The notes below the pieces were generated by a model that had not been told where the DNA came from, made no database searches, and saw nothing but the letters and a program-made list of their open reading frames with translations. A DNA stretch of 64,000 nt, from positions 96,001 through 160,000 of the forward strand of contig JBMFRB010000002.1 in NCBI GenBank assembly GCA_049968255.1. Reading direction: 5' to 3'. Origin of the DNA: Candidatus Sumerlaeaceae bacterium. GTDB taxonomy: Bacteria > Sumerlaeota > Sumerlaeia > Sumerlaeales > Sumerlaeaceae. The position numbers and the translations under genes were made by a program. This document shows, piece by piece, positions 1 through 64,000 of this stretch (positions are counted from its first letter, which is position 1; each line of letters begins with the position of its first letter).

Positions 1-1
1 G

Positions 2-2530
2 CAAACAACGCCAACGTTTTACCATGAGATACGTGATAGTCGCAACAGGGTGGTAAAACCAGCTCGGATTATCGAGCCAAGCGAGAAAAGCCTTGGCGTT
101 CCCGTCCTCAAGGTTGGTGACGCGTTTGGCAGGCAACCGCGCGGCAGTCTCAGCGGCAAAATCGTTTTCTGTTCCGGAGGCCACGGTTGGACATGCGACG
201 TGACCAGCACCAGCCTGTGGTATACGCAGCGCCCGCTGTCGTTTGGCATTGTCGAAGACTACGGCAACATTGATCAATTGAATCTGTTTGCCGACGTTGC
301 CTGGCGTGCCGGCGCCACAATTATTCCCTTTCGTCCCCTTGGACATCAACCAATCGAGCGAGTTCTTGATAACGCGGATAAGTCACATGTGAAGTTTGAT
401 GGGAACTGGTTTGATTCGCGCTCAGCGATTTACTACGGGACCGCTCATGACAAGGTGCCTTACCGCTTCGCAGTTGCCTCGACAACGGACACAGCACGCG
501 CCGTGTATCGGCCGTTTTTGCCAAAGGCCGACTACTATCCCGTGTACTGTTGGGTTCGCGACGGTGCTGACCGTGTACCGCAGACCTATCGCATTTTTCA
601 TGCGGGCGGTGTGACCGAAGTCCAGGTGGATCATCGTCGCGTTGGTAAGGGCTGGGTCTATTTGGGTGAGTACTATTTTAATCGCGGCTGGGATGGGTTT
701 GTCGAAATCAGTAATGTTGTCTCAGATCCGTCTCTCGCAGACGGTCGGCATGTTGTGATTGCCGATGCCATTCGCTTTGGGAACGGCATGGGAGACGTCG
801 ATCGTGGTGGAGGCGTCTCGGGTTATCCGCGCGAAGAGGAAGCTTCGCGATACTGGGTGGAACGTATGCTTCCGGTAGCAGCGCCGCCGATTTTCGATCC
901 ATTTGAAGCTACGGACCAGGATAGTAATGTGGGATGCCCTCCGCGCATGAGTGCTTACATGAATCGTGAGAGCGAAGGAAGCTTCTTCGACCGCATTTAT
1001 GTGGGATTCCACACAAATGCGGTGGGTGGACGTGGTGCAGTCGGACTTTTTGAAAAGGACGAGGATAAACGCACCGACCATCAGGTGGAATTTGCGCAGT
1101 TAGTGGCCCAGCAGCTCAACGAAGATATGTCCACAACAAGATCCTTTTCATGGGCGGCGCCGTGGAATGTGCGGAAAAAGACAACCGATTCACATATTAA
1201 TTTCGGCGAAATCCGCCGCGATGCGCTCAATAACGAAATGTGCGCCACGATTCTCGAAGCTGCCTTCCATGACGAGCCGCTCGATGCGAGCCTGATCCGT
1301 GATCCACGTTTCCGCACAGTTGTGGCCGAGGCCACGACGAAAGCAATCCTTCGCTTCTTCAAATCGCAGAATGCTCTTGGCGGTGACGACAAAATTCCCC
1401 CACACCCGCCGCGGTTTTTAGTCGCGCAAGCGCAAACAAGTTCCAGTGTGTTGTTGAAATGGGAAGCCAGTGAGGATGACGCTCAGCGTTCGACGATGAG
1501 TTACCGTCTTTATCACTCGCCTGATGGTTTTGCCTTTGGTGCCATTGCGGACGTCGGACAAACAACTGGTATTGTGGTGGCGGGGCTTGAACCTGGCCTT
1601 TCGCACTATTTCCGTGTGGCCGCTTACGACGGCAGTGGAGAAAGCGCTCCATCGCGAGTGCTCGGAGCCCGTTCAACCGGAACGACGACCGCGAGTCGCC
1701 ATCTCGTTGTTTCGGCTTTCACGACGTTTAGCGAAGACGTTGTGCTCTCCCAAAGCGTTCCCGCGGGATTAGGCTCGCCTCTGCGGGGAGGCGGCGAATT
1801 TGTTCGGGTTATTCCAAGAAAAATGAATGCTGGCAATTATGTAGCCCATTGGGGCACGGCTCTCGCTGCTGTGGGAGGAGAGTTTGATTCGTGCGATATC
1901 GCTGCTTTGGGCTCGCTCGCTTTGTCTGCAACATCTTACACGTCTGTAATGATTGCGCTCGGCAAACAAAGCCCCAAAGAGAGCTCTTTCAATCCCGCGT
2001 TGCTTGAGAAACTTGATGATTTCCGTAAGCAGGGAGGGGCAATCGTCGTGAGTGGCACAAATGTAGCGCGATGCCTCCGTCCGCTCAAAAGCGCATCTGA
2101 GAGTAAGCCGTCAAAAAAAGCATTGAGTTTTTACTCGTGGTGTCCGGTGGCGACCACGGAGTCGCTCATTGTTAGGTCAGTAGTTGGTCAAGGCGCGACG
2201 GAGTTTGCATCGGCGGAGTTCACCCTCGATGGTGGTGAGGGGGACGCTTATCCTGCCACTGGTTGTGATGGATTGCATCTGGCAGGGAGCAAAGCCCTTC
2301 TTGTGTACAGCACGGGCGCTCGTGAAACCGCATTGCTTTATCTTCCGCGCACGGCAAGGGTTGGTTCTGCAGTCTTTGCGGGATTCCCGCTCGAGTGCAT
2401 TCAGCCGGCCACAGCGCGCAATGATGCATTTGCGCGCCTAATAAAGCTTCTTGGTGCAGCTGAGTCAAAGGGCCGCCCGGGGAAAACGACTTCTCAGAAA
2501 AAGACCAAGACATCGGCGACCCGGCAATGA
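2..2530 (+). CDS. N-acetylmuramoyl-L-alanine amidase (Amidase_3-like) with golvesin/xanthan-lyase-type insert and fibronectin type III domain; 5' partial
   Basis: Frame is open from position 2 with no stop before 50, so the gene is truncated by the window edge. Amidase Zn/catalytic motifs GGHG, VED, FHTNA and LEAAFHD; insert containing GWVYLGEYYF and ADAIRFG; FN3 motifs LKWEA, YRLY and GLEPGLSHYFRVAAYDGSGES. Confidence 0.75.
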   Translation, partial: QTTPTFYHEIRDSRNRVVKPARIIEPSEKSLGVPVLKVGDAFGRQPRGSLSGKIVFCSGGHGWTCDVTSTSLWYTQRPLSFGIVEDYGNIDQLNLFADVAWRAGATIIPFRPLGHQPIERVLDNADKSHVKFDGNWFDSRSAIYYGTAHDKVPYRFAVASTTDTARAVYRPFLPKADYYPVYCWVRDGADRVPQTYRIFHAGGVTEVQVDHRRVGKGWVYLGEYYFNRGWDGFVEISNVVSDPSLADGRHVVIADAIRFGNGMGDVDRGGGVSGYPREEEASRYWVERMLPVAAPPIFDPFEATDQDSNVGCPPRMSAYMNRESEGSFFDRIYVGFHTNAVGGRGAVGLFEKDEDKRTDHQVEFAQLVAQQLNEDMSTTRSFSWAAPWNVRKKTTDSHINFGEIRRDALNNEMCATILEAAFHDEPLDASLIRDPRFRTVVAEATTKAILRFFKSQNALGGDDKIPPHPPRFLVAQAQTSSSVLLKWEASEDDAQRSTMSYRLYHSPDGFAFGAIADVGQTTGIVVAGLEPGLSHYFRVAAYDGSGESAPSRVLGARSTGTTTASRHLVVSAFTTFSEDVVLSQSVPAGLGSPLRGGGEFVRVIPRKMNAGNYVAHWGTALAAVGGEFDSCDIAALGSLALSATSYTSVMIALGKQSPKESSFNPALLEKLDDFRKQGGAIVVSGTNVARCLRPLKSASESKPSKKALSFYSWCPVATTESLIVRSVVGQGATEFASAEFTLDGGEGDAYPATGCDGLHLAGSKALLVYSTGARETALLYLPRTARVGSAVFAGFPLECIQPATARNDAFARLIKLLGAAESKGRPGKTTSQKKTKTSATRQ

Positions 2531-2559
2531 GGCGAACGTATGCTCCAGAGACGGTCAGT

Positions 2560-2853
2560 TCAAAAATCATCGTCGCTTAGACGAATGGGGTGGCGTAGCG
2601 GTCTAAGCAACACCACTTCCGATTTGCGAAAATAGATGTAATGATGAAACGGTGGGTCGTTGTCTTCGTTTCGGATGAGCACGGGCTCCTCAAATTCGCC
2701 CTGAGGTTCTAACCAGCGCACATGGTTGAGCCGGATAAACGCCTGCTCCGGCGCCGCGAAAAAGTCGTCGAGCGAACAGTCCAGCTCCCCAAACCACTCC
2801 TCTGCTTCATGTCCCATGCGAATAGTCACGCCGACCCAAGGCTTTTTTGTCAT
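2560..2853 (-). CDS. small hypothetical protein (97 aa)
   Basis: ATG at 2853 with GAGGA RBS upstream; fills the gap convergent with the amidase gene; protein-like composition. Confidence 0.65.
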   Translation of the reverse strand: MTKKPWVGVTIRMGHEAEEWFGELDCSLDDFFAAPEQAFIRLNHVRWLEPQGEFEEPVLIRNEDNDPPFHHYIYFRKSEVVLLRPLRHPIRLSDDDF

Positions 2854-2974
2854 TGTATGTTCCTCACGAACCACAAGATGAGCTTTCCTCTTTCGATGTG
2901 AGTTGTCTTGCAGATTTCACACCAGCGGATGTAACCCAAGGTGAAACGGTTATTTCCCCTCGGAGCAGTTTGCG

Positions 2975-4558
2975 ATGGCACGAAAGTTCACCTGTGTCTT
3001 GGTTTTCGTCCTTTTCTCGTGGGCTACCCTCTCCTTCACCGCAGATTATCGGCTCAGCGACAAAGTGAAGTTCTGGAAGTTTGAAAATGGCTTTCAGGTC
3101 ATTTTTCTCCCGCGGGAAAACACGCCGTTTTTCTCCGCCGTCATTTACGTCAATGTGGGGGCCGTTGACGAATCAGTGGGGGAGTCCGGAATTGCCCATT
3201 TGCTTGAGCACATGGCTTTCAAGGGCACGCCATGGATCGGCACCCGCGACTGGAACGCCGAGCGCGAGAAACTCGTCGAGATCGAGCAATTAGCGCAAGA
3301 AATCCGGGCGCTAGAGAACAAGCACGGCAGCGACGCGGCAACGACATCGCTTTTCCGCCAATTTTCAGAGCTTCAAAAGCAATCCCAGAAATATGTTGTC
3401 CCCAACGAATACGACCGGCTAGTCACGCTTGCCGGCGGACAAGAGGTCAATGCGACCACGAGCAACGACTGCACAAACTATTTCATGACACTGCCGTCAA
3501 ACAAACTCGAGCTTTGGGCAATGCTTGAGAGCGAGCGCCTCCAATATCCGGCCTGGCGCGAGTTTTATAAGGAACGCGACGTGGTGGCCGAAGAGCGTCG
3601 CATGCGAATGGAAGACGACCCTGAGGGGCGACTTTACGAAGAGTTTATTGCCGCAGCTTTCAAGGCCCATCCGTATGGGACGCCCGTGATTGGTTGGATG
3701 TCGGATATCCTGAATCTCACAGTCTCCGATATGGTGTCTTTTTATCGCCGCTGGTATGTGCCGCAGAATATGGTGGCAGTTATCGTGGGCAATGTCAGCG
3801 AGGAAGAAGCGCGAGAGGTAACGAAAAAGTACTTTGGCACCTTACCACACCGGCCGTCGCCGTCGCGCTTAGCGACGCAAGAACCTCCTCAAACAGCGCT
3901 GCGGGAAGTAAAGCTGTCCGTTGATGCCCAGCCGCAGCTTGTCATGGGATGGCATAAGCCACCGCTGCCTTCCCGGGAGGCCACAGTTTTTGAAGTGCTG
4001 CAGTACGTTCTCACAGATAACGGGCGGTCGTCGCGTTTGTACAGCGAGCTTGTCAAGAAGCGTGGGCTGTGCGAATCCGTAGCTACCTTCACGGCGCCGG
4101 GGGAGAAGTATGGGAATCTTTTCTGCATTTGGGCCACGCCAAAAGCACCGCACACGCCGCAGGATGTGCAACGTGCAGTTTGGGAGGAACTTCACAAACT
4201 GCGAGAGAATGGGGTCACTACCGACGAGTTAGAAATGACGCTTGCGAAAGTTGATACCGCGCTGGTGCAAGAACTCGAGTCCAACCTTGGCTGTGCTCGC
4301 CGAGTGGGTTATTTTTACCTTATTACAGGTGATCCTACGTACCTCGACAAATACCGCGCAGAGATCCGCCGCGTGACAAGCGCTGATATTCAGCGCGTTG
4401 TCAACACATATCTCACGCGGGATCGCGCAACGATCGCCTCTGTCGAAAAGACCCTCCGCACGTTGCCCCCAGCTGACCGCGACGAACCCGAAAAACTTGA
4501 TCGGATTAAGAAGCAGCAACAGCGTGTGCATCCAGAACGAGGAGTCCACGGACGATGA
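2975..4558 (+). CDS. M16B (pitrilysin/insulinase family) zinc peptidase, catalytic subunit, signal peptide
   Basis: Inverted zinc motif GIAHLLEHMAFKG, NATTSND, ERDVVAEERR, HPYGTPVIG; hydrophobic N-terminus. Confidence 0.92.
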   Translation: MARKFTCVLVFVLFSWATLSFTADYRLSDKVKFWKFENGFQVIFLPRENTPFFSAVIYVNVGAVDESVGESGIAHLLEHMAFKGTPWIGTRDWNAEREKLVEIEQLAQEIRALENKHGSDAATTSLFRQFSELQKQSQKYVVPNEYDRLVTLAGGQEVNATTSNDCTNYFMTLPSNKLELWAMLESERLQYPAWREFYKERDVVAEERRMRMEDDPEGRLYEEFIAAAFKAHPYGTPVIGWMSDILNLTVSDMVSFYRRWYVPQNMVAVIVGNVSEEEAREVTKKYFGTLPHRPSPSRLATQEPPQTALREVKLSVDAQPQLVMGWHKPPLPSREATVFEVLQYVLTDNGRSSRLYSELVKKRGLCESVATFTAPGEKYGNLFCIWATPKAPHTPQDVQRAVWEELHKLRENGVTTDELEMTLAKVDTALVQELESNLGCARRVGYFYLITGDPTYLDKYRAEIRRVTSADIQRVVNTYLTRDRATIASVEKTLRTLPPADRDEPEKLDRIKKQQQRVHPERGVHGR

Positions 4559-6165
4559 AACAAATTTTCACTGACCTCTTCCCAAGCCTTACCAGAAAGC
4601 GCTCTTTTTTTTCCACGCTGCTCACCGTCTGCGCGGTCTTGATGACAGCGTTCGCAGTGAATGCGCGCGGAAGCGAGGGTACGTCCGCTCCTCTTGGGCT
4701 ACGCGAACGAATAGACAAGTTATTTCCTCCGCCGTTGGATGCCACAACGAGCGCTAGTGTGGAACGTGGTGGACTACGCCTCCCTGTGCGCCCAGAGCAG
4801 TTACCCGAGCAGCCATTCAAATTTGTGGTTCCTCGCGTCGAGCAAAGGCTGCTCTCCAACGGTACTAAGATTTTTTCATATTCGGCACCTCAGGCGCTCG
4901 GTTTTTATGCTGTGGCCATCATCGAGGCTGGGAGTGTTTGCGACCCACCTGAGAAACTTGGGCTTGCTGAAGTGACGGCGCTTGCGATGCGTTCTGGGGG
5001 AGCTGGCTCCTATTCGTCAGACGAACTAGATCGCCAACTCGATCGGCTCGGCGCGAGTCTAGCTGTGGACGTCCAGCGCGACTATGTCCGATTCACGCTT
5101 TTTTGTCTGCCCGAAAAGGCTCCCGAATCACTTCAGCTGCTAAGGTTCATCTTGATCGCCCCTCGTTTTGAGGTGGCGGCCGTGCAGCGCGAAAAGGCCC
5201 TTTTCAAAGAGCGTCTTGTGCGGGTCGAGGATGATCCAGCTGAGCTAAGTCGGCGGGAGTTCCGGAAGGTTGTTTACGGAACCACCCATCCTCTCGCCAG
5301 AACGCCGCGCATTTCAGACGTGGACAGGCTCTCCAGGGAAGATGTGCGAGCTTTCTATAAAAAATATTACGGTCCGTGGAGCACTCGGATCGGAATTGCT
5401 GCTCTCGACCCAAAATCATGCACAGGAGATAAGATTCAGCTTTTTGAACAGTGGCACGTGCCTGGACAAAAGCCAACAGTCAATCGCGGAACGGTGCCAG
5501 CTGACCTATCTCCCGCTTTTCAAGGACTATATGTTCTGCCTAAGGAGATTGAACAAGTTTACATTCGTATGGGGCACATTGGTCGCCCACGTGACCCCAA
5601 CGATCAACCTGTTGTGGATGTCCTCAACAATGTTTTTGGCACCGGTGGACTTACGAGCCGCCTTATGCAAAAGGTCAGGACGGAGTATGGTCTAGCTTAC
5701 GCTGTGGGGGGAGGAGTGTTTGAAGATAATCCTGCGGGCGTGTTTGCTGCGGTTGGCAGTACGAAAGCGCAGAGTGCCGCCGATGCTTTATCGATCATGC
5801 GCCAAGTAATTGAGGAACTCGCGAAGGTTCCGCCAACGAAGGAAGAGCTAGAAACTGCGAAGCGTGATGCCATGTTCGCATTTTCCAGTCGCTTTGCGTC
5901 ACCTCAAGAAACACTTGTGCAATACATGCTCGCCGATTTGTATGGTTATCCTCCTGACTATCTTTCCAACTACATGGCAAGAGTCGAACAGGTGACGGCA
6001 CACGATGTTCACGCTGCGGCGCAGCGTTATGTAAGGTCTGAGAAATTAGCGGTTCTCGTGCTTGGACGCGAAACAGTTACGGAATCCTTGTCAAAAAAAT
6101 TTGGAAAAGTGACCCCTTGGCAACAACCCAAGAGCAGCGAGTCCGCCAAGCAGCGTAAACGCTGA
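4555..6165 (+). CDS. M16B peptidase non-catalytic partner subunit, signal peptide
   Basis: ATGA overlap with the upstream gene; GLAEVTA replaces HxxEH; SRLMQKVRTEYGLAY (R/Y pair) is typical of the beta subunit. Confidence 0.88.
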   Translation: MKQIFTDLFPSLTRKRSFFSTLLTVCAVLMTAFAVNARGSEGTSAPLGLRERIDKLFPPPLDATTSASVERGGLRLPVRPEQLPEQPFKFVVPRVEQRLLSNGTKIFSYSAPQALGFYAVAIIEAGSVCDPPEKLGLAEVTALAMRSGGAGSYSSDELDRQLDRLGASLAVDVQRDYVRFTLFCLPEKAPESLQLLRFILIAPRFEVAAVQREKALFKERLVRVEDDPAELSRREFRKVVYGTTHPLARTPRISDVDRLSREDVRAFYKKYYGPWSTRIGIAALDPKSCTGDKIQLFEQWHVPGQKPTVNRGTVPADLSPAFQGLYVLPKEIEQVYIRMGHIGRPRDPNDQPVVDVLNNVFGTGGLTSRLMQKVRTEYGLAYAVGGGVFEDNPAGVFAAVGSTKAQSAADALSIMRQVIEELAKVPPTKEELETAKRDAMFAFSSRFASPQETLVQYMLADLYGYPPDYLSNYMARVEQVTAHDVHAAAQRYVRSEKLAVLVLGRETVTESLSKKFGKVTPWQQPKSSESAKQRKR

Positions 6166-6183
6166 AAGGAAAATCAGCAGATC

Positions 6184-7350
6184 ATGGTGCCCGGTTCCTC
6201 ATTGGCCAAGCGCGTAATCGCTTTAGATGTGCGCATGATTGAGCACACAGGAATCGGTGCATACCTGAGAGGGCTGTTACCTCACCTTGTGGCGCTCCGT
6301 GAGCATTACCAAATCCAGTTTGTCTTCCTAGGTCCTCGCCACAAACTGGAGCGATATCATTTCCTTAGGGCAGGAGGGGACATTGTTGACTACGCGGCAC
6401 CAATTTACAGCCTCCTTGAACAAACCCTTTTTCCGCGGCTCGCAGGCGTCGATGCTTACCATTTCCCTCACTACAATGTGCCTCTGACATTTGGTCGTCC
6501 TTTCTTTGTCACGATACATGACCTTATTCCGCTTGTGAGACCTGAGTATAAGGCACAAGTATTTTACCGAGCTATCGTGCGCCTCTTAGTGTTTCACGCG
6601 GCGCAACATGCGCAGAAAGTTTTTGTCCCCAACCCATGGGTGAGAGAAGAGCTTATTCAGGAATTTCGCATTGCGGAGAATAAGATTACGGTTTTGCCCT
6701 ATGCACCGCCTGACTACTTGACGACGCCTGCGGGACACTTGGTAGAAGCCACCCTTCATCGCTTTCAGCTTACACAGCCTTATCTTCTGTGCGTCAGCCT
6801 CCACAAACCACATAAAAACTTAGATTTTTTACTGCGCTCCTTCTTTTGCCTAACCAAAGACCGCGGTTTAGGGAGAGAGCTCAAATTAGTTATTGGTGGC
6901 CTTCGTGCAAAGGATGTGCTCGCTCTCGAGGACAGAATCCGGGAACTGCAAGCACTAGAGCAAAGCAATCGTGTGATCTTGATATCAGAATATTTATCGC
7001 CATCCGAGCTTGCCTGCCTCTATGCGGGGGCGCTGGCAGTTGTGACCACATCGCTTCTGGAAGGCTTCGGTCTGCCGATTGTGGAAGCGCAGAAGCTGGG
7101 AGTGCCAGTCATTGCGCCAGATCTACCATGGGCTCGTCACACCGCGGGCGATGGAGCGCTCTTTTTCGCGCCCTATCAGCTCGAATCGCTTGTCGAGGCC
7201 GTTCTCGCGGTTGCCAATGATGCGAATTTGCGCGAACAAATCATCACTCGTGGGCACGCAAACGTTTCACGCTTTAGCTGGGCCCAAACAGCCAGATTCA
7301 TCATGCAGGCTTACGACGAGTCTATTGCGGCGATGCACTCTCATGCGTAA
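6184..7350 (+). CDS. glycosyltransferase family 4 (GT-B, MtfB-like)
   Basis: TGIGAY, VTIHDLIP, KPHKNL, EGFGLPIVEA, FSWAQTA. Confidence 0.92.
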   Translation: MVPGSSLAKRVIALDVRMIEHTGIGAYLRGLLPHLVALREHYQIQFVFLGPRHKLERYHFLRAGGDIVDYAAPIYSLLEQTLFPRLAGVDAYHFPHYNVPLTFGRPFFVTIHDLIPLVRPEYKAQVFYRAIVRLLVFHAAQHAQKVFVPNPWVREELIQEFRIAENKITVLPYAPPDYLTTPAGHLVEATLHRFQLTQPYLLCVSLHKPHKNLDFLLRSFFCLTKDRGLGRELKLVIGGLRAKDVLALEDRIRELQALEQSNRVILISEYLSPSELACLYAGALAVVTTSLLEGFGLPIVEAQKLGVPVIAPDLPWARHTAGDGALFFAPYQLESLVEAVLAVANDANLREQIITRGHANVSRFSWAQTARFIMQAYDESIAAMHSHA

Positions 7351-8638
7351 TGCGATGCTGTGACATTTCCTTTATCCTGGGCCCGAGTGCGTTTGCAATT
7401 GTTTCTCCCAGCAGACGAGAGAACTGCGGTGAGTAGTGGACCATGTCCAAGTAAACAGGATCCGGTGCCGTGGTTTGAAGATCTGCAGCCCACAGAAAAT
7501 TCTGCCCCAGCTTGCCTTCCTCGTACAATTGTCTCATTTTCGGATAGCCAAAGGCTGAGAACATCTTTTTGCAGTCCTTTGGAAATAGATGCCGGCGAAG
7601 ATCAAAATGATAAGATGGAACGGGCTGCCAGACAAAAAGTGTTGAGAAGCGGAATTGCTCGCCGGCGCCTTCTATCATTCTCTTGTTGGCTAAGTAGGTC
7701 GAAATAACTTTGCCGATCACTTCGGGACGATTGAAATAGGCCACGTCCGCTTGCGTGAGAGCGTTTGGATCATCGCCGTCGGCCACGGCAAATCCGTGTT
7801 CTTTTTTTCCCATCAATTGTAATAAGCGAATGAGAGGGAGCTGTTTCGCTGCGGCAGCCCATGGCGACGGGGGAGGCTTTTCGGCCACAATAATGTCCAA
7901 CATTTCTGAAAGTTGAGATGAGTACTTCGGCACGTTATCAATATAAAAAAACTCATTGAGTCCGTCTATAAACACAGCCACATCCGGCACATATCCCTCG
8001 CTGAGAAGGAATTGTAAGTAAGCACGTTCCTGCGAAGAATAGAAAGAGTTTGTTCCGAAGTTATAAACGACAATACGTTGAGTTGGAAACGTACGCCGAA
8101 GTGAGTCTTGAATCGCAGAAGGAACGGTTTGCCAGTCCGCTACACCGTAGCCAAAGGTCGTTGACCCACCAAAGATAAAAATATTAATGTTTTTGCGAGA
8201 AGGTGGCCAAGGTTCTTGGTCTTTGCTGTAACGGAATCCCCATTCGTCGATATTCACATATTGGCCCCTGTAAGGACGCTCGCGGAACAACGTGAAGGGA
8301 TGAAAAGCAACCGGACGACCCCATGTTTCCGTCAGCAATTTGTCCACTTCATTTCGTGGCATGTTTTCGTAGACTAGCCGAAATGCTTTTTCCGCTGCTT
8401 CTGGGCCATAGCGATCAACGATCGGATTCCATGAAACATAGGGACGCGTTGGCCGTGTGATCAGCACCACCCACGCTAAAATATTGAGCACGATGGCAGC
8501 GATGAGAAGATTGAAACAGAAAAGCGAGACACGTGCGTACTTCCTTGCGAAGCTCTGAACCGAGCTGCGCAAATGTTCGTCAGGAGAAAAGGCCGTCCCC
8601 TTGGGCGGTAGGGTATGCGTGTTTTGCTCTTTTTCCAT
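7322..8638 (-). CDS. membrane-anchored SGNH/GDSL hydrolase-like protein
   Basis: N-terminal TM helix; FGGSTTFG (block I), DGLNE (block III), DMVH (DxxH). Start chosen at ATG 8638. Confidence 0.8.
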   Translation of the reverse strand: MEKEQNTHTLPPKGTAFSPDEHLRSSVQSFARKYARVSLFCFNLLIAAIVLNILAWVVLITRPTRPYVSWNPIVDRYGPEAAEKAFRLVYENMPRNEVDKLLTETWGRPVAFHPFTLFRERPYRGQYVNIDEWGFRYSKDQEPWPPSRKNINIFIFGGSTTFGYGVADWQTVPSAIQDSLRRTFPTQRIVVYNFGTNSFYSSQERAYLQFLLSEGYVPDVAVFIDGLNEFFYIDNVPKYSSQLSEMLDIIVAEKPPPSPWAAAAKQLPLIRLLQLMGKKEHGFAVADGDDPNALTQADVAYFNRPEVIGKVISTYLANKRMIEGAGEQFRFSTLFVWQPVPSYHFDLRRHLFPKDCKKMFSAFGYPKMRQLYEEGKLGQNFLWAADLQTTAPDPVYLDMVHYSPQFSRLLGETIANALGPRIKEMSQHRITHESASPQ

Positions 8639-8715
8639 TGCCGTAAAGCGGTTCTCTTTCGCTAGCGTACTAAGGTAGTGCAAACAACGGAAGACTATTG
8701 AGCAAGAAAAGACCA

Positions 8716-9138
8716 ATGATCAAACGTGTACCATTGTTTGCTCGAATGATTGCTCGAACAATGGCCATGCTGGGCGCTGCCGTTTTTGTGTGCACGGCGC
8801 AGGACGGTCTTTATGCGCAGTACACACCTGACATTGAGTTGTGGTTGGGAGAACGGATAGGTCGCTTTGGCGACTTTGAGTTTTCGATTCTCGGCGGGCG
8901 TCCCGATTATCCCACGCCTACGGGGGCGTTCGTGGTTGAGTGGAAGTCCCGTTCCTGGTGGTCGAAGCAGTGGAATGCACCCATGCCTTATTCCGTCTTC
9001 TTTCGTAACGGGGCCGCAATCCACGAAGGCAGTCTCTCAGTCCCTAGTCACGGATGCATCCATGTCAACCAGAAGGCTGCTCGTTATATCTTTGAAAACT
9101 CGCGCGAAGGGGTCACGCGTGTTTTTGTCTACCCATAG
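8716..9138 (+). CDS. L,D-transpeptidase (YkuD domain), minimal, exported
   Basis: PTPTGAF, MPYSVFF, AIHEG and SHGCIHV catalytic motif. Start uncertain (8698-8761). Confidence 0.88.
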   Translation: MIKRVPLFARMIARTMAMLGAAVFVCTAQDGLYAQYTPDIELWLGERIGRFGDFEFSILGGRPDYPTPTGAFVVEWKSRSWWSKQWNAPMPYSVFFRNGAAIHEGSLSVPSHGCIHVNQKAARYIFENSREGVTRVFVYP

Positions 9139-9246
9139 TGAAATGGCTTTTGGGAACCGCAGTCTCCGGTTTCCCAGAATGCAAAAACGCCTCTGCATAA
9201 AATCGTTTGCCCCCGATAATTCTTGCACACTGAAATCTTCCCTGTG

Positions 9247-12200
9247 ATGGCGCGCGCAGAATTTGCATTTCTTCACGTTCACAGCTGGTACTCGACCAGG
9301 ACCGGCGTGCCAAGTATTTCCGAGCTTGCCGAGCGGGCGGCCCATCTCGGCTATCGCGCTCTTGCACTCACGGATTATTGCTCGCTTGCGGGGGTACCGG
9401 AATTTGTCCAGCAGTGCCGCACACGTAATGTGAAGCCCTTAGTAGGGGCGGAGGTTCCGCTGACGTTGCCCCTAGCCGGCGGATTTGTCACTGACCGCTT
9501 TGTTTTCCTGGCAGAGGATGATACGGGGTACTTGAATCTCTCGCGTTTCCTCACAGAGGTCTTTTCCAAGACAACGGTTAGTGTTCCTGCCGGTCTCGCC
9601 CATGGTTTGTCGATTCCCCTCCAAATGCTCCACTCCTTTGCGTCGGGGCTCATCGTCATTACGGGCGGCACAGCCGCCAAGCTCACCGAGTTCATTGTGA
9701 GTGCAAGTTGGGAATTCACGCACCAATATTTGAACAGCCTGTTCGAGCTCTTCGATCGCGAGCAGATTTGCCTTGCTGTGGATCATCCGAACATCGCGCT
9801 TCCCCTCAAACACTTCGCGCGCCGGCATGGTTTGACCGCCGTCGCAGCTCCGGCCATCTACTACCTCTCTCCCGCTGATTCCCTGGCTTATGTTTTTCTG
9901 TCTGGCCAGCCGTGCCCTGCGATTTTCCTCCCAAACGCACGCGCGTCTGATTCGCCGCTCCACCATCTAGCGCGCCACGAGGAGGTCCAAAGTTTTTTCC
10001 ATAGCGACTACGAGCTACTGGGGGCAACTCTTCGAATTGTGGAGCGCTGCCACGCTCTGCAGAGTGCGTTCCGCCCTAGGTTCCCGACGCTCGACGTGCC
10101 ACGCACCGCGCCCGATGCTTACCTTTACGATGTGGTGTCTCGCGAGGCGGAGAGACTCTTCAAGGAGATCAAACCGGAAATACGTACTCGCCTGGATGCG
10201 GAATTAGCGGCGGTGCAGCGGGAAGGATTGGCTGACCGGTTCATTCTTCTGCACTCGCTCATTCGCTACTGCCGCGATCATGGAGTGACCATCGGAGTTG
10301 GCGGGGGCGATTTGGTCACGAGCCTGGTTGCCTACGTATTGGGCCTCACCCAGGTCAATGCTCACGATTTCAAACTCAACTTTTGTGGATTTGGCAATGT
10401 GCGCGCTGCCGGAACAACCGAGACCTTTGCGCTCGAAATTCCCGTAGAGGCTGCTCCCGTCGTCGAAAAGTTTCTCGAGGAATTTATTGGAGAAGGTCAT
10501 TGTGCTCGCGTGGGACGCTATAGCGTCACAAGTCGAAGCGCACTCATCCGCGCCCTCAGCGAGTGGATGGGGCTGGACCAACGTAGTGCTGCGTCCACGG
10601 AGTTAGTGGAACGCGATGGCCTCCGTCATTTTCATAGTTTCGTCAAACATTCGACGGACTCCGTAGCGCTTCCTAGTCCGCAGGTTCTCGCCTTTCTACT
10701 CAGTCGCCTCCTTGGTCGTCCCGAAGAGCTCTCCTTTTCTGAGACGGACATGGCCATCTCGAGCGAGCGTCTGGAATATCTTGTTCCCCTTGCACGCATC
10801 GGGGGTAGCCTTTGCACGCAAGTGGGCGCCGCTGGCCTCGATGTCATGCGGATTCCCCGCCTTATTCTTTCCACTTCGCCGCAGCTCAGAATCCTGAATT
10901 CTGCGGCGGCCTGGATTCGCGAGGAGCAGAACCTCGATGTGGCGAAAGCTCCGCTCGACGATCCCAGAACGTACGAGCTTTTGCGCCGCGGGCTTACCCT
11001 CGGAATCGAGCCCTTTCAATCTATGCGCATGCGGATGCTTCTTCGTCACCAAGCGCCACGAAATTTTCGCGAGCTGCTCAAGGTCCGCTCCGAAGATGCT
11101 CTAGCCACTGGCGACGCTCGCGACATCCGACATTTCCTCCCGGAATGTCTTCTCGGCTATCGTCTCGCCTATGTGAAGGCGCATTTCCCCGCTTGCTTTT
11201 TTGCAGCTGCTTTTTCTCGCATGGCCGAAAGTAAGCAAACAAAGAGACTCGCAGCGTTTTTCCGCGAAGCACGGGAAATGGGGGTGAAAATCCTGGGGCC
11301 GGACATCAACCGCAGCTCTTACCAGTTCACTATCGAGCGCGGTGCCGTGCGCTGTGGTCTTTCCATGATAAAAGCAGTGGGGGAGAAGACCTATCACGAG
11401 ATCGACCAAGCAAGGTCTCGGGGCGAGTTTGAAGATCTCTTGGATCTGCGGCGTCGTACTGAGCGGCGCATCGTCAACAGTGCCGTGCTGGCAAATCTCA
11501 TTCGGGCCGGCGCTTTGGACTGCTTTGAGGAGGACCGCAACGCGCTTCTTGCCAGGCTTGAAACTCTAGATGATGAAGCCGCTGAGCATGCAGGAACACT
11601 TTTCGACGAGGTGGCCGAGGCCCTTGGGGCAGGCACCGCTCCTTCTTCGGCGCGCGAAATATTGCAACAAGAGATCGAGGCCACGGACGTGCCTATTTCT
11701 GTGGATCCCATCTCGCTGTTCTCACTCACGATGAGACGCGCGAGCGCAGCACGCTTCGGTTCGCTTAGTCGCCGCGATGTGGGGCGAGATGTGTCTGTCG
11801 TAGGGTTTCTCAACCATATCGACGAGCAGCCCACCAAGGAAGGTGGCGTTGATGTCTATTGCGCGGATTTTGACGGCTACCCGCTGCATATTCCTGCCAA
11901 AGTCCGACAGGCCTATGAGCGCAATCTTTCAGCGGAAGAACCCCTGTACGTCTGCGGTGTGGCTCACCAAACAACCGATGGCGCCATTGCTGTTCGGGCG
12001 CACGCTATTTTCACACTGAGCGAGGTCGAAGAACTGAGTGGCGCGGTCAGATCGATCTCGTTGGATTTAGGCGGCGAAAATTTACATACGCTGCGTCTCC
12101 TGGGGCATTTGATTCGCCGCTACAAAAAAGGCACAACTCGTCTCGATGTTCTCTCGATTCCGACAGGTTTTGCCACGCGCCTCCTCGCATGGAGAATCCA

Positions 12201-12384
12201 TCGCTCGCGCGTCTTTTTCTGCCCGGGACTTTATTATCAGCTGCGAAAAATTCTAACAGAAAATCAAATCGAGCTCGTATTCACTGATGAAACGACCGAA
12301 CACTATGCTATGAGCTTGCTTGCCCCGTTCCAATACGCAAAAAGTTCGTCCTCGGAAACGCTTCCAGCAATTGAGCTATATTGA
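9247..12384 (+). CDS. DNA polymerase III alpha (DnaE)-like protein with degenerate catalytic motifs
   Basis: PHP start LHVHSWYS and ALTD; RLDAEL; SLVAYVLGLT; AYVKAHFP; GPDINRS; HhH GLSMIKAVG; LIRAGALD; OB-fold. The RGS, PDIDID, KFDFLG, YQEQ and FNKSH motifs are absent (see findings). Confidence 0.85.
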   Translation: MARAEFAFLHVHSWYSTRTGVPSISELAERAAHLGYRALALTDYCSLAGVPEFVQQCRTRNVKPLVGAEVPLTLPLAGGFVTDRFVFLAEDDTGYLNLSRFLTEVFSKTTVSVPAGLAHGLSIPLQMLHSFASGLIVITGGTAAKLTEFIVSASWEFTHQYLNSLFELFDREQICLAVDHPNIALPLKHFARRHGLTAVAAPAIYYLSPADSLAYVFLSGQPCPAIFLPNARASDSPLHHLARHEEVQSFFHSDYELLGATLRIVERCHALQSAFRPRFPTLDVPRTAPDAYLYDVVSREAERLFKEIKPEIRTRLDAELAAVQREGLADRFILLHSLIRYCRDHGVTIGVGGGDLVTSLVAYVLGLTQVNAHDFKLNFCGFGNVRAAGTTETFALEIPVEAAPVVEKFLEEFIGEGHCARVGRYSVTSRSALIRALSEWMGLDQRSAASTELVERDGLRHFHSFVKHSTDSVALPSPQVLAFLLSRLLGRPEELSFSETDMAISSERLEYLVPLARIGGSLCTQVGAAGLDVMRIPRLILSTSPQLRILNSAAAWIREEQNLDVAKAPLDDPRTYELLRRGLTLGIEPFQSMRMRMLLRHQAPRNFRELLKVRSEDALATGDARDIRHFLPECLLGYRLAYVKAHFPACFFAAAFSRMAESKQTKRLAAFFREAREMGVKILGPDINRSSYQFTIERGAVRCGLSMIKAVGEKTYHEIDQARSRGEFEDLLDLRRRTERRIVNSAVLANLIRAGALDCFEEDRNALLARLETLDDEAAEHAGTLFDEVAEALGAGTAPSSAREILQQEIEATDVPISVDPISLFSLTMRRASAARFGSLSRRDVGRDVSVVGFLNHIDEQPTKEGGVDVYCADFDGYPLHIPAKVRQAYERNLSAEEPLYVCGVAHQTTDGAIAVRAHAIFTLSEVEELSGAVRSISLDLGGENLHTLRLLGHLIRRYKKGTTRLDVLSIPTGFATRLLAWRIHRSRVFFCPGLYYQLRKILTENQIELVFTDETTEHYAMSLLAPFQYAKSSSSETLPAIELY

Positions 12385-12421
12385 CAAAATGATAGCATGA
12401 GACAAGAAAGGAAGGAGCAGC

Positions 12422-13063
12422 ATGAAGAAACGTATCGTCCTGTTCACCGCAGCGCTCACTGCGGGCGCAGCCCTCGTGGCCAATGCCAAACCTTACGCAG
12501 TATTTCACACTTCGAAAGGCGAGTTTGTCGTAGAGTTGTTCCCCGACAAAGCTCCCAAAACTGTAGAAAACTTTGTTGGTCTTGCAACAGGGAAAAAGGA
12601 GTGGCAGCACCCAGCTACCAAGGAGGTCATGAAAGGTAAGCCTCTCTACGATGGCACTGTTTTCCATCGCACCATTGAAGGTTTTATGATTCAGGGGGGT
12701 GATCCTCTTGGCAACGGCACCGGTGGACCCGGTTACACCTTCGAGGATGAGTTTAGTGATTTGGCGTTTGATCAGCCGGGCTACCTCGCCATGGCGAATC
12801 GCGGACCCAACACCAATGGCAGCCAATTTTTTATCACAGTCGCGCCGACCCCTCACCTCAATCACCGCCATACGATCTTTGGCAAAGTCGTGAAAGGTAT
12901 GGACGTCGTGATCGCGATTTCTCAACTACCGAGCGAGCCACGTACCGGCCGCGCACTTAGCCCAGTAAAGCTCGAACGGCTCGAAATCCGTGACACTCTC
13001 GAGGCTCCGTCGCCGCAGCCAAAGCAAGAAGAGAAAACCACCACCGGCACGGACAAGAAGTGA
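12422..13063 (+). CDS. cyclophilin-type peptidyl-prolyl cis-trans isomerase with signal peptide
   Basis: [48 protein letters not shown]; AAGGAG RBS. Confidence 0.95.
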
Positions 13064-13163
13064 ATCATCATTTTTGAATTCCTGTACTTTTGTCGCAGAG
13101 GAGAGGGCTGCCTGGATTATAGGGTCGCCCTGCCTTCAAGATTGGGTTGAAAGGATTACAAAA

Positions 13164-13391
13164 ATGCCGGTTTACGAGTACAAGTGTTCTGAATGTGGAG
13201 AAGAGTTCAGTGCACTCGTGTTCTCGCAGAGCGAGATCGATTCGCTCGAGTGTCCCAAATGTCACAGCAAGAAGTTCGAGAAATTGATGAGTGCGAGCGC
13301 GGTAGGCGTATCCCCGAGCTCGACGAGCACACCGAGCTGTTCAACGAGTTCCGGCCCATCCTGCCCGTTCGGTTCATGTGGATGTAGCTGA
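13164..13391 (+). CDS. FmdB-family zinc-ribbon regulatory protein
   Basis: MPVYEYKCSECG...CPKC...KLMS and a Cys-rich tail; AAGGA RBS. Confidence 0.9.
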   Translation: MPVYEYKCSECGEEFSALVFSQSEIDSLECPKCHSKKFEKLMSASAVGVSPSSTSTPSCSTSSGPSCPFGSCGCS

Positions 13392-13618
13392 GAGACCGGA
13401 AAGGATTTTCCATGATTCCTAAAGGACGAACCAAAGATCCTCGTCCCGAAAAGATGCCCGTCATCACTTGTGGCATTGAAATGTCGCGCGGGCAGAAGAG
13501 CAAGTCCCCGGAAAAGCTCACGGGCGGCAATCAGCCCGCCGATGAATCGCAGGCGGCCAAGCTCGTGTGTGAGTACCTGAGAACGTCCCAGTAACGCGCC
13601 ACCGATACGGGCTTCCAC

Positions 13619-15247
13619 TCATTGCGGGACGTAGAACATCAAGCGGGTGTTCAACGTCCTAAGCGCGGATTGTCGCAGCGGTCGATAATTTCTTTCGATC
13701 GCTGCTTTTATTTCTCGAATCCGCCCCGTTTGATCCAAATCCAGTGTCACGAATGCGATTTTCTTTGCCTCGAGAGCCGAGGCAATTTGCTCCACAGCCG
13801 TCACTCCGCGGCCATGAATCTGATCCTGCTTCTCGTTATAGTACTTGAGCGTCCACAAGAAGATCTCGCTATAGTCGGCGACAATCCGCCTTCGGGCAAG
13901 GAAGGCATAAAAAGGCGGGGAGAGCACCTCATTGTCGGGCGCGCTATGCTGCTGCATAAGCTCCACGACCTGCCGCGTGCGATATTCGTCGAGTTCGAAT
14001 GTCTCTTGTCGTAGCGTCCGGGCAATGAAACCCAAGCCAGGCGCAAAGACAACGAGCGCTAGCCCTGCCGCTCCCGTGAGATAGGCAAGAGGAATCGTAT
14101 TACGGAGCAGCGAGCTTTTCCTCAGAGCGCGATAGCCTTCTCCCAGGTCAGCAACGACCAATGCCGCCAGGACTGCCACGATAGGCTCCCCAATCGTGAA
14201 GATGTAGTCCATCGTTCCGCCCTTGGCGACATACACGACGGACGCCATAAGGGTGAGAGCCGCCCAACTGAACAATTCCAGCTGTGGCGCGCGCTGAGCC
14301 GCCCGGAGCAATCGCAGCAAACCAACCAGCGCGAGCACAATAAGTCCACCTTCAAGGGTCAAGATGTCACGTCCTTCGCTCGTGATTTTCCCCCATGCGT
14401 AAGTCAGCAAGTTTTGGCCCGGCGGCAGGAATTCTCGGCGCGGGAATGATCCCACTTGATTGAAAATGACATTCTCAAGATATGCACCAGTTTTCAGTTC
14501 GAGGAGCAGCGTTACGCTAACGCACGGCACGCACAGACCGATGAGGAAAGGCAGGCACAGCCGGCGCTCCCTTGCGAAGAGGTAAAGCACAAACAAACAT
14601 GCATAGGGCGCAGCCGTCATGTTTGTCAGGCAAGCCAAAGCTGCAAAGACGCCTGCACCTACGGCCGCGGCTGGCCTACGGTCTTTCAAAAGCACAAATA
14701 GTGCGCCATAAAGAAAAAGAATCTCCAGCGGCTCGCTTTGATACCCCAACGACCACCAAAAACCAATGGGAGCGAGCAGGTAAAAGATTCCAGCTAAAGC
14801 TCCGATGGTGTGGCATGTTTTTTCGTTCCCACCTATCAGCGCCACGCGTTGCGCAAACGAGGCCACAAGCAAGGCCATACTTGCGTGGAGCAACACGCTG
14901 AACCCACGAAATACGTAAAGCATCGGCAACCCCGCGAGCGAGGCCAGTTTCGCCAAAACCCAACCCACAAAAAAATGCATAGGCGGTTGTGGCGCCAAAA
15001 CATCGCGATAAAGGGTAGCTCCTTCGCTAAGCCGCCAACAGATGTAGAGGTAGTTTCCATCGCCGAAATCAATGTAAGCCTGACTCCAATGGCTAATAAC
15101 CGTAGCGGCGTAGATCAGCACCGCCACGCCAAGCACGAGCGAGGTCCAACGCTTTCCCTGGCAGGCCGACACAAAATCTCTCGCAGGCTTGGGCGACTGC
15201 CCAGAAGTTGGCGCATCGCTGAGTTGGCTTTCTTCGAGAGGCTTCAT
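13619..15247 (-). CDS. GT-C fold polytopic membrane glycosyltransferase (ArnT/PMT_2-like)
   Basis: Many TM helices; first loop DFGDGNY...GATLYRDVLAPQPP; SEP motif; soluble C-terminal domain; start overlaps the upstream stop (TGATG). Confidence 0.75.
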   Translation of the reverse strand: MKPLEESQLSDAPTSGQSPKPARDFVSACQGKRWTSLVLGVAVLIYAATVISHWSQAYIDFGDGNYLYICWRLSEGATLYRDVLAPQPPMHFFVGWVLAKLASLAGLPMLYVFRGFSVLLHASMALLVASFAQRVALIGGNEKTCHTIGALAGIFYLLAPIGFWWSLGYQSEPLEILFLYGALFVLLKDRRPAAAVGAGVFAALACLTNMTAAPYACLFVLYLFARERRLCLPFLIGLCVPCVSVTLLLELKTGAYLENVIFNQVGSFPRREFLPPGQNLLTYAWGKITSEGRDILTLEGGLIVLALVGLLRLLRAAQRAPQLELFSWAALTLMASVVYVAKGGTMDYIFTIGEPIVAVLAALVVADLGEGYRALRKSSLLRNTIPLAYLTGAAGLALVVFAPGLGFIARTLRQETFELDEYRTRQVVELMQQHSAPDNEVLSPPFYAFLARRRIVADYSEIFLWTLKYYNEKQDQIHGRGVTAVEQIASALEAKKIAFVTLDLDQTGRIREIKAAIERNYRPLRQSALRTLNTRLMFYVPQ

Positions 15248-16725
15248 CAGCCAGTGGTCACCATCCGAAGCTCAAATTCCTCACACAGTCGAGCCGCCGT
15301 CACAAATTCAGCCGTGCCCGCCGAGGCAAACAAGAAGTATTCCATCGTGTCCCAATAGCCGGGAAACGCACGGTGGTCATGCAGTGTGTTATGCCACAGC
15401 AGCACAAACGCACCGCCACGCGTTTCACTTGCATCCAGCAGCCGTGCAAACCGCTCGATGGCTTTCTCAGCCGGCAATTTTTCGTAAACAGCCAACGTGA
15501 TGTCCATCGCCACAAGCGGTAGTTCAATGATAGGCAGTTCCATGCGTTTTTCTACGTCGAACGGTCGCAAACATCCCGACCATCCGCAGCGAAAGCCTGC
15601 CCTGTCGGCAAATCCCACGGATGTGTCGTAGCGCAATCCACACTGTCCCTGGATGTACCATGTGTCTGGTACGGAGAAACGCAAATAATGCTGGCGCGCG
15701 CCGATCACGCTGTGGCCGACAGCTTTCTCCAGCGCTTGCGTTTCAGCCTGCATCTGCTTGAGTGATTGGAACGTCTCATAAGAGGGATGAAGGCCGATTT
15801 CATCGCCGTGCGACAAGATTCGCATGATGAGCTCGCGAACCATCTGATCATCGAGTGAATAATCGCCGTCGAGAGGCGCTTCACCTCCGCCCATCAGATA
15901 GAAACTCGAAGGTGCGCTCAAGCGTTCCTTCACAGAAAAGATGTCATCGAAGCTGTCATAAGGATCGCGCCGCAGGCCAGCCAAAACAAGGCTAGCCATA
16001 CGAATCTCGCTCGTGGCCTCGCGGGCATCTCCCCTCATCATTGCGGAAATTGTGCGCCTCACTCCCATGAGGCCGCGATATTTCCTGAGTAGGTCCACGT
16101 CGTGGGTGAGCACAACCCGTGGTTTTTTGCAAAAATAGGCCGAATTGCGGTGCCGGCTCAGGTCTTCAATCACGCGTTCAAGCTGCTCGAACCACCGATT
16201 CACCACGGGCTGGTCATACATTTCTGGCGGAGCTACGCTGAAGGCGGCCAAAAACCTGTTGTGAGCTTCGGCTGTGGCGGTCACATATTCCTCGTAGCGT
16301 GACAAAAACCAGAATGCGGCCGCCACAAGATCAAAATTTATATGCGCTCGTTTGATCGACACCCTCTCCACGTATTTCACAAAACCATCGGCGGACGTTG
16401 CTTCCTGCAGCAGATTGGTAGGCTCGGGCATGTCTGGAGTGAGAAGAAATGACGGCCCAAAAAAGGAAGAGCGTCGGATGCGGATTACTGGTTTACCGCG
16501 AAAACGGTTTTCCACTACGGTCCAGTATTCTGCAGTCTCGTCGTCCGTGCCGTACAGCACAAGAACGTCGGTTTCACGAAGAGGGGGCTTCTGCGCGAGT
16601 TCCTCCCATGAACAGAACCTCGTCGCCATACCTGCCCACCGACCAAATGTGCGAATCACGTAATCCACACACGGCGCAAATTCATCGTTTGCGCGCACAC
16701 AAAGGCACACTGCATCGTTCATCAT
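15247..16725 (-). CDS. polysaccharide deacetylase (CE4-like) with N-terminal extension
   Basis: FDLVAAAFWFLSRYEEY, LTHDVD, EIGLHPSY, RQHYLR, YDTSVGF, LLWHN. Confidence 0.85.
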   Translation of the reverse strand: MMNDAVCLCVRANDEFAPCVDYVIRTFGRWAGMATRFCSWEELAQKPPLRETDVLVLYGTDDETAEYWTVVENRFRGKPVIRIRRSSFFGPSFLLTPDMPEPTNLLQEATSADGFVKYVERVSIKRAHINFDLVAAAFWFLSRYEEYVTATAEAHNRFLAAFSVAPPEMYDQPVVNRWFEQLERVIEDLSRHRNSAYFCKKPRVVLTHDVDLLRKYRGLMGVRRTISAMMRGDAREATSEIRMASLVLAGLRRDPYDSFDDIFSVKERLSAPSSFYLMGGGEAPLDGDYSLDDQMVRELIMRILSHGDEIGLHPSYETFQSLKQMQAETQALEKAVGHSVIGARQHYLRFSVPDTWYIQGQCGLRYDTSVGFADRAGFRCGWSGCLRPFDVEKRMELPIIELPLVAMDITLAVYEKLPAEKAIERFARLLDASETRGGAFVLLWHNTLHDHRAFPGYWDTMEYFLFASAGTAEFVTAARLCEEFELRMVTTG

Positions 16726-16805
16726 GATGCCTCTTTGCTGTTGGTCCGGGAATGTGAAATCAAGTTTTAGGAACACAGCTCGAGATAATACTGGCCATTG
16801 GCGCT

Positions 16806-16844
16806 AAAAAAATTGGAGCGGACAGGCACCTTCCTGTCCGCTCC
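16806..16844 (-). terminator. intrinsic terminator downstream of the 16933-17976 gene
   Basis: 12-bp stem GGAGCGGACAGG (16815-16826) / CCTGTCCGCTCC (16833-16844), followed on the minus strand by AATTTTTTT. Confidence 0.85.
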
Positions 16845-16932
16845 GGCCCCGCGACTCGTGTTGAGCAAATGATCTCATGCGCTAAGAAGCGCGGCGCCGA
16901 AGCCCGCCCCTTGCTTCAGACGCTCGCGCATG

Positions 16933-17976
16933 TCACTCGAAGAGATTCCAATCTTTGACCGCGGTTGACCCGCTCGGCAGGAGCCATCCCGAAACGGAGT
17001 TGTTTGTGTAAAGGAACCACACGCGACCGTTTTGCGGATCAATGGCCACATCGCCTGTGCCGTTCAGATTTGCTGCAGCTCCCCCGGCTTTTTCGATCCC
17101 GCTACCAGTGACGGCGAACGGAGTATCGCTGTCGAGATCCCACACAACTCCTTTGACGTCGGTATCTCCCGCGTTCACAGAGGCAGGCGCAAGCCCCATC
17201 AACTTTTTCGCACCTTTCAACGCGACGGCCAAGGCCCCTTTGCCCGGTGTGACCGCTTTCTGACCACCTGCTGTTGCCGTGCTTCCGCTTATAGTGTACA
17301 GGACTGACGTGGTTTCTGCCGTCGACGTGTCGGCCGCTTTGCGTGCCCAAAAGTCTGTGCCGCTGGGATCCCACGCAACAAAACTCAAGCCCACAAGCCC
17401 TACGTCCAGCGTAAGTTCCTGCTTGGTGAAGGTCTGGCCGCCGTCGGTCGTCGTCAACAATGCTACGTTCGGATTTCCCATGCCGGCGATCAGGATCTTT
17501 GTCGTGTTTCCCGAACCGGTGACTGCAATCGAGTCGCCAAGGCGCACGCTTGCAGGAGTCTCGGCATAGGCAACGGTCGGAGCTGCCGTTTCGTCAGCAT
17601 ACGCGTATAAGCGGAAGTTGTTTCCAGCCAAGGCAATGTTTGAAAGGTAGATTCGGCCATCCTGCGCCACGCCGACTTTGGCGACATTCACGGTGCCACC
17701 GCCGATTCCGGTATTGTTTAGACCACTGCCAATCTCCGCGCCTGTAACGGGGTCCAACACGTGGATTTTGTTCCCCGCACCAGAATCATTGTCGGCGACG
17801 AGCACGTGGTCTGTCAGAGGATTGTAGGTCATCCCCCGTGTCTGGTTGTTGCCATTGAGCCAACTCAGCGTCCCGCCATCGTCCACCTTGAACAGCAAGG
17901 ACATTGGCTGCTGAGCCATTCCCAGCGACGTTACCGCCGCGATGAAGCCTGTCACGGCGAGAATTCGCGTTTTCAT
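16933..17976 (-). CDS. Sec-exported beta-rich (DUF4623-like/beta-propeller) protein ending ...STAVKDWNLFE
   Basis: AGGAGGAG RBS; signal peptide MKTRILAVTGFIAAVTSLGMA; G/T/A/S/N-rich; paralog of 20095-21153. The DUF4623 call is from recalled motifs (RGMTYNP, RLGDS). Confidence 0.8.
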   Translation of the reverse strand: MKTRILAVTGFIAAVTSLGMAQQPMSLLFKVDDGGTLSWLNGNNQTRGMTYNPLTDHVLVADNDSGAGNKIHVLDPVTGAEIGSGLNNTGIGGGTVNVAKVGVAQDGRIYLSNIALAGNNFRLYAYADETAAPTVAYAETPASVRLGDSIAVTGSGNTTKILIAGMGNPNVALLTTTDGGQTFTKQELTLDVGLVGLSFVAWDPSGTDFWARKAADTSTAETTSVLYTISGSTATAGGQKAVTPGKGALAVALKGAKKLMGLAPASVNAGDTDVKGVVWDLDSDTPFAVTGSGIEKAGGAAANLNGTGDVAIDPQNGRVWFLYTNNSVSGWLLPSGSTAVKDWNLFE

Positions 17977-18063
17977 CTTTGCTCTCCTCCTTTTTGAATC
18001 TGTGTGCGGCACCCCGCAAACTCGCACCGCACACAAACGGAGTAACATTGAGGCAGGTGCAGC

Positions 18064-18105
18064 ATTCAAGGAGAAAATGTAGAACGAAATTTATTACTGC
18101 ATAAA
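18064..18105 (-). promoter_or_regulatory. putative -35 element (TTGAAT) with upstream T-tract and quasi-palindromic operator
   Basis: + strand TCAAGGAGAAAATG (18066-18079) matches motifs upstream of two other DW-tail genes; TTTATTACTGCATAAA at 18090-18105. Confidence 0.55.
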
Positions 18106-18269
18106 GTGGACCAAGGTTTCTCGAAGCTCGCTTAGCTATCGCTGACTTACCCAAGGGTACTGAAAGCGTTGCATCTCCTTCAGTTCCGTACGTTCTCAGC
18201 ACGTCCGCCCACACCCAGCCACCCGCCAGCCGCGAAATGCCTGACACAGGAGGCAAAATCAATGGGTTG

Positions 18270-18304
18270 AAAAAGCAAAACGGAGCTGTGCGCGCCACAG
18301 CTCC
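18270..18304 (-). terminator. intrinsic terminator downstream of the parvulin gene
   Basis: Stem GGAGCTGTG (18282-18290) / CACAGCTCC (18296-18304), followed on the minus strand by GTTTTGCTTTTT. Confidence 0.8.
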
Positions 18305-18335
18305 AATGGGAATACGTTCTGCTGCTACTGTTTTG

Positions 18336-19919
18336 TTACTTCGGCAGCGGAATAAGGATACGCAGCTCGTGCTCGCGAGCGAAGTCGTCTATCGCCTTTT
18401 GCAGGGCTTCCCACGCTTTGCGGTTTCGGGCTTGCTCCAGGCACATGTCGCGCACTTCGTCAAACGACAGTTGGGGCTGTTCGCGCCGCGCGTCGAGCCG
18501 ATAAAATGCCACGCCGCTTTCCGTTGGCAGGTTGTTCGTCAGCGAGCCCGTCGTGATTTTCACCAGTTCGTCATCGGCTTTTGGTTCGTCGCTCGACATG
18601 GCCCAATCGGCCTGTTGCGTGACTTCTCCACCTAATTCAGTGGCCTCCGCCCTAAGCTGCTCGAGCGAAGCTTCGGGATGAGCGAGCACAAAATCTCGCA
18701 GCTTATTGAGGGCGTCGAGCGCAGTGTGCCGCGTCGGGTAGCGCACCGTCCCATATGGCACAAGGAAGCGGGTGTACTTTAAGTAGCCACCTTTGCGCAT
18801 TGCTTTGGAATATGTTGTGTAATAGGCCCGCGCGTCATCTTCCGTCGGACGAAAGCGTTCAAGATTCGTGTCGAGAAAGCAGGTGCGAGCCAGCACACGC
18901 TCGCGGAAAAAACGCTCCTTCTTCTCGCAATGCGTTGGAGTCGTCATCTCCTCCAAAATCGCCCCGGCGAGCAGCTCTTGCGTGACTGTTGTTGGGCCGA
19001 AATGCTTTGCCACCAGCTTCTGCGCCTCCTCGTTCAGCTGTTCGGCCCGCATGAGCGCGATGATGTTTTTCTGCAGATTCGGATCGCGCTCGATCGTTTC
19101 GGTCGTCAGGCGCTGCTCAGGGTAAACGTGCGCCACCCACACAATATAATAGCCGTTGTGCAAAAGCGTCGGCGAAGAAATCACGTCCTCCGGCAGCGAA
19201 AAAGCGAAATCGACAAACTTGCGGTTATAAGGCACATGGCGTGAGATCGTCCCGATGCGTCCGCCTTTCGTGCTGCTTGGCGCCTGACTGTAAAAGCGGG
19301 CCGCGTCGTCGAATCGCAGGCGATGCTCAGCGAGAAGGCGGTAGATCTCCTCCATCTCTTTCTTCACGGCCTCGCGCTCGGCTTGGGTTTTTGTCCCTGT
19401 CGTCGAGCGGAAGATATAACGCACATCGCGCATTTCCTCACGTTCGAAAGCCTTACGGTGGCGAAATCCTGCCTCGACAATCTCCGCCAGCGTCGGTGTG
19501 GTGAAGTGTGTTGCCACCTGCGTTTGCCACGCCGCGATGACGCACGGCCAGAGCAGAGGTCGCGAAATCGCACTCACCGTCGTCTCAAGGTTCGGACACA
19601 GATCGCGCGCGCGCGCCGCCATCGCTTCTTCCCATGAGCGCTCGCGTGCAATTTGCTCCACGAATGTCGCTGCATCCTTGCGCTCCGCCTCAATCGAGCC
19701 ATGCAGCGCCGTTTCCACCGGATCCGCGTATGGATAGCGAGCGGCTTGACTGTAGAGGGCAATATCCTCAGCCGTCAAGTTGCCGCCCCTCCACTGCGCC
19801 ACGTGCGTCGCCAAGAGGTCGGACGCCGCGGCTCCCGTTGCCGCTGCAACCGTCACCACACCTGCCAGCCATGTACACAGAAAACTCCAAAACAACACGT
19901 GTTTTGTGCGATCATTCAT
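18336..19919 (-). CDS. exported parvulin-type (PpiC/SurA/PrsA-like) peptidyl-prolyl isomerase/foldase
   Basis: Signal-like N-terminus; VRYIF, FDDAARFYSQAPSSTKGGRIG, FVDFAFSL...ISSP...GYYIV; second degenerate rotamase-like region ending SFDEVR. Start 19919 or 19952. Confidence 0.8.
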   Translation of the reverse strand: MNDRTKHVLFWSFLCTWLAGVVTVAAATGAAASDLLATHVAQWRGGNLTAEDIALYSQAARYPYADPVETALHGSIEAERKDAATFVEQIARERSWEEAMAARARDLCPNLETTVSAISRPLLWPCVIAAWQTQVATHFTTPTLAEIVEAGFRHRKAFEREEMRDVRYIFRSTTGTKTQAEREAVKKEMEEIYRLLAEHRLRFDDAARFYSQAPSSTKGGRIGTISRHVPYNRKFVDFAFSLPEDVISSPTLLHNGYYIVWVAHVYPEQRLTTETIERDPNLQKNIIALMRAEQLNEEAQKLVAKHFGPTTVTQELLAGAILEEMTTPTHCEKKERFFRERVLARTCFLDTNLERFRPTEDDARAYYTTYSKAMRKGGYLKYTRFLVPYGTVRYPTRHTALDALNKLRDFVLAHPEASLEQLRAEATELGGEVTQQADWAMSSDEPKADDELVKITTGSLTNNLPTESGVAFYRLDARREQPQLSFDEVRDMCLEQARNRKAWEALQKAIDDFAREHELRILIPLPK

Positions 19920-19996
19920 CACACGGAAAATCTCCCTCACAAACTTACTCAAGGCCGAGCACGCGTTACGGAGTGCTCACCACAAAAAGAGACAAG

Positions 19997-20035
19997 CAAA
20001 AAAGAAGGGGAGCGGAATGGTGCCCTTCCGCTCCC
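19997..20035 (-). terminator. intrinsic terminator downstream of the 20095-21153 gene
   Basis: Stem GGGAGCGGAA (20008-20017) / TTCCGCTCCC (20026-20035), followed on the minus strand by CTTCTTTTTT. Confidence 0.85.
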
Positions 20036-20094
20036 GTGTCTTACCTGTTTCGATCGCTCTGCCGCGAAAGCTCAGCAGAACCATCGGCGTGGAA

Positions 20095-21153
20095 TCAGTA
20101 AAGATTCCAATCGGACACACCCGAAGCAACCTCGTTGGGCAGGTTCCAAGCCGACAGCGAGTTGTTCGTGTAGAGGAAGAAGACGCGCTTATTCGTCAGG
20201 TCGATGGCCGCAGCGCCCGACCCGTTAGTGTTCCCATTGGCCCCACCGCTCTTCTCAAGTCCGCTTGCCGTTTGAGCGAGAAGAGTCTCGCTGGCAACGT
20301 GATAAACAGTCCCGAAGAGGTTTGTCGCCGAAGAGGTGGCGTTCGCAAAGGTGTTGGCAATGATCAGGTTGTTTCCTGGGGTGACCTTGACATCAAACGC
20401 GCCGACGCCCGCCAGCGTCACAAGCTTATCGCCAAAAGTAGTGTCCTTTGTGCCATTGGTGCCGCTGATCGTGTAGCGCCTCAGTGCTGGAGTTTCTGTG
20501 CCACTTGCGGCGGCCTTGCGGACGAAGAACGCCGTCGGATCCTGAGGATCCCACTTCACATAGGGAATACCGGCCAGACCGACATCCAGCGTAATGTCCT
20601 GCTTGGTGAAGGTGTTTCCGCCATCAGTCGACGTAAACACAGCCACGTTGGGATTACCGGAGCCGCCGACCAGAAGCGAAATGTTCGAACCAGAGCCCTT
20701 GACATCGGCGCTGTCGCCGTAGCGGACCGCTACGCCTGCCTCGGTATAGCTCGCCACGGGGGTCGCCGATTCATTGGCGTAAGTGTAAATCTTGAAAGTG
20801 CTGGTCGCAGCTGCGATGTTTGTCAAAAAGAGCTTGCCGTCCGAGGTGGGATTGATAAGATTCAAAATTACCGTACCGCCCGTTACTCCGGTAACGTCTA
20901 AGGCATTGGGCGATTTCTCGGCGCCAGTGGCGGGGTCAAGCCGATAGACTGCATTACTCGGCGTACGGTCGGGCACGAGCACTGTATCAGTGACTTCGTT
21001 GTAGGCCATCCCACGCGTGGTGTTGTCGTTCCCAAACCAGGCAAGCGAGCCTCCCTGGTCCACTTTCCAGATCTGGGTCATGGTGTAGGGGGGCGCGGCG
21101 AAACTTACAGCAGCTACGCTGACTGCTGTGAGGGTAAGTGCTAACTTCTTCAT
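20095..21153 (-). CDS. Sec-exported beta-rich (DUF4623-like) protein ending ...ASGVSDWNLY; paralog of 16933-17976
   Basis: GGAGG RBS; signal peptide MKKLALTLTAVSVAAVSFA; shares RGMxYN, GDS, GNPNVA, TDGGxTFTKQ, TLDVGL, RKAA and FLYTNNS with its paralog. Confidence 0.82.
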   Translation of the reverse strand: MKKLALTLTAVSVAAVSFAAPPYTMTQIWKVDQGGSLAWFGNDNTTRGMAYNEVTDTVLVPDRTPSNAVYRLDPATGAEKSPNALDVTGVTGGTVILNLINPTSDGKLFLTNIAAATSTFKIYTYANESATPVASYTEAGVAVRYGDSADVKGSGSNISLLVGGSGNPNVAVFTSTDGGNTFTKQDITLDVGLAGIPYVKWDPQDPTAFFVRKAAASGTETPALRRYTISGTNGTKDTTFGDKLVTLAGVGAFDVKVTPGNNLIIANTFANATSSATNLFGTVYHVASETLLAQTASGLEKSGGANGNTNGSGAAAIDLTNKRVFFLYTNNSLSAWNLPNEVASGVSDWNLY

Positions 21154-21246
21154 AGGTAAACCTCCACAAATGTCGTTTTGACTCGGGGAAAGTTGGCACC
21201 CACTTTCCCATTGTCTTTTTTATGCATATGTCACAATTTTGGGTGG

Positions 21247-21294
21247 CGTCAAGTAAAAAATGACGTGTAATAATAAATCTGTGCAGTAATAGAT
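21247..21294 (-). promoter_or_regulatory. putative -35 element (TTGACG) with T-tract and quasi-palindromic operator in an AT-rich divergent intergenic region
   Basis: TCAAGTAAAAAATG at 21249-21262; ATCTGTGCAGTAATAGAT at 21277-21294. Confidence 0.55.
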
Positions 21295-21335
21295 AAGTTT
21301 TGAAATGAGAATCAACAACGACGAAGAAAGGGGAA

Positions 21336-22190
21336 ATGGCCATGTTCCTGCGGCCCGAAAGACATGTTTGCTTTTTTCAGAGTTGTTTTGATGTTGTCCT
21401 GACTTTGGCCGTGGCCTGCACTCTTTGCGGTTGCCAGAGCGAGTCGCGTGAAGCTGCGGTGTCGAGTCGGGCGGCTCGGCCGCTTGCGCCGACTCCGGCT
21501 GTGTTGCTGCAGAAAACGGAATTCAGAAATGAGCCATGTGCTATTGTTCCTGTCGAAGGTGGAACCGTGACGCTCGAGATGATTTCCAGCGAAGTGCTGC
21601 GCTTGCAACTGCGCGACACAGCAGGTCGGCCTGGATCGTTCGCCACACTGGCCACCCTGGAAACGAAGGTCCCGGAAGGGACTTCCCAACCTGAGAGAAT
21701 ATTAGCATTTTATCGCCTTGTTGGAGGCTTCCCTGAAGGGCTGTACGCAAGAATCTCCGAGCCCTTTTCTGCAGCTACGTCGGGTACGTTGCACATGATG
21801 CAGCTCAATGGCTATGCGATCGGGGATTACGTGTGTCAATTGCGCTGCCCGGCGGAGGTTGCTGAAGGCGAGCAAGCACTTGCCATTCGCGACACGCTGA
21901 CCTCGCCCGCAGTCCACATAACTGCGGCGCATCAGTTCATATCCGTCCTTGAGAATCTCGCTGCGGATGGCCCTGCAGAGCACATCCCGCAGGTGCTCGA
22001 TCTCATGCTCCGCTACTTGCACAGCTCGGCGGAGCTCACCCAAGGTGCGACGGCGGCAGCATTTTCCGAAGCGGCGAGCGCAGCGGCAGAATTCCGAGCA
22101 AAGGTCTCCCCCCAAGGCCAATTCCCCGCGAACGAGTTCGAACAATTCCGCGACCGACTCAATGAGCTTCTGCAGCATGCGCAAAAATAG
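21336..22190 (+). CDS. hypothetical lipoprotein
   Basis: GGGG RBS-like sequence; hydrophobic stretch ending in lipobox-like LCGC. Confidence 0.65.
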   Translation: MAMFLRPERHVCFFQSCFDVVLTLAVACTLCGCQSESREAAVSSRAARPLAPTPAVLLQKTEFRNEPCAIVPVEGGTVTLEMISSEVLRLQLRDTAGRPGSFATLATLETKVPEGTSQPERILAFYRLVGGFPEGLYARISEPFSAATSGTLHMMQLNGYAIGDYVCQLRCPAEVAEGEQALAIRDTLTSPAVHITAAHQFISVLENLAADGPAEHIPQVLDLMLRYLHSSAELTQGATAAAFSEAASAAAEFRAKVSPQGQFPANEFEQFRDRLNELLQHAQK

Positions 22191-22260
22191 CGGGCGTGCG
22201 GCGGCGCGTGTCAGTATGTGGCGCAAGAGGTTGTGGCCTCAGCGTGCGTGAGGAATTGCG

Positions 22261-23601
22261 TCAGTCTTCGTGACCGGAAGCGGAGCGAGTTGATCCACTC
22301 TTTTCTTCGGCTAGTACGTGATCGTAGATAGACTGGACGTGAACGAGGAACTGTGAGGGATCAAAGCATGCTTCGAGATCCGTCGGGGAGAGCACGGCAG
22401 TGGCTCGCGGATCTTTTTCCAAATTGCTGCGTAGCGTCGTAGCCTCATCCTCCCATGTCCTCATGGCCGCGCGCTGCACAACGTCGTACGCTTCCTCACG
22501 CGTGAGGCCGCGGTCAACAAGCGCAAGTAGCACGCGCTGCGAAAAGATCAGCCCGCGTGTGAGATTGAGATTTTTCGCCATCTGGGTAGGATAGTAATGG
22601 AGTCTTTCGAGTACCTGGCGCGCCGAGCGCAGCATGTAGTGGAGCACGGTTGTCGAATCGGGAAGGATAACGCGCTCCGTGGAGGAGTGGCTGATGTCGC
22701 GTTCGTGCCACAGGGCGTTATTTTCCAATGCGGTGGCCGCGTAGCCGCGCAGGAGTCGCGCGAGGCCCGTGAGCTGCTCGCACTTCACGGGATTGCGCTT
22801 GTGAGGCATGGCGCTCGACCCCTTTTGGCCTGCCGCAAAAGGTTCTTCTAGCTCGCGAACCTCGGTGCGCTGGAGGTGACGGATCTCGGTAGCAATTTTT
22901 TCGATCGTCGAGCCGCAAATGGCCAGTGCGCACAGCAACTCGGCGTGGCGATCGCGCTGGATGACCTGCGTGGCAACCCTGGCGCGACCGATTCCCAGCT
23001 TTTCGCACACACGCCTCTCGATTTCCGGGCCAGTGTGCGCGTAAGTGCCCACGGCTCCGGAAATTTTTCCTACTGCAACGCGGCGAAACGCTGCTTCCAA
23101 TCGGTGAGCGTTGCGCCCCATTTCGTCGTAATAAAGCAAAAATTTTAATCCTAACACAATCGGCTCTGCATGCACGCCGTGGGTTCGCCCGACAATCACT
23201 TGGTTCTTGTGCTCGAGGGCAAGCCGCCGAAGCGTTGCGCGTAGCTCGGCGACTTCAGTCAGGATGAGCTCACCGGCCCGTTTGAGGCGCACGGCCTGGG
23301 CGGTGTCCACGACGTCGTTCGAGGTCAGCCCCATGTGCACAAAGCGCGAGGCAGGGCCAATGTGTTCGGCCAGGCATGTGGTGAAAGCAACCACGTCATG
23401 GTGGACCGTCTTCTCGATTTCTTCGATTCGCGCGACATCAAAACGCGCGCCGGCTTTGATCTCTTGTAATGCCTCGGTGGGAATGCGCCCGAGCTCGTGC
23501 CATGCCTCGCATGCCGCAAGCTCGACTTCGAGCCAGGTTTGGAATTTTCTCTCCTCGCTCCACAGCGCCGACATCTCGGGGGTAGAATAGCGGGGAATCA
23601 C
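22261..23601 (-). CDS. purB: adenylosuccinate lyase
   Basis: IPRYS start (GTG overlapping the purN stop), HDVVAF, GRTHGVHAEP, GSSAMPHKRNP, WHERDISHSS. Confidence 0.97.
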   Translation of the reverse strand: MIPRYSTPEMSALWSEERKFQTWLEVELAACEAWHELGRIPTEALQEIKAGARFDVARIEEIEKTVHHDVVAFTTCLAEHIGPASRFVHMGLTSNDVVDTAQAVRLKRAGELILTEVAELRATLRRLALEHKNQVIVGRTHGVHAEPIVLGLKFLLYYDEMGRNAHRLEAAFRRVAVGKISGAVGTYAHTGPEIERRVCEKLGIGRARVATQVIQRDRHAELLCALAICGSTIEKIATEIRHLQRTEVRELEEPFAAGQKGSSAMPHKRNPVKCEQLTGLARLLRGYAATALENNALWHERDISHSSTERVILPDSTTVLHYMLRSARQVLERLHYYPTQMAKNLNLTRGLIFSQRVLLALVDRGLTREEAYDVVQRAAMRTWEDEATTLRSNLEKDPRATAVLSPTDLEACFDPSQFLVHVQSIYDHVLAEEKSGSTRSASGHED

Positions 23602-24260
23602 GTTGTGCTCGCTCCTTTGTCGCTCAGGGTTTCGTCGAGGAATCGGACAACTCGTTGCTCTATGCGCCACTGGCGCTCGGTTACGGCCTTAAGCGCCTCG
23701 GCATACGCCTGATGCTCCTGCTCAAGGATTCGCGCAGCCAGGCTCTCCTCTGTGTCATTGTCCATGACGGGCACGCATCGCTGCACGATGATGGGACCAG
23801 TGTCCATGCCCGCATCCACGAAATGAACCGTGCAGCCAGAAACTTTCACGCCGTATTCCAGCGCCTGGCGTTGGGCGTGAAGGCCGGGGAAGGCCGGCAG
23901 AAGCGCTGGGTGGATGTTGAGGATTCGTTCGGAGTAGCGTTCGAGAAGTGTGGGGCCGACAAGCCGCATGTAACCGGCAAGCGCCACCCAGGTGATTGCG
24001 TACGATTCGAGAATCGCGACGATGGCTTTCTCAAACTGTTCTTTCGAGGCGAAATCTTTGCGCAGCACCACATGGGACGGCACGCCAAAGCGCTGCGCGA
24101 TCTGGAGCGCGCCAGCATCGCTTTTATCCACAATAAGGCAGGCGATGTGAGCTTTGCGGAAAAACCCATCGCGTTCGTGGCGCAAGAGAGCTTCGAAGTT
24201 TGACCCTCGGCCCGAAGCCAGCACGCCAACCTGAACCTTTTCCCTGTTGTCTGGCGTCAT
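23598..24260 (-). CDS. purN: phosphoribosylglycinamide formyltransferase
   Basis: ASGRGSN, LAGYMR, NIHPALLPAFPG, GCTVHFVDAGMDTGPII. Confidence 0.97.
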   Translation of the reverse strand: MTPDNREKVQVGVLASGRGSNFEALLRHERDGFFRKAHIACLIVDKSDAGALQIAQRFGVPSHVVLRKDFASKEQFEKAIVAILESYAITWVALAGYMRLVGPTLLERYSERILNIHPALLPAFPGLHAQRQALEYGVKVSGCTVHFVDAGMDTGPIIVQRCVPVMDNDTEESLAARILEQEHQAYAEALKAVTERQWRIEQRVVRFLDETLSDKGASTT

Positions 24261-24360
24261 TTGTCCTCTCGGATCACCGATATACTACCGTGCGCCTCCA
24301 CTGCAGCATGCTCATCCGCACTGGGACGCAGCGCTGCTTTCTGTGGGAATTTGCGCCCCC

Positions 24361-24789
24361 CTAGTGGGTGTGAAAATGAGGCAGGCGAGCATCGTAGTCC
24401 CGCAGGAGATCGCCGTGAACTGTGCAGCGCGGGAGCTCACCCACTTTGCCGATGACATATTCGCCGCCGCTGGGGCAGCGTGGCACATTCACAGGCGCGC
24501 GCACGGTGTCGTCATCGCACGGGGCGCGACGTCCATAGTCATAGCGGCGAAGGTACTTGTGAGCCAACACCTCAGCGCTGGGCGCCTTTGTGCCGGGACG
24601 TGCTCCCGTTTCGCGAGCCCACTCTTCTTTTGCGTCCAGCAAGCGTTCAAGGTTATAGAGACAAATCTGCTCGCGTCCTTCTGCGGTGGATAAAGGTGGA
24701 TCCACGGGATGCTTCCAGTTTGGGGCGAGCGCACAACCACTGAGTGCAAGCACTGCCACTGCCATCGACATGATCTTCCAATGTGTCAT
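24361..24789 (-). CDS. lipoprotein with a pilin/pseudopilin-like disulfide globular domain
   Basis: Lipobox LSGC; CLYNLERLLDAKEEWA...PRCPSGGEY...PRCTVHG. Confidence 0.7.
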   Translation of the reverse strand: MTHWKIMSMAVAVLALSGCALAPNWKHPVDPPLSTAEGREQICLYNLERLLDAKEEWARETGARPGTKAPSAEVLAHKYLRRYDYGRRAPCDDDTVRAPVNVPRCPSGGEYVIGKVGELPRCTVHGDLLRDYDARLPHFHTH

Positions 24790-24889
24790 CTTCGAGATCC
24801 CTCACAAAACTAACAATTGCACAAACACTTTCCACCGCTTGCTGATCACATATTCAGCCGCGCTGTGTTGGCGCAACAGAATTTCGCCG

Positions 24890-25741
24890 CTACGCCACAC
24901 TGATGTCTTCCGAGCGCGCGGCGAGCAAAAACTCGTGCGAAACAGCCATGCCCGCCTGAATGGCTGTCTGGAGCTGTTCATCGTTTTCGTAGGGGTTGGC
25001 GGATATAATGTAGGCGCGCACGTGATCACGGAGATTTTTGCGGAAGGGAAGGGGCTCAATTTCCAGGCCGAATTTGCCATTGGGCCGCCGGACGGTCAGT
25101 TGATCGACTGCCGCCAGATAGGGCACATTTGCGATTGTTGTAGTTCCCTGAAAATCGGTGCAGAGCAGGATGGAGAGGGCGTCGCAAACTTCGAGCAAAC
25201 GGACGTCGTCCTCAAACGTGCCACCAACGGGCACACTCGCTAGCGAGGCGGTGGCGGTATCATTTGGATTTGTGGGCAGAGCTTCTTCGAGGCTCTCAGC
25301 ACGTTTCTCTAATTCGCGGCTCCATGTTTTCAGCCGATGTTCCTGTTCAGCGAGGAATTTTCCGAGCGCCACCGCTTCGCGCGGGCTCAATCGTGCAATC
25401 TCCGATTCGCCTAGCGCACGCTTGACGAAGTATTGTGCAACTACGCATGCGCCATAAAGCAAGCCCTGCTCGGCGATCAGGGCCACGCTACGTGACCAAA
25501 TCGCATAATGTTCCGCCTTGGGCATTTCGAGGAAAGAGCGCGGCTCACCTCGCCCGTTGAGATGCGGCGTTGCGTCATATTCGGCCCAACCGTCATCGTG
25601 CATGGCGATGGCTTTAATGACCTCGCCGTTCGGGCGAACCGGCGAAAATTTCCACGCTGCCGCAATCACCCCGGCCACACGCGCGTGCTCGGCCTGCGGC
25701 ACAAGCATCCATTTGTCTTTTCCCCACCGGCGACGGATCAT
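24890..25741 (-). CDS. DUF3891-family protein
   Basis: MIRR...QAEHARVAG...AIAMHDDGW...CDALSILLC. Confidence 0.8.
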   Translation of the reverse strand: MIRRRWGKDKWMLVPQAEHARVAGVIAAAWKFSPVRPNGEVIKAIAMHDDGWAEYDATPHLNGRGEPRSFLEMPKAEHYAIWSRSVALIAEQGLLYGACVVAQYFVKRALGESEIARLSPREAVALGKFLAEQEHRLKTWSRELEKRAESLEEALPTNPNDTATASLASVPVGGTFEDDVRLLEVCDALSILLCTDFQGTTTIANVPYLAAVDQLTVRRPNGKFGLEIEPLPFRKNLRDHVRAYIISANPYENDEQLQTAIQAGMAVSHEFLLAARSEDISVA

Positions 25742-25825
25742 CGCATTATCCCGAAGTTAGGTATCTCAGAATCGAGAGAAAACATTGCTCAGCGAGAATC
25801 AAGCGTCAAGAAACGGAAGCACATT

Positions 25826-26560
25826 TCAATCCAGAGTTGCGCGGCAAAACGTCAGACCGTAGACTGCAGTGGCACCCGCCGCGCAAAGAGCCTGCGCGCA
25901 TTCGTTGAGCGTGGCACCGGTGGTGCAAACGTCATCAACGAGAAGGATCGTTTTTCCCACAACGGCTTCGGCGTTACGGACCACAAATGCGTCGCGAACA
26001 TTTTTGGCGCGGGCACGCCGGTCGAGATGCGTTTGCGAGGGAGTTGGACGGATGCGCAGCAGTGTGTGGTCTAAGTAAGCGAGCCCCGTTTTGCGCGAGA
26101 TGGCCTCGGCAAGAAGCGCCGCTTGATTATATCCGCGTTCACGCCTTCGAGTGGGATGAAGCGGAACGGCCACGACTCCACCAAACGCCAAGGCGGAGTA
26201 GTGGGATTGCAAAGTGCGAACCATCAGCGGGGAGATGACCTCCGCATACTCTTGACGGTTGCGATATTTCAGGCGGTCGAGAATCGCAATGGCGGGGCCC
26301 TCGTATGCCGTGAACGAGCGAACCGCGACGAAGTAGATCTCACCCTTCGGGCACAAAGGGCATGCCCTCCCTGCAGCAGCCGGGGAATCTTCAGCGCCGC
26401 AGCGTGGGCAGAGGGGCAAACGCAAGGGGCGCAACGCTCGCTCGCAATTCGAGCAAACGATGCGCCCCGGTTCTAGGATTCGTTCGTCGCAACCGCAACA
26501 AATTCGTGGAAAGACAATATCCACGAGAATGCGGCCGAGCGAAACAAACGCACCAAGCAT
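25826..26560 (-). CDS. comF: ComF family protein (double zinc ribbon plus phosphoribosyltransferase domain)
   Basis: CxxC pairs, VPLH...RERGYNQA, LLVDDVCTTGAT. Confidence 0.93.
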   Translation of the reverse strand: MLGAFVSLGRILVDIVFPRICCGCDERILEPGRIVCSNCERALRPLRLPLCPRCGAEDSPAAAGRACPLCPKGEIYFVAVRSFTAYEGPAIAILDRLKYRNRQEYAEVISPLMVRTLQSHYSALAFGGVVAVPLHPTRRRERGYNQAALLAEAISRKTGLAYLDHTLLRIRPTPSQTHLDRRARAKNVRDAFVVRNAEAVVGKTILLVDDVCTTGATLNECAQALCAAGATAVYGLTFCRATLD

Positions 26561-26566
26561 CAGGCC

Positions 26567-27763
26567 TTATTTGTCATCGAGAGCCTCGATGCCAGGCAGC
26601 TTCTTGCCCTCGAGGAACTCCAGCGATGCGCCGCCGCCAGTTGAAATGTGGGTCATTTTGTCTGCGAGTCCAAATTTTTTCACAGCCGCTGCGCTGTCGC
26701 CACCGCCGATGATCGTGACAGCGTTGGAATTGGCTAGTGCCTCGGCGATCGCCTTACTTCCACCGGCAAATTCGTCTATTTCGAACACGCCGACCGGGCC
26801 ATTCCACACTACGGTCTTGGCCTTGGCCAGCTCAGCCAGATAGAGTTCGACGGTCTTAGGCCCGATGTCCACGCCCATCCAGCCATCGGGAATTTCGCCC
26901 GCGGGGAAGACTTGGCGCGGTACGGTCGGATCAGGCTTCTCCGTGGACTGGCAACAGAGATTGTCCACCGGCAGGAGAAGCGTCTTGCCGCTAGCCTTCG
27001 CCTGCTCGAGGGTGTTCTTGGCAACTTCGAGCGTTTCTGGCTCAAAAAGCGAACTGCCAATCGAGCCACCCTGCGCTTTGATAAAGGTGTAGGTCATGGC
27101 GCCGCCCAGCACGAGAGCGTCTACCTTCTGCAGCAGATTCGAAATGACGCCGATTTTCGAGGAGACTTTTGAGCCGCCGAGAATAGCGACGAATGGACGC
27201 TCGGGGTTCGCCAGTGCCTCGCCCAAGTATTTGAGTTCCTTTTCCACGAGAAAACCGGCAACTTTGATCGGAAGGAAATGAGTGATGCCTTCCGTGGAAG
27301 CGTGGGCGCGGTGGGCTGAGCCAAACGCATCCTGCACAAAAATATCGGCCAGGGCTGCGAGCTTTTTTGCAAACTCCGGATCGTTTTTTTCTTCTTCGGG
27401 ATGGAAGCGGAGATTCTCGAGCAGGAGTACTTCGCCTTCGCCGAGCTCTGCCACCATCTTCTCGACTTCGGGCCCGACGCAGTCGGGCGCCATCTTCACG
27501 GGCTTGCCGAGCAATTCGCTCAGCTGCTTAGCTGCGGGAGTAAGGCGCATCGAATCCACGACTTTGCCTTTAGGCCGGCCGAGGTGTGAAGCGAGGATAA
27601 CTTTTGCCCCTTGCTCGATGAGATAGGTAATGGTGGGCAACGACTCGCGGATGCGAGTATCGTCAGTGATCTTGTCGCCGTCGAGCGGAACATTGAAGTC
27701 CACGCGCACAAATACGCGTTTTCCCCGCAAATCGGACAAGTCGCGCAGCGATTTTTTTGCCAT
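26567..27763 (-). CDS. pgk: phosphoglycerate kinase
   Basis: [44 protein letters not shown]; GAGGAG RBS. Confidence 0.98.
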
Positions 27764-27917
27764 AGTAACTCCTCTCACTTGTCATATGATGTGTGGAACG
27801 TAATTTGCGAAAAACGGTGCAATCAACAGAAACAGACCGTATCGAATAACGAAACATCTTCTACGGTATTCTCCAACGCGCCAGGGTGAAATAGTGGCGC
27901 TTGCGCGCTACCCAAGT

Positions 27918-28005
27918 GGAGGGGTGGCCGAGTGGTTAATGGCAACAGACTGTAAATCTGTCGCGCTAACGCGCTACGGAGGTTCGAATCCTCCCCCCTC
28001 CACCA
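27918..28005 (+). tRNA. tRNA-Tyr (GTA)
   Basis: Acceptor stem GGAGGGG/CCCCTCC with encoded ACCA; D-arm GCCGAGTGGTTAATGGC; anticodon arm ACAGA-CTGTAAA-TCTGT; long variable arm; T-loop GGTTCGAATCC. Confidence 0.97.
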
Positions 28006-28011
28006 GCTTTT

Positions 28012-29223
28012 CTACGCGAGGCCGAGAGCAGCCAGAAGTTTCTTTTCCAACTGTTGAAGAGTTATGTATTCGGGCAGAGTTGCGCCTGCCGAGACAATGT
28101 TCGTGTCTTTTGGTCCCGCGCCAGTGAGCATAGCCACTACTGGGGCATCGCGTGAAAGCACTCTGCGCCGTGCGAGGTTGCGCAAGGCAGGCAGAACAAG
28201 AGCGCTTGAAGGTTCAAGCCACAGGCCCGCGCGGAGTGCAATTTGCCAACCTTCTCTAATCTCATCTTCTGTCACAACTTCAGCGAGCCACTGATACCGC
28301 TTGGCTAGTTCAAGGACGTCGGTGCCGCCCGGCGGCGCATTATTGGTAAGCGCACTCGCGAGCGTTTGAGGGGGTGGATAGGGAATCGGATCCGACAAGT
28401 CGGCGAGGATGGCGTCGGCCAACGGCGCGTTCGCGGCTGCTTGGATGAGGATCATCCTTGGTAAGGTTTCGATGATCCCAGCTTGTTCGAGTTCACGCCA
28501 GCCTTTATGGAGGCCGCGAATGTGGCCAGCTGCACTTGTGGCTACGGCGACAAAATCCGGAATCATTCCCTCGAGCTGTTCGAGCAGCTCAAATGATGCG
28601 AACTTATAGCCCTCCACGCGGATCGGATTTGCTCCGGAAGTTATGCGGAGTTTGAGTGCGCGAGCCAGCGCAGCGAGGTGCCTTTTGAGTAGCCCGAGGT
28701 CGGGCGTTTTGACGCGAAGAATTTTCGCCCCGTAAAGGGCGGCTGAGAGGAGCTTTTCGGGGGCGGCTGTTGCTGGGACAATGATCACGGCCTGGAGTCC
28801 GCAACGTGCGGCGTAGGCTGCCACCGACTGCCCCATGTTGCCAGTGGAGACTGTTGCCAAGTAGTGTTCGCCAAGTTGGCGTGCGAGAGCACAGCAAGCC
28901 ACAGTCCCCCGATCTTTGAAACTCCATGTGGGATTCGCTGTTTCATTCTTGAGAAAAAGCCGATCTAGTCCTGTGTAGGCTTTCACACTTGCCGGGGCCT
29001 TGATGAGTGGTGTGTGCCCCTCGCCGAGTGTGCAGTGAGCGCAATCGACCTCGAGGTGCCAGAAATCGGCAAAGCGCTCGTAAACCGTGCGTCCTGTTCT
29101 TATGCGAGCTGCGCGATGCAGCTGGCCTTGAAGCTCGAGTGTTTCGCCGTCATCGCCAAACTCGTCAAGTTGTGTGAATGGATAGGGGCGTCCCGTTCGC
29201 AGTCCTATGAAAGCTGCACTCAT
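28012..29223 (-). CDS. thrC: threonine synthase-like fold-type II PLP enzyme
   Basis: TLGEGHTPL, KNETANPTWSFKDRG (PLP lysine), STGN, LEPSSA, LTGAGPKD. Confidence 0.8.
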   Translation of the reverse strand: MSAAFIGLRTGRPYPFTQLDEFGDDGETLELQGQLHRAARIRTGRTVYERFADFWHLEVDCAHCTLGEGHTPLIKAPASVKAYTGLDRLFLKNETANPTWSFKDRGTVACCALARQLGEHYLATVSTGNMGQSVAAYAARCGLQAVIIVPATAAPEKLLSAALYGAKILRVKTPDLGLLKRHLAALARALKLRITSGANPIRVEGYKFASFELLEQLEGMIPDFVAVATSAAGHIRGLHKGWRELEQAGIIETLPRMILIQAAANAPLADAILADLSDPIPYPPPQTLASALTNNAPPGGTDVLELAKRYQWLAEVVTEDEIREGWQIALRAGLWLEPSSALVLPALRNLARRRVLSRDAPVVAMLTGAGPKDTNIVSAGATLPEYITLQQLEKKLLAALGLA

Positions 29224-29241
29224 TTGACGTGCATCCTGATT

Positions 29242-29874
29242 TTAGTCCATTATGGGCTCGAGCAACAACCGGTAGAACCGAAAACTCAACAGCCGGTTGT
29301 CCGCGCAGCTGTCCTCAACGTCGCTCCGTGCGATTGCATAATTTGCTTTGAAATATAAAATGTTTTTCTCTTTAAGCAGCTCATGGTGAAGCATCAGCTC
29401 TTGGGGTTGCACATGTGGGACGGGGTCGAAGCCGAGCACAGTAAGTGGCGCATCGTTAAGGCGCAGCTCTAGTTGTGGCCGATCGCGTTTGAGAATCTTC
29501 CATTCTAATTCTTGCGGGAGAACGCCAAGATGTTTCAGCGCTGCAGCGATTGAAAACTTCGCTGTCGTTTGCTCGGCTTTCACGGGGATGACTTTGCGCG
29601 AAAGCTGACGGTCTCCTGCGCAAAGCTGAAATTCCCAAAGCAATGATTCGTAAAGAGCTAGGGGAGCCACCTCAAGGCGTAGACGATAATCGTGCGTGCA
29701 ATCGAGTGGCGGCAAGATGCACCACCCGAGACCATCTGAGAGCCAATTCCATGAGATTCCGCCGAAACGCTCGGGGCCCAGGAAGCTGCCACCGACGTGC
29801 GCTAGCCACTCCCGTTCTCCAAACTCAATGATAATATCAGACTGTTTTTCTGTCACAGGCTGCTCCTGCGTCAC
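29242..29874 (-). CDS. hypothetical protein
   Basis: 210-aa ORF co-oriented with its neighbours; AGGA upstream of a GTG start. Confidence 0.65.
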   Translation of the reverse strand: MTQEQPVTEKQSDIIIEFGEREWLAHVGGSFLGPERFGGISWNWLSDGLGWCILPPLDCTHDYRLRLEVAPLALYESLLWEFQLCAGDRQLSRKVIPVKAEQTTAKFSIAAALKHLGVLPQELEWKILKRDRPQLELRLNDAPLTVLGFDPVPHVQPQELMLHHELLKEKNILYFKANYAIARSDVEDSCADNRLLSFRFYRLLLEPIMD

Positions 29875-29940
29875 AGGTTGCTCGTGCCCCTCAAATCCCC
29901 TTGCCGGAAAAGCGTCGCCGAGGGATCGCCAGTAGATATG

Positions 29941-30462
29941 CTACTTCCGGCGCTGCTTTGGTGTGATAACGTTCTCTGTGCTTGTGTAAGTCTTCGGCAT
30001 GGTCCGCAGGGGATTGAATTTGCTTGTGATCACGGCAAAAGAGGCTTCCTTGCCGGGTTTGAAAACGAGCTTATGGCCCTCGGGAGCAGGGAATTCGTTG
30101 AAGATTGCCCTGCCCATAATTGTCTCACCCGGTCCTAAGCGCGTCGGCACGTCTATGGCTGCATTGTCCGGACTATACGGGACAATGCGGCGTGTGCCTT
30201 GAACAATGAGCGCGAAATGATAGGGACTGACATTGTAGTCACGCGTTGAGTTGTTCGTGATAGCGAACGTAATAATGTTGCCCGAAGCTTCCGCCGCCAT
30301 TGTGAAAGGCGAGGACGCAAATTCGTCAGGAACGGATGGCTCTGGCGAGGAGGAAAGACTAGAATTTGCCTTCATAGGTCTACTTCCGAGTTGAGCGCAG
30401 CCCCCGAAAATCACGCAACACATGACGACAATGAGAGACGTGGCTATACGCAAGCTTTTCAT
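29941..30462 (-). CDS. hypothetical lipoprotein (Ig-like beta sandwich)
   Basis: Lipobox FGGC; FAITNNS...LGPGETIMG pattern. Confidence 0.7.
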   Translation of the reverse strand: MKSLRIATSLIVVMCCVIFGGCAQLGSRPMKANSSLSSSPEPSVPDEFASSPFTMAAEASGNIITFAITNNSTRDYNVSPYHFALIVQGTRRIVPYSPDNAAIDVPTRLGPGETIMGRAIFNEFPAPEGHKLVFKPGKEASFAVITSKFNPLRTMPKTYTSTENVITPKQRRK

Positions 30463-30522
30463 GGGATGCTAGTTTTGGAAGAACGCGACAACGCTTCAAG
30501 GAAAACATAAGTCTTGCCTACC

Positions 30523-31347
30523 ATGGCGTCAGGGGTTCATCTGTGGCCTGTGCTCGTTCCACCCGCGATTGTCATTTCTGTGCCTACGCTGCGTGTAGCG
30601 AAGAAGCTCGCGTCGAAGCTAAGCTTTTCGCGGCGTTTGCACACAGGTTTATTTTCGCTGTGGGAGGGCTATCGCGACGGGGTTCTCGTTGCCGTCGTTT
30701 ATTGTCAGGGCGACGAGGACGTCCACTACGCCTGCGTGCGGCACCTCGCCCATCTCTACCGCGTGGCGTGTGTCACGCTCGTCGAACCAGTTGTTGCTGT
30801 CTCAGAGGATCTTGCTCTTGGGGACGTGATCATCGTACGGGAGGCACGCCATTACTTTTGCCCGACGGCGCTGCCAGGCAATCTTGATGCTCCTAATGAA
30901 CTTCTTTTCCGCGGTGAGCAGGTGCAGGAGTGGCTAGGGGCACCACCCGTTCTTGCCTCTCCAAAATTTCTCGATGCATGGTCTAGGATCAAAGCTCCGG
31001 ATTTGCGGAAAGGAATCAGCACGGTTGCAAAGTTCTGCAATATTGGTTCAAGCTCTCGCCCCATACGCGGTTGGCGCGCCCCCGAATTTGTTCGTAGCCA
31101 TTTTTCTGTCGAGGTTGTGGACGAAGGTGCTTATGGTTTTCTTTGCGCTTGCAAAGATGTCGGCTTAACGGGGGGCATCGTTGGCGTTGTCGAGGCGGCT
31201 GTCACTCATCAGCTTGGAATGACAACGGATTCTGGGACGATGTCACGTAAACTGCAGGAGGCGGCGCTCGCAGCGCTCGACGTGGCTTATGGGGAATTTG
31301 CCAGCATATCTTTTCGACGAATTCTGCCCGAAACCTGCTCGCCTTAG
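30523..31347 (+). CDS. nucleoside phosphorylase / MTA-SAH nucleosidase-fold protein, degenerate
   Basis: DLALGDVII and VVDEGAYG (cf. AVEMEGAA); canonical GxGK and RxxSD motifs are missing. Confidence 0.55.
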   Translation: MASGVHLWPVLVPPAIVISVPTLRVAKKLASKLSFSRRLHTGLFSLWEGYRDGVLVAVVYCQGDEDVHYACVRHLAHLYRVACVTLVEPVVAVSEDLALGDVIIVREARHYFCPTALPGNLDAPNELLFRGEQVQEWLGAPPVLASPKFLDAWSRIKAPDLRKGISTVAKFCNIGSSSRPIRGWRAPEFVRSHFSVEVVDEGAYGFLCACKDVGLTGGIVGVVEAAVTHQLGMTTDSGTMSRKLQEAALAALDVAYGEFASISFRRILPETCSP

Positions 31348-31393
31348 GCGGCGGTTTCAGTTTTGCGGCTTCGTTCGCTTGCCTGAGAGTTTT

Positions 31394-33217
31394 CTAACGC
31401 GATGTGCGGATAATTTCGATGCGCTTGCTCTTTTTGGTGGCCTGCGGCCTAGAACTCGCTGTCTCCTTCGCGGGAATGTTGGCCGGGGAGATCCCTAATG
31501 TTTCCAAGAGAGTTCCTTTCGCTCGCTCCAACTGAATAATGGACTTATTGTACTCGATGATCGCTCGCAAAAGATTGCTGCGTGCTGCGGCGAGGTCGGT
31601 CTGGAAGCGGAGCACTTCAAAACTTGTTGCCAGGCCAACGCTTTGGCGTTTCATGCCTGTGTCAACTTTTTCGCGATTGAATTCCACGGTAGCCATGCCG
31701 ACCTCGATCTGCTGGCGGTTTGTTTCCACAGCGCGGATTGAGCTGCGCACATCCTGGATAATGTCCTGCTGGGCCTTGTCGATCATGAGGATTGCTTGCT
31801 CGATCGCCTTTTCAGCCTCTTTGAAGCGGTAGCGGGCAGCACGGTTTTGCAGAGGATAGCTGAACTGCAAGCCGACTCGCCAGTTACCGTAGTCGTTGCT
31901 GCGCGTCTCATCCCAAGCGCCCCCTGGGGTGTTGTCGACGCCAAGAGCCAGGTAGCGAGCGAACAGGTCAAGCTGCGGCAACGTTTGGTTTCTGGCAAGC
32001 TTGTGCTTGATATCAGCCTGTTCAAGGGCGAGCCGCACTTGGGCAAATTCTGGACGTTTGAGCAACGCCTGTTTGATAAACGCTGCCTCCTTGCCTCTGA
32101 CGTCATATTCGGGCACTTCTGGGAGGTCCATCGGCACCAACGTGACCTCGCGCATGTCGGAGATTTCAGCAAGCTGATTCTTGAGTTGGTCACTAACTTC
32201 CTCGACTGTTTGCAGCGCGTTGACGAGAAGTTGTTGGCGCGCTGCCACATCAGCTTTTGCCTGCAGGACGTCGAGCTCCGGAAGAACACCCGCATTGTAC
32301 TTTGCCGTGTTGACGCGAAGAAGCTCCTGTGCCTGGGCGAGAGAGATCCGGAGAACATCCACGTTTGCTGTTGCGAAAATCAGCTCGTAATAAAGCGAGA
32401 TGGACTTTGTGAGCTCGCCAAAGAGCTGTTGCCGGTAGCTCTCGTTCGCCAGCTTGCTTGCGACTTCTGCAAGCCGAATTCCCGCGTTCGTGACGAAGGT
32501 TCCGGCGTTTTTCAGTAGCGGCTGAGAGACTTGGACTCCGGCGCCCGTGGAATAATATGGGCTAAAGTAGTACGGGGAATTGTTGTCCACGGAGGAGCGC
32601 TGGAAGAGCAATTCGATGAGCCCACCCGTCGGAAGAAGCTGTCCGACACTGACGTTTGTGCTTGTGTCTTTTTGCTTCTGGTCGGCAGCCATGCCCGTCG
32701 GTGGAGTTCCCTTATAGGGTGGCGGGTAATTCGTCCTATCCACAGAGATGCTGGCGCCAAGGCGCAGATCGTAAATGCCGCGCTGTGCCTCGATTTCGTA
32801 AGCGGCGCTTTGCATGCCCAGATCCTGAATTTTGATATTCAGGTTTTTTGCGACTGTTCTTGCAATGACCCCTTCGAGGCCGATGACGACTTTACGGCTT
32901 CGCTTTGAAGAGAGATATTCTTCGAACTCCGCGATATCCGGTAAGCGAAGGCCCGTGCCGCTTGTCTCTGAGGCGGTTAGCGTTCGACTTGTGCCACATT
33001 CGAGCGACGCCGAAGTGGTGAGAGTTCCGAGTTGGGCGCCACACCCGAGCAACTCATGCAGCGTTGGCCGGCGCTGAGTGCTCTGTCTGGCATCTGGCGG
33101 AAAATCCACTGAGTTGCCTGAGATCCTGGTGGGATTGTCGTCTTTGGCGTAGGCAAGCCCCCCCACGCATAAGGCTGCCACGAGAGTCATTGTCCAACTA
33201 TGCCGCATCCTCAACAT
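31394..33217 (-). CDS. TolC-family outer membrane efflux protein
   Basis: Signal peptide; QLLPTGG, SQPLLKNAG, LDVLQA, RPEF, LPQLDL, YPLQNRAAR, GTLLE. Confidence 0.9.
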   Translation of the reverse strand: MLRMRHSWTMTLVAALCVGGLAYAKDDNPTRISGNSVDFPPDARQSTQRRPTLHELLGCGAQLGTLTTSASLECGTSRTLTASETSGTGLRLPDIAEFEEYLSSKRSRKVVIGLEGVIARTVAKNLNIKIQDLGMQSAAYEIEAQRGIYDLRLGASISVDRTNYPPPYKGTPPTGMAADQKQKDTSTNVSVGQLLPTGGLIELLFQRSSVDNNSPYYFSPYYSTGAGVQVSQPLLKNAGTFVTNAGIRLAEVASKLANESYRQQLFGELTKSISLYYELIFATANVDVLRISLAQAQELLRVNTAKYNAGVLPELDVLQAKADVAARQQLLVNALQTVEEVSDQLKNQLAEISDMREVTLVPMDLPEVPEYDVRGKEAAFIKQALLKRPEFAQVRLALEQADIKHKLARNQTLPQLDLFARYLALGVDNTPGGAWDETRSNDYGNWRVGLQFSYPLQNRAARYRFKEAEKAIEQAILMIDKAQQDIIQDVRSSIRAVETNRQQIEVGMATVEFNREKVDTGMKRQSVGLATSFEVLRFQTDLAAARSNLLRAIIEYNKSIIQLERAKGTLLETLGISPANIPAKETASSRPQATKKSKRIEIIRTSR

Positions 33218-33240
33218 GAAGACCCTTTCCGTGAGTCACT

Positions 33241-34386
33241 TTAGTGAGTGCAAAAAATGGTGACCCTGTTTCCGCTGCGACTAGTCACTCGCAGCTGAAA
33301 TGCCTGAAAATCCTGGAGGGCGCGGTCGAGAGCCGAAAAATCTCGCGGTGTCGCCAGCGCGACCACCGCAGTGTTACCGAAATAACTCCTTACGAAGGCG
33401 CGAGTGCCGTAACCCAACGTGTTTTCAAGGTAAGACGTAACCAGCGCGAGTTCGTCGAGCGACAGGTCGGTAAATAGCAATTCATGCGAGGCTTTGGCTC
33501 GGACCGCATGGTTCCAATACATTTGGATTTCTGAGCCAAACCGGTCTGCTGCGAGGTCGATAGCATTCTTCAGAGCTTCGCGCCAAGCGGTCTCTCTTTC
33601 CTTGTCCGCTGCCCGTGCTACAACTTCGTCGCGCCCTAAGGAGGATCCGTCGTCGGTTCTCACTAACTGAAGGACTAGACGAGTTTCATAAGACACCATG
33701 GTGTCGTAGAGTACGGGCGTTTCGCTCACTTTTTTGCTGATGCTGCGTAGGGCAACCATAACGTGGGCACCCTGGCGTAGTGCAGCAATTCTCGCTGCAT
33801 CAAACACTGCGGGACACGCAAAGACATCGGAAAGCGGAGCTGGACAAGTGGGCAGAGATGGCTCGACGACTTTTGCCCCCTTAGCCTTGAATTTCTCGGT
33901 CACGAGCTGGCGTGCTAGACCCGATGACGTCGGCTCACCATCTAGTATTTCAGCGGCGTAAACAAAATAGCTTGGGTTTGCATCGGGGAGATACAAAAAC
34001 CTTTTTTCCCGCAAATCGCGCGTCAGTGTTTCCGGCATGGTTTGCACCCTAATCCGCACGCCGAAACCATCGCGCGAAGCGCGGCGCTCAAGCACATAGG
34101 AAGAGGCAACGAATTTAGGCCAGTTTTTCTGAAGATAAGCTTCCAGCAAGTCACGTCCCTGGAGAGCGTAATCCGAAAAAAGGATATGTCCTACTGTGGC
34201 ATTCACGGCCCTGAGACAAGCGAGCCTTACGGCTTCCTCCTCCGTGGCACCAACTTGCTGATACTCAAAGGTGAGGTAATCAGGGCTTTCCACTGCTACA
34301 GCAGCGAAACCTGTAGGCCGCACGCAAACAAGTGCAAAAAAGAGAAGTGCAAGTTGCCACTTCCGCTGTATGATATACTCATTCAT
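33241..34386 (-). CDS. exported hypothetical protein (FlgT-N/LPP20-like N-terminus)
   Basis: Signal peptide; GATEEEAVRLACLRAV; co-oriented just upstream of TolC. Confidence 0.6.
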   Translation of the reverse strand: MNEYIIQRKWQLALLFFALVCVRPTGFAAVAVESPDYLTFEYQQVGATEEEAVRLACLRAVNATVGHILFSDYALQGRDLLEAYLQKNWPKFVASSYVLERRASRDGFGVRIRVQTMPETLTRDLREKRFLYLPDANPSYFVYAAEILDGEPTSSGLARQLVTEKFKAKGAKVVEPSLPTCPAPLSDVFACPAVFDAARIAALRQGAHVMVALRSISKKVSETPVLYDTMVSYETRLVLQLVRTDDGSSLGRDEVVARAADKERETAWREALKNAIDLAADRFGSEIQMYWNHAVRAKASHELLFTDLSLDELALVTSYLENTLGYGTRAFVRSYFGNTAVVALATPRDFSALDRALQDFQAFQLRVTSRSGNRVTIFCTH

Positions 34387-34516
34387 GATTGTCCCATCCA
34401 GCTCCAGCAGAATCAAACTGCGGTATCTTAGAACTTTCCAAGACAACGTGAACGTGGCATCCGCTCAAGGGTCAAGCACAATTACCTACGTCCTGCGGCA
34501 GCTCCCTGCGATGTGG

Positions 34517-35287
34517 TCATTTGCAGCGCGGCAGTCGCAGGTCGCTTACAAGCGGCCGGTGATCTGATGCCACGCGCGCAAGTGATTTGCGCGATACATA
34601 GCAGCGCATGACTTCAATCTCAGGCGAGACATAGATGTAATCAAGAGCGAGGAACGTCATTGGATGACCGAACGTTCGAAGCCGTTTGCGGCCAGTGACG
34701 AGGCAGGTATTGCGAAAAGCCTCTTGCAGCTTTTTGCTGGTGCGAACAGGCCACCAGTTATTGAAATCTCCCAACACGATGGCGGGGGCTGGTGTTAGGC
34801 GCGGATTGTGGATGATTTCCTCGCTTGCCAAACGTGCCACTTGTTCGCGGCGTTCACTGTAGCGCAGACCCAAATGTACACAAAAGACATGCACGAGGCC
34901 CCACGGTGTCTCGATGAGAGCGTGAAGACATCCCCGTGGTTCTCGGCCACCCGCCACGGAGAGATCGAAATGCGAAGTCGACCGAATGGGGAATCTCGAG
35001 AGAATGGCGTTGCCATAGGCCGCGTGCGCGTGCTTGTCTGATTTGCGGTGGTCGCGTACGGGCGCAAAACAATAGTACATGTCAAGTGTTTCAGCCAGCA
35101 AACGGGGCTGATCATCGCGCCGGGAACGAGAACGGAAACGCTCAATTTCTTGCAAAGCGACAACGTCGGGGCTTTCGCTGGCTAGGACTGCCGCAATCCG
35201 AGAAAGGTCGTAGTGACCGTCGGTGCCACAACCGTGGTGGATGTTATAGGTTAGTACCCGAAGCGTCTCTTGTTCCGGCTCGGCCAT
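34517..35287 (-). CDS. endonuclease/exonuclease/phosphatase (EEP, YbhP-like) family protein
   Basis: LTYNIH, ALQE, GNAILSR, HLGL, GDFN, LDYIY, SDH. Start uncertain (35287 or 35350). Confidence 0.9.
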   Translation of the reverse strand: MAEPEQETLRVLTYNIHHGCGTDGHYDLSRIAAVLASESPDVVALQEIERFRSRSRRDDQPRLLAETLDMYYCFAPVRDHRKSDKHAHAAYGNAILSRFPIRSTSHFDLSVAGGREPRGCLHALIETPWGLVHVFCVHLGLRYSERREQVARLASEEIIHNPRLTPAPAIVLGDFNNWWPVRTSKKLQEAFRNTCLVTGRKRLRTFGHPMTFLALDYIYVSPEIEVMRCYVSRKSLARVASDHRPLVSDLRLPRCK

Positions 35288-35395
35288 TGCTGAGCCGCTC
35301 GGTTTATGCTGCGGATGACGCAGGTTTTTCAGCGGACTTTGTATGTTCATCGCGCCAAACTCTATTCTTACCAACCTCGTGGAGGAAAACGTCAC

Positions 35396-36682
35396 GTGTG
35401 TGCACAGCCCTCGTTGCTTGCGTGGCAAAAGGCACTCACCATCACCGCGAATCATTCGCCGGAGCCCTCCCCAGTAACGATGCCGCTCGTTGCGGCCCAC
35501 GGTCTGGTGATTGCGGAGGACGTTGTATCTGCGCAAGATATTCCTCTATTCACCAGCTCTGCCATGGACGGCTTCGCTGTGATTGCCGATGACGTGAAGG
35601 GAGCCTCGCTCGAATCCGCCGTTACTCTGGAAGTGATCGGAGAAGCGCGAGCTGGTCAACCGTTCCGAGGTGAGGTGGAACACGGTCAGGCGGTGGAGAT
35701 CATGACGGGAGCACCATTACCGGCTGGGGCTGACACGGTTGTCAAGGTCGAGGAAACGCAGCGAATAAGCGAGCGCCAAGTGAGAATTTTTTCAGCAGCT
35801 CCGCCTGCGACAGCGGTCAGAATAGCGGGACGGGATTTTCGCAAAGGTGAGTTGCTGGTCCACCGCGGGGAAAAGCTCACGGCCGGCTTGGCAGCGCTTT
35901 TGGCTGCGGCTGGAATCGGTGAAGTTGCGGTTTATCCGCGACCAAAAGTCGGCATCGTCGTCACTGGCGATGAACTGATGCGACCGGGCAGAAATCGCGC
36001 TCAGATGGAATTTGGTGCTATCTTTGACGCCAACTCCGTCATGCTCGAACTTCTAGTGAAAGAAATCGGGGCTGATGTGATCTTCTGCGAGTGGGTGAAA
36101 GACGATCCTGGGGCTTTGTCCGATGTGTTTCGCAGCCAACGAGGCGATTATGACATACTTATCCTTTCGGGCGGCGTTTCGAAAGGCAAATATGACTATG
36201 TTCGCCCACTCTTCTCTGACTGCGGGGGGGAAGTGCTTTTTTGGGGTGTGAATCAGCAGCCAGGCAAGCCCCTGTTAGTTGGAAAGCTAGATGGCAAGCT
36301 AGTCTTCGGGCTTCCGGGCAATCCTGTCTCCGCTTTCTTCTGTGCGGATCTTTATTTGCGCACAGCTTTGCGGCGGATGAGTGGGGAATCCGACGTTGAG
36401 CCGATCATGGTTACTGTCCTCCTGGGCGAAGAACTTTGCAAAAATGATGAGAGATTGGCATTTCGCCGCGCATACCTCAGTGCTAGGGGGAAACGGGTGA
36501 TTGCCTATGCCTCAGGCCCCTCAGACTCAAATCTTGTTCACACGATCGCCCGTCATCATGGATACATCTTGATTCCGCCGGAAAGGGCTCGAATTCGTCA
36601 AGACGAGCCCGTGCAGTTTTTGCTCCCCGACCCGACGCGGGTGCCGAAGGAACTTTTGAAAACATTGCTTAGTCTCGTGTAA
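35396..36682 (+). CDS. moeA: molybdopterin molybdenumtransferase
   Basis: SAMDGFA, IMTGAPLP, TGDEL, SGGVSKG, PGKP, LPGNP; GGAGG RBS before GTG 35396. Confidence 0.95.
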   Translation: MCAQPSLLAWQKALTITANHSPEPSPVTMPLVAAHGLVIAEDVVSAQDIPLFTSSAMDGFAVIADDVKGASLESAVTLEVIGEARAGQPFRGEVEHGQAVEIMTGAPLPAGADTVVKVEETQRISERQVRIFSAAPPATAVRIAGRDFRKGELLVHRGEKLTAGLAALLAAAGIGEVAVYPRPKVGIVVTGDELMRPGRNRAQMEFGAIFDANSVMLELLVKEIGADVIFCEWVKDDPGALSDVFRSQRGDYDILILSGGVSKGKYDYVRPLFSDCGGEVLFWGVNQQPGKPLLVGKLDGKLVFGLPGNPVSAFFCADLYLRTALRRMSGESDVEPIMVTVLLGEELCKNDERLAFRRAYLSARGKRVIAYASGPSDSNLVHTIARHHGYILIPPERARIRQDEPVQFLLPDPTRVPKELLKTLLSLV

Positions 36683-36758
36683 AAATTCTTCTGGTAAGCC
36701 AAAGAGTGGGTCTTGCGCTTTAGAGCGTCAGCGGCCGCTTAGAAAATGAGGAACACGA

Positions 36759-37064
36759 ATGGAAAACGAAGCTGGTAATGTCCGGCGCGGACGTTCAAAA
36801 AAGCAAGAGGTGCCGGTTGATCAACTCCCACTCGACAAGTGTTTCCAAGAGTTGGAGCAAATTGTAGAGTCATTGGAGCGGGAGAATGTATCGCTAGAGG
36901 AATCTCTGCGATTGTTCGAGCGTGGAATGGCCCTCAGTCGCCGCTGCCTGCGAGAATTGGAGGCTATTGAACAGCGGATTGAAATGATTGTGGAGGATTC
37001 CAAGGAAGGGGTGCGAACGGTAACTTTTGAAACGCCTGAGAACGAAACCGAAGCTGATGAATAG
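36759..37064 (+). CDS. xseB: exodeoxyribonuclease VII small subunit
   Basis: LEQIVESLE...LEESLRLFERG; directly upstream of dxs. Confidence 0.9.
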   Translation: MENEAGNVRRGRSKKQEVPVDQLPLDKCFQELEQIVESLERENVSLEESLRLFERGMALSRRCLRELEAIEQRIEMIVEDSKEGVRTVTFETPENETEADE

Positions 37065-37133
37065 GATACCTCGCCATGGCAGCGATTGTGGTGCCTAACG
37101 TAGTGTTCGCAACTCAATGCTCCTGAGGATAAC

Positions 37134-39062
37134 ATGCTAGAACTTGAACATCTCGAGTCACCGGAACAGATTCGTCACGCTGATTTCAAAACTCTCGAAC
37201 AGCTGGCCCGGCAGATCCGCCGGCGCATCATCGAGACCGTTGCGGTCAATGGTGGGCATTTGGCATCCTCGCTAGGCACAGTCGAACTCGCCATTGCATT
37301 ACATTACGTGTTTCAGACGCCGCAGGATTTGCTCATCTGGGATGTTGGGCATCAAGCCTATCCCCACAAATTACTCACCGGGCGCGCGAAGTCATTTTCG
37401 ACACTCCGCAAACGCGGGGGGCTCAGTGGATTTCTTCGGCGTTCCGAGAGTCCTTTCGACGTTTTCGGAGCGGGACACGCGGGGACATCCATCAGTGCGG
37501 CGCTTGGATTGGCCTTGGCGCGTGATCTCAGGGGCGAAAAGCACAAAGTTGTTGCCGTCATCGGTGACGGCTCCCTTACATGCGGCCTTCCTTTTGAAGG
37601 CCTCAACAATGCCGGGCATTTGGGGACAGATCTCGTCGTTGTGCTCAACGACAACGAAATGTCCATTAGTGGAAACGTAGGCGCATTGGCCAAATACCTG
37701 AACCTGCTGGTTCAGTCGCGCCTCTACAATAAATCGAAAGAGGAAGCGTATGCGCTTGTTCGGCGCGCGCCCGCAGGCGACAGGATCATTCGCCTCGTGC
37801 ATAAGCTCGAAGAAAGCACGAAAGGGTTGCTCGTTCCCTCAATTTTCTTCGAGGATCTAGGCTTCCGCTATGTCGGCCCGATTGATGGGCATAATGTGGA
37901 GGAGTTGATTAGAACATTCCAGCGCGTGCGCGAATGGCAAGGGCCGGTGCTCGTTCATGTTCTCACGAAAAAAGGCAAAGGGTACAGTCAGGCCGAAGGC
38001 GACGCTGTATTTTGGCACTCGCCACCATCGTTCAAGGTCGAAACCGGCGAGACGAAAAAGAGTAGTACGCTCACCTACACGCACGTTTACGGCAAGACGT
38101 TAGTTGAGTTGGCGGAACAAGACGAGCGTGTAGTGGCCATTACGGCTGCCATGGCTACTGGCACGGGACTTGTCGAATTCAGCCAGAAATTTCCAAAACG
38201 TTTTTTCGATGTGGGGATTGCGGAAGCCCACGCCGTAACAAGTGCCGCGGGAATGGCTATCGGGGGTCTGCGCCCTTTTGTGACGATTTACTCAACGTTC
38301 CTCCAACGGGCTTTCGATTCCATTGTCCATGATGTTGCTCTGCAGAATCTGCCTGTCATTTTTGCCATGGATCGCGCTGGGTTCGTCGGATTCGATGGCC
38401 CTACGCATCATGGGCTCCTCGACATCGCGTACCTGCGTATCATCCCCAACATGGTCGTCATGGCCCCCAAGGATGAGCAGGAGTTGCGCGACATGATGTT
38501 GACAGCGAAAAATTACACGGCAGGCCCGATTGCATTCCGTTACCCCCGGGCTTCAGTGACAGGAGCGGACATCACCGGCCCGCCCAAGGAGATCCCCATC
38601 GGCAAAGCTGAACTTGTCCGCGAAGGTCGGTCTGGAGTTTGCATACTTAGTTACGGACACATTTATCCGAACGTGATGGCTGCTGCCAACTTGCTTGCTG
38701 AGCACGGGCTTGACGCCACAATTATCAATGCCCGTTTTGCCAAGCCGCTGGATCGCCAAATGCTGCAATGGGCGGCGAAGCATCATGCGTTCCTGTTCAG
38801 CGTCGAAGAGGGGGTTCTGGCCGGAGGATTTGGGTCAGCGGTCAATGAAGCACTCATAGAAATGGGACTGACAGCCAATTGCCAGATTTTTGCCGTGCCG
38901 GACCTATTTATGGAGCATGGGGACCAAGCCTGGCAGCAAGATCTCGTTGGCTTGTCGCCGGAAAAAATTGCCCAGCGGATACTCGAGACGGTTAGGTCTG
39001 CAGGGGAGAGATTTTCTTTTGGTGCGCCGCAAGCTGTTTCGGTTTCCTCGCCTCAGCGCTAG
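37134..39062 (+). CDS. dxs: 1-deoxy-D-xylulose-5-phosphate synthase
   Basis: GGHLASSLG, WDVGHQAY, GDG...NDNEMSI, GPIDGH, DVGIAE, DGPTHHG. Confidence 0.98.
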   Translation: MLELEHLESPEQIRHADFKTLEQLARQIRRRIIETVAVNGGHLASSLGTVELAIALHYVFQTPQDLLIWDVGHQAYPHKLLTGRAKSFSTLRKRGGLSGFLRRSESPFDVFGAGHAGTSISAALGLALARDLRGEKHKVVAVIGDGSLTCGLPFEGLNNAGHLGTDLVVVLNDNEMSISGNVGALAKYLNLLVQSRLYNKSKEEAYALVRRAPAGDRIIRLVHKLEESTKGLLVPSIFFEDLGFRYVGPIDGHNVEELIRTFQRVREWQGPVLVHVLTKKGKGYSQAEGDAVFWHSPPSFKVETGETKKSSTLTYTHVYGKTLVELAEQDERVVAITAAMATGTGLVEFSQKFPKRFFDVGIAEAHAVTSAAGMAIGGLRPFVTIYSTFLQRAFDSIVHDVALQNLPVIFAMDRAGFVGFDGPTHHGLLDIAYLRIIPNMVVMAPKDEQELRDMMLTAKNYTAGPIAFRYPRASVTGADITGPPKEIPIGKAELVREGRSGVCILSYGHIYPNVMAAANLLAEHGLDATIINARFAKPLDRQMLQWAAKHHAFLFSVEEGVLAGGFGSAVNEALIEMGLTANCQIFAVPDLFMEHGDQAWQQDLVGLSPEKIAQRILETVRSAGERFSFGAPQAVSVSSPQR

Positions 39063-39153
39063 ACGTCAGTTAGCTCTTCTGGCGGGGGAATTTTCCGTGT
39101 CGGGGGTGTGGGTGCAAAGTGCTACACCTTAGTTTGGCTCGGATTGTTCATAG

Positions 39154-39185
39154 AAAAAGGCCGCTTGTCACACGGCAAGCGGCCT
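39154..39185 (-). terminator. intrinsic terminator downstream of the 39216-40205 gene
   Basis: Stem AGGCCGCTTG (39158-39167) / CAAGCGGCCT (39176-39185), followed by a T-run on the minus strand. Confidence 0.85.
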
Positions 39186-39215
39186 GAGTATTTACGACAT
39201 CCGGTGTATAAGCTC

Positions 39216-40205
39216 TTACTGGAAGAGCTGCCAATCGCTAGCGGCTGTTGAGGGAACGACGTCGGTAATCTTGAAATTGTCAAACAACATGAAAGACTCA
39301 CCCGGTGGATTAGACCAACTCGAGAACGGGTCCCCAGCGATAAGACCCACTTTTTTCTCGGTCTTGGAACTCGACACCGTGACAATTGGATAGCCATTGA
39401 TGTAGAAGGTTACATTTGAGCCCCGTACAGAGGCACGGATTGTGTTCCACAGCCACCCTGCCACATTGCCCAATGTCCGTCCAGCAGGAGGCGCCAGGAC
39501 AAAGCTAAACTGGGTGTTGAAATCATGAGAGACAAATGGCGACGGATCGCCGGCCTGGAACGTCCCGGTCTGACCGTTGAGAGTCGCGGTCGGGCCACCG
39601 GTTCTTGCTGCTGGATCATAGCAGAAAATATCCGTGGCGCTTTCGCCGTTCTCACCATTGAAGCCGAACGCGAGCCCGTCCTGAGGATAGCTGCTGGCGG
39701 TAGTAGAGAGATCAGCATATGCCGGGTTGGTGCCCCACACGCCAAATGCGGGGTTGCATCCGCTCAGAGCGTTGTTGCGCAGTCCTCGAATGCCATTGCC
39801 ATTGCTCTGAATGACAATACCGATATGCTCAGTGGTTCCGCCGGCAGGGGATGAAATTGGATACGCGATGAATGCGTCCACTTCCACGTCATAGTTGGAC
39901 GTCAGCGGCACTGCCGTGCACCACACAGTGACGCCTTCTTGGTAGTTAGTCGTGTCGTTGGTGTTGTTAGATTCAATTTTCAAGCCAATTGTGTCTCCGT
40001 GTGGAGATGCAGGAATTGTTGTGTAGCCGGTACCGGCGGGAGCAGTGTCCGTGCCCCAGTTGTACCCGAACGTCACAGTATTGTCTGGCGTTTGGGTTGT
40101 GACGAAATCACTCCCGGCGGAATTCATTCCGCTGGAGATGACGACTGTGTCGCTCCATCCCAAAAGTGGAAGGCCGGCGAGAAGTGCTAGAAATGTTGTT
40201 CTCAT
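39216..40205 (-). CDS. Sec-exported beta-sandwich (ConA-like) protein ending ...STAASDWQLFQ
   Basis: GGAGG RBS; signal peptide MRTTFLALLAGLPLLGWS; T/G/N/S-rich; WNTI...VTFYING...FDNFKIT pattern. Confidence 0.8.
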   Translation of the reverse strand: MRTTFLALLAGLPLLGWSDTVVISSGMNSAGSDFVTTQTPDNTVTFGYNWGTDTAPAGTGYTTIPASPHGDTIGLKIESNNTNDTTNYQEGVTVWCTAVPLTSNYDVEVDAFIAYPISSPAGGTTEHIGIVIQSNGNGIRGLRNNALSGCNPAFGVWGTNPAYADLSTTASSYPQDGLAFGFNGENGESATDIFCYDPAARTGGPTATLNGQTGTFQAGDPSPFVSHDFNTQFSFVLAPPAGRTLGNVAGWLWNTIRASVRGSNVTFYINGYPIVTVSSSKTEKKVGLIAGDPFSSWSNPPGESFMLFDNFKITDVVPSTAASDWQLFQ

Positions 40206-40298
40206 GGCAAACCTCCATAGGTGTCGATTATGACAAGCGGTCCATGCTGGCCGCTTTGTCATTTTTGTGAGAGAGTCTTTCGTCCTCTTGCAATTGTT

Positions 40299-40314
40299 TT
40301 TCAAGGAAAAAATG
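40299..40314 (-). promoter_or_regulatory. putative -35 element (TTGAAA) with upstream T-tract
   Basis: TCAAGGAAAAAATG at 40301-40314, 96 nt from the ATG, as at the 21153 gene. Confidence 0.5.
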
Positions 40315-40436
40315 ATGGGTACATAAAGCATTTCGACAAGGGGGACGCAAAAAAACAAGTTGCAATCATCTGGCGCGCGCCAACCATCGCAAAATCACAG
40401 TTTGCAACCCTAGATGAAGAAGAGAGTGTTGACGAA

Positions 40437-41948
40437 ATGCCCGTAACGATGGACGCGATAGTCTCGCTTTGTAAGCGGCGGGGCATTATTTTTCAGAGCA
40501 GCGAAATCTACGGCGGACTTGCCAGCACGTGGGACTACGGCCCGATCGGTGTCGAGCTGAAACGAAATGTTAAAGAAGCATGGTGGCGCGCCCTCATTTA
40601 TGAGCGTGATGACATTGACGGGCTTGATGCTGCGATTCTTATGCACCCACAGGTTTGGGTTGCGAGTGGTCATGTGAGCTCTTTCACTGATCCGCTTGTC
40701 GATTGCAAACAGTGCAAAAAACGTTGGCGTCAGGACCACCTTCCCAAGACGTTTTCGGTCTGTCTCGTTCCAGCAGACACGCCCGACGCGAAGGCGGTCA
40801 TCGTCAAAGTTGTGGCGGAAGACGCCGACGATGCGCTGAAAAAGGCTAAAGGATCTAAAGATTGGGGGAGCAAACCAAAGGGTTATTGGCAAGTTCTTGG
40901 CGAGCCCCAGCTTACTGAGCCCGTTTGCCCAGATTGTGGGGGAGAGCTGACCGAGCCCCGATTGTTTAACCTCATGTTCAAAACGTTCGTAGGACCAGTA
41001 GAAGAGGCTGCGGCTGTTGTGTATCTCCGTCCCGAAACAGCACAAGGAATTTTTGTTAATTTTGAGAACGTGCTAACGACGATGCGCCGCAAACTCCCCT
41101 TTGGGATCGCTCAAATAGGCAAAAGTTTTCGCAATGAAATCACGCCCGGGAACTTCATTTTCCGAACACGCGAATTCGAGCAGATGGAGCTCGAGTATTT
41201 CTGCAAGCCCGGCGACAAGTGCAAACCTGGCGAGCCGACCGACATGGACTGGTGGGAGCATTGGAAGGCGGAGCGACTCAATTGGTACAAGCGTTTTGGC
41301 ATTCGTAGCGAAAACCTACGCTTGCGCGAACATGCTGCCGACGAACTGGCTCATTACGCGAAAGGCTGCGTGGATGTCGAATATCGATTCCCTATCGGCT
41401 GGAGCGAGTTGGAAGGAATCGCGAACCGAACGGATTATGATCTGACGCAGCACATGAGACATTCTGGCCGTGATCTGCGCTACTTTGATCAGGAACGCGG
41501 AGAGCATTACGTGCCGTACGTGATCGAGCCCAGCGCTGGCGCTGATCGCGCCACGCTTGCTTTTTTGTGCGACGCCTATCGCGAGGAGATTGTCGAGGGC
41601 AGAGAACGGCGCGTCCTCAGCCTTCACTACGCACTCGCACCTATCAAGTGTGCTGTCTTCCCTCTCCTCAAAAACAAACCCGAACTCGTGGAAATTGCAC
41701 AAAAACTTGCTCGGGATCTTAAGCGGTCCTTTTTCACAGTGTACGACGACACGGCAGCCATCGGAAAGTTGTACCGCCGACAGGACGAAATCGGAACTCC
41801 CTTTTGCGTGACAGTGGATGTGGATACGCTCTCTGATGGTCAGGTGACCCTGCGTGATCGCGACACCATGCAGCAAGAGCGCTTGCCGCTAGAAAAGGTT
41901 CGTCAGGTCGTTGCAGAGCGACTGCAAGCAGCTTGGGAGAGAGCATGA
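40437..41948 (+). CDS. glyQS: glycine--tRNA ligase, alpha2 (homodimeric) type
   Basis: [60 protein letters not shown]. Confidence 0.97.
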
Positions 41949-42028
41949 AATTCCTGCGAACTCGAGTGCAGAGCACGGATAGCAGAGTTTAGCGCTTATG
42001 AGCAATTCGCAAAGCCAGGAGCCTTCGA

Positions 42029-42856
42029 GTGGGACTGTGGCGTGCGTTTCGGCAGATCTCTGGCCTATTCACTGTGCCCGCTGACGGGCTGGCGCGGCGC
42101 GTGCTTTGGCAGCTCGCTTGCATTCGTTACCGTTACCCTGGCCTTCGGTTGCTCTCTGTTTTTTTAGGCAAGCCTGGGCCTGCCCGAGATGTTGTCGTTG
42201 GTTTGCGTGTGAAAGGAAGGCTACTGCGACTCCAGTTCGACCCTTCGGATAGCGGCGATGTGGCGAGTGTTTTTGAAAATTTTATCGAGTTGCCATTGCC
42301 GGAAAAATACATGCAAAACATTCATCGCGCTGTTTGCCTCGGTGGCCACATCGGGACTTTTGCCCTAGCGTTGCTAGCTCGCAATCCCGATTGCCGGGTG
42401 GTGATTTTTGAGCCAAACGCCCGTAATCGCGATTTTCTGTTACGTAATTTGCAGCTCAATGGTTTCCGCGCGGAGGTTCGTCCCGAAGCCGTTTGGATTA
42501 AAGCAGGAAAAGTACGGTTCTTAACAAGAGAATCGAATGCAGGGAAAATCCTGACAGCCGAGAGCGACTCCGACGAAAATGCCATCACAGTAGAGGCCGT
42601 TGACGTTAGGCAACTTGATGACAAGCTTTTGAGTCAGGTGCAGTTTGTGGAAATGGATATCGAAGGGGCTGAATGGGAGATTCTGCCGCTGTTATTACCA
42701 AAGCTTAGCCCTGGTTGTATAGTTTACTTCGAAGCTCACCATGTGGACCAGCATTGGCATGAGCTGGTCACCCTCCGAAACACTCACCCTTGTCAATCCT
42801 GGTCGTTAGGAAGGATTGGCAGCCACGAGTTACGAGTCATCCGTATTCTCAAGTAA
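42029..42856 (+). CDS. FkbM-family SAM-dependent methyltransferase
   Basis: LGGHIG, FEPN, MDIEGAE. Confidence 0.85.
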   Translation: MGLWRAFRQISGLFTVPADGLARRVLWQLACIRYRYPGLRLLSVFLGKPGPARDVVVGLRVKGRLLRLQFDPSDSGDVASVFENFIELPLPEKYMQNIHRAVCLGGHIGTFALALLARNPDCRVVIFEPNARNRDFLLRNLQLNGFRAEVRPEAVWIKAGKVRFLTRESNAGKILTAESDSDENAITVEAVDVRQLDDKLLSQVQFVEMDIEGAEWEILPLLLPKLSPGCIVYFEAHHVDQHWHELVTLRNTHPCQSWSLGRIGSHELRVIRILK

Positions 42857-44345
42857 CGCTGGCGATTTCACTGGTTTTAGTCTTTTCTCGAAAGTGCTTT
42901 AAAGCGAAGTAGGCCCCGATCGTTGCGCCAAGTGCTTGAATCGTGACAAATGCTGCCAAAACATACGGGTAGCTTTGCACTGCGGTGCATGCCAGGAAAT
43001 AAAGACCCTGCGCAAGCGTGATAGCAGCGAATCCTCGGGCCGAAAACGCGGAAGGTAGGGTAATAACAAGAATTCCTAGCAAAACCACAGTGATCACTGT
43101 TTCGGAAATGATGCCCGCCAGCGCGGCTCCCACAGCTCCCAACTTAGGAATCAGAAGCCAGGAGAGAAAAATCTTTCCCAGGGCGGCGGCCCAGTTGGCG
43201 TTTGTCAGTATGTTTTGGCGGTCGGCTGCTGCATAGACGACGAGTAGTCCAGTGTTCAGAAAGATCCCTGGCAGCATCCAGGCAAGGATCCCTAGGAGGG
43301 GGATTGCCGGAGAGAAGTTTTTTCCGTACGTTAGTGGGATGAGTAGAGTTCGGCCAAAGTAGAGGAGGAGGGCAAGGCTTGATGCAACGAGATAGAGAAG
43401 GGTAAGCGTGGCAGCGGTAAGCTTGCAGAAATGTTTGCGATCTGCGAGGAATGTGCGGGCTAGCTCGGGATAAACGGCGCCGGCGAAGCTCGTAGGAATG
43501 AACAGCAGCGAGAGGACGAAGGGCGTGGCGCTAGCATAGAGCCCGATTTGCCGGTCGGCGACAGAACCCGCATTGGTAAACAAGAATTTCATCAGTACCA
43601 CGTCGAAGTAGTATCGCAGTTGCTGAGCCAGGTTTTGCAGACCAAACGGAAGTGCTTCGCGTAAGAGCGACATAACTGGACGCTTAGAGGCGGGCCATTG
43701 CGGTTTGCTAAAATTTCGGTAAAGATACCAATTGGCTGCCGCGCAATCGAGAAAATCTACGGCCACATAAGTGCAAATGATGAACCACAGCGGTGCCCGA
43801 AAAACGACAGCCAGAGTGACGCCCACCAACATGAGGACTCGATTACTGATGGCGAAGTAAGCATGATAGTGAAGCTGCTGGCGTGCCTGCCAAACGACTT
43901 CAGGATTCTTTCGAAATGCTTGGAACATTTGGCTCCACATGTAAATGGCACACAGAAAGCGGACATCGGTATGAACCTGTGATGAGGGCAGAATCGCGAG
44001 GGACGCAACGAGGATGGTGAAAGCAGCGAACGAAAGTATGAGCCGAGCACTGAAGAGCAGCCCGTGAATCGAGTTGTGCTGGGTGAGTGGTGCACGTGCC
44101 ATACGCCGCACTGCGACTCGCGATATTCCCGCGTCGGTCATCACAGCAAACAGAATAGTGAAGTTAACGACGAACTTGAAAACGCCCAGTCCTTCTGGCT
44201 GCAAATAACGCCCGAGCAGCGCCGACAAGAAAAAATTGACCGCTGTGCGGATAGCTTCGGCACTTAGGAGAAAAATAGAGTTGCGCGCAATCGCTGAGTC
44301 CCAATGTAACAGCGCTAGCGATTGACGGCTTATTTTTCGAAGCAT
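42849..44345 (-). CDS. Wzx-type polysaccharide flippase
   Basis: Many TM helices; IARNS, RYLQPEGLG, DAG, ALPF, DVVLM, GLY, YPEL, LIPKLGAVGAA. Confidence 0.9.
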   Translation of the reverse strand: MLRKISRQSLALLHWDSAIARNSIFLLSAEAIRTAVNFFLSALLGRYLQPEGLGVFKFVVNFTILFAVMTDAGISRVAVRRMARAPLTQHNSIHGLLFSARLILSFAAFTILVASLAILPSSQVHTDVRFLCAIYMWSQMFQAFRKNPEVVWQARQQLHYHAYFAISNRVLMLVGVTLAVVFRAPLWFIICTYVAVDFLDCAAANWYLYRNFSKPQWPASKRPVMSLLREALPFGLQNLAQQLRYYFDVVLMKFLFTNAGSVADRQIGLYASATPFVLSLLFIPTSFAGAVYPELARTFLADRKHFCKLTAATLTLLYLVASSLALLLYFGRTLLIPLTYGKNFSPAIPLLGILAWMLPGIFLNTGLLVVYAAADRQNILTNANWAAALGKIFLSWLLIPKLGAVGAALAGIISETVITVVLLGILVITLPSAFSARGFAAITLAQGLYFLACTAVQSYPYVLAAFVTIQALGATIGAYFALKHFREKTKTSEIASVT

Positions 44346-44446
44346 GTTTGCACTGTTGCTATGGCTATGATCTCGCAATTGCAAGAGTCTGCACGCACAC
44401 ATTTGTGCGTGACACTCATGAGGGAACCCAAAACGGTAGGCTTGCA

Positions 44447-45856
44447 ATGCGTGACGAAAGAATCGTGATCATCGGTGCTGGTCCCACAGGGCTTGGAGCC
44501 GCGTGGCGACTTAACGAACATGGCTACGACAATTGGCTTCTCATCGAGCAAGCTCCCTTTGCTGGTGGCTTAGCAGCTTCTGTTGTGGATGAAAATGGTT
44601 TTACGTGGGATCTTGGCGGCCATGTTCAGTTTTCTCACTATGAGTATTTTGATCATTTGATGGATGAACTGCTAGGGCCAGACGGATGGCTTTATCATGA
44701 GCGTGAAAGCTGGGTATGGCTTTGCCAACGGTTCATTCCCTATCCCTTCCAGATGAATATTTGGAGATTGCCGCCCGAAAAGTTGAAGCAGTGTCTGTGC
44801 GGTCTTGTGCGTCTCTATCGTGAGGGAAACTCTAAGAACCCCGCTAATTTTGCCGAGTGGATCACTGCAACGTTTGGCGAAGGCCTAGCCGAAGTTTTTA
44901 TGCGCCCGTACAACTTCAAAGTGTGGGCTTACCCGCTCGAGCGGCTCGGCACAAGCTGGGTTGGCGAACGTGTCGCAGTCGTTGATCTCGAACGCGTTCT
45001 GTGTAATTTGGTCGATGGTAAAGATGATGTTTCGTGGGGCCCGAATAATACTTTTCGTTTTCCGAAGCACGGAGGCACTGGTGCCGTATGGCGTGCTTGC
45101 GCACAACGTCTGCCGCGAGAAAAGCAGCGCTACGGCCACGCTGTGGTGAAAATTGATCCCGAGAAACATCTTGTCATTCTTGATGACGGAGTGGAAATCG
45201 CTTATGATTTCCTGCTAAGCTCGATGCCGCTCGACGTGCTCACTCAGATCTCAGGATTATCGGCACTTCACAAATCTGCTTCCCAGCTTTGCTTCTCTTC
45301 GACGCACATTTTCGGAATTGGACTCGCTGGGGCGCCACCGGAGCATCTTCGCACAAAGTGCTGGATGTATTTCCCCGAGGATGATAATCCATTTTACCGG
45401 GTCACTGTTTTTTCGAATTACTCCCCAAACAATGTGCCCGACATTCGCAAATACTGGTCGCTCATGGCGGAAGTCAGTGAGTCCCCGTACAAGCAGGTAC
45501 CCGCCACGCCAGGCGAGCGCATCGAGCAAGTCATCGAAGGATTGCTCGCTACCAGACTCATCGCTTCGCGCGAGCAGATCGTCGATATTTGGTACACGCG
45601 CCTAGAGCGCGGATATCCCACCCCTACGGTCGAGCGTGACGCGATTATCTACGAAGTGCTGCCAGCCCTGGAAAAATACGGCATTTACTCGCGCGGACGG
45701 TTTGGAGCATGGCGTTATGAGGTCTCAAATCAGGATCATTCGCTCATGCAAGGCGTCGAGTGGGTAGATCATCTTTTTGACGGCGAAGAAGAACTCACTT
45801 TGTGGCATCCCGAAATCGTCAATCGTACTCATCGCCCTGCTATCCACGTGCGTTGA
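44447..45856 (+). CDS. FAD-dependent enzyme most similar to eukaryote-type UDP-galactopyranose mutase
   Basis: GAGPTG, DLGGHVQFSH, PYPFQ, YNFKVW, WVGERV, TFRFP..GGTG, GYPTP, RGRFGAWRYEVSNQDHS. Confidence 0.8.
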   Translation: MRDERIVIIGAGPTGLGAAWRLNEHGYDNWLLIEQAPFAGGLAASVVDENGFTWDLGGHVQFSHYEYFDHLMDELLGPDGWLYHERESWVWLCQRFIPYPFQMNIWRLPPEKLKQCLCGLVRLYREGNSKNPANFAEWITATFGEGLAEVFMRPYNFKVWAYPLERLGTSWVGERVAVVDLERVLCNLVDGKDDVSWGPNNTFRFPKHGGTGAVWRACAQRLPREKQRYGHAVVKIDPEKHLVILDDGVEIAYDFLLSSMPLDVLTQISGLSALHKSASQLCFSSTHIFGIGLAGAPPEHLRTKCWMYFPEDDNPFYRVTVFSNYSPNNVPDIRKYWSLMAEVSESPYKQVPATPGERIEQVIEGLLATRLIASREQIVDIWYTRLERGYPTPTVERDAIIYEVLPALEKYGIYSRGRFGAWRYEVSNQDHSLMQGVEWVDHLFDGEEELTLWHPEIVNRTHRPAIHVR

Positions 45857-45952
45857 GTTATCCTATTTTCTGGTTGTCTCAATCCGCCTTGTGCGACAGT
45901 GTGTTTTCATCTTTTGGTAAATTTGCCTCACGCAGAGGGAGTGGTCGAATTC

Positions 45953-47212
45953 ATGGAAAACCCGAGACAAATGCTTGTGGAAATCGGCAAAAAAGCCCGC
46001 AAGGCCGCGGCTCGGTTGGGCTGTTTATCGCCAGCTGCGAAAAATCGCGCTCTCGCGGCCATTGCGGACATGCTCGTCGCGCGGTGCGAATCCATCAAGC
46101 AGGCCAACGCTCGAGACCTGGAGGCTGGCCAAGCGAAGGGGCTTAGCGCCGCAATGTTGGATCGACTTATGCTCGACGATAAGCGCATCCTGGCTATGGC
46201 CGCGGCTTTACAACAAGTTGCGCAGCTGGAGGACCCTGTTGGCGAAATCTATGATATGCATGTTCGCCCTAACGGCTTGCGAGTCGGGCGGATGCGAGTA
46301 CCCATCGGTGTGATCGGCATTATTTATGAGTCGCGCCCCAACGTTACCGTCGATGCGGGGGCCCTGTGTATAAAAAGTGGCAACGCCGTGATCCTGCGCG
46401 GGGGAAGTGAGGCATTCCACTCGAATCAAGCACTGGCCGCGATCATGGACGATGCGGCACAATCGGCCGGATTGCCGGAGGGCTCGGTTCAGCTCGTGCC
46501 CACAACGGATCGCGCCGCCGTCGAGGCAATGCTCACACTCAGCGAGTTTATCGATCTCATCATTCCCCGCGGTGGCAGGTCGCTTATCGAGCTTGTCGTT
46601 CGTATGTCCACGATCCCAGTGATAAAGCATTACGACGGCAACTGCCACATCTTCGTGGATGAGTCGGCCGATTTTGAAATGGCGGAGCGCATTATTCTCA
46701 ATGCCAAATGCCAGCGCCCTGGCGTCTGCAACGCTATGGAATCACTCCTTGTGCACGAGAGCATCGCCGCCGCGTTTCTCCCACGGATTTGCCAGGCTTT
46801 AGTAGCAAATGGCGTCGAAATACGTGGAGACGCGAAGACCTGTGACCTAATGCCCGGTGTCAAACTTGCTACGGAAGAAGATTACCGCACCGAGTTTCTC
46901 GATTTGATCCTCAGTGTGGCGGTCGTGCCATCGCTGGACGCGGCAATTGCGTGGATCAATGAATACGGCTCGCACCACACCGACGCGATTCTCACGCGCA
47001 ATCATCGCAACGCCATGCGTTTCCTGAGCGAGGTGGATTCTGCGTGCGTGTTTGTGAATTGTTCGACACGCTTTTCCGACGGCGGAGAGTTCGGAATGGG
47101 TTGCGAAATCGGTATCAGCACGGATAAACTCCATGCGCGTGGCCCCATGGGACTGCGCGAGCTGACAACCAGCAAATTTGTCGTTTTCGGCGATGGCCAA
47201 GTGCGCAACTGA
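45953..47212 (+). CDS. proA: gamma-glutamyl phosphate reductase
   Basis: IYESRPNVT, LRGGSEA, IPRGG, CNAME, STRFSDG, ISTDKLHARGPMGL. Confidence 0.97.
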   Translation: MENPRQMLVEIGKKARKAAARLGCLSPAAKNRALAAIADMLVARCESIKQANARDLEAGQAKGLSAAMLDRLMLDDKRILAMAAALQQVAQLEDPVGEIYDMHVRPNGLRVGRMRVPIGVIGIIYESRPNVTVDAGALCIKSGNAVILRGGSEAFHSNQALAAIMDDAAQSAGLPEGSVQLVPTTDRAAVEAMLTLSEFIDLIIPRGGRSLIELVVRMSTIPVIKHYDGNCHIFVDESADFEMAERIILNAKCQRPGVCNAMESLLVHESIAAAFLPRICQALVANGVEIRGDAKTCDLMPGVKLATEEDYRTEFLDLILSVAVVPSLDAAIAWINEYGSHHTDAILTRNHRNAMRFLSEVDSACVFVNCSTRFSDGGEFGMGCEIGISTDKLHARGPMGLRELTTSKFVVFGDGQVRN

Positions 47213-47235
47213 TACTTATACTGAGGTGAAAAATC

Positions 47236-47727
47236 ATGGGCGAGAACGACACGCTCACACCAACAGGTGATAGCCAGGCTTTTCGATTTCCGTACAACAC
47301 GGTGGAAGAGTATCTTGAAGCGGCGGAATCGGCGGCCGACACAAGCGAGCTTGAGCAGGCTGTCGAGATCTTGCGTGAAGCCGTTGCCCGCTTCCCTGAC
47401 TCACCTGAAGCGCAGTACGATCTCGGAGTCGCCCTTTTTATGCTCCTCGAAGCGCGTCTCTCACATTTAGAAATCTGGGAAAATCTTGCAGAAGAAGAGG
47501 AGCTTGCCGAAGAGTGCGTCGCAGCATTTGAAGCGGCGATCGAGAAGAAGCCGGACTTCGCGCCAGCTTACACAAATCTTGCTAATTTATTAGCATTGCG
47601 AGGCAGTCGAGCTAAAGCCGTTGAATTGTGGCAGCGCTCGTTGGAACTTGATCCGAACCAGCCTACTGTGGTGGAAAACCTCCAGCGATACCGGGAAGAG
47701 TTAGGCGATCAAGAAACGACTGAGTAA
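47236..47727 (+). CDS. tetratricopeptide-repeat protein
   Basis: PDSPEAQYDLG, PDFAPAYTNLA, SLELDPNQ. Confidence 0.85.
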   Translation: MGENDTLTPTGDSQAFRFPYNTVEEYLEAAESAADTSELEQAVEILREAVARFPDSPEAQYDLGVALFMLLEARLSHLEIWENLAEEEELAEECVAAFEAAIEKKPDFAPAYTNLANLLALRGSRAKAVELWQRSLELDPNQPTVVENLQRYREELGDQETTE

Positions 47728-47734
47728 TGAGACC

Positions 47735-48949
47735 TTGGCACGTGAGCCAGAGACCATTGGCATGCCGGATTTGGACGTGGGATCAGGGCCCGCTAAGGGA
47801 TGTCCACACCAGCGCTGGACGATCCTGTGTCTGTCGCATTTAGCGCTCGACTTCACACTGTTTCAACGCCCCCAGCAGCTCATGCAGCAGTTCGCCGCTC
47901 GTGGCCACGAAGTTTTCTATGCGGGTTGCCTGGGGTGGAAGCAAGCCATGCGCCAGTGGCTACGTGGGCAAGGCTGCGGTGTCTTTCGTGACGTCTTATA
48001 CGTGACACATCCTTATTCGCCTTTTGGCGGCGCGCTTCGTTCGCTTTCAGCGGTCCATTTGAAACGATGGGGCAAGCGTAAGCTCCACGCGAAGTCTGGC
48101 CAACATCATGGGGAGCTTCGCATTGTCTGGCTTTACCATCCTGATTTTGCAGCGATTGCGGACGAGCTCGCACCAGACCTCGTGGTTTATGACGTTATGG
48201 ATCGTTTTCGTTCTTTTCGAGCTTCGCCTGCAGATTTGTGGGAGGTCGAATGCATCGCGTACGAGCGAGCAGACCTTATATTCGCTGGCGGACACTCGCT
48301 CGCAAAAGCTGCTCAGCAGGATCTGGAGCGTTTGGGCATTTGCAAAGCGGTGCATTGTTACCCGAGTGGAGTGGATTTACCCCACTTTGAACAAGCGCTC
48401 GCACCAGAGACTAAAATTGCGCACGAGCTGATGGCGTTAGCGCATCCCATTGTTGGGTATTTTGGCGCGGTGGACGAGCGTCTTGACTTAGGATTAGTTG
48501 CTGAAGCTGCGCGGTTGCAGCCAAGTTGGAGCTTTGTTCTCATAGGTCCGATACTCGGTGAGGTCCCGAGCATGCCGCACAACGTGCATTTTTTTGGTGC
48601 GCGGCCTTACGCTGACTTGCCGCAGTATCTGAAAGGTTTTGACGTCTGCTTGCTGCCTTTTCGGCAAAGTGAACTTGTGGCGCATGTCAGTCCGACAAAA
48701 ACTCCGGAGTATCTTGCCGGCGGCAAGCCTGTGATCTCCACGCCCATACCCGACGTGGTTCGCGATTACGGCGACGTTCTTGCAATTGTGGAGAACGCGC
48801 AGGAACTTGTCGCGGCAACGGAAAGTTTTCTCGGCAGCCAATATTCGCCCGCCGATTGGCACGACGTAGCTCGAACCCGCGGTCGCACTTGGGAAGAAAT
48901 TGCTGCTGAGATGGAATCAAAAGTGTCGGAGAAAATGCACAGAAGCTAA
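47735..48949 (+). CDS. GT-B glycosyltransferase (TuaH-like)
   Basis: QRPQQL, YDVMD, GYFGAVDERLD, FDVCLLPF, PTKTPEYLAGGKPVIST. Start may be 47762. Confidence 0.88.
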   Translation: MAREPETIGMPDLDVGSGPAKGCPHQRWTILCLSHLALDFTLFQRPQQLMQQFAARGHEVFYAGCLGWKQAMRQWLRGQGCGVFRDVLYVTHPYSPFGGALRSLSAVHLKRWGKRKLHAKSGQHHGELRIVWLYHPDFAAIADELAPDLVVYDVMDRFRSFRASPADLWEVECIAYERADLIFAGGHSLAKAAQQDLERLGICKAVHCYPSGVDLPHFEQALAPETKIAHELMALAHPIVGYFGAVDERLDLGLVAEAARLQPSWSFVLIGPILGEVPSMPHNVHFFGARPYADLPQYLKGFDVCLLPFRQSELVAHVSPTKTPEYLAGGKPVISTPIPDVVRDYGDVLAIVENAQELVAATESFLGSQYSPADWHDVARTRGRTWEEIAAEMESKVSEKMHRS

Positions 48950-48998
48950 GGAAAGGTCTTGTTGACTAAGCAGGCGGACGCGCAAGGATAGGTTTGCA

Positions 48999-50150
48999 AT
49001 GGCGCAGAAACTTCGTACTATTCTTTATTCCCGTCATAAATTGCTTGGCGCAGCCATGACGGACTTTGCTGGATGGGAAATGCCTCTCTACTATTCCGGC
49101 ATTACAGAGGAGCACTGCCACACACGGTCCAAGGTCGGCCTGTTTGACCTGAGTCACATGGGTCGTTTCATTATTCGGGGAAGTGCTTTTCGGGAGTTTC
49201 TCGATTGGGTCACTCCCGCACCGATTGCCCTCGCCCAAGCTGGCAAAGTGCTGTATTCGTTTTTTCTAAATGAAAGAGGTGGAGTGATCGACGACATCAC
49301 TATCTACATGGGCACTGACTGCGCCATGTTGGTGGTGAATGCTGCGAATCGACAAAAGGATTACCTGTGGCTGATGCAACGTGCTGCTGAATTCACTGGC
49401 GTGGAGATTGAAGATCACTCTGAGCATTTGGCCATGATTGCTGTCCAGGGCCCCTTGGCTGACCGAGCTATGGAGTATCTCTTTGGCTCAGCTTTTTGCT
49501 CCTGCGCATATTATTCATTCCAAGAGTTAGCCGTGTCGCAACTACCCGTCCCGCTGGGGCCCATGGAATCCTCGACCAATGAGAGCCTGGTGCTGATCTA
49601 TTCTGCGACGGGTTATACGGGCGAGCTCGGGTACGAGATTTATGCTCATGCAGCAGTGATCGAAGCTTTATGGGACAAATTGATCGCAAACGCAACCGAC
49701 CTGGAGCTCAAACCGATCGGCCTTGGCGCACGCGATTCGCTTAGATTAGAAGCAGCCATGCCGCTCTACGGCCACGAGCTCACAGACGAGATTTTGCCCT
49801 TGGAGGCAGGACTTAGCCGGTTTGTCGATTTCTCGAAGCCAACGAGTTTCATTGGTCGAGAGGCTTTGGAGACACAACGCGAGCAAGGTGTGAGCCGAAA
49901 GCTTGTTGGGCTGGAAATGTCAGGCAGGGGAGCGATTCCGCGGCACGGCTGTGCTGTGAAGAACTCAGCCAACGAAATCATTGGCACAGTGACCAGTGGA
50001 GGCTATTCGCCGACTCTGGAAAAAAACATTGCGTTGGCTTATGTGGCGACCAGCCACACGGCCCCAGGCACATCGCTGCAAGTGGAAATTCGCGGTCGCC
50101 TCTGGCCTGCAACAGTTGTCAAAAAACCATTCTACAAAAGGAGTCGCTGA
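48999..50150 (+). CDS. gcvT: glycine cleavage system T protein
   Basis: FAGWEMP, FDLSHMG, GYTGELGYE, GLGARDSLRLEA. Confidence 0.97.
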   Translation: MAQKLRTILYSRHKLLGAAMTDFAGWEMPLYYSGITEEHCHTRSKVGLFDLSHMGRFIIRGSAFREFLDWVTPAPIALAQAGKVLYSFFLNERGGVIDDITIYMGTDCAMLVVNAANRQKDYLWLMQRAAEFTGVEIEDHSEHLAMIAVQGPLADRAMEYLFGSAFCSCAYYSFQELAVSQLPVPLGPMESSTNESLVLIYSATGYTGELGYEIYAHAAVIEALWDKLIANATDLELKPIGLGARDSLRLEAAMPLYGHELTDEILPLEAGLSRFVDFSKPTSFIGREALETQREQGVSRKLVGLEMSGRGAIPRHGCAVKNSANEIIGTVTSGGYSPTLEKNIALAYVATSHTAPGTSLQVEIRGRLWPATVVKKPFYKRSR

Positions 50151-50152
50151 GA

Positions 50153-50545
50153 GTGTCTTGCCAAGAAATCCGCTTCTCCAAAACGCACGAGTGGGCGCGC
50201 GCCGACGGTGAATTGGCCACGATTGGCATCACGGACTACGCGGTGGAACAGCTCAACAAGGAAATAGTTTACGTTGAGCTTCCCCCCCTTGGAAAAACCG
50301 TCAAGCAAGGCGAAACGTTCGGAGTTGTGGAAGCCGTAAAAACCGCCGCAGATCTCTACGCGCCACTGTCAGGAACAGTCGAGGAGGTCAATTCGACGAT
50401 TTCAGAAGATCCGTCTCCTCTATGTCAGGATCCGCAAGGCGAAGGATGGTTGATCAAAATCCGCCCAGCCGATCCTGCAGAGTGGGGACGTTTGATGAAT
50501 GCCGATGACTACAAGAAGTTCGTGGAGGAAGAAGGGCACCATTGA
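50153..50545 (+). CDS. gcvH: glycine cleavage system H protein
   Basis: HEW, GITDYA, EAVKT (lipoyl lysine), GWL. Confidence 0.96.
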   Translation: MSCQEIRFSKTHEWARADGELATIGITDYAVEQLNKEIVYVELPPLGKTVKQGETFGVVEAVKTAADLYAPLSGTVEEVNSTISEDPSPLCQDPQGEGWLIKIRPADPAEWGRLMNADDYKKFVEEEGHH

Positions 50546-51903
50546 GCCGAAATCCGTACGTCCAAACCACACCGACGCAAGAGCGCGAGATGCTTGCAGC
50601 CGTCGGGGCCGAAAGCATTGATGCGCTGTTTGAAGAGCAGGTGCCATCCCCATTGTTACGCGATGAGTGGCCCCCGCTGACTCAGCCAATGGCCGAGCTA
50701 GACCTCTTGTCCCGCGTGCGCGAGCTTGCTTCGTCATGCCTGATCACCACTGAGCGTGTGTCGTTCCTTGGCGGTGGGTGCTATGACCATTTCATTCCTG
50801 CGGCACTCGACTCCCTCGCCAGTCGCAGTGAGTTCGTCACAGCCTACACTCCGTATCAGCCAGAGGCCAGCCAAGGGACGCTCCAGGCATTTTTTGAGTA
50901 CCAGACGCTCATCGCGCGACTCTATGCCATGGATGCATCGAATGCTTCGCTTTATGATGGGGCGTCAGCCCTGGGGGAAGCGGTGTTTCTCGCCCTTGCT
51001 GCGCAACCCGACAAACGACGCATCGTTCTGCCTTTTGCCTTACATCCCCAATACCGTCAGGTACTGAAAAGCTACGTTGCGCATCTTGACGTCGAAGTCG
51101 TTGAGTTGCCGGCAAAGAACGGCGTAACGGATCCCGACGCGCTGGAGAAGGCCGGAGCACTCAGGCCGGCTGCGTTGGTTGCCATGCAGCCCAATTATTT
51201 TGGGTGCCTTGAAGATGTTGAGCTATTCCGAAAAGTTGCAACGCAAAGTGGCGCACTGCTCATTGCCGTTGCGGATCCTTTCTCGTTGGGCCTTCTTGCG
51301 CCACCGGGTGATTACGGCGCCGATATTGCCGTAGGGGAAGGTCAACCACTTGGATTGCGCCAGTACTGGGGTGGAGAGACGCTTGGCATTTTTACCTGCC
51401 GCAAAGATTTCGTCCGTCGGATGCCTGGGCGACTCGTGGGCCTAACGCGGGATAGAAACGGCAAACGCGGATACGTTTTGACTCTTCAGACTCGTGAGCA
51501 ACACATTCGCCGCGATAAAGCCACATCTAACATCTGCACAAATCACGCGCTCAATGCGTTGCGTGCAGCAATCTATCTGTCCCTGATTGGTCCCACGGGG
51601 CTACGGCGTCTGGCGCGCCAATGCGCCAGAAACCTCGCCTATTTCCGCAAGTGTCTGAGTCTCCGCTCGCCAGCGGCCGTGGCATTTCCCGGCCCCGCCT
51701 TCCGCGAAACGGTCGTGCGACTAAAAACCGATGCGCGTGAGGCTCTGCCCCGCCTTCTCGAACGCGGTTTTTTCGGTGGAGTGCCTCTCACTTCCCTCGG
51801 AACGGAGTTCTCGAACTTATTGCTGGTGGCTGTGACCGAGAAGAGAACGGATGCGGAAATAGAATCGTTTGTTACAGCACTCGCTGAAGAAAAGCTTGTA
51901 TAA
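50542..51903 (+). CDS. gcvPA: glycine dehydrogenase subunit 1
   Basis: TAYTPYQPEASQG, NASLYDG, REQHIRRDKATSNICTN. Confidence 0.97.
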   Translation: MSRNPYVQTTPTQEREMLAAVGAESIDALFEEQVPSPLLRDEWPPLTQPMAELDLLSRVRELASSCLITTERVSFLGGGCYDHFIPAALDSLASRSEFVTAYTPYQPEASQGTLQAFFEYQTLIARLYAMDASNASLYDGASALGEAVFLALAAQPDKRRIVLPFALHPQYRQVLKSYVAHLDVEVVELPAKNGVTDPDALEKAGALRPAALVAMQPNYFGCLEDVELFRKVATQSGALLIAVADPFSLGLLAPPGDYGADIAVGEGQPLGLRQYWGGETLGIFTCRKDFVRRMPGRLVGLTRDRNGKRGYVLTLQTREQHIRRDKATSNICTNHALNALRAAIYLSLIGPTGLRRLARQCARNLAYFRKCLSLRSPAAVAFPGPAFRETVVRLKTDAREALPRLLERGFFGGVPLTSLGTEFSNLLLVAVTEKRTDAEIESFVTALAEEKLV

Positions 51904-51923
51904 AGTCACAACGAGGGTGTGTT

Positions 51924-53396
51924 ATGACGACAGGGATTGGGCACCCAGAGGTGCCAACGCTTTTTGAGGAATCGGTAGCTGGTCGCCAGGGAATCTCGCT
52001 ACCCGACGAAGCCTCAGACACAGAGGAACTCCTTGCTGCCCTCATTCCATCCTCCTATGTGCGAAAATCCCGCCTGTCTTTGCCTGAGCTGAGCGAGTTC
52101 CAAGTGGTGCGTCACTTTACGCGTCTGTCGCAGCGCACGTTTAGTGTGGACAGCACTTTTTATCCACTGGGTTCTTGCACGATGAAATACAACCCAAAGG
52201 TGAATGAGGTTGTTGCTGCCAACGAAGCGTTTACTGCTGCGCACCCTTACCAGCCGGACGAGACTCTCCAAGGGCTCCTGGCAATTTATTATCAGTTGAG
52301 CGAATGGTTGGGCGTGCTAACAGGTTTACCCGGTGTGTCGCTCCAACCCGCTGCCGGCGCGCACGGTGAGTTCACAGCGCTCCTTGTGGCGAAAGCTTAT
52401 TTTAGTGATCTTGGGGAAACTCAACGCACTCAGGTTCTGGTTCCAGATACGGCCCACGGGACAAACCCGGCCTCGGCGGCGCGCTGCGGCATGGAACCTA
52501 TCGCACTGAAATCCAAGGACGGCCGGTTAGACCCGTGCGCGCTCAAACAAGTCCTGTCTGATCGCACCGCCTGTCTCATGATCACGAACCCTAATACCCT
52601 GGGGCTTTTCGAGTCCGAGATCATGGAGATTAGTGCGCTCGTGCACGAGGCCGGTGCTCTGGTTTATCTTGATGGGGCGAATTTCAACGCATTGGTCGGG
52701 CGTGTGCGACCAGCAGATTTTGGGGCTGATCTTATGCACATCAATCTTCACAAGACGTTTTCCGTTCCACACGGCAGTGGGGGGCCAGGATCGGGGCCGA
52801 TCTGCGTTCGCGAAAACTTAGCACCTTTTCTCCCCGTTCCGGTTGTTGTCAAACGCGATGACCGCTATGTTCTACGCTGGGAGCAGCCGAAATCCATTGG
52901 AATGGTTCGCACGTTTTTTGGAAATGTTCCGGGAATTGTGCGCGCCTGGGCTTACATCGCACAGCTCGGGTTCGAAGGGCTTCGTGATGTCAGCGGGCAT
53001 GCCGTGTTGAATGCCAATTACCTCCTCAAGCTCCTGGCCGACCGCTTCGACGTGCCGTATGGTCCCCGCTGTATGCACGAGTTCGTGATCGATGGCACAC
53101 GACAGAAAAAATGCGGAGTGAAAGCTCTCGATATCGCAAAGAAGCTTCTCGACTATGGTTTCCATCCACCGACGACTTACTTCCCGCTCATTGTGCCAGA
53201 GGCGCTGATGATTGAGCCAACGGAAACAGAAAATAAAGAAACGCTGGAGGCTTTTGCTTGCGCGATGCTTGATATTGCCAAACTTGCAGAACAAGATCCG
53301 GTAGCCGTGACCAACGCTCCCGAAAGCACCCCAGTGAGCCGGCTCGACGAGCTGTCTGCGGCGCGCAATCCGGTGGTCGTGTGGCCCGAGGCCTAA
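51924..53396 (+). CDS. gcvPB: glycine dehydrogenase subunit 2
   Basis: PLGSCTMKYNP, AGAHGE, HGTNPASA, NLHKTF (PLP lysine), EPTE. Confidence 0.97.
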   Translation: MTTGIGHPEVPTLFEESVAGRQGISLPDEASDTEELLAALIPSSYVRKSRLSLPELSEFQVVRHFTRLSQRTFSVDSTFYPLGSCTMKYNPKVNEVVAANEAFTAAHPYQPDETLQGLLAIYYQLSEWLGVLTGLPGVSLQPAAGAHGEFTALLVAKAYFSDLGETQRTQVLVPDTAHGTNPASAARCGMEPIALKSKDGRLDPCALKQVLSDRTACLMITNPNTLGLFESEIMEISALVHEAGALVYLDGANFNALVGRVRPADFGADLMHINLHKTFSVPHGSGGPGSGPICVRENLAPFLPVPVVVKRDDRYVLRWEQPKSIGMVRTFFGNVPGIVRAWAYIAQLGFEGLRDVSGHAVLNANYLLKLLADRFDVPYGPRCMHEFVIDGTRQKKCGVKALDIAKKLLDYGFHPPTTYFPLIVPEALMIEPTETENKETLEAFACAMLDIAKLAEQDPVAVTNAPESTPVSRLDELSAARNPVVVWPEA

Positions 53397-53458
53397 GTTT
53401 CTTCTCGGTGCCACGAGGCGGCTGTGATCACTTGCAGGAGAGGATGTGAGGTTGCCGT

Positions 53459-55651
53459 ATGAGGGCGCATTACGTGTCTCGAACAGTGATAGGACTGTTG
53501 AGCCTGTTCTTAGTCTCGGCTTCGTTTGCCGCCGTACCCACGAAACCATTTTGGTTCGTGCAGATCACCGACACGCACATAGGTGTCAGCGGTGCAGATG
53601 AAAAGCTTAGCGCGACTTTGCTGGACATCAAGCGCAATTTCCCGGCAACGGAGTTCGTCGTGAACACAGGCGACCTCACGGAAATGGGCAGCGAGGACCA
53701 ACTTACCACGTACGTGCAACTCATTAAGTCATGGCCGTTTCCGGTCTATAACACAGTGGGAAATCATGACGCTCGTTGGTCGCCGAGTGGAAAAGAAAAG
53801 TTTCGAGAACTTGTGGGGCCGACCCGCTTCACTTTCGAGCATAGGGGAGTGCGTTTTTTCTTTTTAGATGTCTCCGTCGTTGCCGAGCATCACGGCCATT
53901 TCAACGCCGATGACCTGCAATGGCTTGACGAGGAACTTGCAAAATTGCCGCCAGAAGCTCCGGCAGTGATCTGTGTGCACCATCCGCCGCTCTTCCCGGG
54001 TTCAACAATAGATAACGACACCGAGTTCGGGAAAATTATCGCCCGTCACAATGTGCCCCTGGTTCTGGTCGGCCATGGCCACACGTTTCATCGGTATACC
54101 TTGAACGGCACGACCTTTGCGATGGGCGGCTCTACCTCCTACGCGAAGCGAATCGGTCAGCCATGCTACCGCGCGTACTATGTGGACATGACCGGATTCC
54201 TGCCTTATTTGCGAGTTGTCTCGCGCGATGTCACGACCTCCGAAAGTCTCATCCCAATTCAAAAGCCAAGTGATCCCTATGGAGAACTCGTTGTCAAACA
54301 ACCGGAAATCGGGTCGCGAAAGGAAGTTTATCTCGATTGCAGGATCACATCGACGGCCAAGGCGCGTCTCACAACAGGGACATACGAACTCGACAAAGCT
54401 TATCGTGGAGTTTATCATTTCCTGCGGGATGGACGTTTCCGCATACGTGTTTCTTCTCTTGCTCCCGGGGCTCACCGCCTGACTGTGACCTTTGTGGACG
54501 ACAAGATGAGCACCTACTCACGTTCGACCCTGTTCAACGTCGCTCCTCCGAGAACTGCCGACAGTCCGCGCTTTCTAAGAAAATTCGAAATGCCATCCAC
54601 TATCCAATCGAGCCCCGCTGTTCACAAGAATCTCATGTACGTTGGCTGCAACGATGGCACTCTCCGGGCGTTCGATTTATTGTCTGGTAGCACTTTTTGG
54701 CAGAGAAAGCTAGGCGCCGAGATCATTTCTACCCCTGCGGTGACAGACAACTTGCTTGTTGTTGGCTGCAGTAACAGTCTCGTGTACTGCTTTGATGCGT
54801 ACACAGGCGTGCCGCGCTGGGAGTTTCGCACGAACGGTGCAGTGCTTGCTTCCCCACGGATTGCGGACGATACGGTCTACGTTGGCTCGGGTGACGGTTA
54901 CATGTACGCGCTTGACCTCGAAACAGGCCGACTGCGTTGGAAATTTGCGGCGGAAAACATGATCAAGTGCCGCCCTGCTCTCGCACGCGACAATCTTTTC
55001 TTTGGTGCGTGGGACAATTGGTTTTACAATGTGGACGCTCAATCTGGCCAGCTTGTCTGGAAGGTGCCTGTCTCTGTGACAAGGCAGTTTTCTGCGGCAA
55101 CGGCAAATCCAGCCACGACCGGTACCCGAGTTCTTTTCACATCCCATGACTATTGCGTGCGATGCCTGGACCAGAAAACCGGATCGCATTTATGGATGTA
55201 TCGCCCACAGCCTGATGAGCTTGGTCCGAGTTATTCCTCCTTTGTTTTTTATCAAAACGTTGCTTATTCAGGTTCGATTGCAGGCAGCATAGTTGGATTT
55301 GATTTGCTAAGCGGCAAGAAAGTTGCGGATATTCCTGTGCGCGTGGGTATTCCTGACGAGCTATTCGACTCTGCGCCCGTTCTTGACGGTCATTTTCTTT
55401 ACGTCGGCTCAACCGGAGGAAATGTTTACTGCGTGGATCTCGCAGCAAACAAAGTACGTTGGTCATTTTCACTCCAGCCAGGGTTTATCTTTTCCGCGCC
55501 CGCATTGTGGGGAGATCGCCTCTTCGTGGCCTCGATGACTGGAACAATTTACGAAATTTCCCGGCCGGAAGCATCTGGCAAGCTTCCTTTCGAGATTGAG
55601 AAGCCAATCGTTCCTCTTGCGACACATGAGTTAGGAAGCAGGTCGTGGTGA
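53459..55651 (+). CDS. exported calcineurin-like metallophosphoesterase fused to a PQQ/BamB-type beta-propeller
   Basis: Signal peptide; DTH, GD, GNHD, HH and GHGH motifs; repeated SxP...YVGS.DG..YALD..TG..RW. Confidence 0.9.
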   Translation: MRAHYVSRTVIGLLSLFLVSASFAAVPTKPFWFVQITDTHIGVSGADEKLSATLLDIKRNFPATEFVVNTGDLTEMGSEDQLTTYVQLIKSWPFPVYNTVGNHDARWSPSGKEKFRELVGPTRFTFEHRGVRFFFLDVSVVAEHHGHFNADDLQWLDEELAKLPPEAPAVICVHHPPLFPGSTIDNDTEFGKIIARHNVPLVLVGHGHTFHRYTLNGTTFAMGGSTSYAKRIGQPCYRAYYVDMTGFLPYLRVVSRDVTTSESLIPIQKPSDPYGELVVKQPEIGSRKEVYLDCRITSTAKARLTTGTYELDKAYRGVYHFLRDGRFRIRVSSLAPGAHRLTVTFVDDKMSTYSRSTLFNVAPPRTADSPRFLRKFEMPSTIQSSPAVHKNLMYVGCNDGTLRAFDLLSGSTFWQRKLGAEIISTPAVTDNLLVVGCSNSLVYCFDAYTGVPRWEFRTNGAVLASPRIADDTVYVGSGDGYMYALDLETGRLRWKFAAENMIKCRPALARDNLFFGAWDNWFYNVDAQSGQLVWKVPVSVTRQFSAATANPATTGTRVLFTSHDYCVRCLDQKTGSHLWMYRPQPDELGPSYSSFVFYQNVAYSGSIAGSIVGFDLLSGKKVADIPVRVGIPDELFDSAPVLDGHFLYVGSTGGNVYCVDLAANKVRWSFSLQPGFIFSAPALWGDRLFVASMTGTIYEISRPEASGKLPFEIEKPIVPLATHELGSRSW

Positions 55652-56115
55652 CTTTGGATGGGTCCAGAATTCTTGCCCTCGACTTAGGGGATCGGCGGAT
55701 CGGTGTGGCGATTAGCGATGAACTTGGCATGCTCGCCCGTCCGCTGGAAGTCATTGATCGGCGTAAATCAGATGCCATCGCGCGGGTGTGCGAGCTCACG
55801 AAGAAGCATGGCGTGAGGAGCATTGTGGTGGGACTTCCCCTCAACATGGATGGCACGGAAGGGCGCCAGGCGAAACAGTGTCGGGAGTTTGTCGCTGTGC
55901 TCGAACAGCGCATGACAGGCCTTGCGATAGTGTGGTGGGATGAGCGCCTCACCACGCGTGCGGCGCATAATCTAACATTAGAAACTCGCTCGAAAAAACA
56001 GCGGCGCAATCAGTCGCTGGATGCTACCAGCGCATGCTTTATCCTGCAGGGCTATCTCGACTCCCAGAAGGCTTCGCAGACGAAGCAGGGTAGGGGCGGG
56101 GAGTCCTCGGGATGA
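55648..56115 (+). CDS. ruvX: YqgF/RuvX family (pre-16S rRNA nuclease / Holliday junction resolvase-like)
   Basis: LALDLGDRRIGVA, VVGLPLNMDG, DERLTT, ILQGYLD; GTGA overlap with the upstream stop. Confidence 0.93.
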   Translation: MTLDGSRILALDLGDRRIGVAISDELGMLARPLEVIDRRKSDAIARVCELTKKHGVRSIVVGLPLNMDGTEGRQAKQCREFVAVLEQRMTGLAIVWWDERLTTRAAHNLTLETRSKKQRRNQSLDATSACFILQGYLDSQKASQTKQGRGGESSG

Positions 56116-57122
56116 AGGCGGTTCTCGCGTACTGCCGCAGGAATATCTTTGTTCCGCTCTCGTTGATTGTCATTTTATCTGGCACCATTGGTTATCGGCT
56201 TATCGAAGGATACACGTGGCTCGATGCTTTCTACATGACTTGCATCACGGTAGCCACTGTCGGTTTTCGCGAAGTCCATGAGCTCTCCCCTGTCGGTAAG
56301 CTCTTCACGGTGGGGCTGATCGTCGCCGGCTTGGCCACCGTCGTCATTGCCATTTCGCGAATCGGTGAGGATTTGATTGTCGTAACGGCAAGAAAACGGA
56401 GGGAGCGTATGGAAAAGCGAAACAAAGAGCTCCGAAATCACTACATTCTCTGTGGGTATGGGCGCATGGGACGGGTCATTGCAGAGCACTTGAAGCAAGA
56501 GCACGTCGACTTCGTGGTTGTGGACAATCGTCCTGAAATTGTCGAGGCTGTTTGGGAGGCGGGGGGCTACGCTATCTGTGGCGATGCCACAGCAGATGCG
56601 ACTTTGGAAAAGGCAGGTATTCAATATGCGAAAGGTTTGGTGACAGTTCTTTCCAAAGACGCCGAGAATGTTTTTGTTGTACTCACGGCTTCGCAGTTGA
56701 ATCCCAAGTTGGTCATTCTTACGCGAGCGAACAACGAGGAGGCTATCCCGAAGCTTTATCGTGCCGGTGCCACAACAGTGATCAATCCCTATGAAAGCGC
56801 AGGAGCCCGCATTGCTCAGTCGCTTCTGCGGCCGGCTGTTACAGATTTTATGCGGGTTATGTCTGGGACTCGTGGTCTTGAGTTCGGTGTGGAGCAGGTA
56901 GAGATTCAGCAAGATTCGTCATTGGCCGGAGTGACGCTGCGCGACAGCAACATCCGCCAAGCGACCAATGCAATGATCGTGGCAATTCGCAAAGCCTCTG
57001 ACCAGCAGATGATTTTTAATCCTGCCCCGGAAACCCTCCTTGAGCCAAGTGACATTCTTATTGCCATTGGTAACAAAGATGCGCTCGATAAACTTGCAGA
57101 GTTGGCGCGAACCCGTGCGTGA
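56112..57122 (+). CDS. 2-TM potassium channel with RCK (TrkA-N/TrkA-C) domains
   Basis: Pore motif TVATVGF, CGYGRMG, GDAT, C-terminal TrkA-C domain. Confidence 0.92.
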   Translation: MKAVLAYCRRNIFVPLSLIVILSGTIGYRLIEGYTWLDAFYMTCITVATVGFREVHELSPVGKLFTVGLIVAGLATVVIAISRIGEDLIVVTARKRRERMEKRNKELRNHYILCGYGRMGRVIAEHLKQEHVDFVVVDNRPEIVEAVWEAGGYAICGDATADATLEKAGIQYAKGLVTVLSKDAENVFVVLTASQLNPKLVILTRANNEEAIPKLYRAGATTVINPYESAGARIAQSLLRPAVTDFMRVMSGTRGLEFGVEQVEIQQDSSLAGVTLRDSNIRQATNAMIVAIRKASDQQMIFNPAPETLLEPSDILIAIGNKDALDKLAELARTRA

Positions 57123-57183
57123 TAGGTCGACGCGCAGTTTGTCCCCAATTTGTGTGTGAAAAGTGCAGAAAGGATAACACCAA

Positions 57184-58212
57184 ATGATCTCTCGGATGGG
57201 CTTATTCGTACTAGCTGGATTTGTTGGATTCTCGGCATGCCTGCACGGGGCTAGAGCAGATTCGACCACCGCTTCCAAGACAAATCTGAAAGTTGGTCTG
57301 GTGTTCGATGTTGGAGGACTAGGGGATAAGTCGTTCAATGATGCGGCCTTCGCGGGCCTCAAGCGCGCTGAAAAAGAGCTCGGCGTTGTGGGCGAGTATC
57401 GCGAGCCAGGCGAGGGAGCTCATCGCGAAGCACATCTTCGGCATTTTGCGAAAGGCGACGCCGACCTGATCATTGGTGTAGGTTTTCTTTTTACCGATGA
57501 AATTCGTGCGATGGCCATGGATTTTCCGAAGAAGAAATTTGCCTGCGTGGACTATACGGTTGACGAGCGCGAGATACCGCAAAATTTGGCAGTGCTGACG
57601 TTCCGGGAGGAGGAAGGATCGTTTCTCGTTGGAGCGATTGCAGCTCTAAGGTCGCAAACGGGCAAAATTGGCTTTGTGGGAGGCGTGGAGAGCCCCCTCA
57701 TTAAGAAATTTGAGGCAGGTTACGAGCAGGGTGCGAAATATGTCCGCCCCGATATCGAAGTGAAAGCTGTCTACGCTGGCGTCAGCGACACCGCTTTCAA
57801 AGATCCTCAAAAGGGCAAGGAGCTCGCTTCTAGTCTCTATGATGCCGGATGCGACATTATTTATCATGCGTCCGGCTCCACGGGGCTTGGAGTGTTCAAG
57901 GCTGCTGAGGAACGAAAAAAGTTTGCTATCGGGGTGGACAAAGACCAGTCCGACGAAGCTGCTCCCGGCGTCGTGCTGACAAGTATGACCAAAAACACCG
58001 ATGCTGCGGTTTACGAAATTATAAAAGAGGCGGTTGAGGGCTCCTTCAAGGGCGGCGTTGTCAGTCTCGGACTCAAAGAGGGGGGTGTGGGTTATGTGTA
58101 TAACGAGAAGAATAGGCACCTCATTGGCGAAGAGATTCACAAGAAAGTTGAAGAACTCAAATCCAAAATCATTCGCGGCGAGATAAGAGTCAGCCCTGTG
58201 CCGAAAAAGTAA
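57184..58212 (+). CDS. BMP/PnrA-family substrate-binding protein
   Basis: GGLGDKSFN, IIGVGF, EGSFLVG, GFVGG, IGVD.DQ, TSMTK. Confidence 0.93.
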   Translation: MISRMGLFVLAGFVGFSACLHGARADSTTASKTNLKVGLVFDVGGLGDKSFNDAAFAGLKRAEKELGVVGEYREPGEGAHREAHLRHFAKGDADLIIGVGFLFTDEIRAMAMDFPKKKFACVDYTVDEREIPQNLAVLTFREEEGSFLVGAIAALRSQTGKIGFVGGVESPLIKKFEAGYEQGAKYVRPDIEVKAVYAGVSDTAFKDPQKGKELASSLYDAGCDIIYHASGSTGLGVFKAAEERKKFAIGVDKDQSDEAAPGVVLTSMTKNTDAAVYEIIKEAVEGSFKGGVVSLGLKEGGVGYVYNEKNRHLIGEEIHKKVEELKSKIIRGEIRVSPVPKK

Positions 58213-58263
58213 AAGCAAGCAGACCAGACTCGCGCAGAGGAATTGATGTGGGCGGTTGTTTTC

Positions 58264-60828
58264 TCAATAAACAACCCTTAGCGCGATAGCGCGGGGATTG
58301 ACAGGAATGCTTATGCGAAGCACGCCGTCTTCCCACGTGGCCGGAATGCGCTTCCCCTCGACCGTAACTTCTTTGGGTTTTCGATTCAATGAGTGGATTT
58401 GTACAAGCCATCTTTTGCGGGGTGGCACGTATTTGCCTCGCCCTCTGCCAATAACGAAATTGAGCGTAGTGCCGTCGAAGGTGCCGTCAAAGGCTGTCCT
58501 GAGCTCTTCGCCATTGCGGTAAGCGGTCGTCTCGCCATCGTCCTCAACGAGCATGCCGGTGATTTTCTCGTCGGGGAAGATGTCGAGTTGCGTCACGTCG
58601 ACGGTTTTCTCTCCCACGTACTGAAGCACCTCTTGCCGGGGGATGACGGCGCCGGCTCTGACAAACAAGGGCGGCTGTGCCGACGGTGCCTCGACAACGT
58701 AGTACGCCAGCCCATCGAATCGCTTACCTGTCCACCAATGCACCCAATTTCCAGCAGGGAGATAGACCATCCTTCGATCCTTTGCTGGCTCGAGAACTGG
58801 GGCGACCAGAAGCGAATCGCCCAGAAGAAACTCATCTGCGATGCGCTGGCAGTTGGAGTCGGTGGGAAAGTCAACCACGAGAGCTCGGTTCACAGGAAGG
58901 CCAGTTTCACTGGCTTGCACGAATGCTGTGTAAAGATAGGGGAGCAATGTCATGCGGAATTCGATCATCGCACGTGCGACTTTTTCGACTTCTTGGCCGA
59001 AGGACCACGGTTCCTGAGCGGCTGTCCCCGTAGCGCTGTGCGTTCGACAGAACGGTTGGAAAACTCCCCATTCAATCCAGCGGGCATAGAGCTCAGGATA
59101 GCAATCGTGTGCAAATCCGCCGATGTCGCAACCAACAAACGAAATGCCTGTGAGTCCCATACTGAGATTGAGCTGCAAATCCAACGTCATACTTGCCCAC
59201 GTGGACTGGTTGTCACCGGTCCACATGAGCGCGTGACGCTGCACGCCAGCCCATCCGGAGCGCGTAATGACAAAGGGGCGTTTGTCGGGCCGAGCTTGCA
59301 CAAAACCCTCATGCGACGCCTGAGCCATCGTCAGACCGTAGACCTGATGCACACATGAGTGCGGGCTCTGCTGCCCGAAGTCGTACTGAAGAACGCGGCC
59401 AGGGAACTCTTTTTCCTCAAAAATGTGCGGTTCATTCATGTCGTTCCAAATGCCCGCCACGTCTTTGTCCAGCAGTGCCTTTTTCTGATAATCGCCCCAG
59501 CGCTTTCGAACGTCGCTGCGTGTGAAGTCAGGAAAATGCACTTTCCCCGGCCAGACGGTGCCAACAAAGGGGGCGCTTGTTTGCGGATCTATGCAGAAAA
59601 AACCTTTTCTCTCGATAAAGTCCCGATAAACCTCGTAGTTCGGGTCAATTTTCACCCCGGGGTCCACGATTGTGACGGTTTTGAAGCCTTGCTCACGTAG
59701 GTCCGAAATGAGCTTTTCGGGGTTTGGGAAGCGCGTCGGATGCCATGTGAACACGCGGTAGCCGTCCATATAGTCAATGTCGAGGTAAAGCACGTCGCAC
59801 GGAATTTTGCGTCGCCGGAACTCTGCCGCAATTTCACGCACCCGTGACTCAGGATAGTAAGACCAGCGGCACTGCTGATATCCGAGTGCCCAGAGCGGGG
59901 GGCGCTCCATGTGGCCTGTCAGATCAACCCACTCCTTGAGAATGTCCGCCAGTGTGTCGCCGAACAGGAGCCAAACTTCTGCGTCGCCGGAAATCGTCTG
60001 ATACGTGTGGACGGTTGGGCGCGTAAAGCCCAAATCCCAAATTTGTTTTCCCGGGTTGTCGACAAAGAGCCCGAAAGGCCGACCATTGCGTGGGTTGACG
60101 TGGATCACGAAAGGAATTTGGCAATAAAAATTCTGTCGGGGGTTTCGCGAGAAATCGTCTATATTCCAGAGCGTATAGCGTCCGCCCGAGCGATCGAATG
60201 TTTCTCCAACCTCGCCCATTCCCAGCGAAAGCTCGCCTGGCACGCATCGCCGTGCGAAGCTGATGCTTTCCCCGTCAAAACGAGTCGCTCGCGGGGCTGT
60301 TTGAAAAAGAGTTCGACCAACGTGATCCCTGACGAGCATCGCAAAAGGCTGGCTGCGCAACTCGACCTCAAGCTCTTCGGTCTGCAGACGGACGAAACCG
60401 CTTTCTTGCAAAAGCCGATAATTCGAATGCGGCCAATTGCGCCGCACCACCGCATAACTCAAATCCTTTCGGTGCTCAGGTTTTTGAGCAATGCGAAGGC
60501 GCAACACTTTTGGTGATGCTACTTCAAGCGATATCCGATGCGCATCTTCGAGAATAGACCAGACCTGGATCGGGCGTGGACACATAGAGGACGACGGCTC
60601 CTTTTCGGTGATGAGAGATTCTGTGGTTTGTGCATACGGTGCAAGGGAGCACAAGCACGACGTGATCATGACAAGGACACAAAAAAACGCAAGGATGCCA
60701 GAGGTGGGGCGGTGTCTTGTTTGTCGGGCCCCCCGTGCAGAGCGCTGCTTCTCCTTACACGCGGCCGCGACTTCGTGCGCGGAGGGGGAGAGGCTTTTTC
60801 CGTGCTGTGTCGTTCTAAGCATCATCAC
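58264..60828 (-). CDS. glycoside hydrolase family 31 (alpha-glucosidase-like)
   Basis: PPLWALGYQQCRWSY, LDIDY, nucleophile WNDMNEP, acid/base WTGDN, DIGGF, RTH. The true start is probably downstream of 60828. Confidence 0.93.
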   Translation of the reverse strand: MMMLRTTQHGKSLSPSAHEVAAACKEKQRSARGARQTRHRPTSGILAFFCVLVMITSCLCSLAPYAQTTESLITEKEPSSSMCPRPIQVWSILEDAHRISLEVASPKVLRLRIAQKPEHRKDLSYAVVRRNWPHSNYRLLQESGFVRLQTEELEVELRSQPFAMLVRDHVGRTLFQTAPRATRFDGESISFARRCVPGELSLGMGEVGETFDRSGGRYTLWNIDDFSRNPRQNFYCQIPFVIHVNPRNGRPFGLFVDNPGKQIWDLGFTRPTVHTYQTISGDAEVWLLFGDTLADILKEWVDLTGHMERPPLWALGYQQCRWSYYPESRVREIAAEFRRRKIPCDVLYLDIDYMDGYRVFTWHPTRFPNPEKLISDLREQGFKTVTIVDPGVKIDPNYEVYRDFIERKGFFCIDPQTSAPFVGTVWPGKVHFPDFTRSDVRKRWGDYQKKALLDKDVAGIWNDMNEPHIFEEKEFPGRVLQYDFGQQSPHSCVHQVYGLTMAQASHEGFVQARPDKRPFVITRSGWAGVQRHALMWTGDNQSTWASMTLDLQLNLSMGLTGISFVGCDIGGFAHDCYPELYARWIEWGVFQPFCRTHSATGTAAQEPWSFGQEVEKVARAMIEFRMTLLPYLYTAFVQASETGLPVNRALVVDFPTDSNCQRIADEFLLGDSLLVAPVLEPAKDRRMVYLPAGNWVHWWTGKRFDGLAYYVVEAPSAQPPLFVRAGAVIPRQEVLQYVGEKTVDVTQLDIFPDEKITGMLVEDDGETTAYRNGEELRTAFDGTFDGTTLNFVIGRGRGKYVPPRKRWLVQIHSLNRKPKEVTVEGKRIPATWEDGVLRISIPVNPRAIALRVVY

Positions 60829-61183
60829 GGTGAACTTCGTGCAGATTACGTAAAGCCTCGACTACGAGCAGAGCCACATGCTTCTTTGTGCGAGGCAGCC
60901 CACCCAAAAGTTCTGCAACTGTCTGTTCAGAAATTTCTTCCAGGATAGCGCGAGGCTTACCACAAAGAAATTCAGCGACAACCGAACCAGCTGCAATTGT
61001 GGGCACGCAACCTTGCGCCTGGAAATTACACGCTTCAATTTTATCGTGCTTTACGAGAAGCAAAAAACGCAAACGATCGAGGCAAGCTTCGTTTGTGGCC
61101 TCACCCACATGGGTAGCATGTGCCAGCTCGCCGTTATTGCGGGGATGTTGGAAGTGATCGATGATAATCGTGCTATACTTCAC
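60815..61183 (-). CDS. IscU/NifU-N-like Fe-S scaffold homolog
   Basis: YS..IIDHFQHPRN, NEACLD, GC...IAAGS, LGGLP..KKH. Confidence 0.85.
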   Translation of the reverse strand: MKYSTIIIDHFQHPRNNGELAHATHVGEATNEACLDRLRFLLLVKHDKIEACNFQAQGCVPTIAAGSVVAEFLCGKPRAILEEISEQTVAELLGGLPRTKKHVALLVVEALRNLHEVHRDDA

Positions 61184-61282
61184 AGGCGTGATTTGGTCTC
61201 GTCAAATTGGTCTAATCAAGCGCGGACTCTTCGGCACAATGTTAGCGTCTCGACAAGTTTTGCTTCCTGCAGGTAAGAAACC

Positions 61283-62311
61283 ATGACCATGCTTCGAAAT
61301 CGTCTTTTATTGTTTTTAACTTTGTGTACATGGTGGACAGCGCCAATAGCCACGCAGGCGTGCTTTTACTCTCTTTACGCATTCGACACACAGCATGACA
61401 GTCAGACCAACCTTGAGGACCTACTGCTTGATCGCTACGTCGAGGAAGAGAAGTCAAAGGCCCGGGCGAACTTCTATAGCCAAGAGCTCAAGCGCCGCGA
61501 ACGTGACCTCTCAGGCAAACGGCAGGATCCCGAATTTCTACGCGATTACGGCTATCTTTTGCATGTTACAGGCAACACTCCCACCGCAATTCGCATTTGG
61601 GAGGAAGCGTTAGCTAAAGCGCCAAACGATTATGCGCTTCTCTGTAATCTGGCAACGGCGCATCAGATTCTCGGCGTGGATCATTACGCCAAGGCCAGAG
61701 AACTGTTGCAAAAAGCTGTGCGCTTGAAGCCTGGGTTTCGTCACAAAGCAGAGGAATTCCATTTGCGGCTTATCGAGCACCTCATGGCTCAGAGCGAAGA
61801 TTGGCAGTATATCCGCCGGGAACTGCTTTTCCCTCAACTTACCCCTGCGTGGCGAGCACGCAAAGAGCCCCCCAACGAGTTCAATGCTTCTGGGCTTCCG
61901 AAAGATGCAATCCAAGGTCTTGCTGAGCTGTTGCGCCAGTTTCCCAAACAAGGTGATACCTGGATGGTTCTCGGTATGCTTCTCGAAACGAGAGGGAAGT
62001 GGCGTGAGGCGCGGCTGGCTTATCAAAAAGCCCTCAAGTTCGGCTGTGGCATGACCGAAGAATTACGGGAGTATTTTGAAAAATACCGTGCATTTGCGGA
62101 AAAAAAGAACCCTGTCCGCTACGTGGGCTGGCTTTTCCTTAGTGCGTTTTTTCTCATGATTGCTGCCTTCATAGGGCCACGCATGATTGCAACAGTGCGG
62201 GCCGTGGTCGAGGATATCCAAAATGTGCGTCGGCAGAAAGTCGACCGTGAGGACAAAACGAGCCGTCCTCAACCGAACTCACTATCCGGCAGGAAGGGCG
62301 GCGAACGCTAA
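61283..62311 (+). CDS. exported TPR protein with C-terminal TM anchor
   Basis: Signal peptide, TPR helices, hydrophobic segment VGWLFLSAFFLMIAAFIG. Confidence 0.75.
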   Translation: MTMLRNRLLLFLTLCTWWTAPIATQACFYSLYAFDTQHDSQTNLEDLLLDRYVEEEKSKARANFYSQELKRRERDLSGKRQDPEFLRDYGYLLHVTGNTPTAIRIWEEALAKAPNDYALLCNLATAHQILGVDHYAKARELLQKAVRLKPGFRHKAEEFHLRLIEHLMAQSEDWQYIRRELLFPQLTPAWRARKEPPNEFNASGLPKDAIQGLAELLRQFPKQGDTWMVLGMLLETRGKWREARLAYQKALKFGCGMTEELREYFEKYRAFAEKKNPVRYVGWLFLSAFFLMIAAFIGPRMIATVRAVVEDIQNVRRQKVDREDKTSRPQPNSLSGRKGGER

Positions 62312-62326
62312 TTCTTTGGGGGTGCT

Positions 62327-64000
62327 ATGAGTTCCCTTTTCGACAATGCGGAGTCCCTTGTGGAGCTTACAGGCACAGTGGATCGGGTTATTTACACGAA
62401 CCCAGAGAACGGATATACGGTTGCAGCCTTGATTCCCAAGGGATCGCGAAAGGAAGTTACCATTGTCGGTTATTATCTCAACGTTCACCCCAACGAGGAG
62501 GTTCGCTGCCGCGGTGAATACATCGAGGACAAACGTTACGGTCGTCAATTTAAGGTCCACTGGTACGAGTCCATCTTGCCGACTTCACTCGAAGCGATAG
62601 AGCGTTATCTTGCTAGCGGTGTTATCAAGGGCATCGGCGAGAAATATGCTAAATTATTATTGGCACATTTCGGCAAAGATATCTTTGACGTCCTCGAACA
62701 TTCGCCCCAACAACTGGCCGAAGTTCCAGGGATTGGCCCAAAGCGGATCGAGAAAATTATCAACAGTTGGAATAGCCAGCGCGTACTCCGGGATGTCATG
62801 CTTTTTCTCCAGCAGCACGAAATTTCTCAATCGCTAGCCCCCAAGATTTACGCCCAGTATGGCCCCGATGCCATCAATCAGCTCCGACGCAACCCCTACC
62901 AGTTAGCGATGGACATTCGTGGTGTCGGATTCAAACGCGCTGATGCTATGGCGAAAAAGCTGGGGATTCCTCCTAACAGTCTCGAACGTGTGAAAGCGGG
63001 ATGTTATTATTTGTTAGCGGAAATGGCGGAGGATGGGCACACGTATTTCCCAGCTGATTCGTTTGTGCTGCGAGCGGCCCAAACACTGGAGGTTGCCGAA
63101 GACCTTGTCGTGCAGGCGCTCAATGCCCTCAAAGCAGAGCGCTACGTTGTGCTGGAGCGTTTACCGGATGGCGTGGGAGCTGTTTATCTACGACCACTTT
63201 ATCAGCATGAAGTTGGCGTGGCACAACAGCTTGCAGCGATTGCATCCACTGCCAAACTCCTACCAAAGATTCCCCTCGAGGAGGAACTGAAAGCGTTCGA
63301 AGAGGCGCACCAATTTGAGCTTGCACCGAATCAGAGAGCAGCTATTGCCATGGTGGCACGCGGAGGCGTTTGCGTGATTACGGGCGGCCCGGGCACGGGA
63401 AAAACGACGATCGTGCGCACGCTTCTCAAGATTCTCGAAAAATACGGCTTGCGTGTTGTTCTCGCTGCTCCCACGGGACGGGCTGCTAAGCGCATGCAGG
63501 AATTGACCCATCACACGGCCTCCACGATTCATCGCCTTCTCCAGTATTCACCTCGCGACGGCCGTTTTCTCAGGAACCGCCAGAATCCGATTCGTGCTGA
63601 CTTCGTTGTAGTCGACGAAACGTCCATGCTGGATATCTCGCTCGCGCATCACTTTTTGCAGGCTTTTCGTCCCACCAGTTCTTTGGTGTTTGTTGGCGAC
63701 GTGGACCAGTTGCCGTCGGTGGGCCCAGGCAATTTCTTGCGCGATTTGATTGCTAGCGACTGTGTGCCGGTCGTGCGTCTTCGCGAGATTTTTCGCCAGG
63801 CTCGGCATTCATCAATCATTCGTAATGCTCACCGCATCAACGAGGGCGAGATGCCCGTCGTCAACCTGAATGATGAGGCAGGCGAGTTTCAATTTTACCG
63901 CGCTGAGACCCAAGAGGAGGCGCTGGAGCTTATCAAGGAACTTGTTGGCACAAAGCTCCCCCAGACGCGTGGCTTTGATCCGAAATCAGACATCCAGGTT
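62327..64000 (+). CDS. recD2: ATP-dependent RecD2-type SF1B DNA helicase; 3' partial
   Basis: Not in the ORF track because it runs off the window. Manual translation gives MSSLFDNAESLVELTGTVDRVIYTNPENGYTV, IKGIG, NPY, GVGFKRAD, TGGPGTGKTT, APTGRAAKR, VVDETSM, VGDVDQLPSVGPG, IFRQ. Confidence 0.95.
   Translation, partial: MSSLFDNAESLVELTGTVDRVIYTNPENGYTVAALIPKGSRKEVTIVGYYLNVHPNEEVRCRGEYIEDKRYGRQFKVHWYESILPTSLEAIERYLASGVIKGIGEKYAKLLLAHFGKDIFDVLEHSPQQLAEVPGIGPKRIEKIINSWNSQRVLRDVMLFLQQHEISQSLAPKIYAQYGPDAINQLRRNPYQLAMDIRGVGFKRADAMAKKLGIPPNSLERVKAGCYYLLAEMAEDGHTYFPADSFVLRAAQTLEVAEDLVVQALNALKAERYVVLERLPDGVGAVYLRPLYQHEVGVAQQLAAIASTAKLLPKIPLEEELKAFEEAHQFELAPNQRAAIAMVARGGVCVITGGPGTGKTTIVRTLLKILEKYGLRVVLAAPTGRAAKRMQELTHHTASTIHRLLQYSPRDGRFLRNRQNPIRADFVVVDETSMLDISLAHHFLQAFRPTSSLVFVGDVDQLPSVGPGNFLRDLIASDCVPVVRLREIFRQARHSSIIRNAHRINEGEMPVVNLNDEAGEFQFYRAETQEEALELIKELVGTKLPQTRGFDPKSDIQV

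Follow-up and report, generated by a model that had tools for sequence, protein, structure and literature searches.

Inactive polymerase modules are built into eukaryotic Pol epsilon and into some archaeal B-family paralogs. Bacterial C-family polymerases are grouped as DnaE1, DnaE2, DnaE3, and PolC, and the accessible portions of two papers (PMC12926913, PMC3919608) discuss inactive homologs for the Y, X, A, and B families, not for the C-family polymerase site. DnaE2 is reported to be without the C-terminal domain in the available part of PMC3919608. ImuB is described as a catalytically inactive clamp-binding component, and bacterial PolX is reported to have a PHP exonuclease that is still active after loss of the polymerase site (PMC12926913). 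No inactive C-family polymerase group was found in the bacterial polymerase surveys, as far as their text was available, or by full-text literature searching.

Here, we describe a gene from a Candidatus Sumerlaeaceae bacterium that lies within a window of 64,000 nucleotides, the whole stretch of DNA that was analyzed. An initial annotation, made from the letters of the window, had proposed that this gene encodes an intact, maintained, but apparently catalytically dead C-family paralog. Our analysis supports that proposal and extends it to a whole protein family, which we call iDnaE for the dead DnaE paralog.

Domain layout and the lost polymerase site

The iDnaE gene (9247..12384, + strand) comprises 1045 codons and a stop in the open reading frame list and its translation. 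The likelier start is the ATG at 9247, and there is an in-frame TTG at 9223. From 9247, the frame runs for 1045 codons with no internal stop, as the initial annotation had read it, and its translation is identical to the database protein P0002 (1045 aa). Four C-family domains score above the Pfam cut-off (PHP, DNA_pol3_alpha, a partial DNA_pol3_finger, and HHH_6), and the layout is that of DnaE1: PHP, palm/thumb, fingers, helix-hairpin-helix (HhH), clamp-motif loop, OB, and C-terminal domain. The top Foldseek matches of an AF2 model (pLDDT 87.2, pTM 0.82) were the PolIII alpha structures 2hpi, 4iqj, 3e0d, 7pu7, and 5fku, with E values of about 1e-55 to 1e-47 (9.7e-55 for 2hpi) and a TM of 0.64 for both 3e0d and 7pu7. 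By Pfam and Foldseek, iDnaE is a member of the C-family DNA polymerase superfamily with the PolIII alpha fold. Using hhalign, we aligned the iDnaE family profile (1-1016) with a DnaE1 profile (1-1171) end to end (probability 100, E 2e-151), with a single large gap located in the fingers. Scores against all NCBIfam DnaE models were far under each cut-off: the best match, the DnaE1 model NF004226, gave 305.7 bits against a cut-off of 1002, and TIGR00594 gave 288.6 bits (cut-off 434.35).

The palm/thumb (residues 281-545; 10087..10881, +) keeps its fold and has lost its active site. Its Pfam DNA_pol3_alpha score is 59.8 bits (cut-off 23.9), and palm strands remain in the model at residues 393-397 and 538-542. 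In the alignments, GPGRGS is replaced by GVGGGD (residue 350; 10294..10311, +), (M)PDIDIDF by TETFALEI (10417..10440, +, with ETFALEI from residue 392, nt 10420), and LKMDFLG by PRLILST (10855..10875, +, with RLILST from residue 538, nt 10858). The first and second catalytic Asp of PDIDIDF have become T and A, the third Asp of that motif has become E, and the third catalytic Asp, in LKMDFLG, has become Ile. The catalytic columns, which we take to be D401, D403, and D555 in E. coli DnaE numbering, read T, A, and I in iDnaE versus D, D, and D in seven of seven reference polymerases. We then scored the same columns in 37 iDnaE orthologs: 23, including the protein of the window, have no acidic residue at any of the three, 13 have one, a single ortholog (G027) has Glu at two, and none has three. 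Among 56 representatives drawn from a profile search over 1.84 billion proteins, these columns hold no acidic residue in 29, one in 26, and two in 1. In 29 of the 37 orthologs, the residue aligned with the third Asp of PDIDIDF is acidic, mostly Glu. Within the palm (residues 281-545), just two acidic residues, D288 and E319, are conserved in 90% or more of the family. Neither is at a catalytic column, and E319 is common to DnaE1.

What remains of the fingers (residues 546-660; 10882..11226, +) scores 34.3 bits against Pfam DNA_pol3_finger (cut-off 22) and covers only positions 2-70 of the 166 in the profile. About 100 residues that would separate RNFREL (residue 605, nt 11059) from YRLAYVKAHFP (residue 638, nt 11158) are deleted, and RPGP, YQEQ, RRAMGKK, and GFNKSH are all gone. 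The junction maps to about residues 610-637 (nt 11074-11157); in the alignment with Taq PolIII alpha, iDnaE residues 611 and 626 correspond to Taq residues 692 and 815. The span is 16 residues in iDnaE versus 118-129 in the seven reference polymerases, and every one of the 37 orthologs carries the deletion, with spans of 9-29 residues.

Beyond the fingers, the tandem HhH (11281..11547, +) matches Pfam HHH_6 over its whole profile length (E 4.9e-26) and is one of the regions best conserved across the family. The sequence AGTLF (residues 782-786; 11590..11604, +) aligns with the internal QxxLF clamp-binding motif of DnaE1, which is QGSLF in the DnaE1 of the same genome, and sits in a predicted disordered loop (AF2 pLDDT <50, residues 780-795). 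It is a degenerate clamp-type motif without the Gln. Among the 37 orthologs, Phe is kept in 36 and [LFMI]F in 34, and 10 have Q at position 1. The OB-fold domain (residues 801-930; 11647..12036, +) aligns with that of DnaE1, has beta strands at 848-923 in the model, and gives local Foldseek matches to the OB domains of Asp/Lys-tRNA synthetases. It is followed by a C-terminal domain of the DnaE1 kind (residues 931-1030; 12037..12336, +), which is modeled with high pLDDT and over which the hhalign alignment reaches the last residue of DnaE1.

The initial annotation had named the GVGGGD, ETFALEI, and RLILST substitutions, the missing YQEQ/GFNKSH segment, and the retained HhH, OB-fold, C-terminal domain, and AGTLF, and had suggested an alignment to the E. 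coli-type triad. The computed positions and alignments put each substitution and the missing segment where it had placed them, the triad alignment gave the result above, and Pfam, Foldseek, and the profile alignment agree on the retained parts.

The PHP domain, the other polymerases of the genome, and the gene neighborhood

The PHP domain (residues 1-280; 9247..10086, +) is recognized by Pfam (80.7 bits, cut-off 26.4; E 2e-22), and its metal site is eroded. Of the full set of nine metal ligands (HHDHEH[C/H]DH), three remain (H, H, and E), and the loss of the site extends to the genus to which the protein of the window belongs. TDH is changed to TDY (residue 42) and ATNDxHY to AAPAIYY (residue 200), so that NDxH reads PAIY; the initial annotation had noted both changes as erosion, and the ligand table bears this out. 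The site varies across the 37 orthologs: one (G040) has 9/9 ligands, four have 8/9, five have 7/9, and 27 have six or fewer, of which 5 have none at all. The complete and nearly complete sets suggest that the ancestral iDnaE probably had a working PHP site. Since iDnaE stays intact in lineages where the site is eroded, PHP chemistry cannot be the conserved function, and, as judged from the ligand columns, PHP catalysis is not the common function of the family.

The same genome encodes a canonical DnaE1 with every motif and 9/9 PHP ligands. It also encodes a DnaE2-like protein with D, D, and D at the catalytic columns, the gene for which lies directly downstream of a Y-family polymerase gene in a separate cassette on contig C1. 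Because the genome has both of these polymerases with an intact triad, iDnaE is not required for replication chemistry. The initial annotation had called for a canonical dnaE elsewhere in the genome to be confirmed, had stated that DnaE2/ImuC keeps its aspartates, and had seen no imuA or imuB next to iDnaE. All of this fits what we found: the sole Y-family (IMS) match of the genome is on contig C1, which is not the iDnaE contig. A LexA-box-like (SOS-box-like) palindrome is present upstream of the Y-family/DnaE2-like cassette and at lexA, and no such site was found within 530 nt upstream of iDnaE. No RNase_T/DnaQ family match was found in the genome.

The surroundings of iDnaE are housekeeping and envelope genes, which include M16 peptidases, a GT4 glycosyltransferase, a YkuD-like gene, and, 37 nt 3' of iDnaE, a cyclophilin-type peptidyl-prolyl isomerase gene (12422..13063, +; Pfam Pro_isomerase, E 4.6e-47). 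A cyclophilin gene follows iDnaE by 2-78 nt in all five loci from the window's own taxonomic family and in none of seven loci from other families. Thus, the cyclophilin is a possible operon partner of iDnaE within one taxonomic family only. Among the loci examined, the cyclophilin gene was the only conserved neighbor, and we found no phylum-wide conserved neighbor that ties iDnaE to replication or repair.

Distribution and selection across the phylum

We found iDnaE matches, at a threshold of E <= 1e-170, in 67 of the 75 genomes that represent the phylum; of the 43 high-quality genomes, 41 have a match. There is one copy in each. Sixty of the 67 matches are full length, and one of the 67 belongs to a second class. 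All named homologs are labeled Candidatus Sumerlaeota. Three of the family-member names that we encountered read "DNA polymerase III subunit alpha." Intact open reading frames were extracted from 36 of 40 relatives, with 24-64% identity to the protein of the window. In a high-quality genome that is 95% complete (G048), the gene is present as two open frames, 454 and 511 aa long, that lie side by side, and in a second-class genome that is 87% complete (G074), only a DnaE1-like gene and no iDnaE was found. Because of these two genomes, iDnaE may be dispensable in some lineages.

In an LG+G4 tree, the iDnaE family is monophyletic (SH-aLRT 100) and forms a long-stemmed clade outside the DnaE1 clade of the phylum, although a single origin shared with the DnaE1 of the phylum was not rejected (AU p 0.21). 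It is also separate from the clade that holds the DnaE2-like proteins of the phylum together with two proteins named error-prone polymerase. The branching order within iDnaE broadly agrees with that of the DnaE1 tree. As read from this distribution and these trees, iDnaE has been passed on vertically, as a single-copy gene, across the phylum labeled Candidatus Sumerlaeota.

The values of pN for iDnaE were 0.23-0.38 against a saturated pS of 0.79-0.83, and dN was 0.27-0.53 for iDnaE versus 0.12-0.18 for DnaE1, so that iDnaE evolves about two to three times faster. The excess of pS over pN indicates that iDnaE is under purifying selection. For the initial annotation, ortholog distribution and dN/dS were to separate a maintained gene from a decaying one; presence in 67 of the 75 genomes, with pN well under the saturated pS, points to a maintained gene. 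We then compared both paralogs domain by domain in the same 13 genomes. The ratio of iDnaE conservation to DnaE1 conservation was 0.47 for the palm/thumb, 0.60 for PHP, 0.79 for HhH, 0.76 for OB, and 1.15 for the C-terminal domain. When we took the columns that are invariant in the 13 DnaE1 proteins of the phylum and asked which are retained in at least 10 of the 13 iDnaE proteins, the palm/thumb kept 8 of 68 and the HhH kept 9 of 14. By these measures, iDnaE is least constrained in its palm/thumb and most constrained in its HhH, OB, and C-terminal domains.

Function of iDnaE and comparison with known systems

We are highly confident that iDnaE is a conserved, functional, polymerase-dead paralog. 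As an overall explanation, a catalytically dead paralog of DnaE1, that is, a C-family pseudo-polymerase, is the best one and is probably correct. Since the catalytic residues and part of the fingers are lost, iDnaE is most likely a non-enzymatic protein that binds DNA and partners. The role suggested in the initial annotation, that of a scaffold, a DNA-binding factor, or a replisome modulator, would fit the pattern of constraint.

Other readings have to be set against this one. It is very unlikely that iDnaE is an active polymerase or nucleotidyl-transferase that uses non-canonical carboxylates, such as the Glu at the third Asp of the PDIDIDF motif. The model retains the beta strands of the palm, that column is acidic in 29 of 37 orthologs, and 13 of the 37 have one acidic catalytic-column residue, with Glu at two in G027. 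However, no ortholog has all three, 23 of 37 (the window's protein among them) have none, and the YQEQ/RRAMGKK/GFNKSH segment of the fingers is deleted in all 37. GPGRGS is degenerate, only 8 of the 68 invariant palm/thumb columns of DnaE1 are retained, and the conserved palm acidics, D288 and E319, are away from the catalytic columns. The faster evolution than that of DnaE1 and the two adjacent frames in G048 could be taken as signs of a decaying pseudogene, or of a recent, neutrally drifting dnaE duplicate that is still open by chance. Against this stand the full-length open frames of 36 of 40 relatives, which are 24-64% identical to the protein of the window, the matches in 67 of 75 genomes (60 of them full length), a pN well below pS, conservation of the HhH, OB, and C-terminal domain at DnaE1-like levels, and a tree broadly congruent with that of DnaE1, and we consider decay or drift extremely improbable.

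The PHP domain could instead be the working part, so that iDnaE would be a polymerase-dead, clamp-tethered 3'-5' exonuclease or phosphoesterase that acts in trans as a proofreader or end-processor. This has a precedent in bacterial PolX, as presented in the accessible text of PMC12926913, and it draws on the orthologs with seven to nine ligands (9/9 in G040, 8/9 in four, and 7/9 in five of the 37) and on the genome having no RNase_T/DnaQ match. However, the protein of the window has 3/9 ligands, 27 of 37 orthologs have at most six and five have none while the gene is still intact there, and DnaE1, with 9/9 ligands, can itself supply proofreading. A working PHP enzyme is therefore quite improbable. 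Recruitment to a role outside replication and repair that uses only the fold is likewise unlikely: iDnaE might then bind DNA as a nucleoid or structural protein, for example, or work with the cyclophilin as its client or partner. The housekeeping and envelope neighbors, the cyclophilin gene 2-78 nt downstream in 5/5 loci of the window's family, and the lack of a replication-gene link or of an SOS-box-like site upstream speak for this reading. However, the cyclophilin link is found in 0/7 loci of other families, and the strongest relative constraint is on the parts with which DnaE1 contacts DNA and the replisome (HhH, OB, the C-terminal domain, and the Phe of the clamp motif).

For the pseudo-polymerase that we favor, then, the mechanism would be one of binding. 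iDnaE would carry out no DNA synthesis and would act through its binding modules instead. Selection appears to be focused on the HhH (duplex DNA), the OB (single-stranded DNA), the C-terminal domain, and the clamp-type Phe, and because it is focused on these modules, a non-catalytic alpha-like subunit would be the most likely mechanism. In E. coli DnaE1, the C-terminal domain binds the tau subunit of the clamp loader. iDnaE may attach to primer-template DNA and to the sliding clamp, the clamp loader, or both, where it would hold, or compete for, a polymerase site in the replisome or in a repair complex. We give this putative docking on DNA, clamp, and tau about an even chance of being the mechanism. 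More tentatively, the replisome might permanently contain iDnaE as a non-catalytic, alpha-like subunit, with the C-terminal domain bound to the clamp loader, the LF motif to the clamp, and the HhH and OB on DNA; iDnaE may once have been a PHP proofreader in trans, before that site decayed in most lineages.

This phylum keeps a polymerase-dead alpha in nearly every genome, and therefore a bacterial replicase scaffold can become a pseudoenzyme. iDnaE can be regarded as a natural separation-of-function variant, in which the DNA-binding, clamp-motif, and C-terminal modules have been selected after the loss of catalysis. Because these modules were retained, the functions of alpha apart from catalysis, namely docking on the clamp and on tau, polymerase switching, and site occupancy, become directly testable. 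For annotation, the motif losses carry a warning: in this phylum, "DNA polymerase III subunit alpha" probably includes a protein that is unable to polymerize.

Compared with DnaE1 (T. aquaticus 2hpi/3e0d/4iqj, M. tuberculosis 7pu7, and E. coli 5fku), iDnaE shares the domain order and the fold over its whole length. Unlike DnaE1, it has all three catalytic Asp replaced, about 100 residues of the fingers deleted, a degenerate GPGRGS, and an eroded PHP domain. The T/A/I triad, the 16-residue fingers span, and the sub-cut-off NCBIfam scores rule out that it is an active replicative DnaE1. Like DnaE2/ImuC, iDnaE is an apparently non-essential second or third C-family paralog beside DnaE1, with an inactive PHP site. 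However, DnaE2 keeps the catalytic Asp that iDnaE has replaced, and iDnaE has a C-terminal domain that aligns with that of DnaE1. In contrast to the DnaE2-like gene of its own genome, iDnaE has no Y-family neighbor gene and no upstream LexA-box-like palindrome. Identity with DnaE2/ImuC is ruled out by the lost Asp, the C-terminal domain, the lack of Y-family/SOS linkage, and the separate clade.

ImuB, like iDnaE, conserves a polymerase fold, has lost the catalytic residues, and keeps a clamp-type motif. However, it has the fold of the Y family, whereas iDnaE belongs to the C family by fold and has no IMS match in Pfam; iDnaE has no link to an imuA/dnaE2 cassette, and its clamp binding is putative. 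Because ImuB is of the Y family, the comparison is one of analogy only. PolX is likewise a polymerase-dead protein with a PHP domain, and a few iDnaE orthologs have 8-9 of the 9 ligands, but PolX is of the X family and iDnaE of the C family, and the PHP domain is eroded in the protein of the window and in most orthologs. The 3/9 ligands rule out a complete-PHP nuclease, as in PolX, for the protein of the window. If iDnaE is indeed a replisome subunit, it would be the bacterial counterpart of the inactive modules of Pol epsilon and the archaeal paralogs and the first C-family pseudo-polymerase.

Loss of the polymerase site in an intact alpha-like protein

The dead DnaE paralog at window positions 9247-12384 (+ strand) runs without interruption for 1,045 codons from the ATG at 9247, with an in-frame TTG at 9223. 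Translation positions and alignments recovered all of the motif substitutions named in the initial annotation: GVGGGD in place of GPGRGS (nt 10294, + strand), ETFALEI in place of PDIDIDF (nt 10420, +), RLILST in place of KMDFLG (nt 10858, +), and, in the PHP domain, TDY in place of TDH and AAPAIYY in place of ATNDxHY. The three catalytic columns are T, A, and I in the paralog and D, D, and D in the seven C-family references, which are DnaE1 and the DnaE2-like protein from the same genome plus five further polymerases. The fingers segment described as missing is indeed gone: the span from RPGP to GFNKSH is 16 residues in the paralog versus 118 to 129 in the seven references.

We compared the same positions across 37 genes (the window gene and 36 extracted orthologs). 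There is no acidic residue at the three catalytic columns in 23 of them, one in 13, two in 1 (the G027 copy, with R, E, and E), and three in 0. Only 2 of the 37 have an Asp at any of these columns, one Asp each, and the fingers span is 9 to 29 residues in all 37. Where the motif has its third Asp, 29/37 genes have a Glu; it shifts among neighboring columns between alignments, so we assign it no catalytic role. Among 56 family representatives, drawn from the top block of a profile search of 1.84 billion proteins and from database matches to the window protein, 29 have no acidic residue at the catalytic columns, 26 have one, and 1 has two. The second-class member P0153 (the copy in genome G041) has L, E, and K at these columns and also carries the fingers deletion. 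Thus, both the catalytic loss and the fingers deletion arose before the two classes diverged.

The rest of the protein is recognizably a polymerase III alpha subunit. Four Pfam modules of bacterial alpha (PHP, DNA_pol3_alpha, finger, and HHH_6) score over their curated cutoffs, with the finger model matched over only the first 70 of its 166 positions. The NCBIfam models for DnaE, DnaE2, and PolC all match, and all fall far under cutoff, the top match being the DnaE1 equivalog NF004226 (305.7 bits versus a cutoff of 1002). An AlphaFold2 model built from 36 family sequences is confident (mean pLDDT, 87.2; pTM, 0.82), and its top Foldseek ranks are solved alpha subunits at E values of 1e-55 to 1e-47 (Thermus aquaticus 2hpi, 4iqj, and 3e0d; Mycobacterium tuberculosis 7pu7; and Escherichia coli 5fku), with additional local matches of its OB fold to OB domains. 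When the family profile is aligned with a DnaE1 profile, 1-1016 pairs with 1-1171 (probability, 100; E = 2e-151); the single large gap lies in the fingers, and the alignment reaches the final residue of DnaE1. This end-to-end alignment demonstrates that the paralog has the layout of DnaE1, C-terminal domain included.

The initial annotation also described an eroded PHP site. Section 14 of the survey PMC12926913 gives nine PHP metal ligands in the pattern HHDHEH[C/H]DH, and 3/9 are left in the dead paralog. Among the 37 orthologs, 9/9 ligands are kept in 1, 8/9 in 4, 7/9 in 5, and fewer in 27, five of which keep none. The ancestral site was probably intact and later decayed many times. Because of this repeated decay, the PHP site cannot be what retains the gene. 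We also observed that the assembly holding the window (95.75% complete) has no match to the RNase_T/DnaQ family (PF00929), while its DnaE1 has 9/9 PHP ligands. The PHP domain of DnaE1 probably carries out proofreading in this genome.

Conservation and selection across the phylum

The initial annotation asked whether orthologs exist. With the window protein as the query against the 40 nearest genomes, we extracted an open, full-length copy from 36, at 24 to 64% identity. The other four are G016, where the contig ends within the gene; G023 (82% complete) and G039 (81% complete), with fragments only; and G009 (66% complete), whose sole match has an E value of 3.7e-6. A family profile gives one match at an E value of ≤1e-170 in 67 of 75 phylum genomes and in 41 of 43 high-quality genomes; 60 of the 67 matches span the whole profile, and one match is in a second-class genome. 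A stop was counted inside 6 of the 67. Four of these six genes were extracted (the other two being those of G042 and G073), and all four are open from start to stop, so their stops lie beyond the gene ends.

We took a second look at four of the eight phylum genomes without a profile match. In G051 and G060 the gene is in pieces at contig ends, and in G074 (second class; 87% complete) only a DnaE1-like gene was seen. In G048 (95% complete), the paralog consists of two adjoining open frames of 454 and 511 amino acids (G048:C14:36882-39721), with about 50 profile positions absent between them; the gene may truly be split there, may be a pseudogene, or may have been misassembled.

When the profile was searched against 1.84 billion representative proteins, a full-length family block came out on top, mostly as single-stretch matches, with ordinary DnaE1 proteins below it that matched in two stretches split at the fingers gap. 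Most family members are nameless, and all of the names that are attached point to one phylum (Candidatus Sumerlaeaceae/Candidatus Sumerlaeota). A related-locus search with P0153, the most divergent representative, returned one record, from an uncultured Candidatus Sumerlaeota bacterium. The dead paralog is a conserved family and not a wreck.

The dN/dS check proposed in the initial annotation points the same way, within the limits of a comparison of pN with pS that saturation imposes. Among three genomes of the genus, the pN of the dead paralog is 0.23 to 0.38, and synonymous sites are saturated at a pS of 0.79 to 0.83 (0.79 to 0.85 across the dN/dS comparison). Since pN is far below saturated pS, the gene is under purifying selection. 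The pN of DnaE1 in the same genomes is 0.11 to 0.16, and the paralog evolves two- to threefold faster. To locate the constraint, we divided the mean pairwise identity of the paralog by that of DnaE1 for each domain in the same 13 genomes. This ratio is lowest in the palm/thumb (0.47), followed by the clamp-motif loop (0.53), PHP (0.60), and the fingers remnant (0.61), and it rises through OB (0.76) and HhH (0.79) to 1.15 in the C-terminal domain. The paralog keeps 8 of 68 columns invariant in the 13 DnaE1 proteins in the palm/thumb and 9 of 14 in HhH.

Origin and genomic setting

In an LG+G4 "quick" tree of 57 sequences, the family is monophyletic (SH-aLRT, 100) with a long stem, and it lies outside the phylum's DnaE1 clade (13 rows; support, 100) and outside the DnaE2-like/error-prone clade. 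This model is more prone than a mixture model to long-branch effects, which are likely here; therefore, the deep position is not readable as an ancient origin. A tree uniting the family with the phylum's DnaE1, a grouping chosen after the tree was seen, has a log-likelihood lower by 29.5 and is not rejected (AU P = 0.21). Three features argue for duplication in the phylum ancestor: a layout of the DnaE1 type that includes the C-terminal domain, confinement to a single phylum, and a single copy per genome. The simplest history would then be that DnaE1 was duplicated in that ancestor, after which the copy lost catalysis and its change sped up.

The assembly holding the window (3.1 Mb; 31 contigs) has three C-family genes. 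As the initial annotation anticipated, a canonical DnaE1 lies elsewhere, on contig C4, with all motifs and 9/9 PHP ligands. The DnaE2-like gene (L002; C1:138112-142221) keeps its aspartates (D, D, and D) despite long insertions. Its product is unusually long, about 1,260 amino acids from the likely start, and the large low-complexity insertions are in the PHP region and between the palm and fingers. The genome's sole Y-family (IMS) match lies directly upstream of this gene, and the remark in the initial annotation that no imuA or imuB adjoins the dead paralog holds. This Y-family protein has DxD and LDD at what we take to be the places of the acidic motifs of active enzymes and, judged from these motifs, could be a working polymerase and not an ImuB.

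A palindrome of the GAAC-N4-GTTC type, TAGAACAnnTGTTCTA, is found 30 nt upstream of lexA on contig C3 and, on C1, 79 nt ahead of the Y-family gene; it is likely a LexA box of this lineage. The 300 nt preceding recA contain no exact copy. The palindrome is absent from the 530 nt preceding the dead paralog, and no copy with ≤2 mismatches lies near the gene; the 3 such matches across the window are no more than chance would give, since 33 of 100 shuffles reach that number. In genome G007 only, a DnaE2-like gene (+, ending near 12825) adjoins the dead paralog (-, 13198-16320) tail to tail (L008; G007:C132:10165-16320).

The surroundings of the gene are housekeeping in character: two M16 peptidases, a GT4 glycosyltransferase, and a GDSL-like gene on the opposite strand. 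Just upstream, in apparently intergenic DNA, is a 146-codon ORF (8698-9138, +) whose product matches the catalytic domain of YkuD L,D-transpeptidases (E = 1.4e-10); ORFs of 133 to 142 amino acids occupy the same relative place in 3 of 12 related loci. The only conserved neighbor is a cyclophilin gene 37 nt downstream of the paralog, present in 5/5 loci of the window's family and 0/7 elsewhere, and no conserved neighbor was found among the 7 loci of other families. In window positions 12422-16776, the order of dead paralog, cyclophilin, a 542-amino-acid gene (-), and a DUF7033 gene (-) is kept in all five window-family loci; the 542-amino-acid protein has no Pfam match. A promoter/terminator scan of 8500-13700 gave counts similar to those of shuffles. 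A search of sequencing runs listed no matching RNA run; one DNA run contained 0.31 of the sampled words, and another run of that study contained almost none. A defense role was also considered, and no PADLOC family matched.

A proposed role and comparison with known systems

The dead paralog has an alpha fold without the carboxylate triad, its fingers are truncated, its PHP site is lost in the genus, and selection maintains it beside a complete DnaE1. It is not an active DnaE1 itself: it has the C-family fold, though it lacks the triad and the fingers motifs and scores under the equivalog cutoffs. Nor does DnaE2/ImuC fit, given that the aspartates are not retained, the C-terminal domain is present, there is no Y-family partner or SOS site, and the family lies outside that clade. 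A protein of this kind would be unable to polymerize and would act through the parts that selection still protects, namely HhH for duplex binding, OB for single-strand binding, the C-terminal domain, and the clamp-type LF motif. The C-terminal domain of E. coli alpha binds tau. We therefore picture a noncatalytic alpha-like subunit that would dock on DNA and on the clamp, the clamp loader, or both. Its task, in replication or in repair, may be to act as a scaffold, to hold a place, or to compete for polymerase sites.

The motif that aligns with the internal QxxLF clamp-binding motif sits in a loop predicted to be disordered (pLDDT of <50; residues 780 to 795). It has Phe in 36/37 orthologs, [LFMI]F in 34/37, and Gln in 10/37; such a conserved anchor in an otherwise variable and disordered loop is typical of short linear binding motifs. 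A complex prediction for the genome's DnaN (19 sequences in the alignment) with paralog residues 760 to 812 (36 sequences) scored 0.01 versus a mark of 0.32, for a 53-residue piece run without controls, and so does not bear on binding either way. No match to tau domain V (PF12170) was found in the genome with a model that detects only E. coli among 14 control genomes. We hold back from a strong docking claim because the motif is degenerate in the window protein (AGTLF), because no replication or repair gene is a conserved neighbor (only the cyclophilin gene is), and because one high-quality genome, G048, has a split copy.

The bacterial polymerase surveys PMC12926913 and PMC3919608 recognize four C-family groups and treat inactive homologs of other families as well as inactive PHP domains. 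The portions of their text covered here describe no group of C-family proteins whose polymerase site is dead; in PMC12926913, strongly diverged sequences were discarded before tree building. A full-text literature search gave nothing relevant on an inactive C-family polymerase and nothing linking Sumerlaeota with DNA polymerase III. The initial annotation likened the dead paralog to ImuB, and the analogy holds in its logic, that of an inactive polymerase retained in an adaptor role. It does not extend to the fold, ImuB being a Y-family protein and the paralog a C-family one. Polymerase-dead PolX with an active PHP domain offers a second analogy, which fits only a few of the orthologs.

Follow-up and report, generated by a model that had tools for sequence, protein, structure and literature searches.

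A short C-terminal tag on unrelated Sec-exported proteins of Sumerlaeota and Hinthialibacterota, a candidate sorting or anchoring signal

Three minus-strand genes in the analysed window, a stretch of 64,000 nucleotides from the genome of a Candidatus Sumerlaeaceae bacterium, encode proteins with Sec-signal-peptide-like N-termini and closely similar C-terminal ends. The first gene (16933..17976, minus strand) encodes a DUF4623-like beta-propeller paralogue of 347 amino acids ending in ...LLPSGSTAVKDWNLFE, for which no Pfam or NCBIfam family was found above cut-off; its C-terminal tag, T-A-V-K-D-W-N-L-F-E, and stop codon occupy 16933..16965 (minus strand) and fit the tag logo described below, and a probable Sec signal peptide (MKTRILAVTGFIAAVTSLGMAQ...) is encoded at 17911..17976 (minus strand). 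The second gene (P0001; 20095..21153, minus strand) encodes a predicted beta-propeller of 352 amino acids, with the tag S-G-V-S-D-W-N-L-Y and stop codon at 20095..20124 (minus strand) and a probable signal peptide (MKKLALTLTAVSVAAVSFA...) at 21094..21153 (minus strand). The third (P0015; 39216..40205, minus strand) encodes a protein of 329 amino acids with a lectin-like jelly-roll body, the tag T-A-A-S-D-W-Q-L-F-Q and stop codon being located at 39216..39248 (minus strand) and the probable signal peptide (MRTTFLALLAGLPLLGWS...) at 40152..40205 (minus strand). The limits of the three signal peptides, placed by our own hydrophobicity/AxA rule together with, for protein 1, its sequence, are approximate.

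These reading frames, their ends and their N-termini agree with the initial annotation, as does its statement that the third body differs from those of the two paralogues: proteins 1 and 2 share 45% identity, whereas protein 3 and P0001 gave a BLASTP E value of 0.44 and have different predicted folds. A pattern scan of the ORFs within the window likewise recovered only these three with the motif at their end. The tag of protein 2 is kept in orthologues as distant as 34% identity, and W325 of protein 3 is invariant among 12 homologues.

At the scale of the 3.12-Mb genome, the proteome-wide pattern check proposed in the initial annotation found the motif at protein termini far above chance. Amongst 10369 stop-to-stop ORFs of at least 100 amino acids, [DEN]W.[LV][FY] was located no more than one residue from the C-terminus in 21 cases, against 0.29 expected from its 30 internal occurrences in 2.16 million residues. 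The longer form V.[DE]W.[LV][FY] had no internal copies in the 987018 residues of likely genes of this genome, and no parent domain was found there by this route. At the nucleotide level, a pattern for V-x-[DE]-W-x-L-[YF]-stop matched the genome 12 times and the reversed control 0 times; the codons of the tag vary between copies, hence the conservation lies at the level of the protein and is not that of a DNA repeat.

The tag conforms to the logo [AST]-x-V-x-[DE]-W-x-[LV]-[YF]-(x), of approximately nine residues. V at position -3 (14 of the 20 carriers in this genome) and A, S or T at position -5 (19 of 20) both fall outside the rule by which the carriers were selected. Linker positions upstream of the tag are poorly conserved, with both the length and the sequence of the linker varying. 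Tails in this genome end in Y or F, or in Y or F followed by E, Q or D; depending on the lineage, the residue after the aromatic is acidic, an amide or basic, and as it is optional the free carboxylate does not stand at a fixed offset.

The tag is confined to exported proteins. A strict signal-peptide rule, namely our own crude hydrophobicity/AxA rule and not SignalP, was satisfied by 17 of 20 carriers in comparison to 379 of 2444 (15.5%) other likely genes (Fisher p = 1.7e-11), an enrichment which the initial annotation had proposed as a check. One of the three remaining carriers is cut by a contig end, and the other two have signal-peptide-like starts under a looser rule. The tail had also been described as a portable module, and in this genome it is indeed carried by at least 12 unrelated Pfam architectures, including GH57+CBM53, GH18, S8+P-domain (a subtilase), polysaccharide deacetylase+Golvesin_C, Kelch, fn3, CBM11-like and X25-like proteins, along with several proteins without a family.

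In AF2 models of two of the window proteins, the tail is predicted to lie outside the fold. The model of protein 2 (mean pLDDT 90.2), for which the closest Foldseek match was the DUF4623 structure 4ftd (E = 1.4e-11), has its last strand at residues 332-337, with residues 348-352 and 1-17 at pLDDT < 50. That of protein 3 (mean pLDDT 70.4), matched by Foldseek to lectin-type folds (E about 1e-6, TM about 0.4), has its last strand at residues 305-315, with residues 323-329 at pLDDT < 50. The last strands thus end at 337 and 315, and in neither model is the tail an integral strand. An interpretation of the tail as a structural strand or cap, its recurrence reflecting common ancestry of a C-terminal domain, could appeal to the Golvesin_C domain that directly precedes it in one carrier (L010) and in a protein with the second tail variant described below (L174). 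Such an origin is disfavoured and very improbable, given that the bodies are unrelated in sequence and fold, that the tail is disordered in both models, that the linker varies in length and sequence, and that homologous bodies occur without the tail or with other signals.

Homologues of two bodies differ in what they carry at one and the same junction. In the propeller family, what comes after ...NNSxSxWxLP is either the tag or, in P0013, VVPEPGTWALLGAG...RRRA, which scored PF07589; P0011, a propeller orthologue from the same phylum, has nothing there and lacks any tail. In the family of carrier L002, 31 of 44 homologues retain the tail, with W in 31/31, V in 30/31, D in 30/31 and Y/F in 31/31. 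C-terminal alignment of this family demonstrated that the junction DELRVxTSWxDVT leads into either the tag or a second short tail, whilst other members have at this point a domain of about 100 amino acids with a PF18962 score (P0073-75), or else an end of PEP-CTERM type, which scored PF07589 in P0076-77 and was assigned by eye in P0078. PF07589 / TIGR02595 is PEP-CTERM, an exosortase-linked sorting signal, and PF18962 / TIGR04183 is Por_Secre_tail, the C-terminal domain of type IX secretion. These alignments show that the tag interchanges with known sorting signals on homologous bodies; the initial annotation had suggested such swapping, and the PF07589 and PF18962 ends at the same junctions bear it out.

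The second short tail, P-x-x-[LV]-S-x-[WF]-x-Phi-E, was present in five proteins of the same genomes; it shares the spacing Phi-x-x-aromatic-x-Phi with the first tag, and the two alternate in one family. It stops three residues after the aromatic, so that by inspection a membrane helix and basic end are absent. Its L-P-V-x-L-S-x-W may resemble the I-P-T-L-S-E-W-type signature of IPTL-CTERM, where a membrane helix and then a basic end come after the signature. Searches for propeller homologues in ten genomes of families f2, f4, f7, f8 and f16 found none, and a subtilase query against five genomes returned 3 matches in 2 genomes.

To our knowledge, the C-terminal sorting signals of prokaryotes are either tripartite, consisting of a motif, a membrane helix and a basic end and cut by membrane-embedded sortase-like enzymes, or whole folded domains, as in type IX secretion. 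The claim of the initial annotation that no described sorting model fits the tag held in profile searches: the last 50 residues of 18 carriers gave one irrelevant NCBIfam match and no sorting model at E values up to 10, and no sorting-domain model of Pfam or NCBIfam matched the whole carrier proteins. Like PEP-CTERM and the other tripartite signals (LPXTG, GlyGly-CTERM, PGF-CTERM and MYXO-CTERM), the tag is C-terminal on Sec-exported proteins and occurs in many copies on unrelated bodies; as with PEP-CTERM, it is lineage-restricted, follows a Pro-containing junction and occupies the same position in homologues (P0013 and P0076-78). The tripartite design is defined by its hydrophobic helix and Arg cluster (bioRxiv 10.1101/2023.06.07.544157). 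The tag, in contrast, has about 9 residues rather than 20-30 and lacks the hydrophobic helix and the Arg cluster, with no more than four residues after W and no hydrophobic stretch. A scan of the genome for a C-terminal helix with a basic tail yielded 85 of 2469 genes, read as ordinary membrane proteins, amongst which there was no PEP-type signature and no tag carrier. Exosortase (PF09721) had 0 matches in the genome, which is 95.75% complete, and within the phylum was found only in family f8 (7/7 genomes) and in 2/12 genomes of f1. In f8 it coexists with W-x-L-Y-[R/Q/K] tails, of which three genomes have 11-14 matches. An exosortase/PEP-CTERM system was therefore rejected as the explanation, being absent from the genome under study and coexistent with the tag in f8.

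The tail might alternatively be a decayed, functionless PEP-CTERM remnant that has lost its helix and basic end. The W of the PEP-CTERM region of P0013 (VVPEPGTWALLG...) does align with that of the tag, and the genome retains, without an exosortase, a set of histidine kinase, sigma-54 regulator, GT4 and FemAB-like genes that we regard as reminiscent of PEP-CTERM-associated loci. However, W, V, D, L and Y are near-invariant across two phyla and dozens of proteins whilst the linker drifts, a functionless tail would not remain strictly terminal, and f8 possesses both an exosortase and abundant W-x-L-Y-[R/Q/K] tails. We regard this remnant origin as highly improbable and, on the conservation data, close to refuted.

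The C-terminal domain of type IX secretion resembles the tag in that hydrolases and lectin-like proteins secreted by a diderm are labelled with it for a step after Sec, and in P0073-75, whose bodies are distantly homologous to that of L002, the domain replaces the tag. It is, however, a folded beta-sandwich domain of 70-100 residues, whereas the tag is a 9-residue peptide that is disordered in the models. TIGR04183 had 0 matches in the genome and one weak match in each of 10/75 genomes of the phylum, and on account of this sporadic occurrence the domain was likewise rejected as the explanation. The SprA model TIGR04189 had 0 matches in the genome, and also 0 in 14 control genomes.

Three further systems offer partial likenesses. 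The OMP beta-signal and the Y-x-F tails read by DegS are aromatic C-termini of barrel proteins; in common with these, the tag places an aromatic at or beside the C-terminus of a periplasm-exposed protein, where the aromatic and the free end may plausibly be recognised together, but its carriers are soluble propellers, lectins and enzymes, its hydrophobic residues lack the alternation of a barrel strand, and an extra residue is tolerated. As an analogy of mechanism only, PTS1 and KDEL also present a short unstructured free C-terminus on folded cargo in a form that would seem sufficient for a soluble receptor to read, PTS1 being SKL-COOH, which the TPR domain of PEX5 recognises; the domain of life, compartment and sequence all differ, and no homology is implied. 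The WxL domain of Firmicutes surface proteins (PF13731) has a W-x-L motif and is tied to non-covalent surface attachment, but it exceeds 150 residues, contains two motifs and belongs to monoderms, and none of 21 carriers had a WxL match in Pfam. No description of the tag was found in the literature searched, in which the motif is unsearchable as words and which excluded supplements and subscription journals. The available text of two papers on the phylum (PMC8092238 and PMC9324843) contains 'C-terminal' 0 times and 'sorting' 0 times, and that of the Haft preprint does not mention Sumerlaeota or BRC1.

The strict pattern was identified in 50/75 Sumerlaeota genomes. A variant, A-x-x-W-x-Phi-Y-[R/Q/K/N/H]-stop, exemplified by ...ARAWELYR on a subtilase, occurred in 53/75, including families that the strict pattern had missed; in f2, f4 and f8 the aromatic can be followed by one R, K or Q. 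Families f2-f8 and f16 had been entertained as tag-negative, which is ruled out by the presence of the W-x-Phi-Y-[R/Q/K/N/H] variant, and as a consequence presence/absence profiling within the phylum cannot single out a reader. In Hinthialibacterota (OLB16; the phylum of genome G078), the tag was found in 34/35 genomes with up to 28 matches each, against 0-3 matches for pattern controls. Signal-peptide-like starts were present in 11 of 12 tagged ORFs fetched from this phylum, and some of its cargo belongs to the Peripla_BP_6/ANF_receptor and beta-lactamase families, which are usually periplasmic, so that an extracellular destination is not assured.

Across 185,579 species, 113 strict-pattern matches were retrieved, 44 of them ORF-terminal: 25 labelled Sumerlaeota, 2 OLB16, 1 Omnitrophota, 10 unlabelled and 6 from other taxa. 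Four of the 13 OLB16, Omnitrophota-labelled and unlabelled records could be assigned to the phylum of G078, and the six in other taxa look like chance matches. The tag had originally been described as lineage-specific, and it is almost absent elsewhere; it does not, however, belong to one lineage, as two candidate phyla carry it and its last residue varies by lineage.

We consider it more likely than not that the tail is a C-terminal tag for sorting or anchoring, of a non-tripartite kind not described before, which is read at its free end by a component of the cell envelope. The genome encodes Omp85, TolC and three secretins, and the cell is diderm. A flexible Pro/Ser/Thr/Ala linker joins the tag to the unrelated bodies. 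Under this model, after Sec export to the periplasm the body would fold, leaving the tail exposed, and a conserved envelope component would bind the tail at or near its free end, either directing the cargo to the surface or exterior or holding it there. The tag would thereby play the role that PEP-CTERM or a type IX domain plays on homologous bodies elsewhere. As it has no membrane helix or basic cluster, it cannot be handled as tripartite signals are by an intramembrane sortase-type enzyme, and a soluble or outer-membrane reader would consequently be needed. A helix-free tag of nine residues would imply that cargo in the envelope can be read in a different manner and by an unnamed machine. 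In two uncultured phyla of polymer degraders, it would also flag the proteins that are probably secreted or placed on the surface, including chitinases, amylase-type enzymes, proteases, nucleases and lectins, and so provide a simple sequence rule for predicting the enzymes deployed outside the cell. In addition, it is a defined peptide with which a reader may be fished for, the lineage-varying last residue serving as a handle for co-variation.

The position of the tail at the extreme C-terminus, its hydrophobic and aromatic character and the flexible linker before it would also suit a C-terminal pro-peptide or quality-control handle for a PDZ protease of the S41 or HtrA type, which would either cut it off as the protein matures or use it to time turnover; the tail would then mark maturation or degradation and would not be an address. 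Short C-terminal extensions are removed by Ctp-type proteases, the PDZ domain of DegS-type proteases reads aromatic OMP C-termini, and the genome encodes an S41 CtpA-like PDZ protease and two HtrA-type proteases. We nevertheless consider a protease handle unlikely: S41 and HtrA proteases occur in nearly all bacteria, in contrast to a tag limited to two phyla, its replacements in homologues (PEP-CTERM and the type IX domain) serve in sorting rather than as pro-peptides, PDZ ligands seldom have a basic or acidic residue after the aromatic, and no link between protease genes and tag genes was observed. The PDZ proteins of the genome are all ordinary, comprising the two HtrA, the one S41 CtpA, RseP and one radical-SAM protein.

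A docking peptide that clips the exported protein non-covalently to a scaffold, surface layer, pilus or polysaccharide, for instance as a strand added to an incomplete domain in the manner of a minimal dockerin, would have no role in crossing the outer membrane. The cargo is the set of enzymes and lectins that other bacteria tether to their surface, conserved residues fall on both faces of an extended peptide, and the second short tail, with its shared Phi-x-x-aromatic-x-Phi, alternates with the first in one family. On the other hand, the motif is never internal in the genome, no parent domain is evident and no neighbouring gene is conserved. This possibility, which overlaps the anchoring half of the sorting or anchoring explanation favoured above, appears distinctly unlikely as a separate account.

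More specifically, the tag could be the first linear, extreme C-terminal export signal for a secretin-type outer-membrane translocon, with a lineage-restricted long secretin of 1576 amino acids as one candidate; in these bacteria, which lack T9SS-type cargo and for the most part an exosortase, folded enzymes would be recognised by a nine-residue peptide and passed through the secretin-based machine. If so, type-II-like secretion would for the first time gain a readable address, although we hold this to be a rather doubtful proposal. The distinctive periplasmic region of this TPR-secretin was present in 70/75 Sumerlaeota, 34/35 Hinthialibacterota and 0/5 genomes from other phyla; amongst 1.84 billion representative proteins, only 300 contain it. 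This distribution is explicable by shared ancestry, the fused TPR could be a pilotin-like module, and the protein was set aside as the reader. When residues 640-1060 of the secretin, its conserved periplasmic region, were folded together with the C-terminal 42 residues of protein 2, the complex prediction, run without controls, gave no verdict for or against (score 0.00, mark 0.32).

Searches of gene neighbourhoods, phylogenetic profiles and PDZ proteins found no dedicated reader or processing enzyme. The neighbourhoods comprised five genes on either side of the 20 tag genes in this genome and 20 loci of 12-20 kb around tag genes in four distant genomes (G023, G029, G036 and G046); across both sets there was no conserved partner, only common families at about chance level. 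The recurring neighbours were histidine kinases, sigma-54 regulators, GT4/GT2 glycosyltransferases, ABC ATPases and GspG-like pseudopilins. Of the last, the genome encodes 21 genes, and two are situated no more than two genes away from a tag gene, where about 0.7 would be expected, a proximity that was treated as chance.

The three tagged proteins of the window, encoded on the minus strand at positions 16933-17976, 20095-21153 and 39216-40205 as the initial annotation had placed them, were found to end in TAVKDWNLFE, SGVSDWNLY and TAASDWQLFQ, respectively, and each begins with a Sec-type N-terminus in which a basic segment leads into a hydrophobic stretch and a small-x-small site. The view that this tail is carried on unrelated bodies was borne out, in that the first two proteins are paralogous (45% identity) and the third has a body unrelated to either (BLASTP E = 0.44). 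The second protein was modelled confidently as a beta-propeller (mean pLDDT 90.2), with the DUF4623 protein 4ftd as the best solved structural match (Foldseek E = 1.4e-11), and the third less confidently as a lectin-type jelly roll (mean pLDDT 70.4). These models bear on the alternative that the tail is a structural element: the last strands (332-337 and 305-315, respectively) lie well ahead of the tail, which is not an integral strand in either protein and whose residues have pLDDT values below 50. Two other proteins of the window were also recorded, namely a 538-amino acid membrane-anchored PpiC-type parvulin (SurA/PpiD-like) encoded between the tagged paralogues (18339-19952, minus strand), and a 730-amino acid protein combining a calcineurin-like metallophosphoesterase domain with a PQQ-type beta-propeller (53459-55648, plus strand).

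The host genome (G000; 3.12 Mb in 31 contigs, with the window at C2:96001-160000) was surveyed for the core of the tag, [DEN]-W-x-[LV]-[FY], across its 10369 stop-to-stop ORFs with a length of 100 amino acids or more. The core was situated no more than one residue from the C-terminus in 21 cases, relative to 0.29 expected from its 30 internal occurrences in 2.16 million residues, confirming that the motif is enriched at C-termini genome-wide. The fuller V-x-[DE]-W-x-[LV]-[FY] did not occur internally in the 987018 residues of likely genes, and a DNA pattern for V-x-[DE]-W-x-L-[YF]-stop gave 12 genome matches against none with a reversed control. As the codons of the tag vary from copy to copy, its conservation is at the level of the protein and is not that of a DNA repeat. 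A logo of the 20 carriers among likely genes, anchored on the tryptophan, read [A/S/T]-x-V-x-[D/E/N]-W-x-[L/V]-[Y/F], where the D/E/N, W, L/V and Y/F positions follow from the selection rule, and the V (14/20) and A/S/T (19/20) positions are independent of it. The terminal Y/F is the last residue in 12 of these carriers and is followed by E in five, Q in two and D in one; residues further upstream are weakly conserved and Pro/Ser/Thr/Ala-rich.

A strict home-made signal-peptide rule, which required a positively charged n-region, nine hydrophobic residues lacking charge and a small-x-small site, and which excluded proteins with a membrane helix further on, was passed by 17 of the 20 carriers and by 379 (15.5%) of the 2444 other likely genes (Fisher p = 1.7e-11), and by this measure the tag is, as had been anticipated, enriched among exported proteins. 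Amongst the three carriers that failed, one is truncated by a contig end and two have signal-peptide-like starts under a looser rule, itself too permissive in that 42% of the background passes. The tagged cargo identified with Pfam included a GH57 enzyme with CBM53/CBM25, a GH18 enzyme, an S8 subtilase with a P-domain, a polysaccharide deacetylase with Golvesin_C, a Kelch propeller and an fn3 protein, along with weak, below-threshold matches to CBM11, an X25 pullulanase domain and an alpha/beta-hydrolase fold; seven carriers had no Pfam family. This is the type of protein set that is surface-directed in other bacteria. The tag is a strongly selected, strictly terminal and modular peptide, borne by exported proteins outside their folds.

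Searches with the C-terminal 50 residues of 18 carriers against NCBIfam (E up to 10) returned a single irrelevant flagellar match and no sorting model, nor was one found in whole carriers with Pfam and NCBIfam, in agreement with the claim that the tail matches no described sorting HMM. Homologues of the tagged bodies were more informative. The propeller family has 14 homologues, in which the tail is retained down to 34% identity (P0012, ending ...AGVSDWNLF); one member, P0013, instead carries VVPEPGTWALLGAGSLLLAWSVRRRA at the tag junction, after ...NN[SG]I.[AG][WF], with a precomputed Pfam match to PF07589, the PEP-CTERM motif, and another, P0011, ends at the junction with no tail. Another tagged protein (locus L002) has 51 homologues whose body terminates in DELRVxTSWxDVT, followed by the tag in 31 of the 44 closer homologues and by a second short tail in about a dozen. 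In three others (P0073-75) the body is followed by a domain of approximately 100 residues that scored to PF18962, the T9SS sorting domain, and P0076-77 have a VPEP, hydrophobic helix and RRR end that scored to PF07589; P0078 was judged by eye to have an end of this type. The family of the third window protein retains AASDWQLF[Q/E], with AEHWS[IL]Y[R/Q] in distant members. Source names on homologues of the three families were Candidatus Sumerlaeaceae, Sumerlaeia and Sumerlaea chitinivorans. The suggestion that similar bodies carry PEP-CTERM or T9SS domains elsewhere was therefore upheld, and within homologous bodies the tag and these two domains are interchangeable at a shared junction. Tripartite sorting domains are defined by a membrane helix and an Arg cluster (bioRxiv 10.1101/2023.06.07.544157), and the tag has neither.

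Because the tag takes the place of a PEP-CTERM or T9SS domain in homologous proteins, a similar role can be inferred for it, and the most economical reading, held here with moderate confidence, is that the tag would serve, after Sec export, to address or anchor proteins that are secreted or surface-bound. Within this reading, crossing of the outer membrane and retention at the surface appear about equally probable. Given the absence of a membrane helix from the tag, its reader would have to be a soluble or outer-membrane component, operating by a mechanism different from that of the PEP-CTERM or T9SS domain. Several points weigh against an address or anchor: neighbourhood comparison and the genome inventory revealed no reader, the last residue of the tag is variable, one orthologue (P0011) is tail-less, and part of the cargo is from typically periplasmic families. 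Less probable alternatives are that the tail is a pro-peptide read by a protease or a quality-control handle, or that it is purely a docking peptide; a decayed PEP-CTERM and a structural element are the least probable. Under the address or anchor reading, the tag is classed among the C-terminal protein-sorting signals as one that is new in form, with an architecture that points to a novel way of being read. No description of it was found in searches confined to the main text of non-subscription papers, and no model for it was found in Pfam or NCBIfam.

The strict tag pattern was present in 50 of 75 Sumerlaeota genomes, with controls near 0, and gave 7-19 matches in each of the 12 other genomes of the family to which the window belongs. 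Eight Sumerlaeota families (f2-f8 and f16) appeared tag-negative by this pattern, an assignment that was ruled out by a variant tail, as in the subtilase of genome G005 (f4), which ends ...ARAWELYR. The variant, A-x-x-W-x-Phi-Y-[R/Q/K/N/H]-stop (Phi, hydrophobic residue), was detected in 53 of the 75 genomes, with 5 and 5 matches per genome in f2, 7 and 11 in f4, 11-14 in three genomes of f8, 3 in one genome of f7 and 5 in one of f16. By our own reading of the strict and variant tables, a genome with 3 or more matches and a control no higher than 1 exists in 13 of 18 families; f3 and f5 (one genome each) gave no tag-pattern matches, and f6, f14 and f18 gave at most 2. The tag is close to phylum-wide in Sumerlaeota, and its last residue is lineage-specific.

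A stricter pattern, searched in one genome per species across 185,579 species, gave 113 matches, 44 of which ended at a true stop preceded by 45 or more open codons. These comprised 25 Sumerlaeota-labelled records, two labelled 'Hinthialibacteria OLB16', one labelled Omnitrophota, 10 unlabelled and six from other taxa, the last (four Acinetobacter sharing one out-of-frame stretch, one Chloroflexi and one Lactiplantibacillus) looking like chance. Five non-Sumerlaeota genomes among these had 6-12 matches each, and all were from one further phylum, that of OLB16, Candidatus Hinthialibacterota, linked through locus L102 and separate in the NCBI taxonomy. The pattern was found in 34 of 35 genomes of this phylum (up to 28 matches, controls 0-3), and at loci from two of them 11 of 12 tagged ORFs had signal-peptide-like starts, with cargo that includes CBM9-like proteins, beta-lactamase-family hydrolases and periplasmic-binding-protein-like domains. 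One study describes Hinthialibacterota as a complex-polymer degrader formerly placed in Omnitrophota (PMC9324843). The claim of a lineage-specific signal thus holds as regards a restricted range but not a single lineage: the tag, which no curated model was found to match, is restricted to two candidate phyla, Sumerlaeota and Hinthialibacterota.

The host cell is diderm, with Omp85 and, encoded in the window, a TolC-type protein, and its genome has a classical T2SS cluster (GspF, H, J, K, an L/M-like protein and GspD) and a PilQ system. Neither exosortase nor T9SS CTD gave a match in this genome, its PDZ proteins were of ordinary types only, and neighbourhood comparison of the tag genes yielded nothing specific. 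A third secretin (1576 amino acids; contig C2:23566-28293, plus strand, locus L160 5566-10293, outside the window) carries TPR repeats at its N-terminus as well as a long periplasmic region specific to the lineage, and its gene adjoins an Amuc_1101-like PilM gene. Among Sumerlaeota genomes, 70 of 75 have the conserved periplasmic region, as do 34 of 35 from Hinthialibacterota and none of five from other phyla, and a search of 1.84 billion representative proteins yielded just 300 that contain it (E up to 0.001); the region is thus co-distributed with the tag. As this co-distribution spans just two, possibly related, clades, the long secretin is a lead to a reader of the tag and not evidence for one.

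The genome also harbours 21 paralogous pseudopilin-like genes (e.g. C4:188980-189708, C5:256439-257131 and C7:169738-171216), which encode nearly identical prepilin-type N-termini (GFTLIELLIVVAIIAILAAIAVPNFLEAQ) and, in many cases, a Y-D-P-T-N-G-T-V-S-x-G-D motif near the end. A regulator locus at C2:29483-36508 (L020 2504-9505) encodes a GAF histidine kinase, a sigma-54 response regulator, a GT4 glycosyltransferase, a FemAB-like acetyltransferase and a small unknown, followed by a protein ending ...ACDWMLYD with weak GspG and IPT/TIG matches. This gene set is reminiscent of the regulator loci associated with PEP-CTERM, although no exosortase match was obtained in the genome.

The second short tail, [LV]-P-x-x-[LV]-[SA]-x-[WF]-x-[VIL]-E-COOH, terminates five proteins of the host genome, encoded at C1:130926-131987 (minus), C1:118386-120971 (minus), C4:115051-115815 (plus), C4:241266-244103 (minus) and C8:83538-84599 (minus) (loci L019 and L173-L176). 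These are an Endonuclease I with a lamin-tail domain (LTD), an FAD oxidoreductase with Golvesin_C, an Exo_endo_phos nuclease/phosphatase and two unknowns, and three of the five passed the signal-peptide rule. The corresponding DNA pattern was enriched in family f1 (up to 9 matches), some f8 genomes (22, 10 and 5) and one f11 genome (10). With their aromatic residues placed in register, the two tails share the ending Phi-x-x-[W/F]-x-Phi-[Y/F/E], and they substitute for one another within the L002 family; this common terminal pattern and mutual replacement suggest that both may share one reader. The start of the second tail is reminiscent of the IPTL-CTERM signature.

Elsewhere in the genome, a type I-E-like CRISPR-Cas operon was observed at C5:432-6640 (locus L158 435-6583), with no Cas3 among the genes scanned; its Cas5 has a C-terminal HNH nuclease domain, and its Cse1 is apparently fused to Cse2.

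Follow-up and report, generated by a model that had tools for sequence, protein, structure and literature searches.

PglL/PilO/PglS-type (Wzy_C) enzymes act at the periplasmic face, where they attach glycans that are already assembled to Ser/Thr residues of numerous exported proteins. TMEM260, TMTC1-4, and PMT/POMT belong to the multi-pass GT-C enzymes and draw on a lipid-phosphate sugar at the non-cytoplasmic face. The passages of the review PMC12871550 that we draw on describe a general O-glycosylation system in Bacteroidota, with the sequon D-(S/T)-(A/I/L/V/M/T), that affects a large share of non-cytoplasmic proteins. Human TMEM260, in the part of a preprint used here (bioRxiv 10.64898/2026.03.17.711096), is a GT-C enzyme with TPR "fingers" that reads its sequon on an extended peptide; that sequon is long and IPT-domain-specific (P-x5-P-x3-G-P-x2-G/A-G-G-x2-T/S). 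O-glycosylation of an anammox S-layer takes place at a G-T/S motif, according to an excerpt of bioRxiv 10.1101/2020.12.03.409086.

The motif reported here, D-x-x-T-[TS]-x-[TSP], comes from the genome (G000) of an uncultured Sumerlaeota bacterium. It is an oriented linear motif tied to non-cytoplasmic proteins, in both the signal-peptide and the membrane classes, with no such signal in cytoplasmic proteins. To judge from the same passages of the review, it shares with the Bacteroidota sequon its shortness, an Asp ahead of the hydroxyl residue, and a hydrophobic preference downstream, as well as the restriction to non-cytoplasmic proteins, soluble and membrane alike, of which a large share is involved. 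However, the phylum is different, the motif has other residues at other spacings, and the Bacteroidota system, as those passages present it, is proven by glycoproteomics, whereas the Sumerlaeota one is known from statistics only. The Campylobacter PglB sequon given there (D/E-x-N-x-S/T) also has an upstream acid and then an acceptor with a hydroxyl residue at +2 from it, a likeness that requires the second position of T-[TS] to be the one modified; in contrast to Campylobacter, G000 has no STT3/PglB match, N-x-[ST] is not enriched, and the acceptor would be Ser/Thr rather than Asn. The anammox motif is likewise a short O-glycan motif from an environmental bacterium outside Bacteroidota, but its sequence differs, and the excerpt reports it for the S-layer protein and not proteome-wide.

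We analysed a window of 64,000 nucleotides (the whole stretch of DNA under study) that contains a predicted exported parvulin-type peptidyl-prolyl isomerase with eight TTx[ST] sites (18336..19919, minus strand; translation and Pfam). The ORF stays open to 19952, and its start is probably Met12, which gives 19919 and a protein of 527 aa; a database homolog (P0002) has the same start Met. Residues 163-287 carry a PPIC-type rotamase domain, as in parvulin-type PPIases, matching Rotamase (4.2e-12, 47.3 bits, cut-off 21.7) and, also above cut-off, Rotamase_2 (43.5 bits) and Rotamase_3 (41.4 bits). From Met12, a positive n-region followed by a hydrophobic stretch makes the N-terminus signal-peptide-like, and export is predicted (class SP) by our own crude heuristic rather than by a trained predictor. 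All eight TT pairs fit TTx[ST], as the initial annotation had noted (binomial P = 6.6e-7 at the genome-wide rate of 0.169), and the protein ranks first among 2160 gene calls for the TTx[ST] share of its TT pairs. An initial search of the genome contigs for relatives of this parvulin returned none.

The eight sites recur in database homologs, where T/S exchanges preserve the motif (all coordinates on the minus strand, residues numbered in the 538-aa ORF). At the first, TTVS (19572..19583, residue 124), T[TS]x[ST] is found in 4 of 10 family members with 50-77% identity, the protein itself included, and ESTVT in one further. TTPT at 19491..19502 (residue 151) has TT in 8 of 10 close homologs and T, S, or P at +3 in all 10. 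The two sites at the edges of the PPIase domain are well kept: the N-terminal one, TTGT (19392..19403, residue 184), is TT[GA]T in every one of 10 close homologs, where T173, T174, and T176 are nearly invariant, and the C-terminal one, TTET (19095..19106, residue 283), has TT in 10 of 10 and S/T at +3 in 7 of 10. Further on, TTVT (18981..18992, residue 321) is T[TS]xT in 8 of 10 with T/S swaps at position 1, a second TTPT (18933..18944, residue 337) is [TS]TP[TSA] in 10 of 10, TTYS (18807..18818, residue 379) is T[TS]x[ST] in 10 of 10, and TTGS (18543..18554, residue 467) is TTGS in 8 of 10.

Other ORFs of the window also carry the motif, several of them in its seven-residue form. An exported Golvesin_C + fn3 protein, called an amidase in the initial annotation (2..2530, plus strand; the ORF starts upstream of the window), has 11 T[TS]x[TS] sites in its window part, with one full 7-mer, DMSTTRS, at 1124-1144; it is fourth genome-wide for TTx[ST] with 7 of 11 TT pairs fitting. 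Its window part has seven TTx[ST], the six listed earlier and TTPT at residue 2, which had been overlooked. The ORF at 39216..40358 (minus strand), which matches no Pfam family, has near its N-terminus a hydrophobic segment resembling a signal peptide, and was dropped by our greedy gene caller, contains DFVTTQT (40089-40109) and DLSTTAS (39693-39713), and with them the TTQT and TTAS already listed. Full 7-mers are also found as DATTSAS (4738..4758, plus strand) in the exported ORF 4555-6165, DLQTTAP (7463..7483, minus strand) in the exported ORF 7322-8716, DVTTSES (54227..54247, plus strand) in an exported Metallophos + beta-propeller protein (53459-55651), and DPQTSAP (59569..59589, minus strand) in a GH31 protein (58264-60828). 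The remaining occurrences given by the initial annotation could all be located: TTGT twice in the Metallophos protein (its phosphoesterase), TTGT in the cyclophilin, TTAS in the Bmp protein, TTES in the GH31 protein, the variants TSAS, TSRT, and TSGT near the N-terminus of the OEP/TolC-like protein 31394-33217 (32954..33016, minus strand), and the cytoplasmic exceptions, of which two lie in a 1053-aa ORF and one each in ORFs 50542-51903 and 30514-31347. Of the 50 TT pairs in the window's non-cytoplasmic ORFs, 21 fit TTx[ST], and two proteins supply 15 of these 21; 6 of 31 fit in the remaining non-cytoplasmic ORFs vs. 3 of 20 in cytoplasmic ORFs.

We then considered the whole genome, with genes from our own crude caller (2160 calls covering 86% of the genome, ORFs <90 aa or with a coding score <10 excluded) and with localisation classes from our own signal-peptide and TM heuristics rather than SignalP or TMHMM. 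In signal-peptide proteins, 239 of 1039 TT pairs fit TTx[ST] (0.230, composition expectation 0.125), and in cytoplasmic proteins, 110 of 991 (0.111, expectation 0.099). The claim that the motif saturates exported proteins is thus right about enrichment and overstated about saturation. T[TS]x[TS] occurs 459 times in signal-peptide proteins against 283.7 ± 15.6 expected from shuffling within 15-aa windows (z = 11.2), while its mirror, [TS]x[TS]T, is at expectation (283 vs. 281.2, z = 0.1), and cytoplasmic proteins have no T[TS]x[TS] excess under the same shuffles (207 vs. 206, z = 0.1). The motif is present in 430 of 1174 non-cytoplasmic proteins. When all ab.c patterns were scanned in signal-peptide proteins, TT.T was second (2.96×) and TS.T third (2.65×); both are at 1.25× in cytoplasmic proteins. 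Thr and Ser are more frequent in exported proteins (0.063 each vs. 0.049/0.050), where each S/T triple also lies 1.1-2.1× above composition. Nevertheless, the enrichment persists under each of the null models, that is, whole-protein shuffles and local shuffles in 15-aa and 8-aa windows, which is the composition control that the initial annotation had called for; the local shuffles and the mirror at expectation rule out a low-complexity or composition effect. Because about 284 of the 459 matches in signal-peptide proteins are expected by chance, no individual site can be called real.

TTx[ST] makes up the C-terminal half of an oriented motif of seven residues, D-x-x-T-[T/S]-x-[T/S/P]; the excess of the originally stated sequon holds, but the longer form is the better description. 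Outside the cytoplasmic class, D is overrepresented at -3 of T[TS] (1.91×, z = 12.3), as are T (1.99×), P (1.46×), and S (1.42×) at +3, and both preferences are absent from cytoplasmic proteins. The 7-mer D-x-x-T-[TS]-x-[TSP] occurs 134 times in non-cytoplasmic proteins against 32.7 ± 5.1 expected from local 15-aa shuffles (z = 19.9), its mirror 29 times against 32.1, and the 8-aa shuffle window agrees. Leu/Val is preferred directly after the 7-mer, and Arg is avoided just before its Thr. Around T[TS]x[TS], Pro is favoured at -1, Gly, Ala, or Ser at +2, Leu at +4, and Glu at +5 (profiles from 438 of 459 sites, those near protein ends being left out). The 134 7-mers are spread over 112 unrelated proteins, and among 7140 pairs of sites, not one reaches 33% identity over 30 flanking residues (120 of the 134 sites, the other 14 lying too close to a protein end), which rules out paralogous repeats or a single domain family. 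Cytoplasmic proteins have 23 7-mers against 14.4 expected; four of them are the Hsp70 DLGTTNS signature, one is in a GroEL-like protein, and one stands beside an ABC-ATPase Walker-type motif. Counting against a sequon reading, seven of the eight parvulin sites have no Asp/Glu at -3. Neither of two known sequons is the underlying motif, as neither is in excess: N[^P][ST] is not enriched in signal-peptide proteins (833 vs. 808.9, z = 0.9), and the Bacteroidota motif D-[ST]-[AILVMT] is at 473 vs. 525.7 in signal-peptide proteins (z = -2.5) and 664 vs. 736.8 in cytoplasmic proteins under shuffling, where enrichment is our own proxy for that motif and not a published criterion.

Relatives and controls were run through the same pipeline with fixed patterns, and the three relatives G002, G006, and G021 had played no part in motif discovery. 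Non-cytoplasmic proteins of G002 (same genus, 800 kb) have T[TS]x[TS] at 191 vs. 120 (z = 6.9) and the 7-mer at 41 vs. 7.9 (z = 12.4), those of G006 (another genus, 400 kb) have 95 vs. 69.6 (z = 3.1) and D..T[TS] at 43 vs. 22.4 (z = 4.7), and those of G021 (another family, 400 kb) have T[TS]x[TS] at 98 vs. 61.4 (z = 4.4); none of the three has an excess in its cytoplasmic class. In the controls, E. coli K-12 (800 kb) and S. meliloti pSymB (400 kb), non-cytoplasmic proteins have no T[TS]x[TS] excess, with 81 vs. 88 (z = -0.7) in the former and 23 vs. 29.5 (z = -1.4) in the latter, so that a general trait of exported proteins is ruled out. The signal is not class-wide, being weak or absent in some other families: G024 (f7) has 31 vs. 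25.6; G013 (f2) has 66 vs. 57, with only D-containing forms raised; and G046 (f14, 360 kb) has 63 vs. 58.5 and a 7-mer count of 8 vs. 3.5 (z = 2.8), with no T[TS]x[TS] or D..T[TS] excess. No other S/T motif stood out across 180k residues of the motif-poor families. The top oriented pattern in G013 is C..CH, a genuine periplasmic attachment motif, which the scan recovers.

At the DNA level, the back-translated pattern was set against the protein mirror (the backwards-read pattern, which is not the protein mirror, was left out) across 61 genomes of the phylum. Family f1 is at the top, with a pooled ratio of 1.55 and 1.25-1.77 in its 10 of 10 genomes; two genomes of other classes have 1.09 and 0.94. 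The ratio is poorly calibrated, with 1.35 in G046, which has no T[TS]x[TS] excess in its proteins, and 1.25 in G006, which has the signal, and therefore no distribution map was drawn from it.

Extra conservation of the motif is modest, and small at the genus level. Between G000 and G006 (58.5% identity), T[TS]x[TSP] is kept at 45 of 111 sites in non-cytoplasmic orthologs vs. 15 of 72 for the mirror (Fisher P = 0.006), roughly double the mirror's rate, and at 20 of 35 vs. 13 of 27 in cytoplasmic orthologs. Between G000 and G002, within the genus, D..T[TS] is kept at 66 of 95 sites, vs. 23 of 44 for the mirror (P = 0.059) and 15 of 32 in cytoplasmic proteins (P = 0.033), and T[TS]x[TS] at 104 of 180 vs. 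57 of 109 for the mirror (P = 0.39). Motif Thr/Ser residues are conserved just 3-11 points above other Thr/Ser at this level.

The outside-only pattern expected of a periplasmic enzyme was not seen in our crude topology tests, whose predictor is too weak for this to count against such an enzyme. In 258 polytopic proteins (N-terminal tails, loops <8 aa, and K+R differences <3 left out), there are 52 sites vs. 30.8 in loops that a crude positive-inside predictor called cytoplasmic and 32 vs. 20.1 in those it called periplasmic. The excess is 1.3-1.5× whatever the number of TM segments, and in two-TM sensor-like proteins it is 1.52× in both parts, an underpowered comparison with only 13 qualifying proteins.

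Among the transferase types that the initial annotation had suggested, PMT-like and PglL/Wzy_C-like candidates are present in G000, and STT3 is not (0 matches to STT3/PglB, PF02516, at E ≤ 0.001 in a genome 95.75% complete). GT-C modules of both the PMT_2 and the TMEM260-like type are found: PMT_2 (PF13231) has 26 matches, 18 of them above cut-off, PF02366 has 5, and TMEM260-like (PF11028) has one, at 82.8 bits on a 613-aa ORF. C-terminal TPR repeats, comparable to the luminal or periplasmic TPR domain that serves protein acceptors in GT-C O-mannosyltransferases, are present in 2 of the 7 PMT_2 proteins scanned; Pfam finds none in the TMEM260-like ORF. A PMT_2, a TMEM260-like, and an epimerase gene lie together on G000:C6 (44003-48452). 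The eukaryotic GT-C O-mannosyltransferases thus have counterparts here in one TMEM260-like protein, 18 PMT_2 matches above cut-off, and TPR-fused PMT_2, although the human TMEM260 sequon, as given in the part of the preprint used here, is unlike D-x-x-T-[TS]-x-[TSP] in being long and IPT-specific. Wzy_C (PF04932), the domain of PglL-type systems, has 11 matches in G000 membrane proteins, 10 of them above cut-off, and the Sumerlaeota motif differs from those systems in being defined; these proteins may equally be PglL-like, or O-antigen ligases or polymerases. All 61 genomes of the phylum have the TMEM260-like family; among 14 control genomes, Bacteroides alone does. No link between PMT/TMEM260-like genes and the motif was found, and enzyme dosage (PMT_2 counts, PF11028 presence) does not correlate with motif strength, with 28, 29, and 16 PMT_2 matches in motif-rich genomes vs. 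31 and 23 in motif-poor ones.

The best explanation for these results is that the motif is enriched by selection in proteins leaving the cytoplasm in this Sumerlaeota lineage. That the signal arises from composition, from low-complexity linkers rich in Ser/Thr, from our own gene calls and classes, or from post hoc motif choice is very unlikely. The motif was first spotted by eye in this same window, the classifier is crude, and exported proteins are richer in Thr/Ser, with every S/T triple raised 1.1-2.1× there; yet shuffles over 8 or 15 residues preserve local composition and still give z of 13-20 with the mirror at expectation, misclassification can only dilute the difference between classes, the fixed patterns were retested on the independent G002, G006, and G021 and on two controls, and the method recovers a true periplasmic attachment motif (C..CH, top in G013). 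An unmodified loop, turn, or helix-start selected for folding or stability outside the cell would account for the coil-like context preferences of T[TS]x[TS] given above and for the excess in loops called cytoplasmic as well as periplasmic by the weak predictor, and several parvulin sites, read by eye rather than predicted, precede helical-looking stretches (TTPTLAEIVEAGF, TTGTKTQAEREAVKK, and TTVTQELLAGAILEE). Such an element would be expected, however, in this genome's cytoplasmic proteins too and in what other bacteria export, and no excess is seen in either (207 vs. 206 in the former; 81 vs. 88 in E. coli and 23 vs. 29.5 in S. meliloti), and the site-bearing proteins are unrelated in sequence; we regard this explanation as unlikely.

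What the statistics show is a selected oriented linear motif in non-cytoplasmic proteins, and they do not identify its chemistry; moreover, glycosyltransferase counts do not follow motif strength. Both points leave room for another extracytoplasmic process that recognises the motif, either a non-glycan modification of Thr/Ser (acylation, phosphorylation, or addition of a phospho-sugar or phosphoglycerol) or binding by a periplasmic protein peculiar to the lineage, such as a chaperone or a factor for sorting or quality control. We consider this rather improbable, given that a binding motif occurring several times per protein, in soluble and membrane proteins alike, has no obvious precedent, and that the portions of the reviews PMC12871550 and PMC12645811 that we draw on describe no general sequon-like modification of Ser/Thr in exported bacterial proteins other than O-glycosylation. 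In addition, a hydroxyl pair with an upstream acid and a downstream hydrophobic residue resembles the D/E-x-N-x-S/T and D-[ST]-hydrophobic sequons in those portions of PMC12871550.

To the reading that the motif is the acceptor sequon of a general extracytoplasmic protein O-glycosylation system, as its statistical footprint suggests, we give about an even chance. We infer the modification itself, its glycan nature, the accepting residue, and the acting enzyme. One of the many membrane glycosyltransferases of this genome that depend on a lipid-phosphate sugar would modify a Thr/Ser of the T-[TS] pair, reading the motif on extended chains newly translocated by Sec; the candidate is a GT-C enzyme of the PMT_2, TPR-PMT_2, or TMEM260-like type, or alternatively a Wzy_C/PglL-like O-oligosaccharyltransferase. 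Possible but doubtful is a more specific version, in which this family-level Sumerlaeota lineage would have a second, independently evolved O-glycosylation system, with a seven-residue sequon read on unfolded Sec-translocated chains by a GT-C enzyme of the TMEM260-like or TPR-PMT_2 type. Since TMEM260-like proteins are universal in the phylum and, among the controls, confined to Bacteroides, the same class might perhaps also be the missing O-glycosyltransferase of Bacteroidota. The literature searched yielded neither a D-x-x-T-[TS] or TTx[ST] sequon nor any Sumerlaeota glycoprotein. If O-glycosylation at the motif is true, motif-directed O-glycosylation arose more than once, glycoproteins would be predictable from sequence in unculturable organisms, the search for the transferase would be narrowed, and a new short tag for glycoengineering would be at hand. 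An oriented, compartment-specific motif excess is, in this sense, a route to finding such systems from genomes alone.

The TTx[ST] pattern is at its most extreme in the parvulin-type PPIase (Pfam) at window positions 18336-19952 on the minus strand, whose start is probably Met12 (19919) and whose translated N-terminus resembles a signal peptide (window = G000:C2:96001-160000; G000, the genome assembly, 3.12 Mb in 31 contigs). All of its TT pairs fit (8/8, re-checked on the translation), and the manual counts given for other window ORFs by the initial annotation were accurate on recount. Its claim that the motif saturates exported proteins does not hold: when the parvulin and the plus-strand ORF at 2-2530 are set aside, only 6 of 31 TT pairs fit in the other non-cytoplasmic ORFs of the window, vs. 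3 of 20 in cytoplasmic ones. The ORF at 2-2530 had been called an amidase, but Pfam found no amidase domain in the part inside the window, the sole matches being Golvesin_C and fn3. Another ORF (39216-40358, minus strand, 380 aa) is without a Pfam family and has a signal-peptide-like start; it contains D-x-x-T-[TS]-x-[TSP] twice, overlaps the start of the opposite-strand ORF 40221-41948, and was discarded by our gene caller.

We applied this simple home-made caller to G000 (2160 genes, 86% of the genome), and a crude home-made classifier assigned the proteins to classes designated SP, for signal peptide (503), SP+TM (301), TM (370), and CYT, or cytoplasmic (986). TTx[ST] accounts for 519 of 3073 TT pairs genome-wide. 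Against this background frequency no protein deviates further than the parvulin (P = 6.6e-7); among ranks 2-5, three proteins have signal-peptide-like or hydrophobic N-termini (5/5, 5/5, and 7/11), and the fourth (4/4) does not obviously have one. The fraction was 239/1039 in SP (0.125 expected from composition) and 110/991 in CYT (0.099 expected). The S/T excess is confined to +3 (1.84×; mirror position −2, 1.20×). In an unbiased scan of ab.c patterns in SP, TT.T ranked second (145 vs. 49) and TS.T third (130 vs. 49), other S/T triples reaching 0.83-2.10×; in CYT both stood at 1.25×. When residues were permuted inside 15-residue blocks, the widened form T[TS]x[TS] remained strongly enriched in SP (459 vs. 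283.7 ± 15.6, z = 11.2) as well as in TM (z = 5.3) and SP+TM (z = 4.1), with its residue-reversed mirror at expectation in SP (283 vs. 281.2) and no excess in CYT (207 vs. 206). The proposed enrichment beyond chance and composition is thus upheld. Along the mature chain of SP proteins, T[TS]x[TS] is somewhat denser in the first tenth (69 sites vs. 32-54 per other decile), the mirror being flat.

The T-[TS]-x-[ST] core that had been proposed covers only part of a longer motif, which has Asp at −3. Sequences flanking T[TS] in non-cytoplasmic proteins are enriched in Asp at −3 (1.91×, z = 12.3) and in Thr (1.99×), Pro (1.46×), and Ser (1.42×) at +3, and Arg is depleted at −1; CYT proteins have none of these preferences. 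Non-cytoplasmic excesses were found for D..T[TS] (345 vs. 166, z = 16), T[TS].[TS][LIVM] (274 vs. 112, z = 13), and the 7-mer D-x-x-T-[TS]-x-[TSP] (134 vs. 32.7 ± 5.1, z = 19.9; mirror, 29 vs. 32.1). The two halves are positively associated, with T/S/P at +3 in 131 of 337 D-bearing sites vs. ~0.27 over all T[TS]. The 134 sites are spread over 112 proteins in varied context; related repeats or paralogs were rejected as their source (0 of 7140 site pairs with ≥33% flank identity).

Identical scripts were run on partial genome samples (280-800 kb) of relatives in the phylum Sumerlaeota and of controls; G026 and G036 yielded samples of insufficient size for a judgement. T[TS]x[TS] in non-cytoplasmic proteins was raised in the congeneric G002 (800 kb: 191 vs. 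120, z = 6.9; D..T[TS] 107 vs. 38.5; 7-mer 41 vs. 7.9), in G006 (same family, different genus; 400 kb: 95 vs. 69.6, z = 3.1; TT.T z = 5.7; D..T[TS] 43 vs. 22.4), and in G021, from a different family (400 kb: 98 vs. 61.4, z = 4.4; TS.T z = 8.7; 7-mer 15 vs. 4.7; D..T[TS] alone not raised). CYT was flat in these three, and mirror motifs in signal-bearing relatives were at expectation. The counts were 63 vs. 58.5 in G046 (family f14, 360 kb; 7-mer 8 vs. 3.5, z = 2.8; D..T[TS] 15 vs. 17.9), 31 vs. 25.6 in G024 (f7, 300 kb; TS.T 12 vs. 5.9, z = 2.8), and 66 vs. 57 in G013 (f2, 280 kb), where only D-containing forms were raised (7-mer 13 vs. 4.6). Neither E. coli K-12 (800 kb, 81 vs. 88) nor S. meliloti pSymB (400 kb, 23 vs. 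29.5) had any pattern raised. These counts assign the motif to family f1, in which three genera were sampled, and to one or more further families; it is not class-wide. A poorly calibrated DNA-level proxy over 61 genomes was also highest in f1.

Between G000 and G002 (571 reciprocal-best pairs), D..T[TS] was retained at 66/95 non-cytoplasmic sites (mirror 23/44; CYT 15/32), T[TS]x[TS] differing little from its mirror (104/180 vs. 57/109). Between G000 and G006 (58.5% identity), T[TS]x[TSP] was retained more often than its mirror (45/111 vs. 15/72, P = 0.006), with no comparable gap in cytoplasmic orthologs. Ten parvulin homologs (50-77% identity), when aligned, largely retain the eight sites, T/S exchanges preserving the motif.

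Of the transferases suggested initially, STT3 had zero matches in a profile search of G000, but PMT-like and Wzy_C candidates were present (PMT_2, 26 matches, 18 over cut-off; PMT, 5; Wzy_C, 11, 10 over; TMEM260-like, 1); TPR repeats occur in two of seven PMT_2 proteins scanned. Genes for a PMT_2 protein (571 aa), the TMEM260-like protein (PF11028, 613 aa, in the middle), and an NAD-dependent sugar epimerase/dehydratase are tightly packed on the minus strand at G000:C6:44003-48452 (locus L172 3-4452). PMT_2 and TMEM260-like matches also lie ~1-1.5 kb apart in G002:C12, G006:C1, and G046:C7. Membrane glycosyltransferase-like genes are greatly expanded for genomes of 3-6 Mb (16-31 PMT_2 and 7-12 Wzy_C matches each in G000, G002, G006, G021, G046, and G024). 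Motif-poor relatives have comparable numbers of candidates, and PF11028 occurs in 61/61 Sumerlaeota genomes; the enzymes indicate opportunity for glycosylation and are not evidence of a link with the motif. Among 14 named control genomes, PF11028 was found only in Bacteroides thetaiotaomicron; this species belongs to the Bacteroidota, whose D-[ST]-hydrophobic motif is, according to a 2025 review (PMC12871550), the sole known bacterial O-glycosylation sequon, its transferase undiscovered. The Sumerlaeota motif is sequon-like but differs in sequence from this and from PglB motifs. PglL-type enzymes are described as lacking a defined sequon in PMC12645811, and human TMEM260 as a GT-C enzyme able to recognise a sequon while the polypeptide is extended in bioRxiv 10.64898/2026.03.17.711096; bacterial homologs receive no more than a passing mention in the texts consulted.

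That the signal is an artefact is very unlikely; the classes are crude, but an 8-residue shuffle window gave the same outcome for the 7-mer and its mirror, and as a method check the haem-attachment pattern C..CH was the top oriented pattern in G013 by a wide margin. (The density in G013:C26:1-280000, loci L193-L206, with 89 C..CH in non-cytoplasmic ORFs vs. 2 mirror, points to a probable cluster of multihaem cytochromes.) An unmodified structural element is unlikely. The 7-mer also occurs 23 times in CYT, including four Hsp70 DLGTTNS, one GroEL-like site, and one ABC-ATPase site. The four Hsp70-type ORFs sharing DLGTTNS are at C1:405538-407463, C1:275893-277647, C2:246415-248235, and C3:171878-175360 in G000, one being 1160 aa. 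A recognition site of another kind is possible but doubtful. Our crude home-made topology tests on membrane proteins did not separate motifs on the inside from those on the outside. The observation itself holds, and the motif behind it is longer than first described, replicated, and compartment-specific; there is about an even chance that this motif is, as a putative assignment, a site of extracytoplasmic O-glycosylation.
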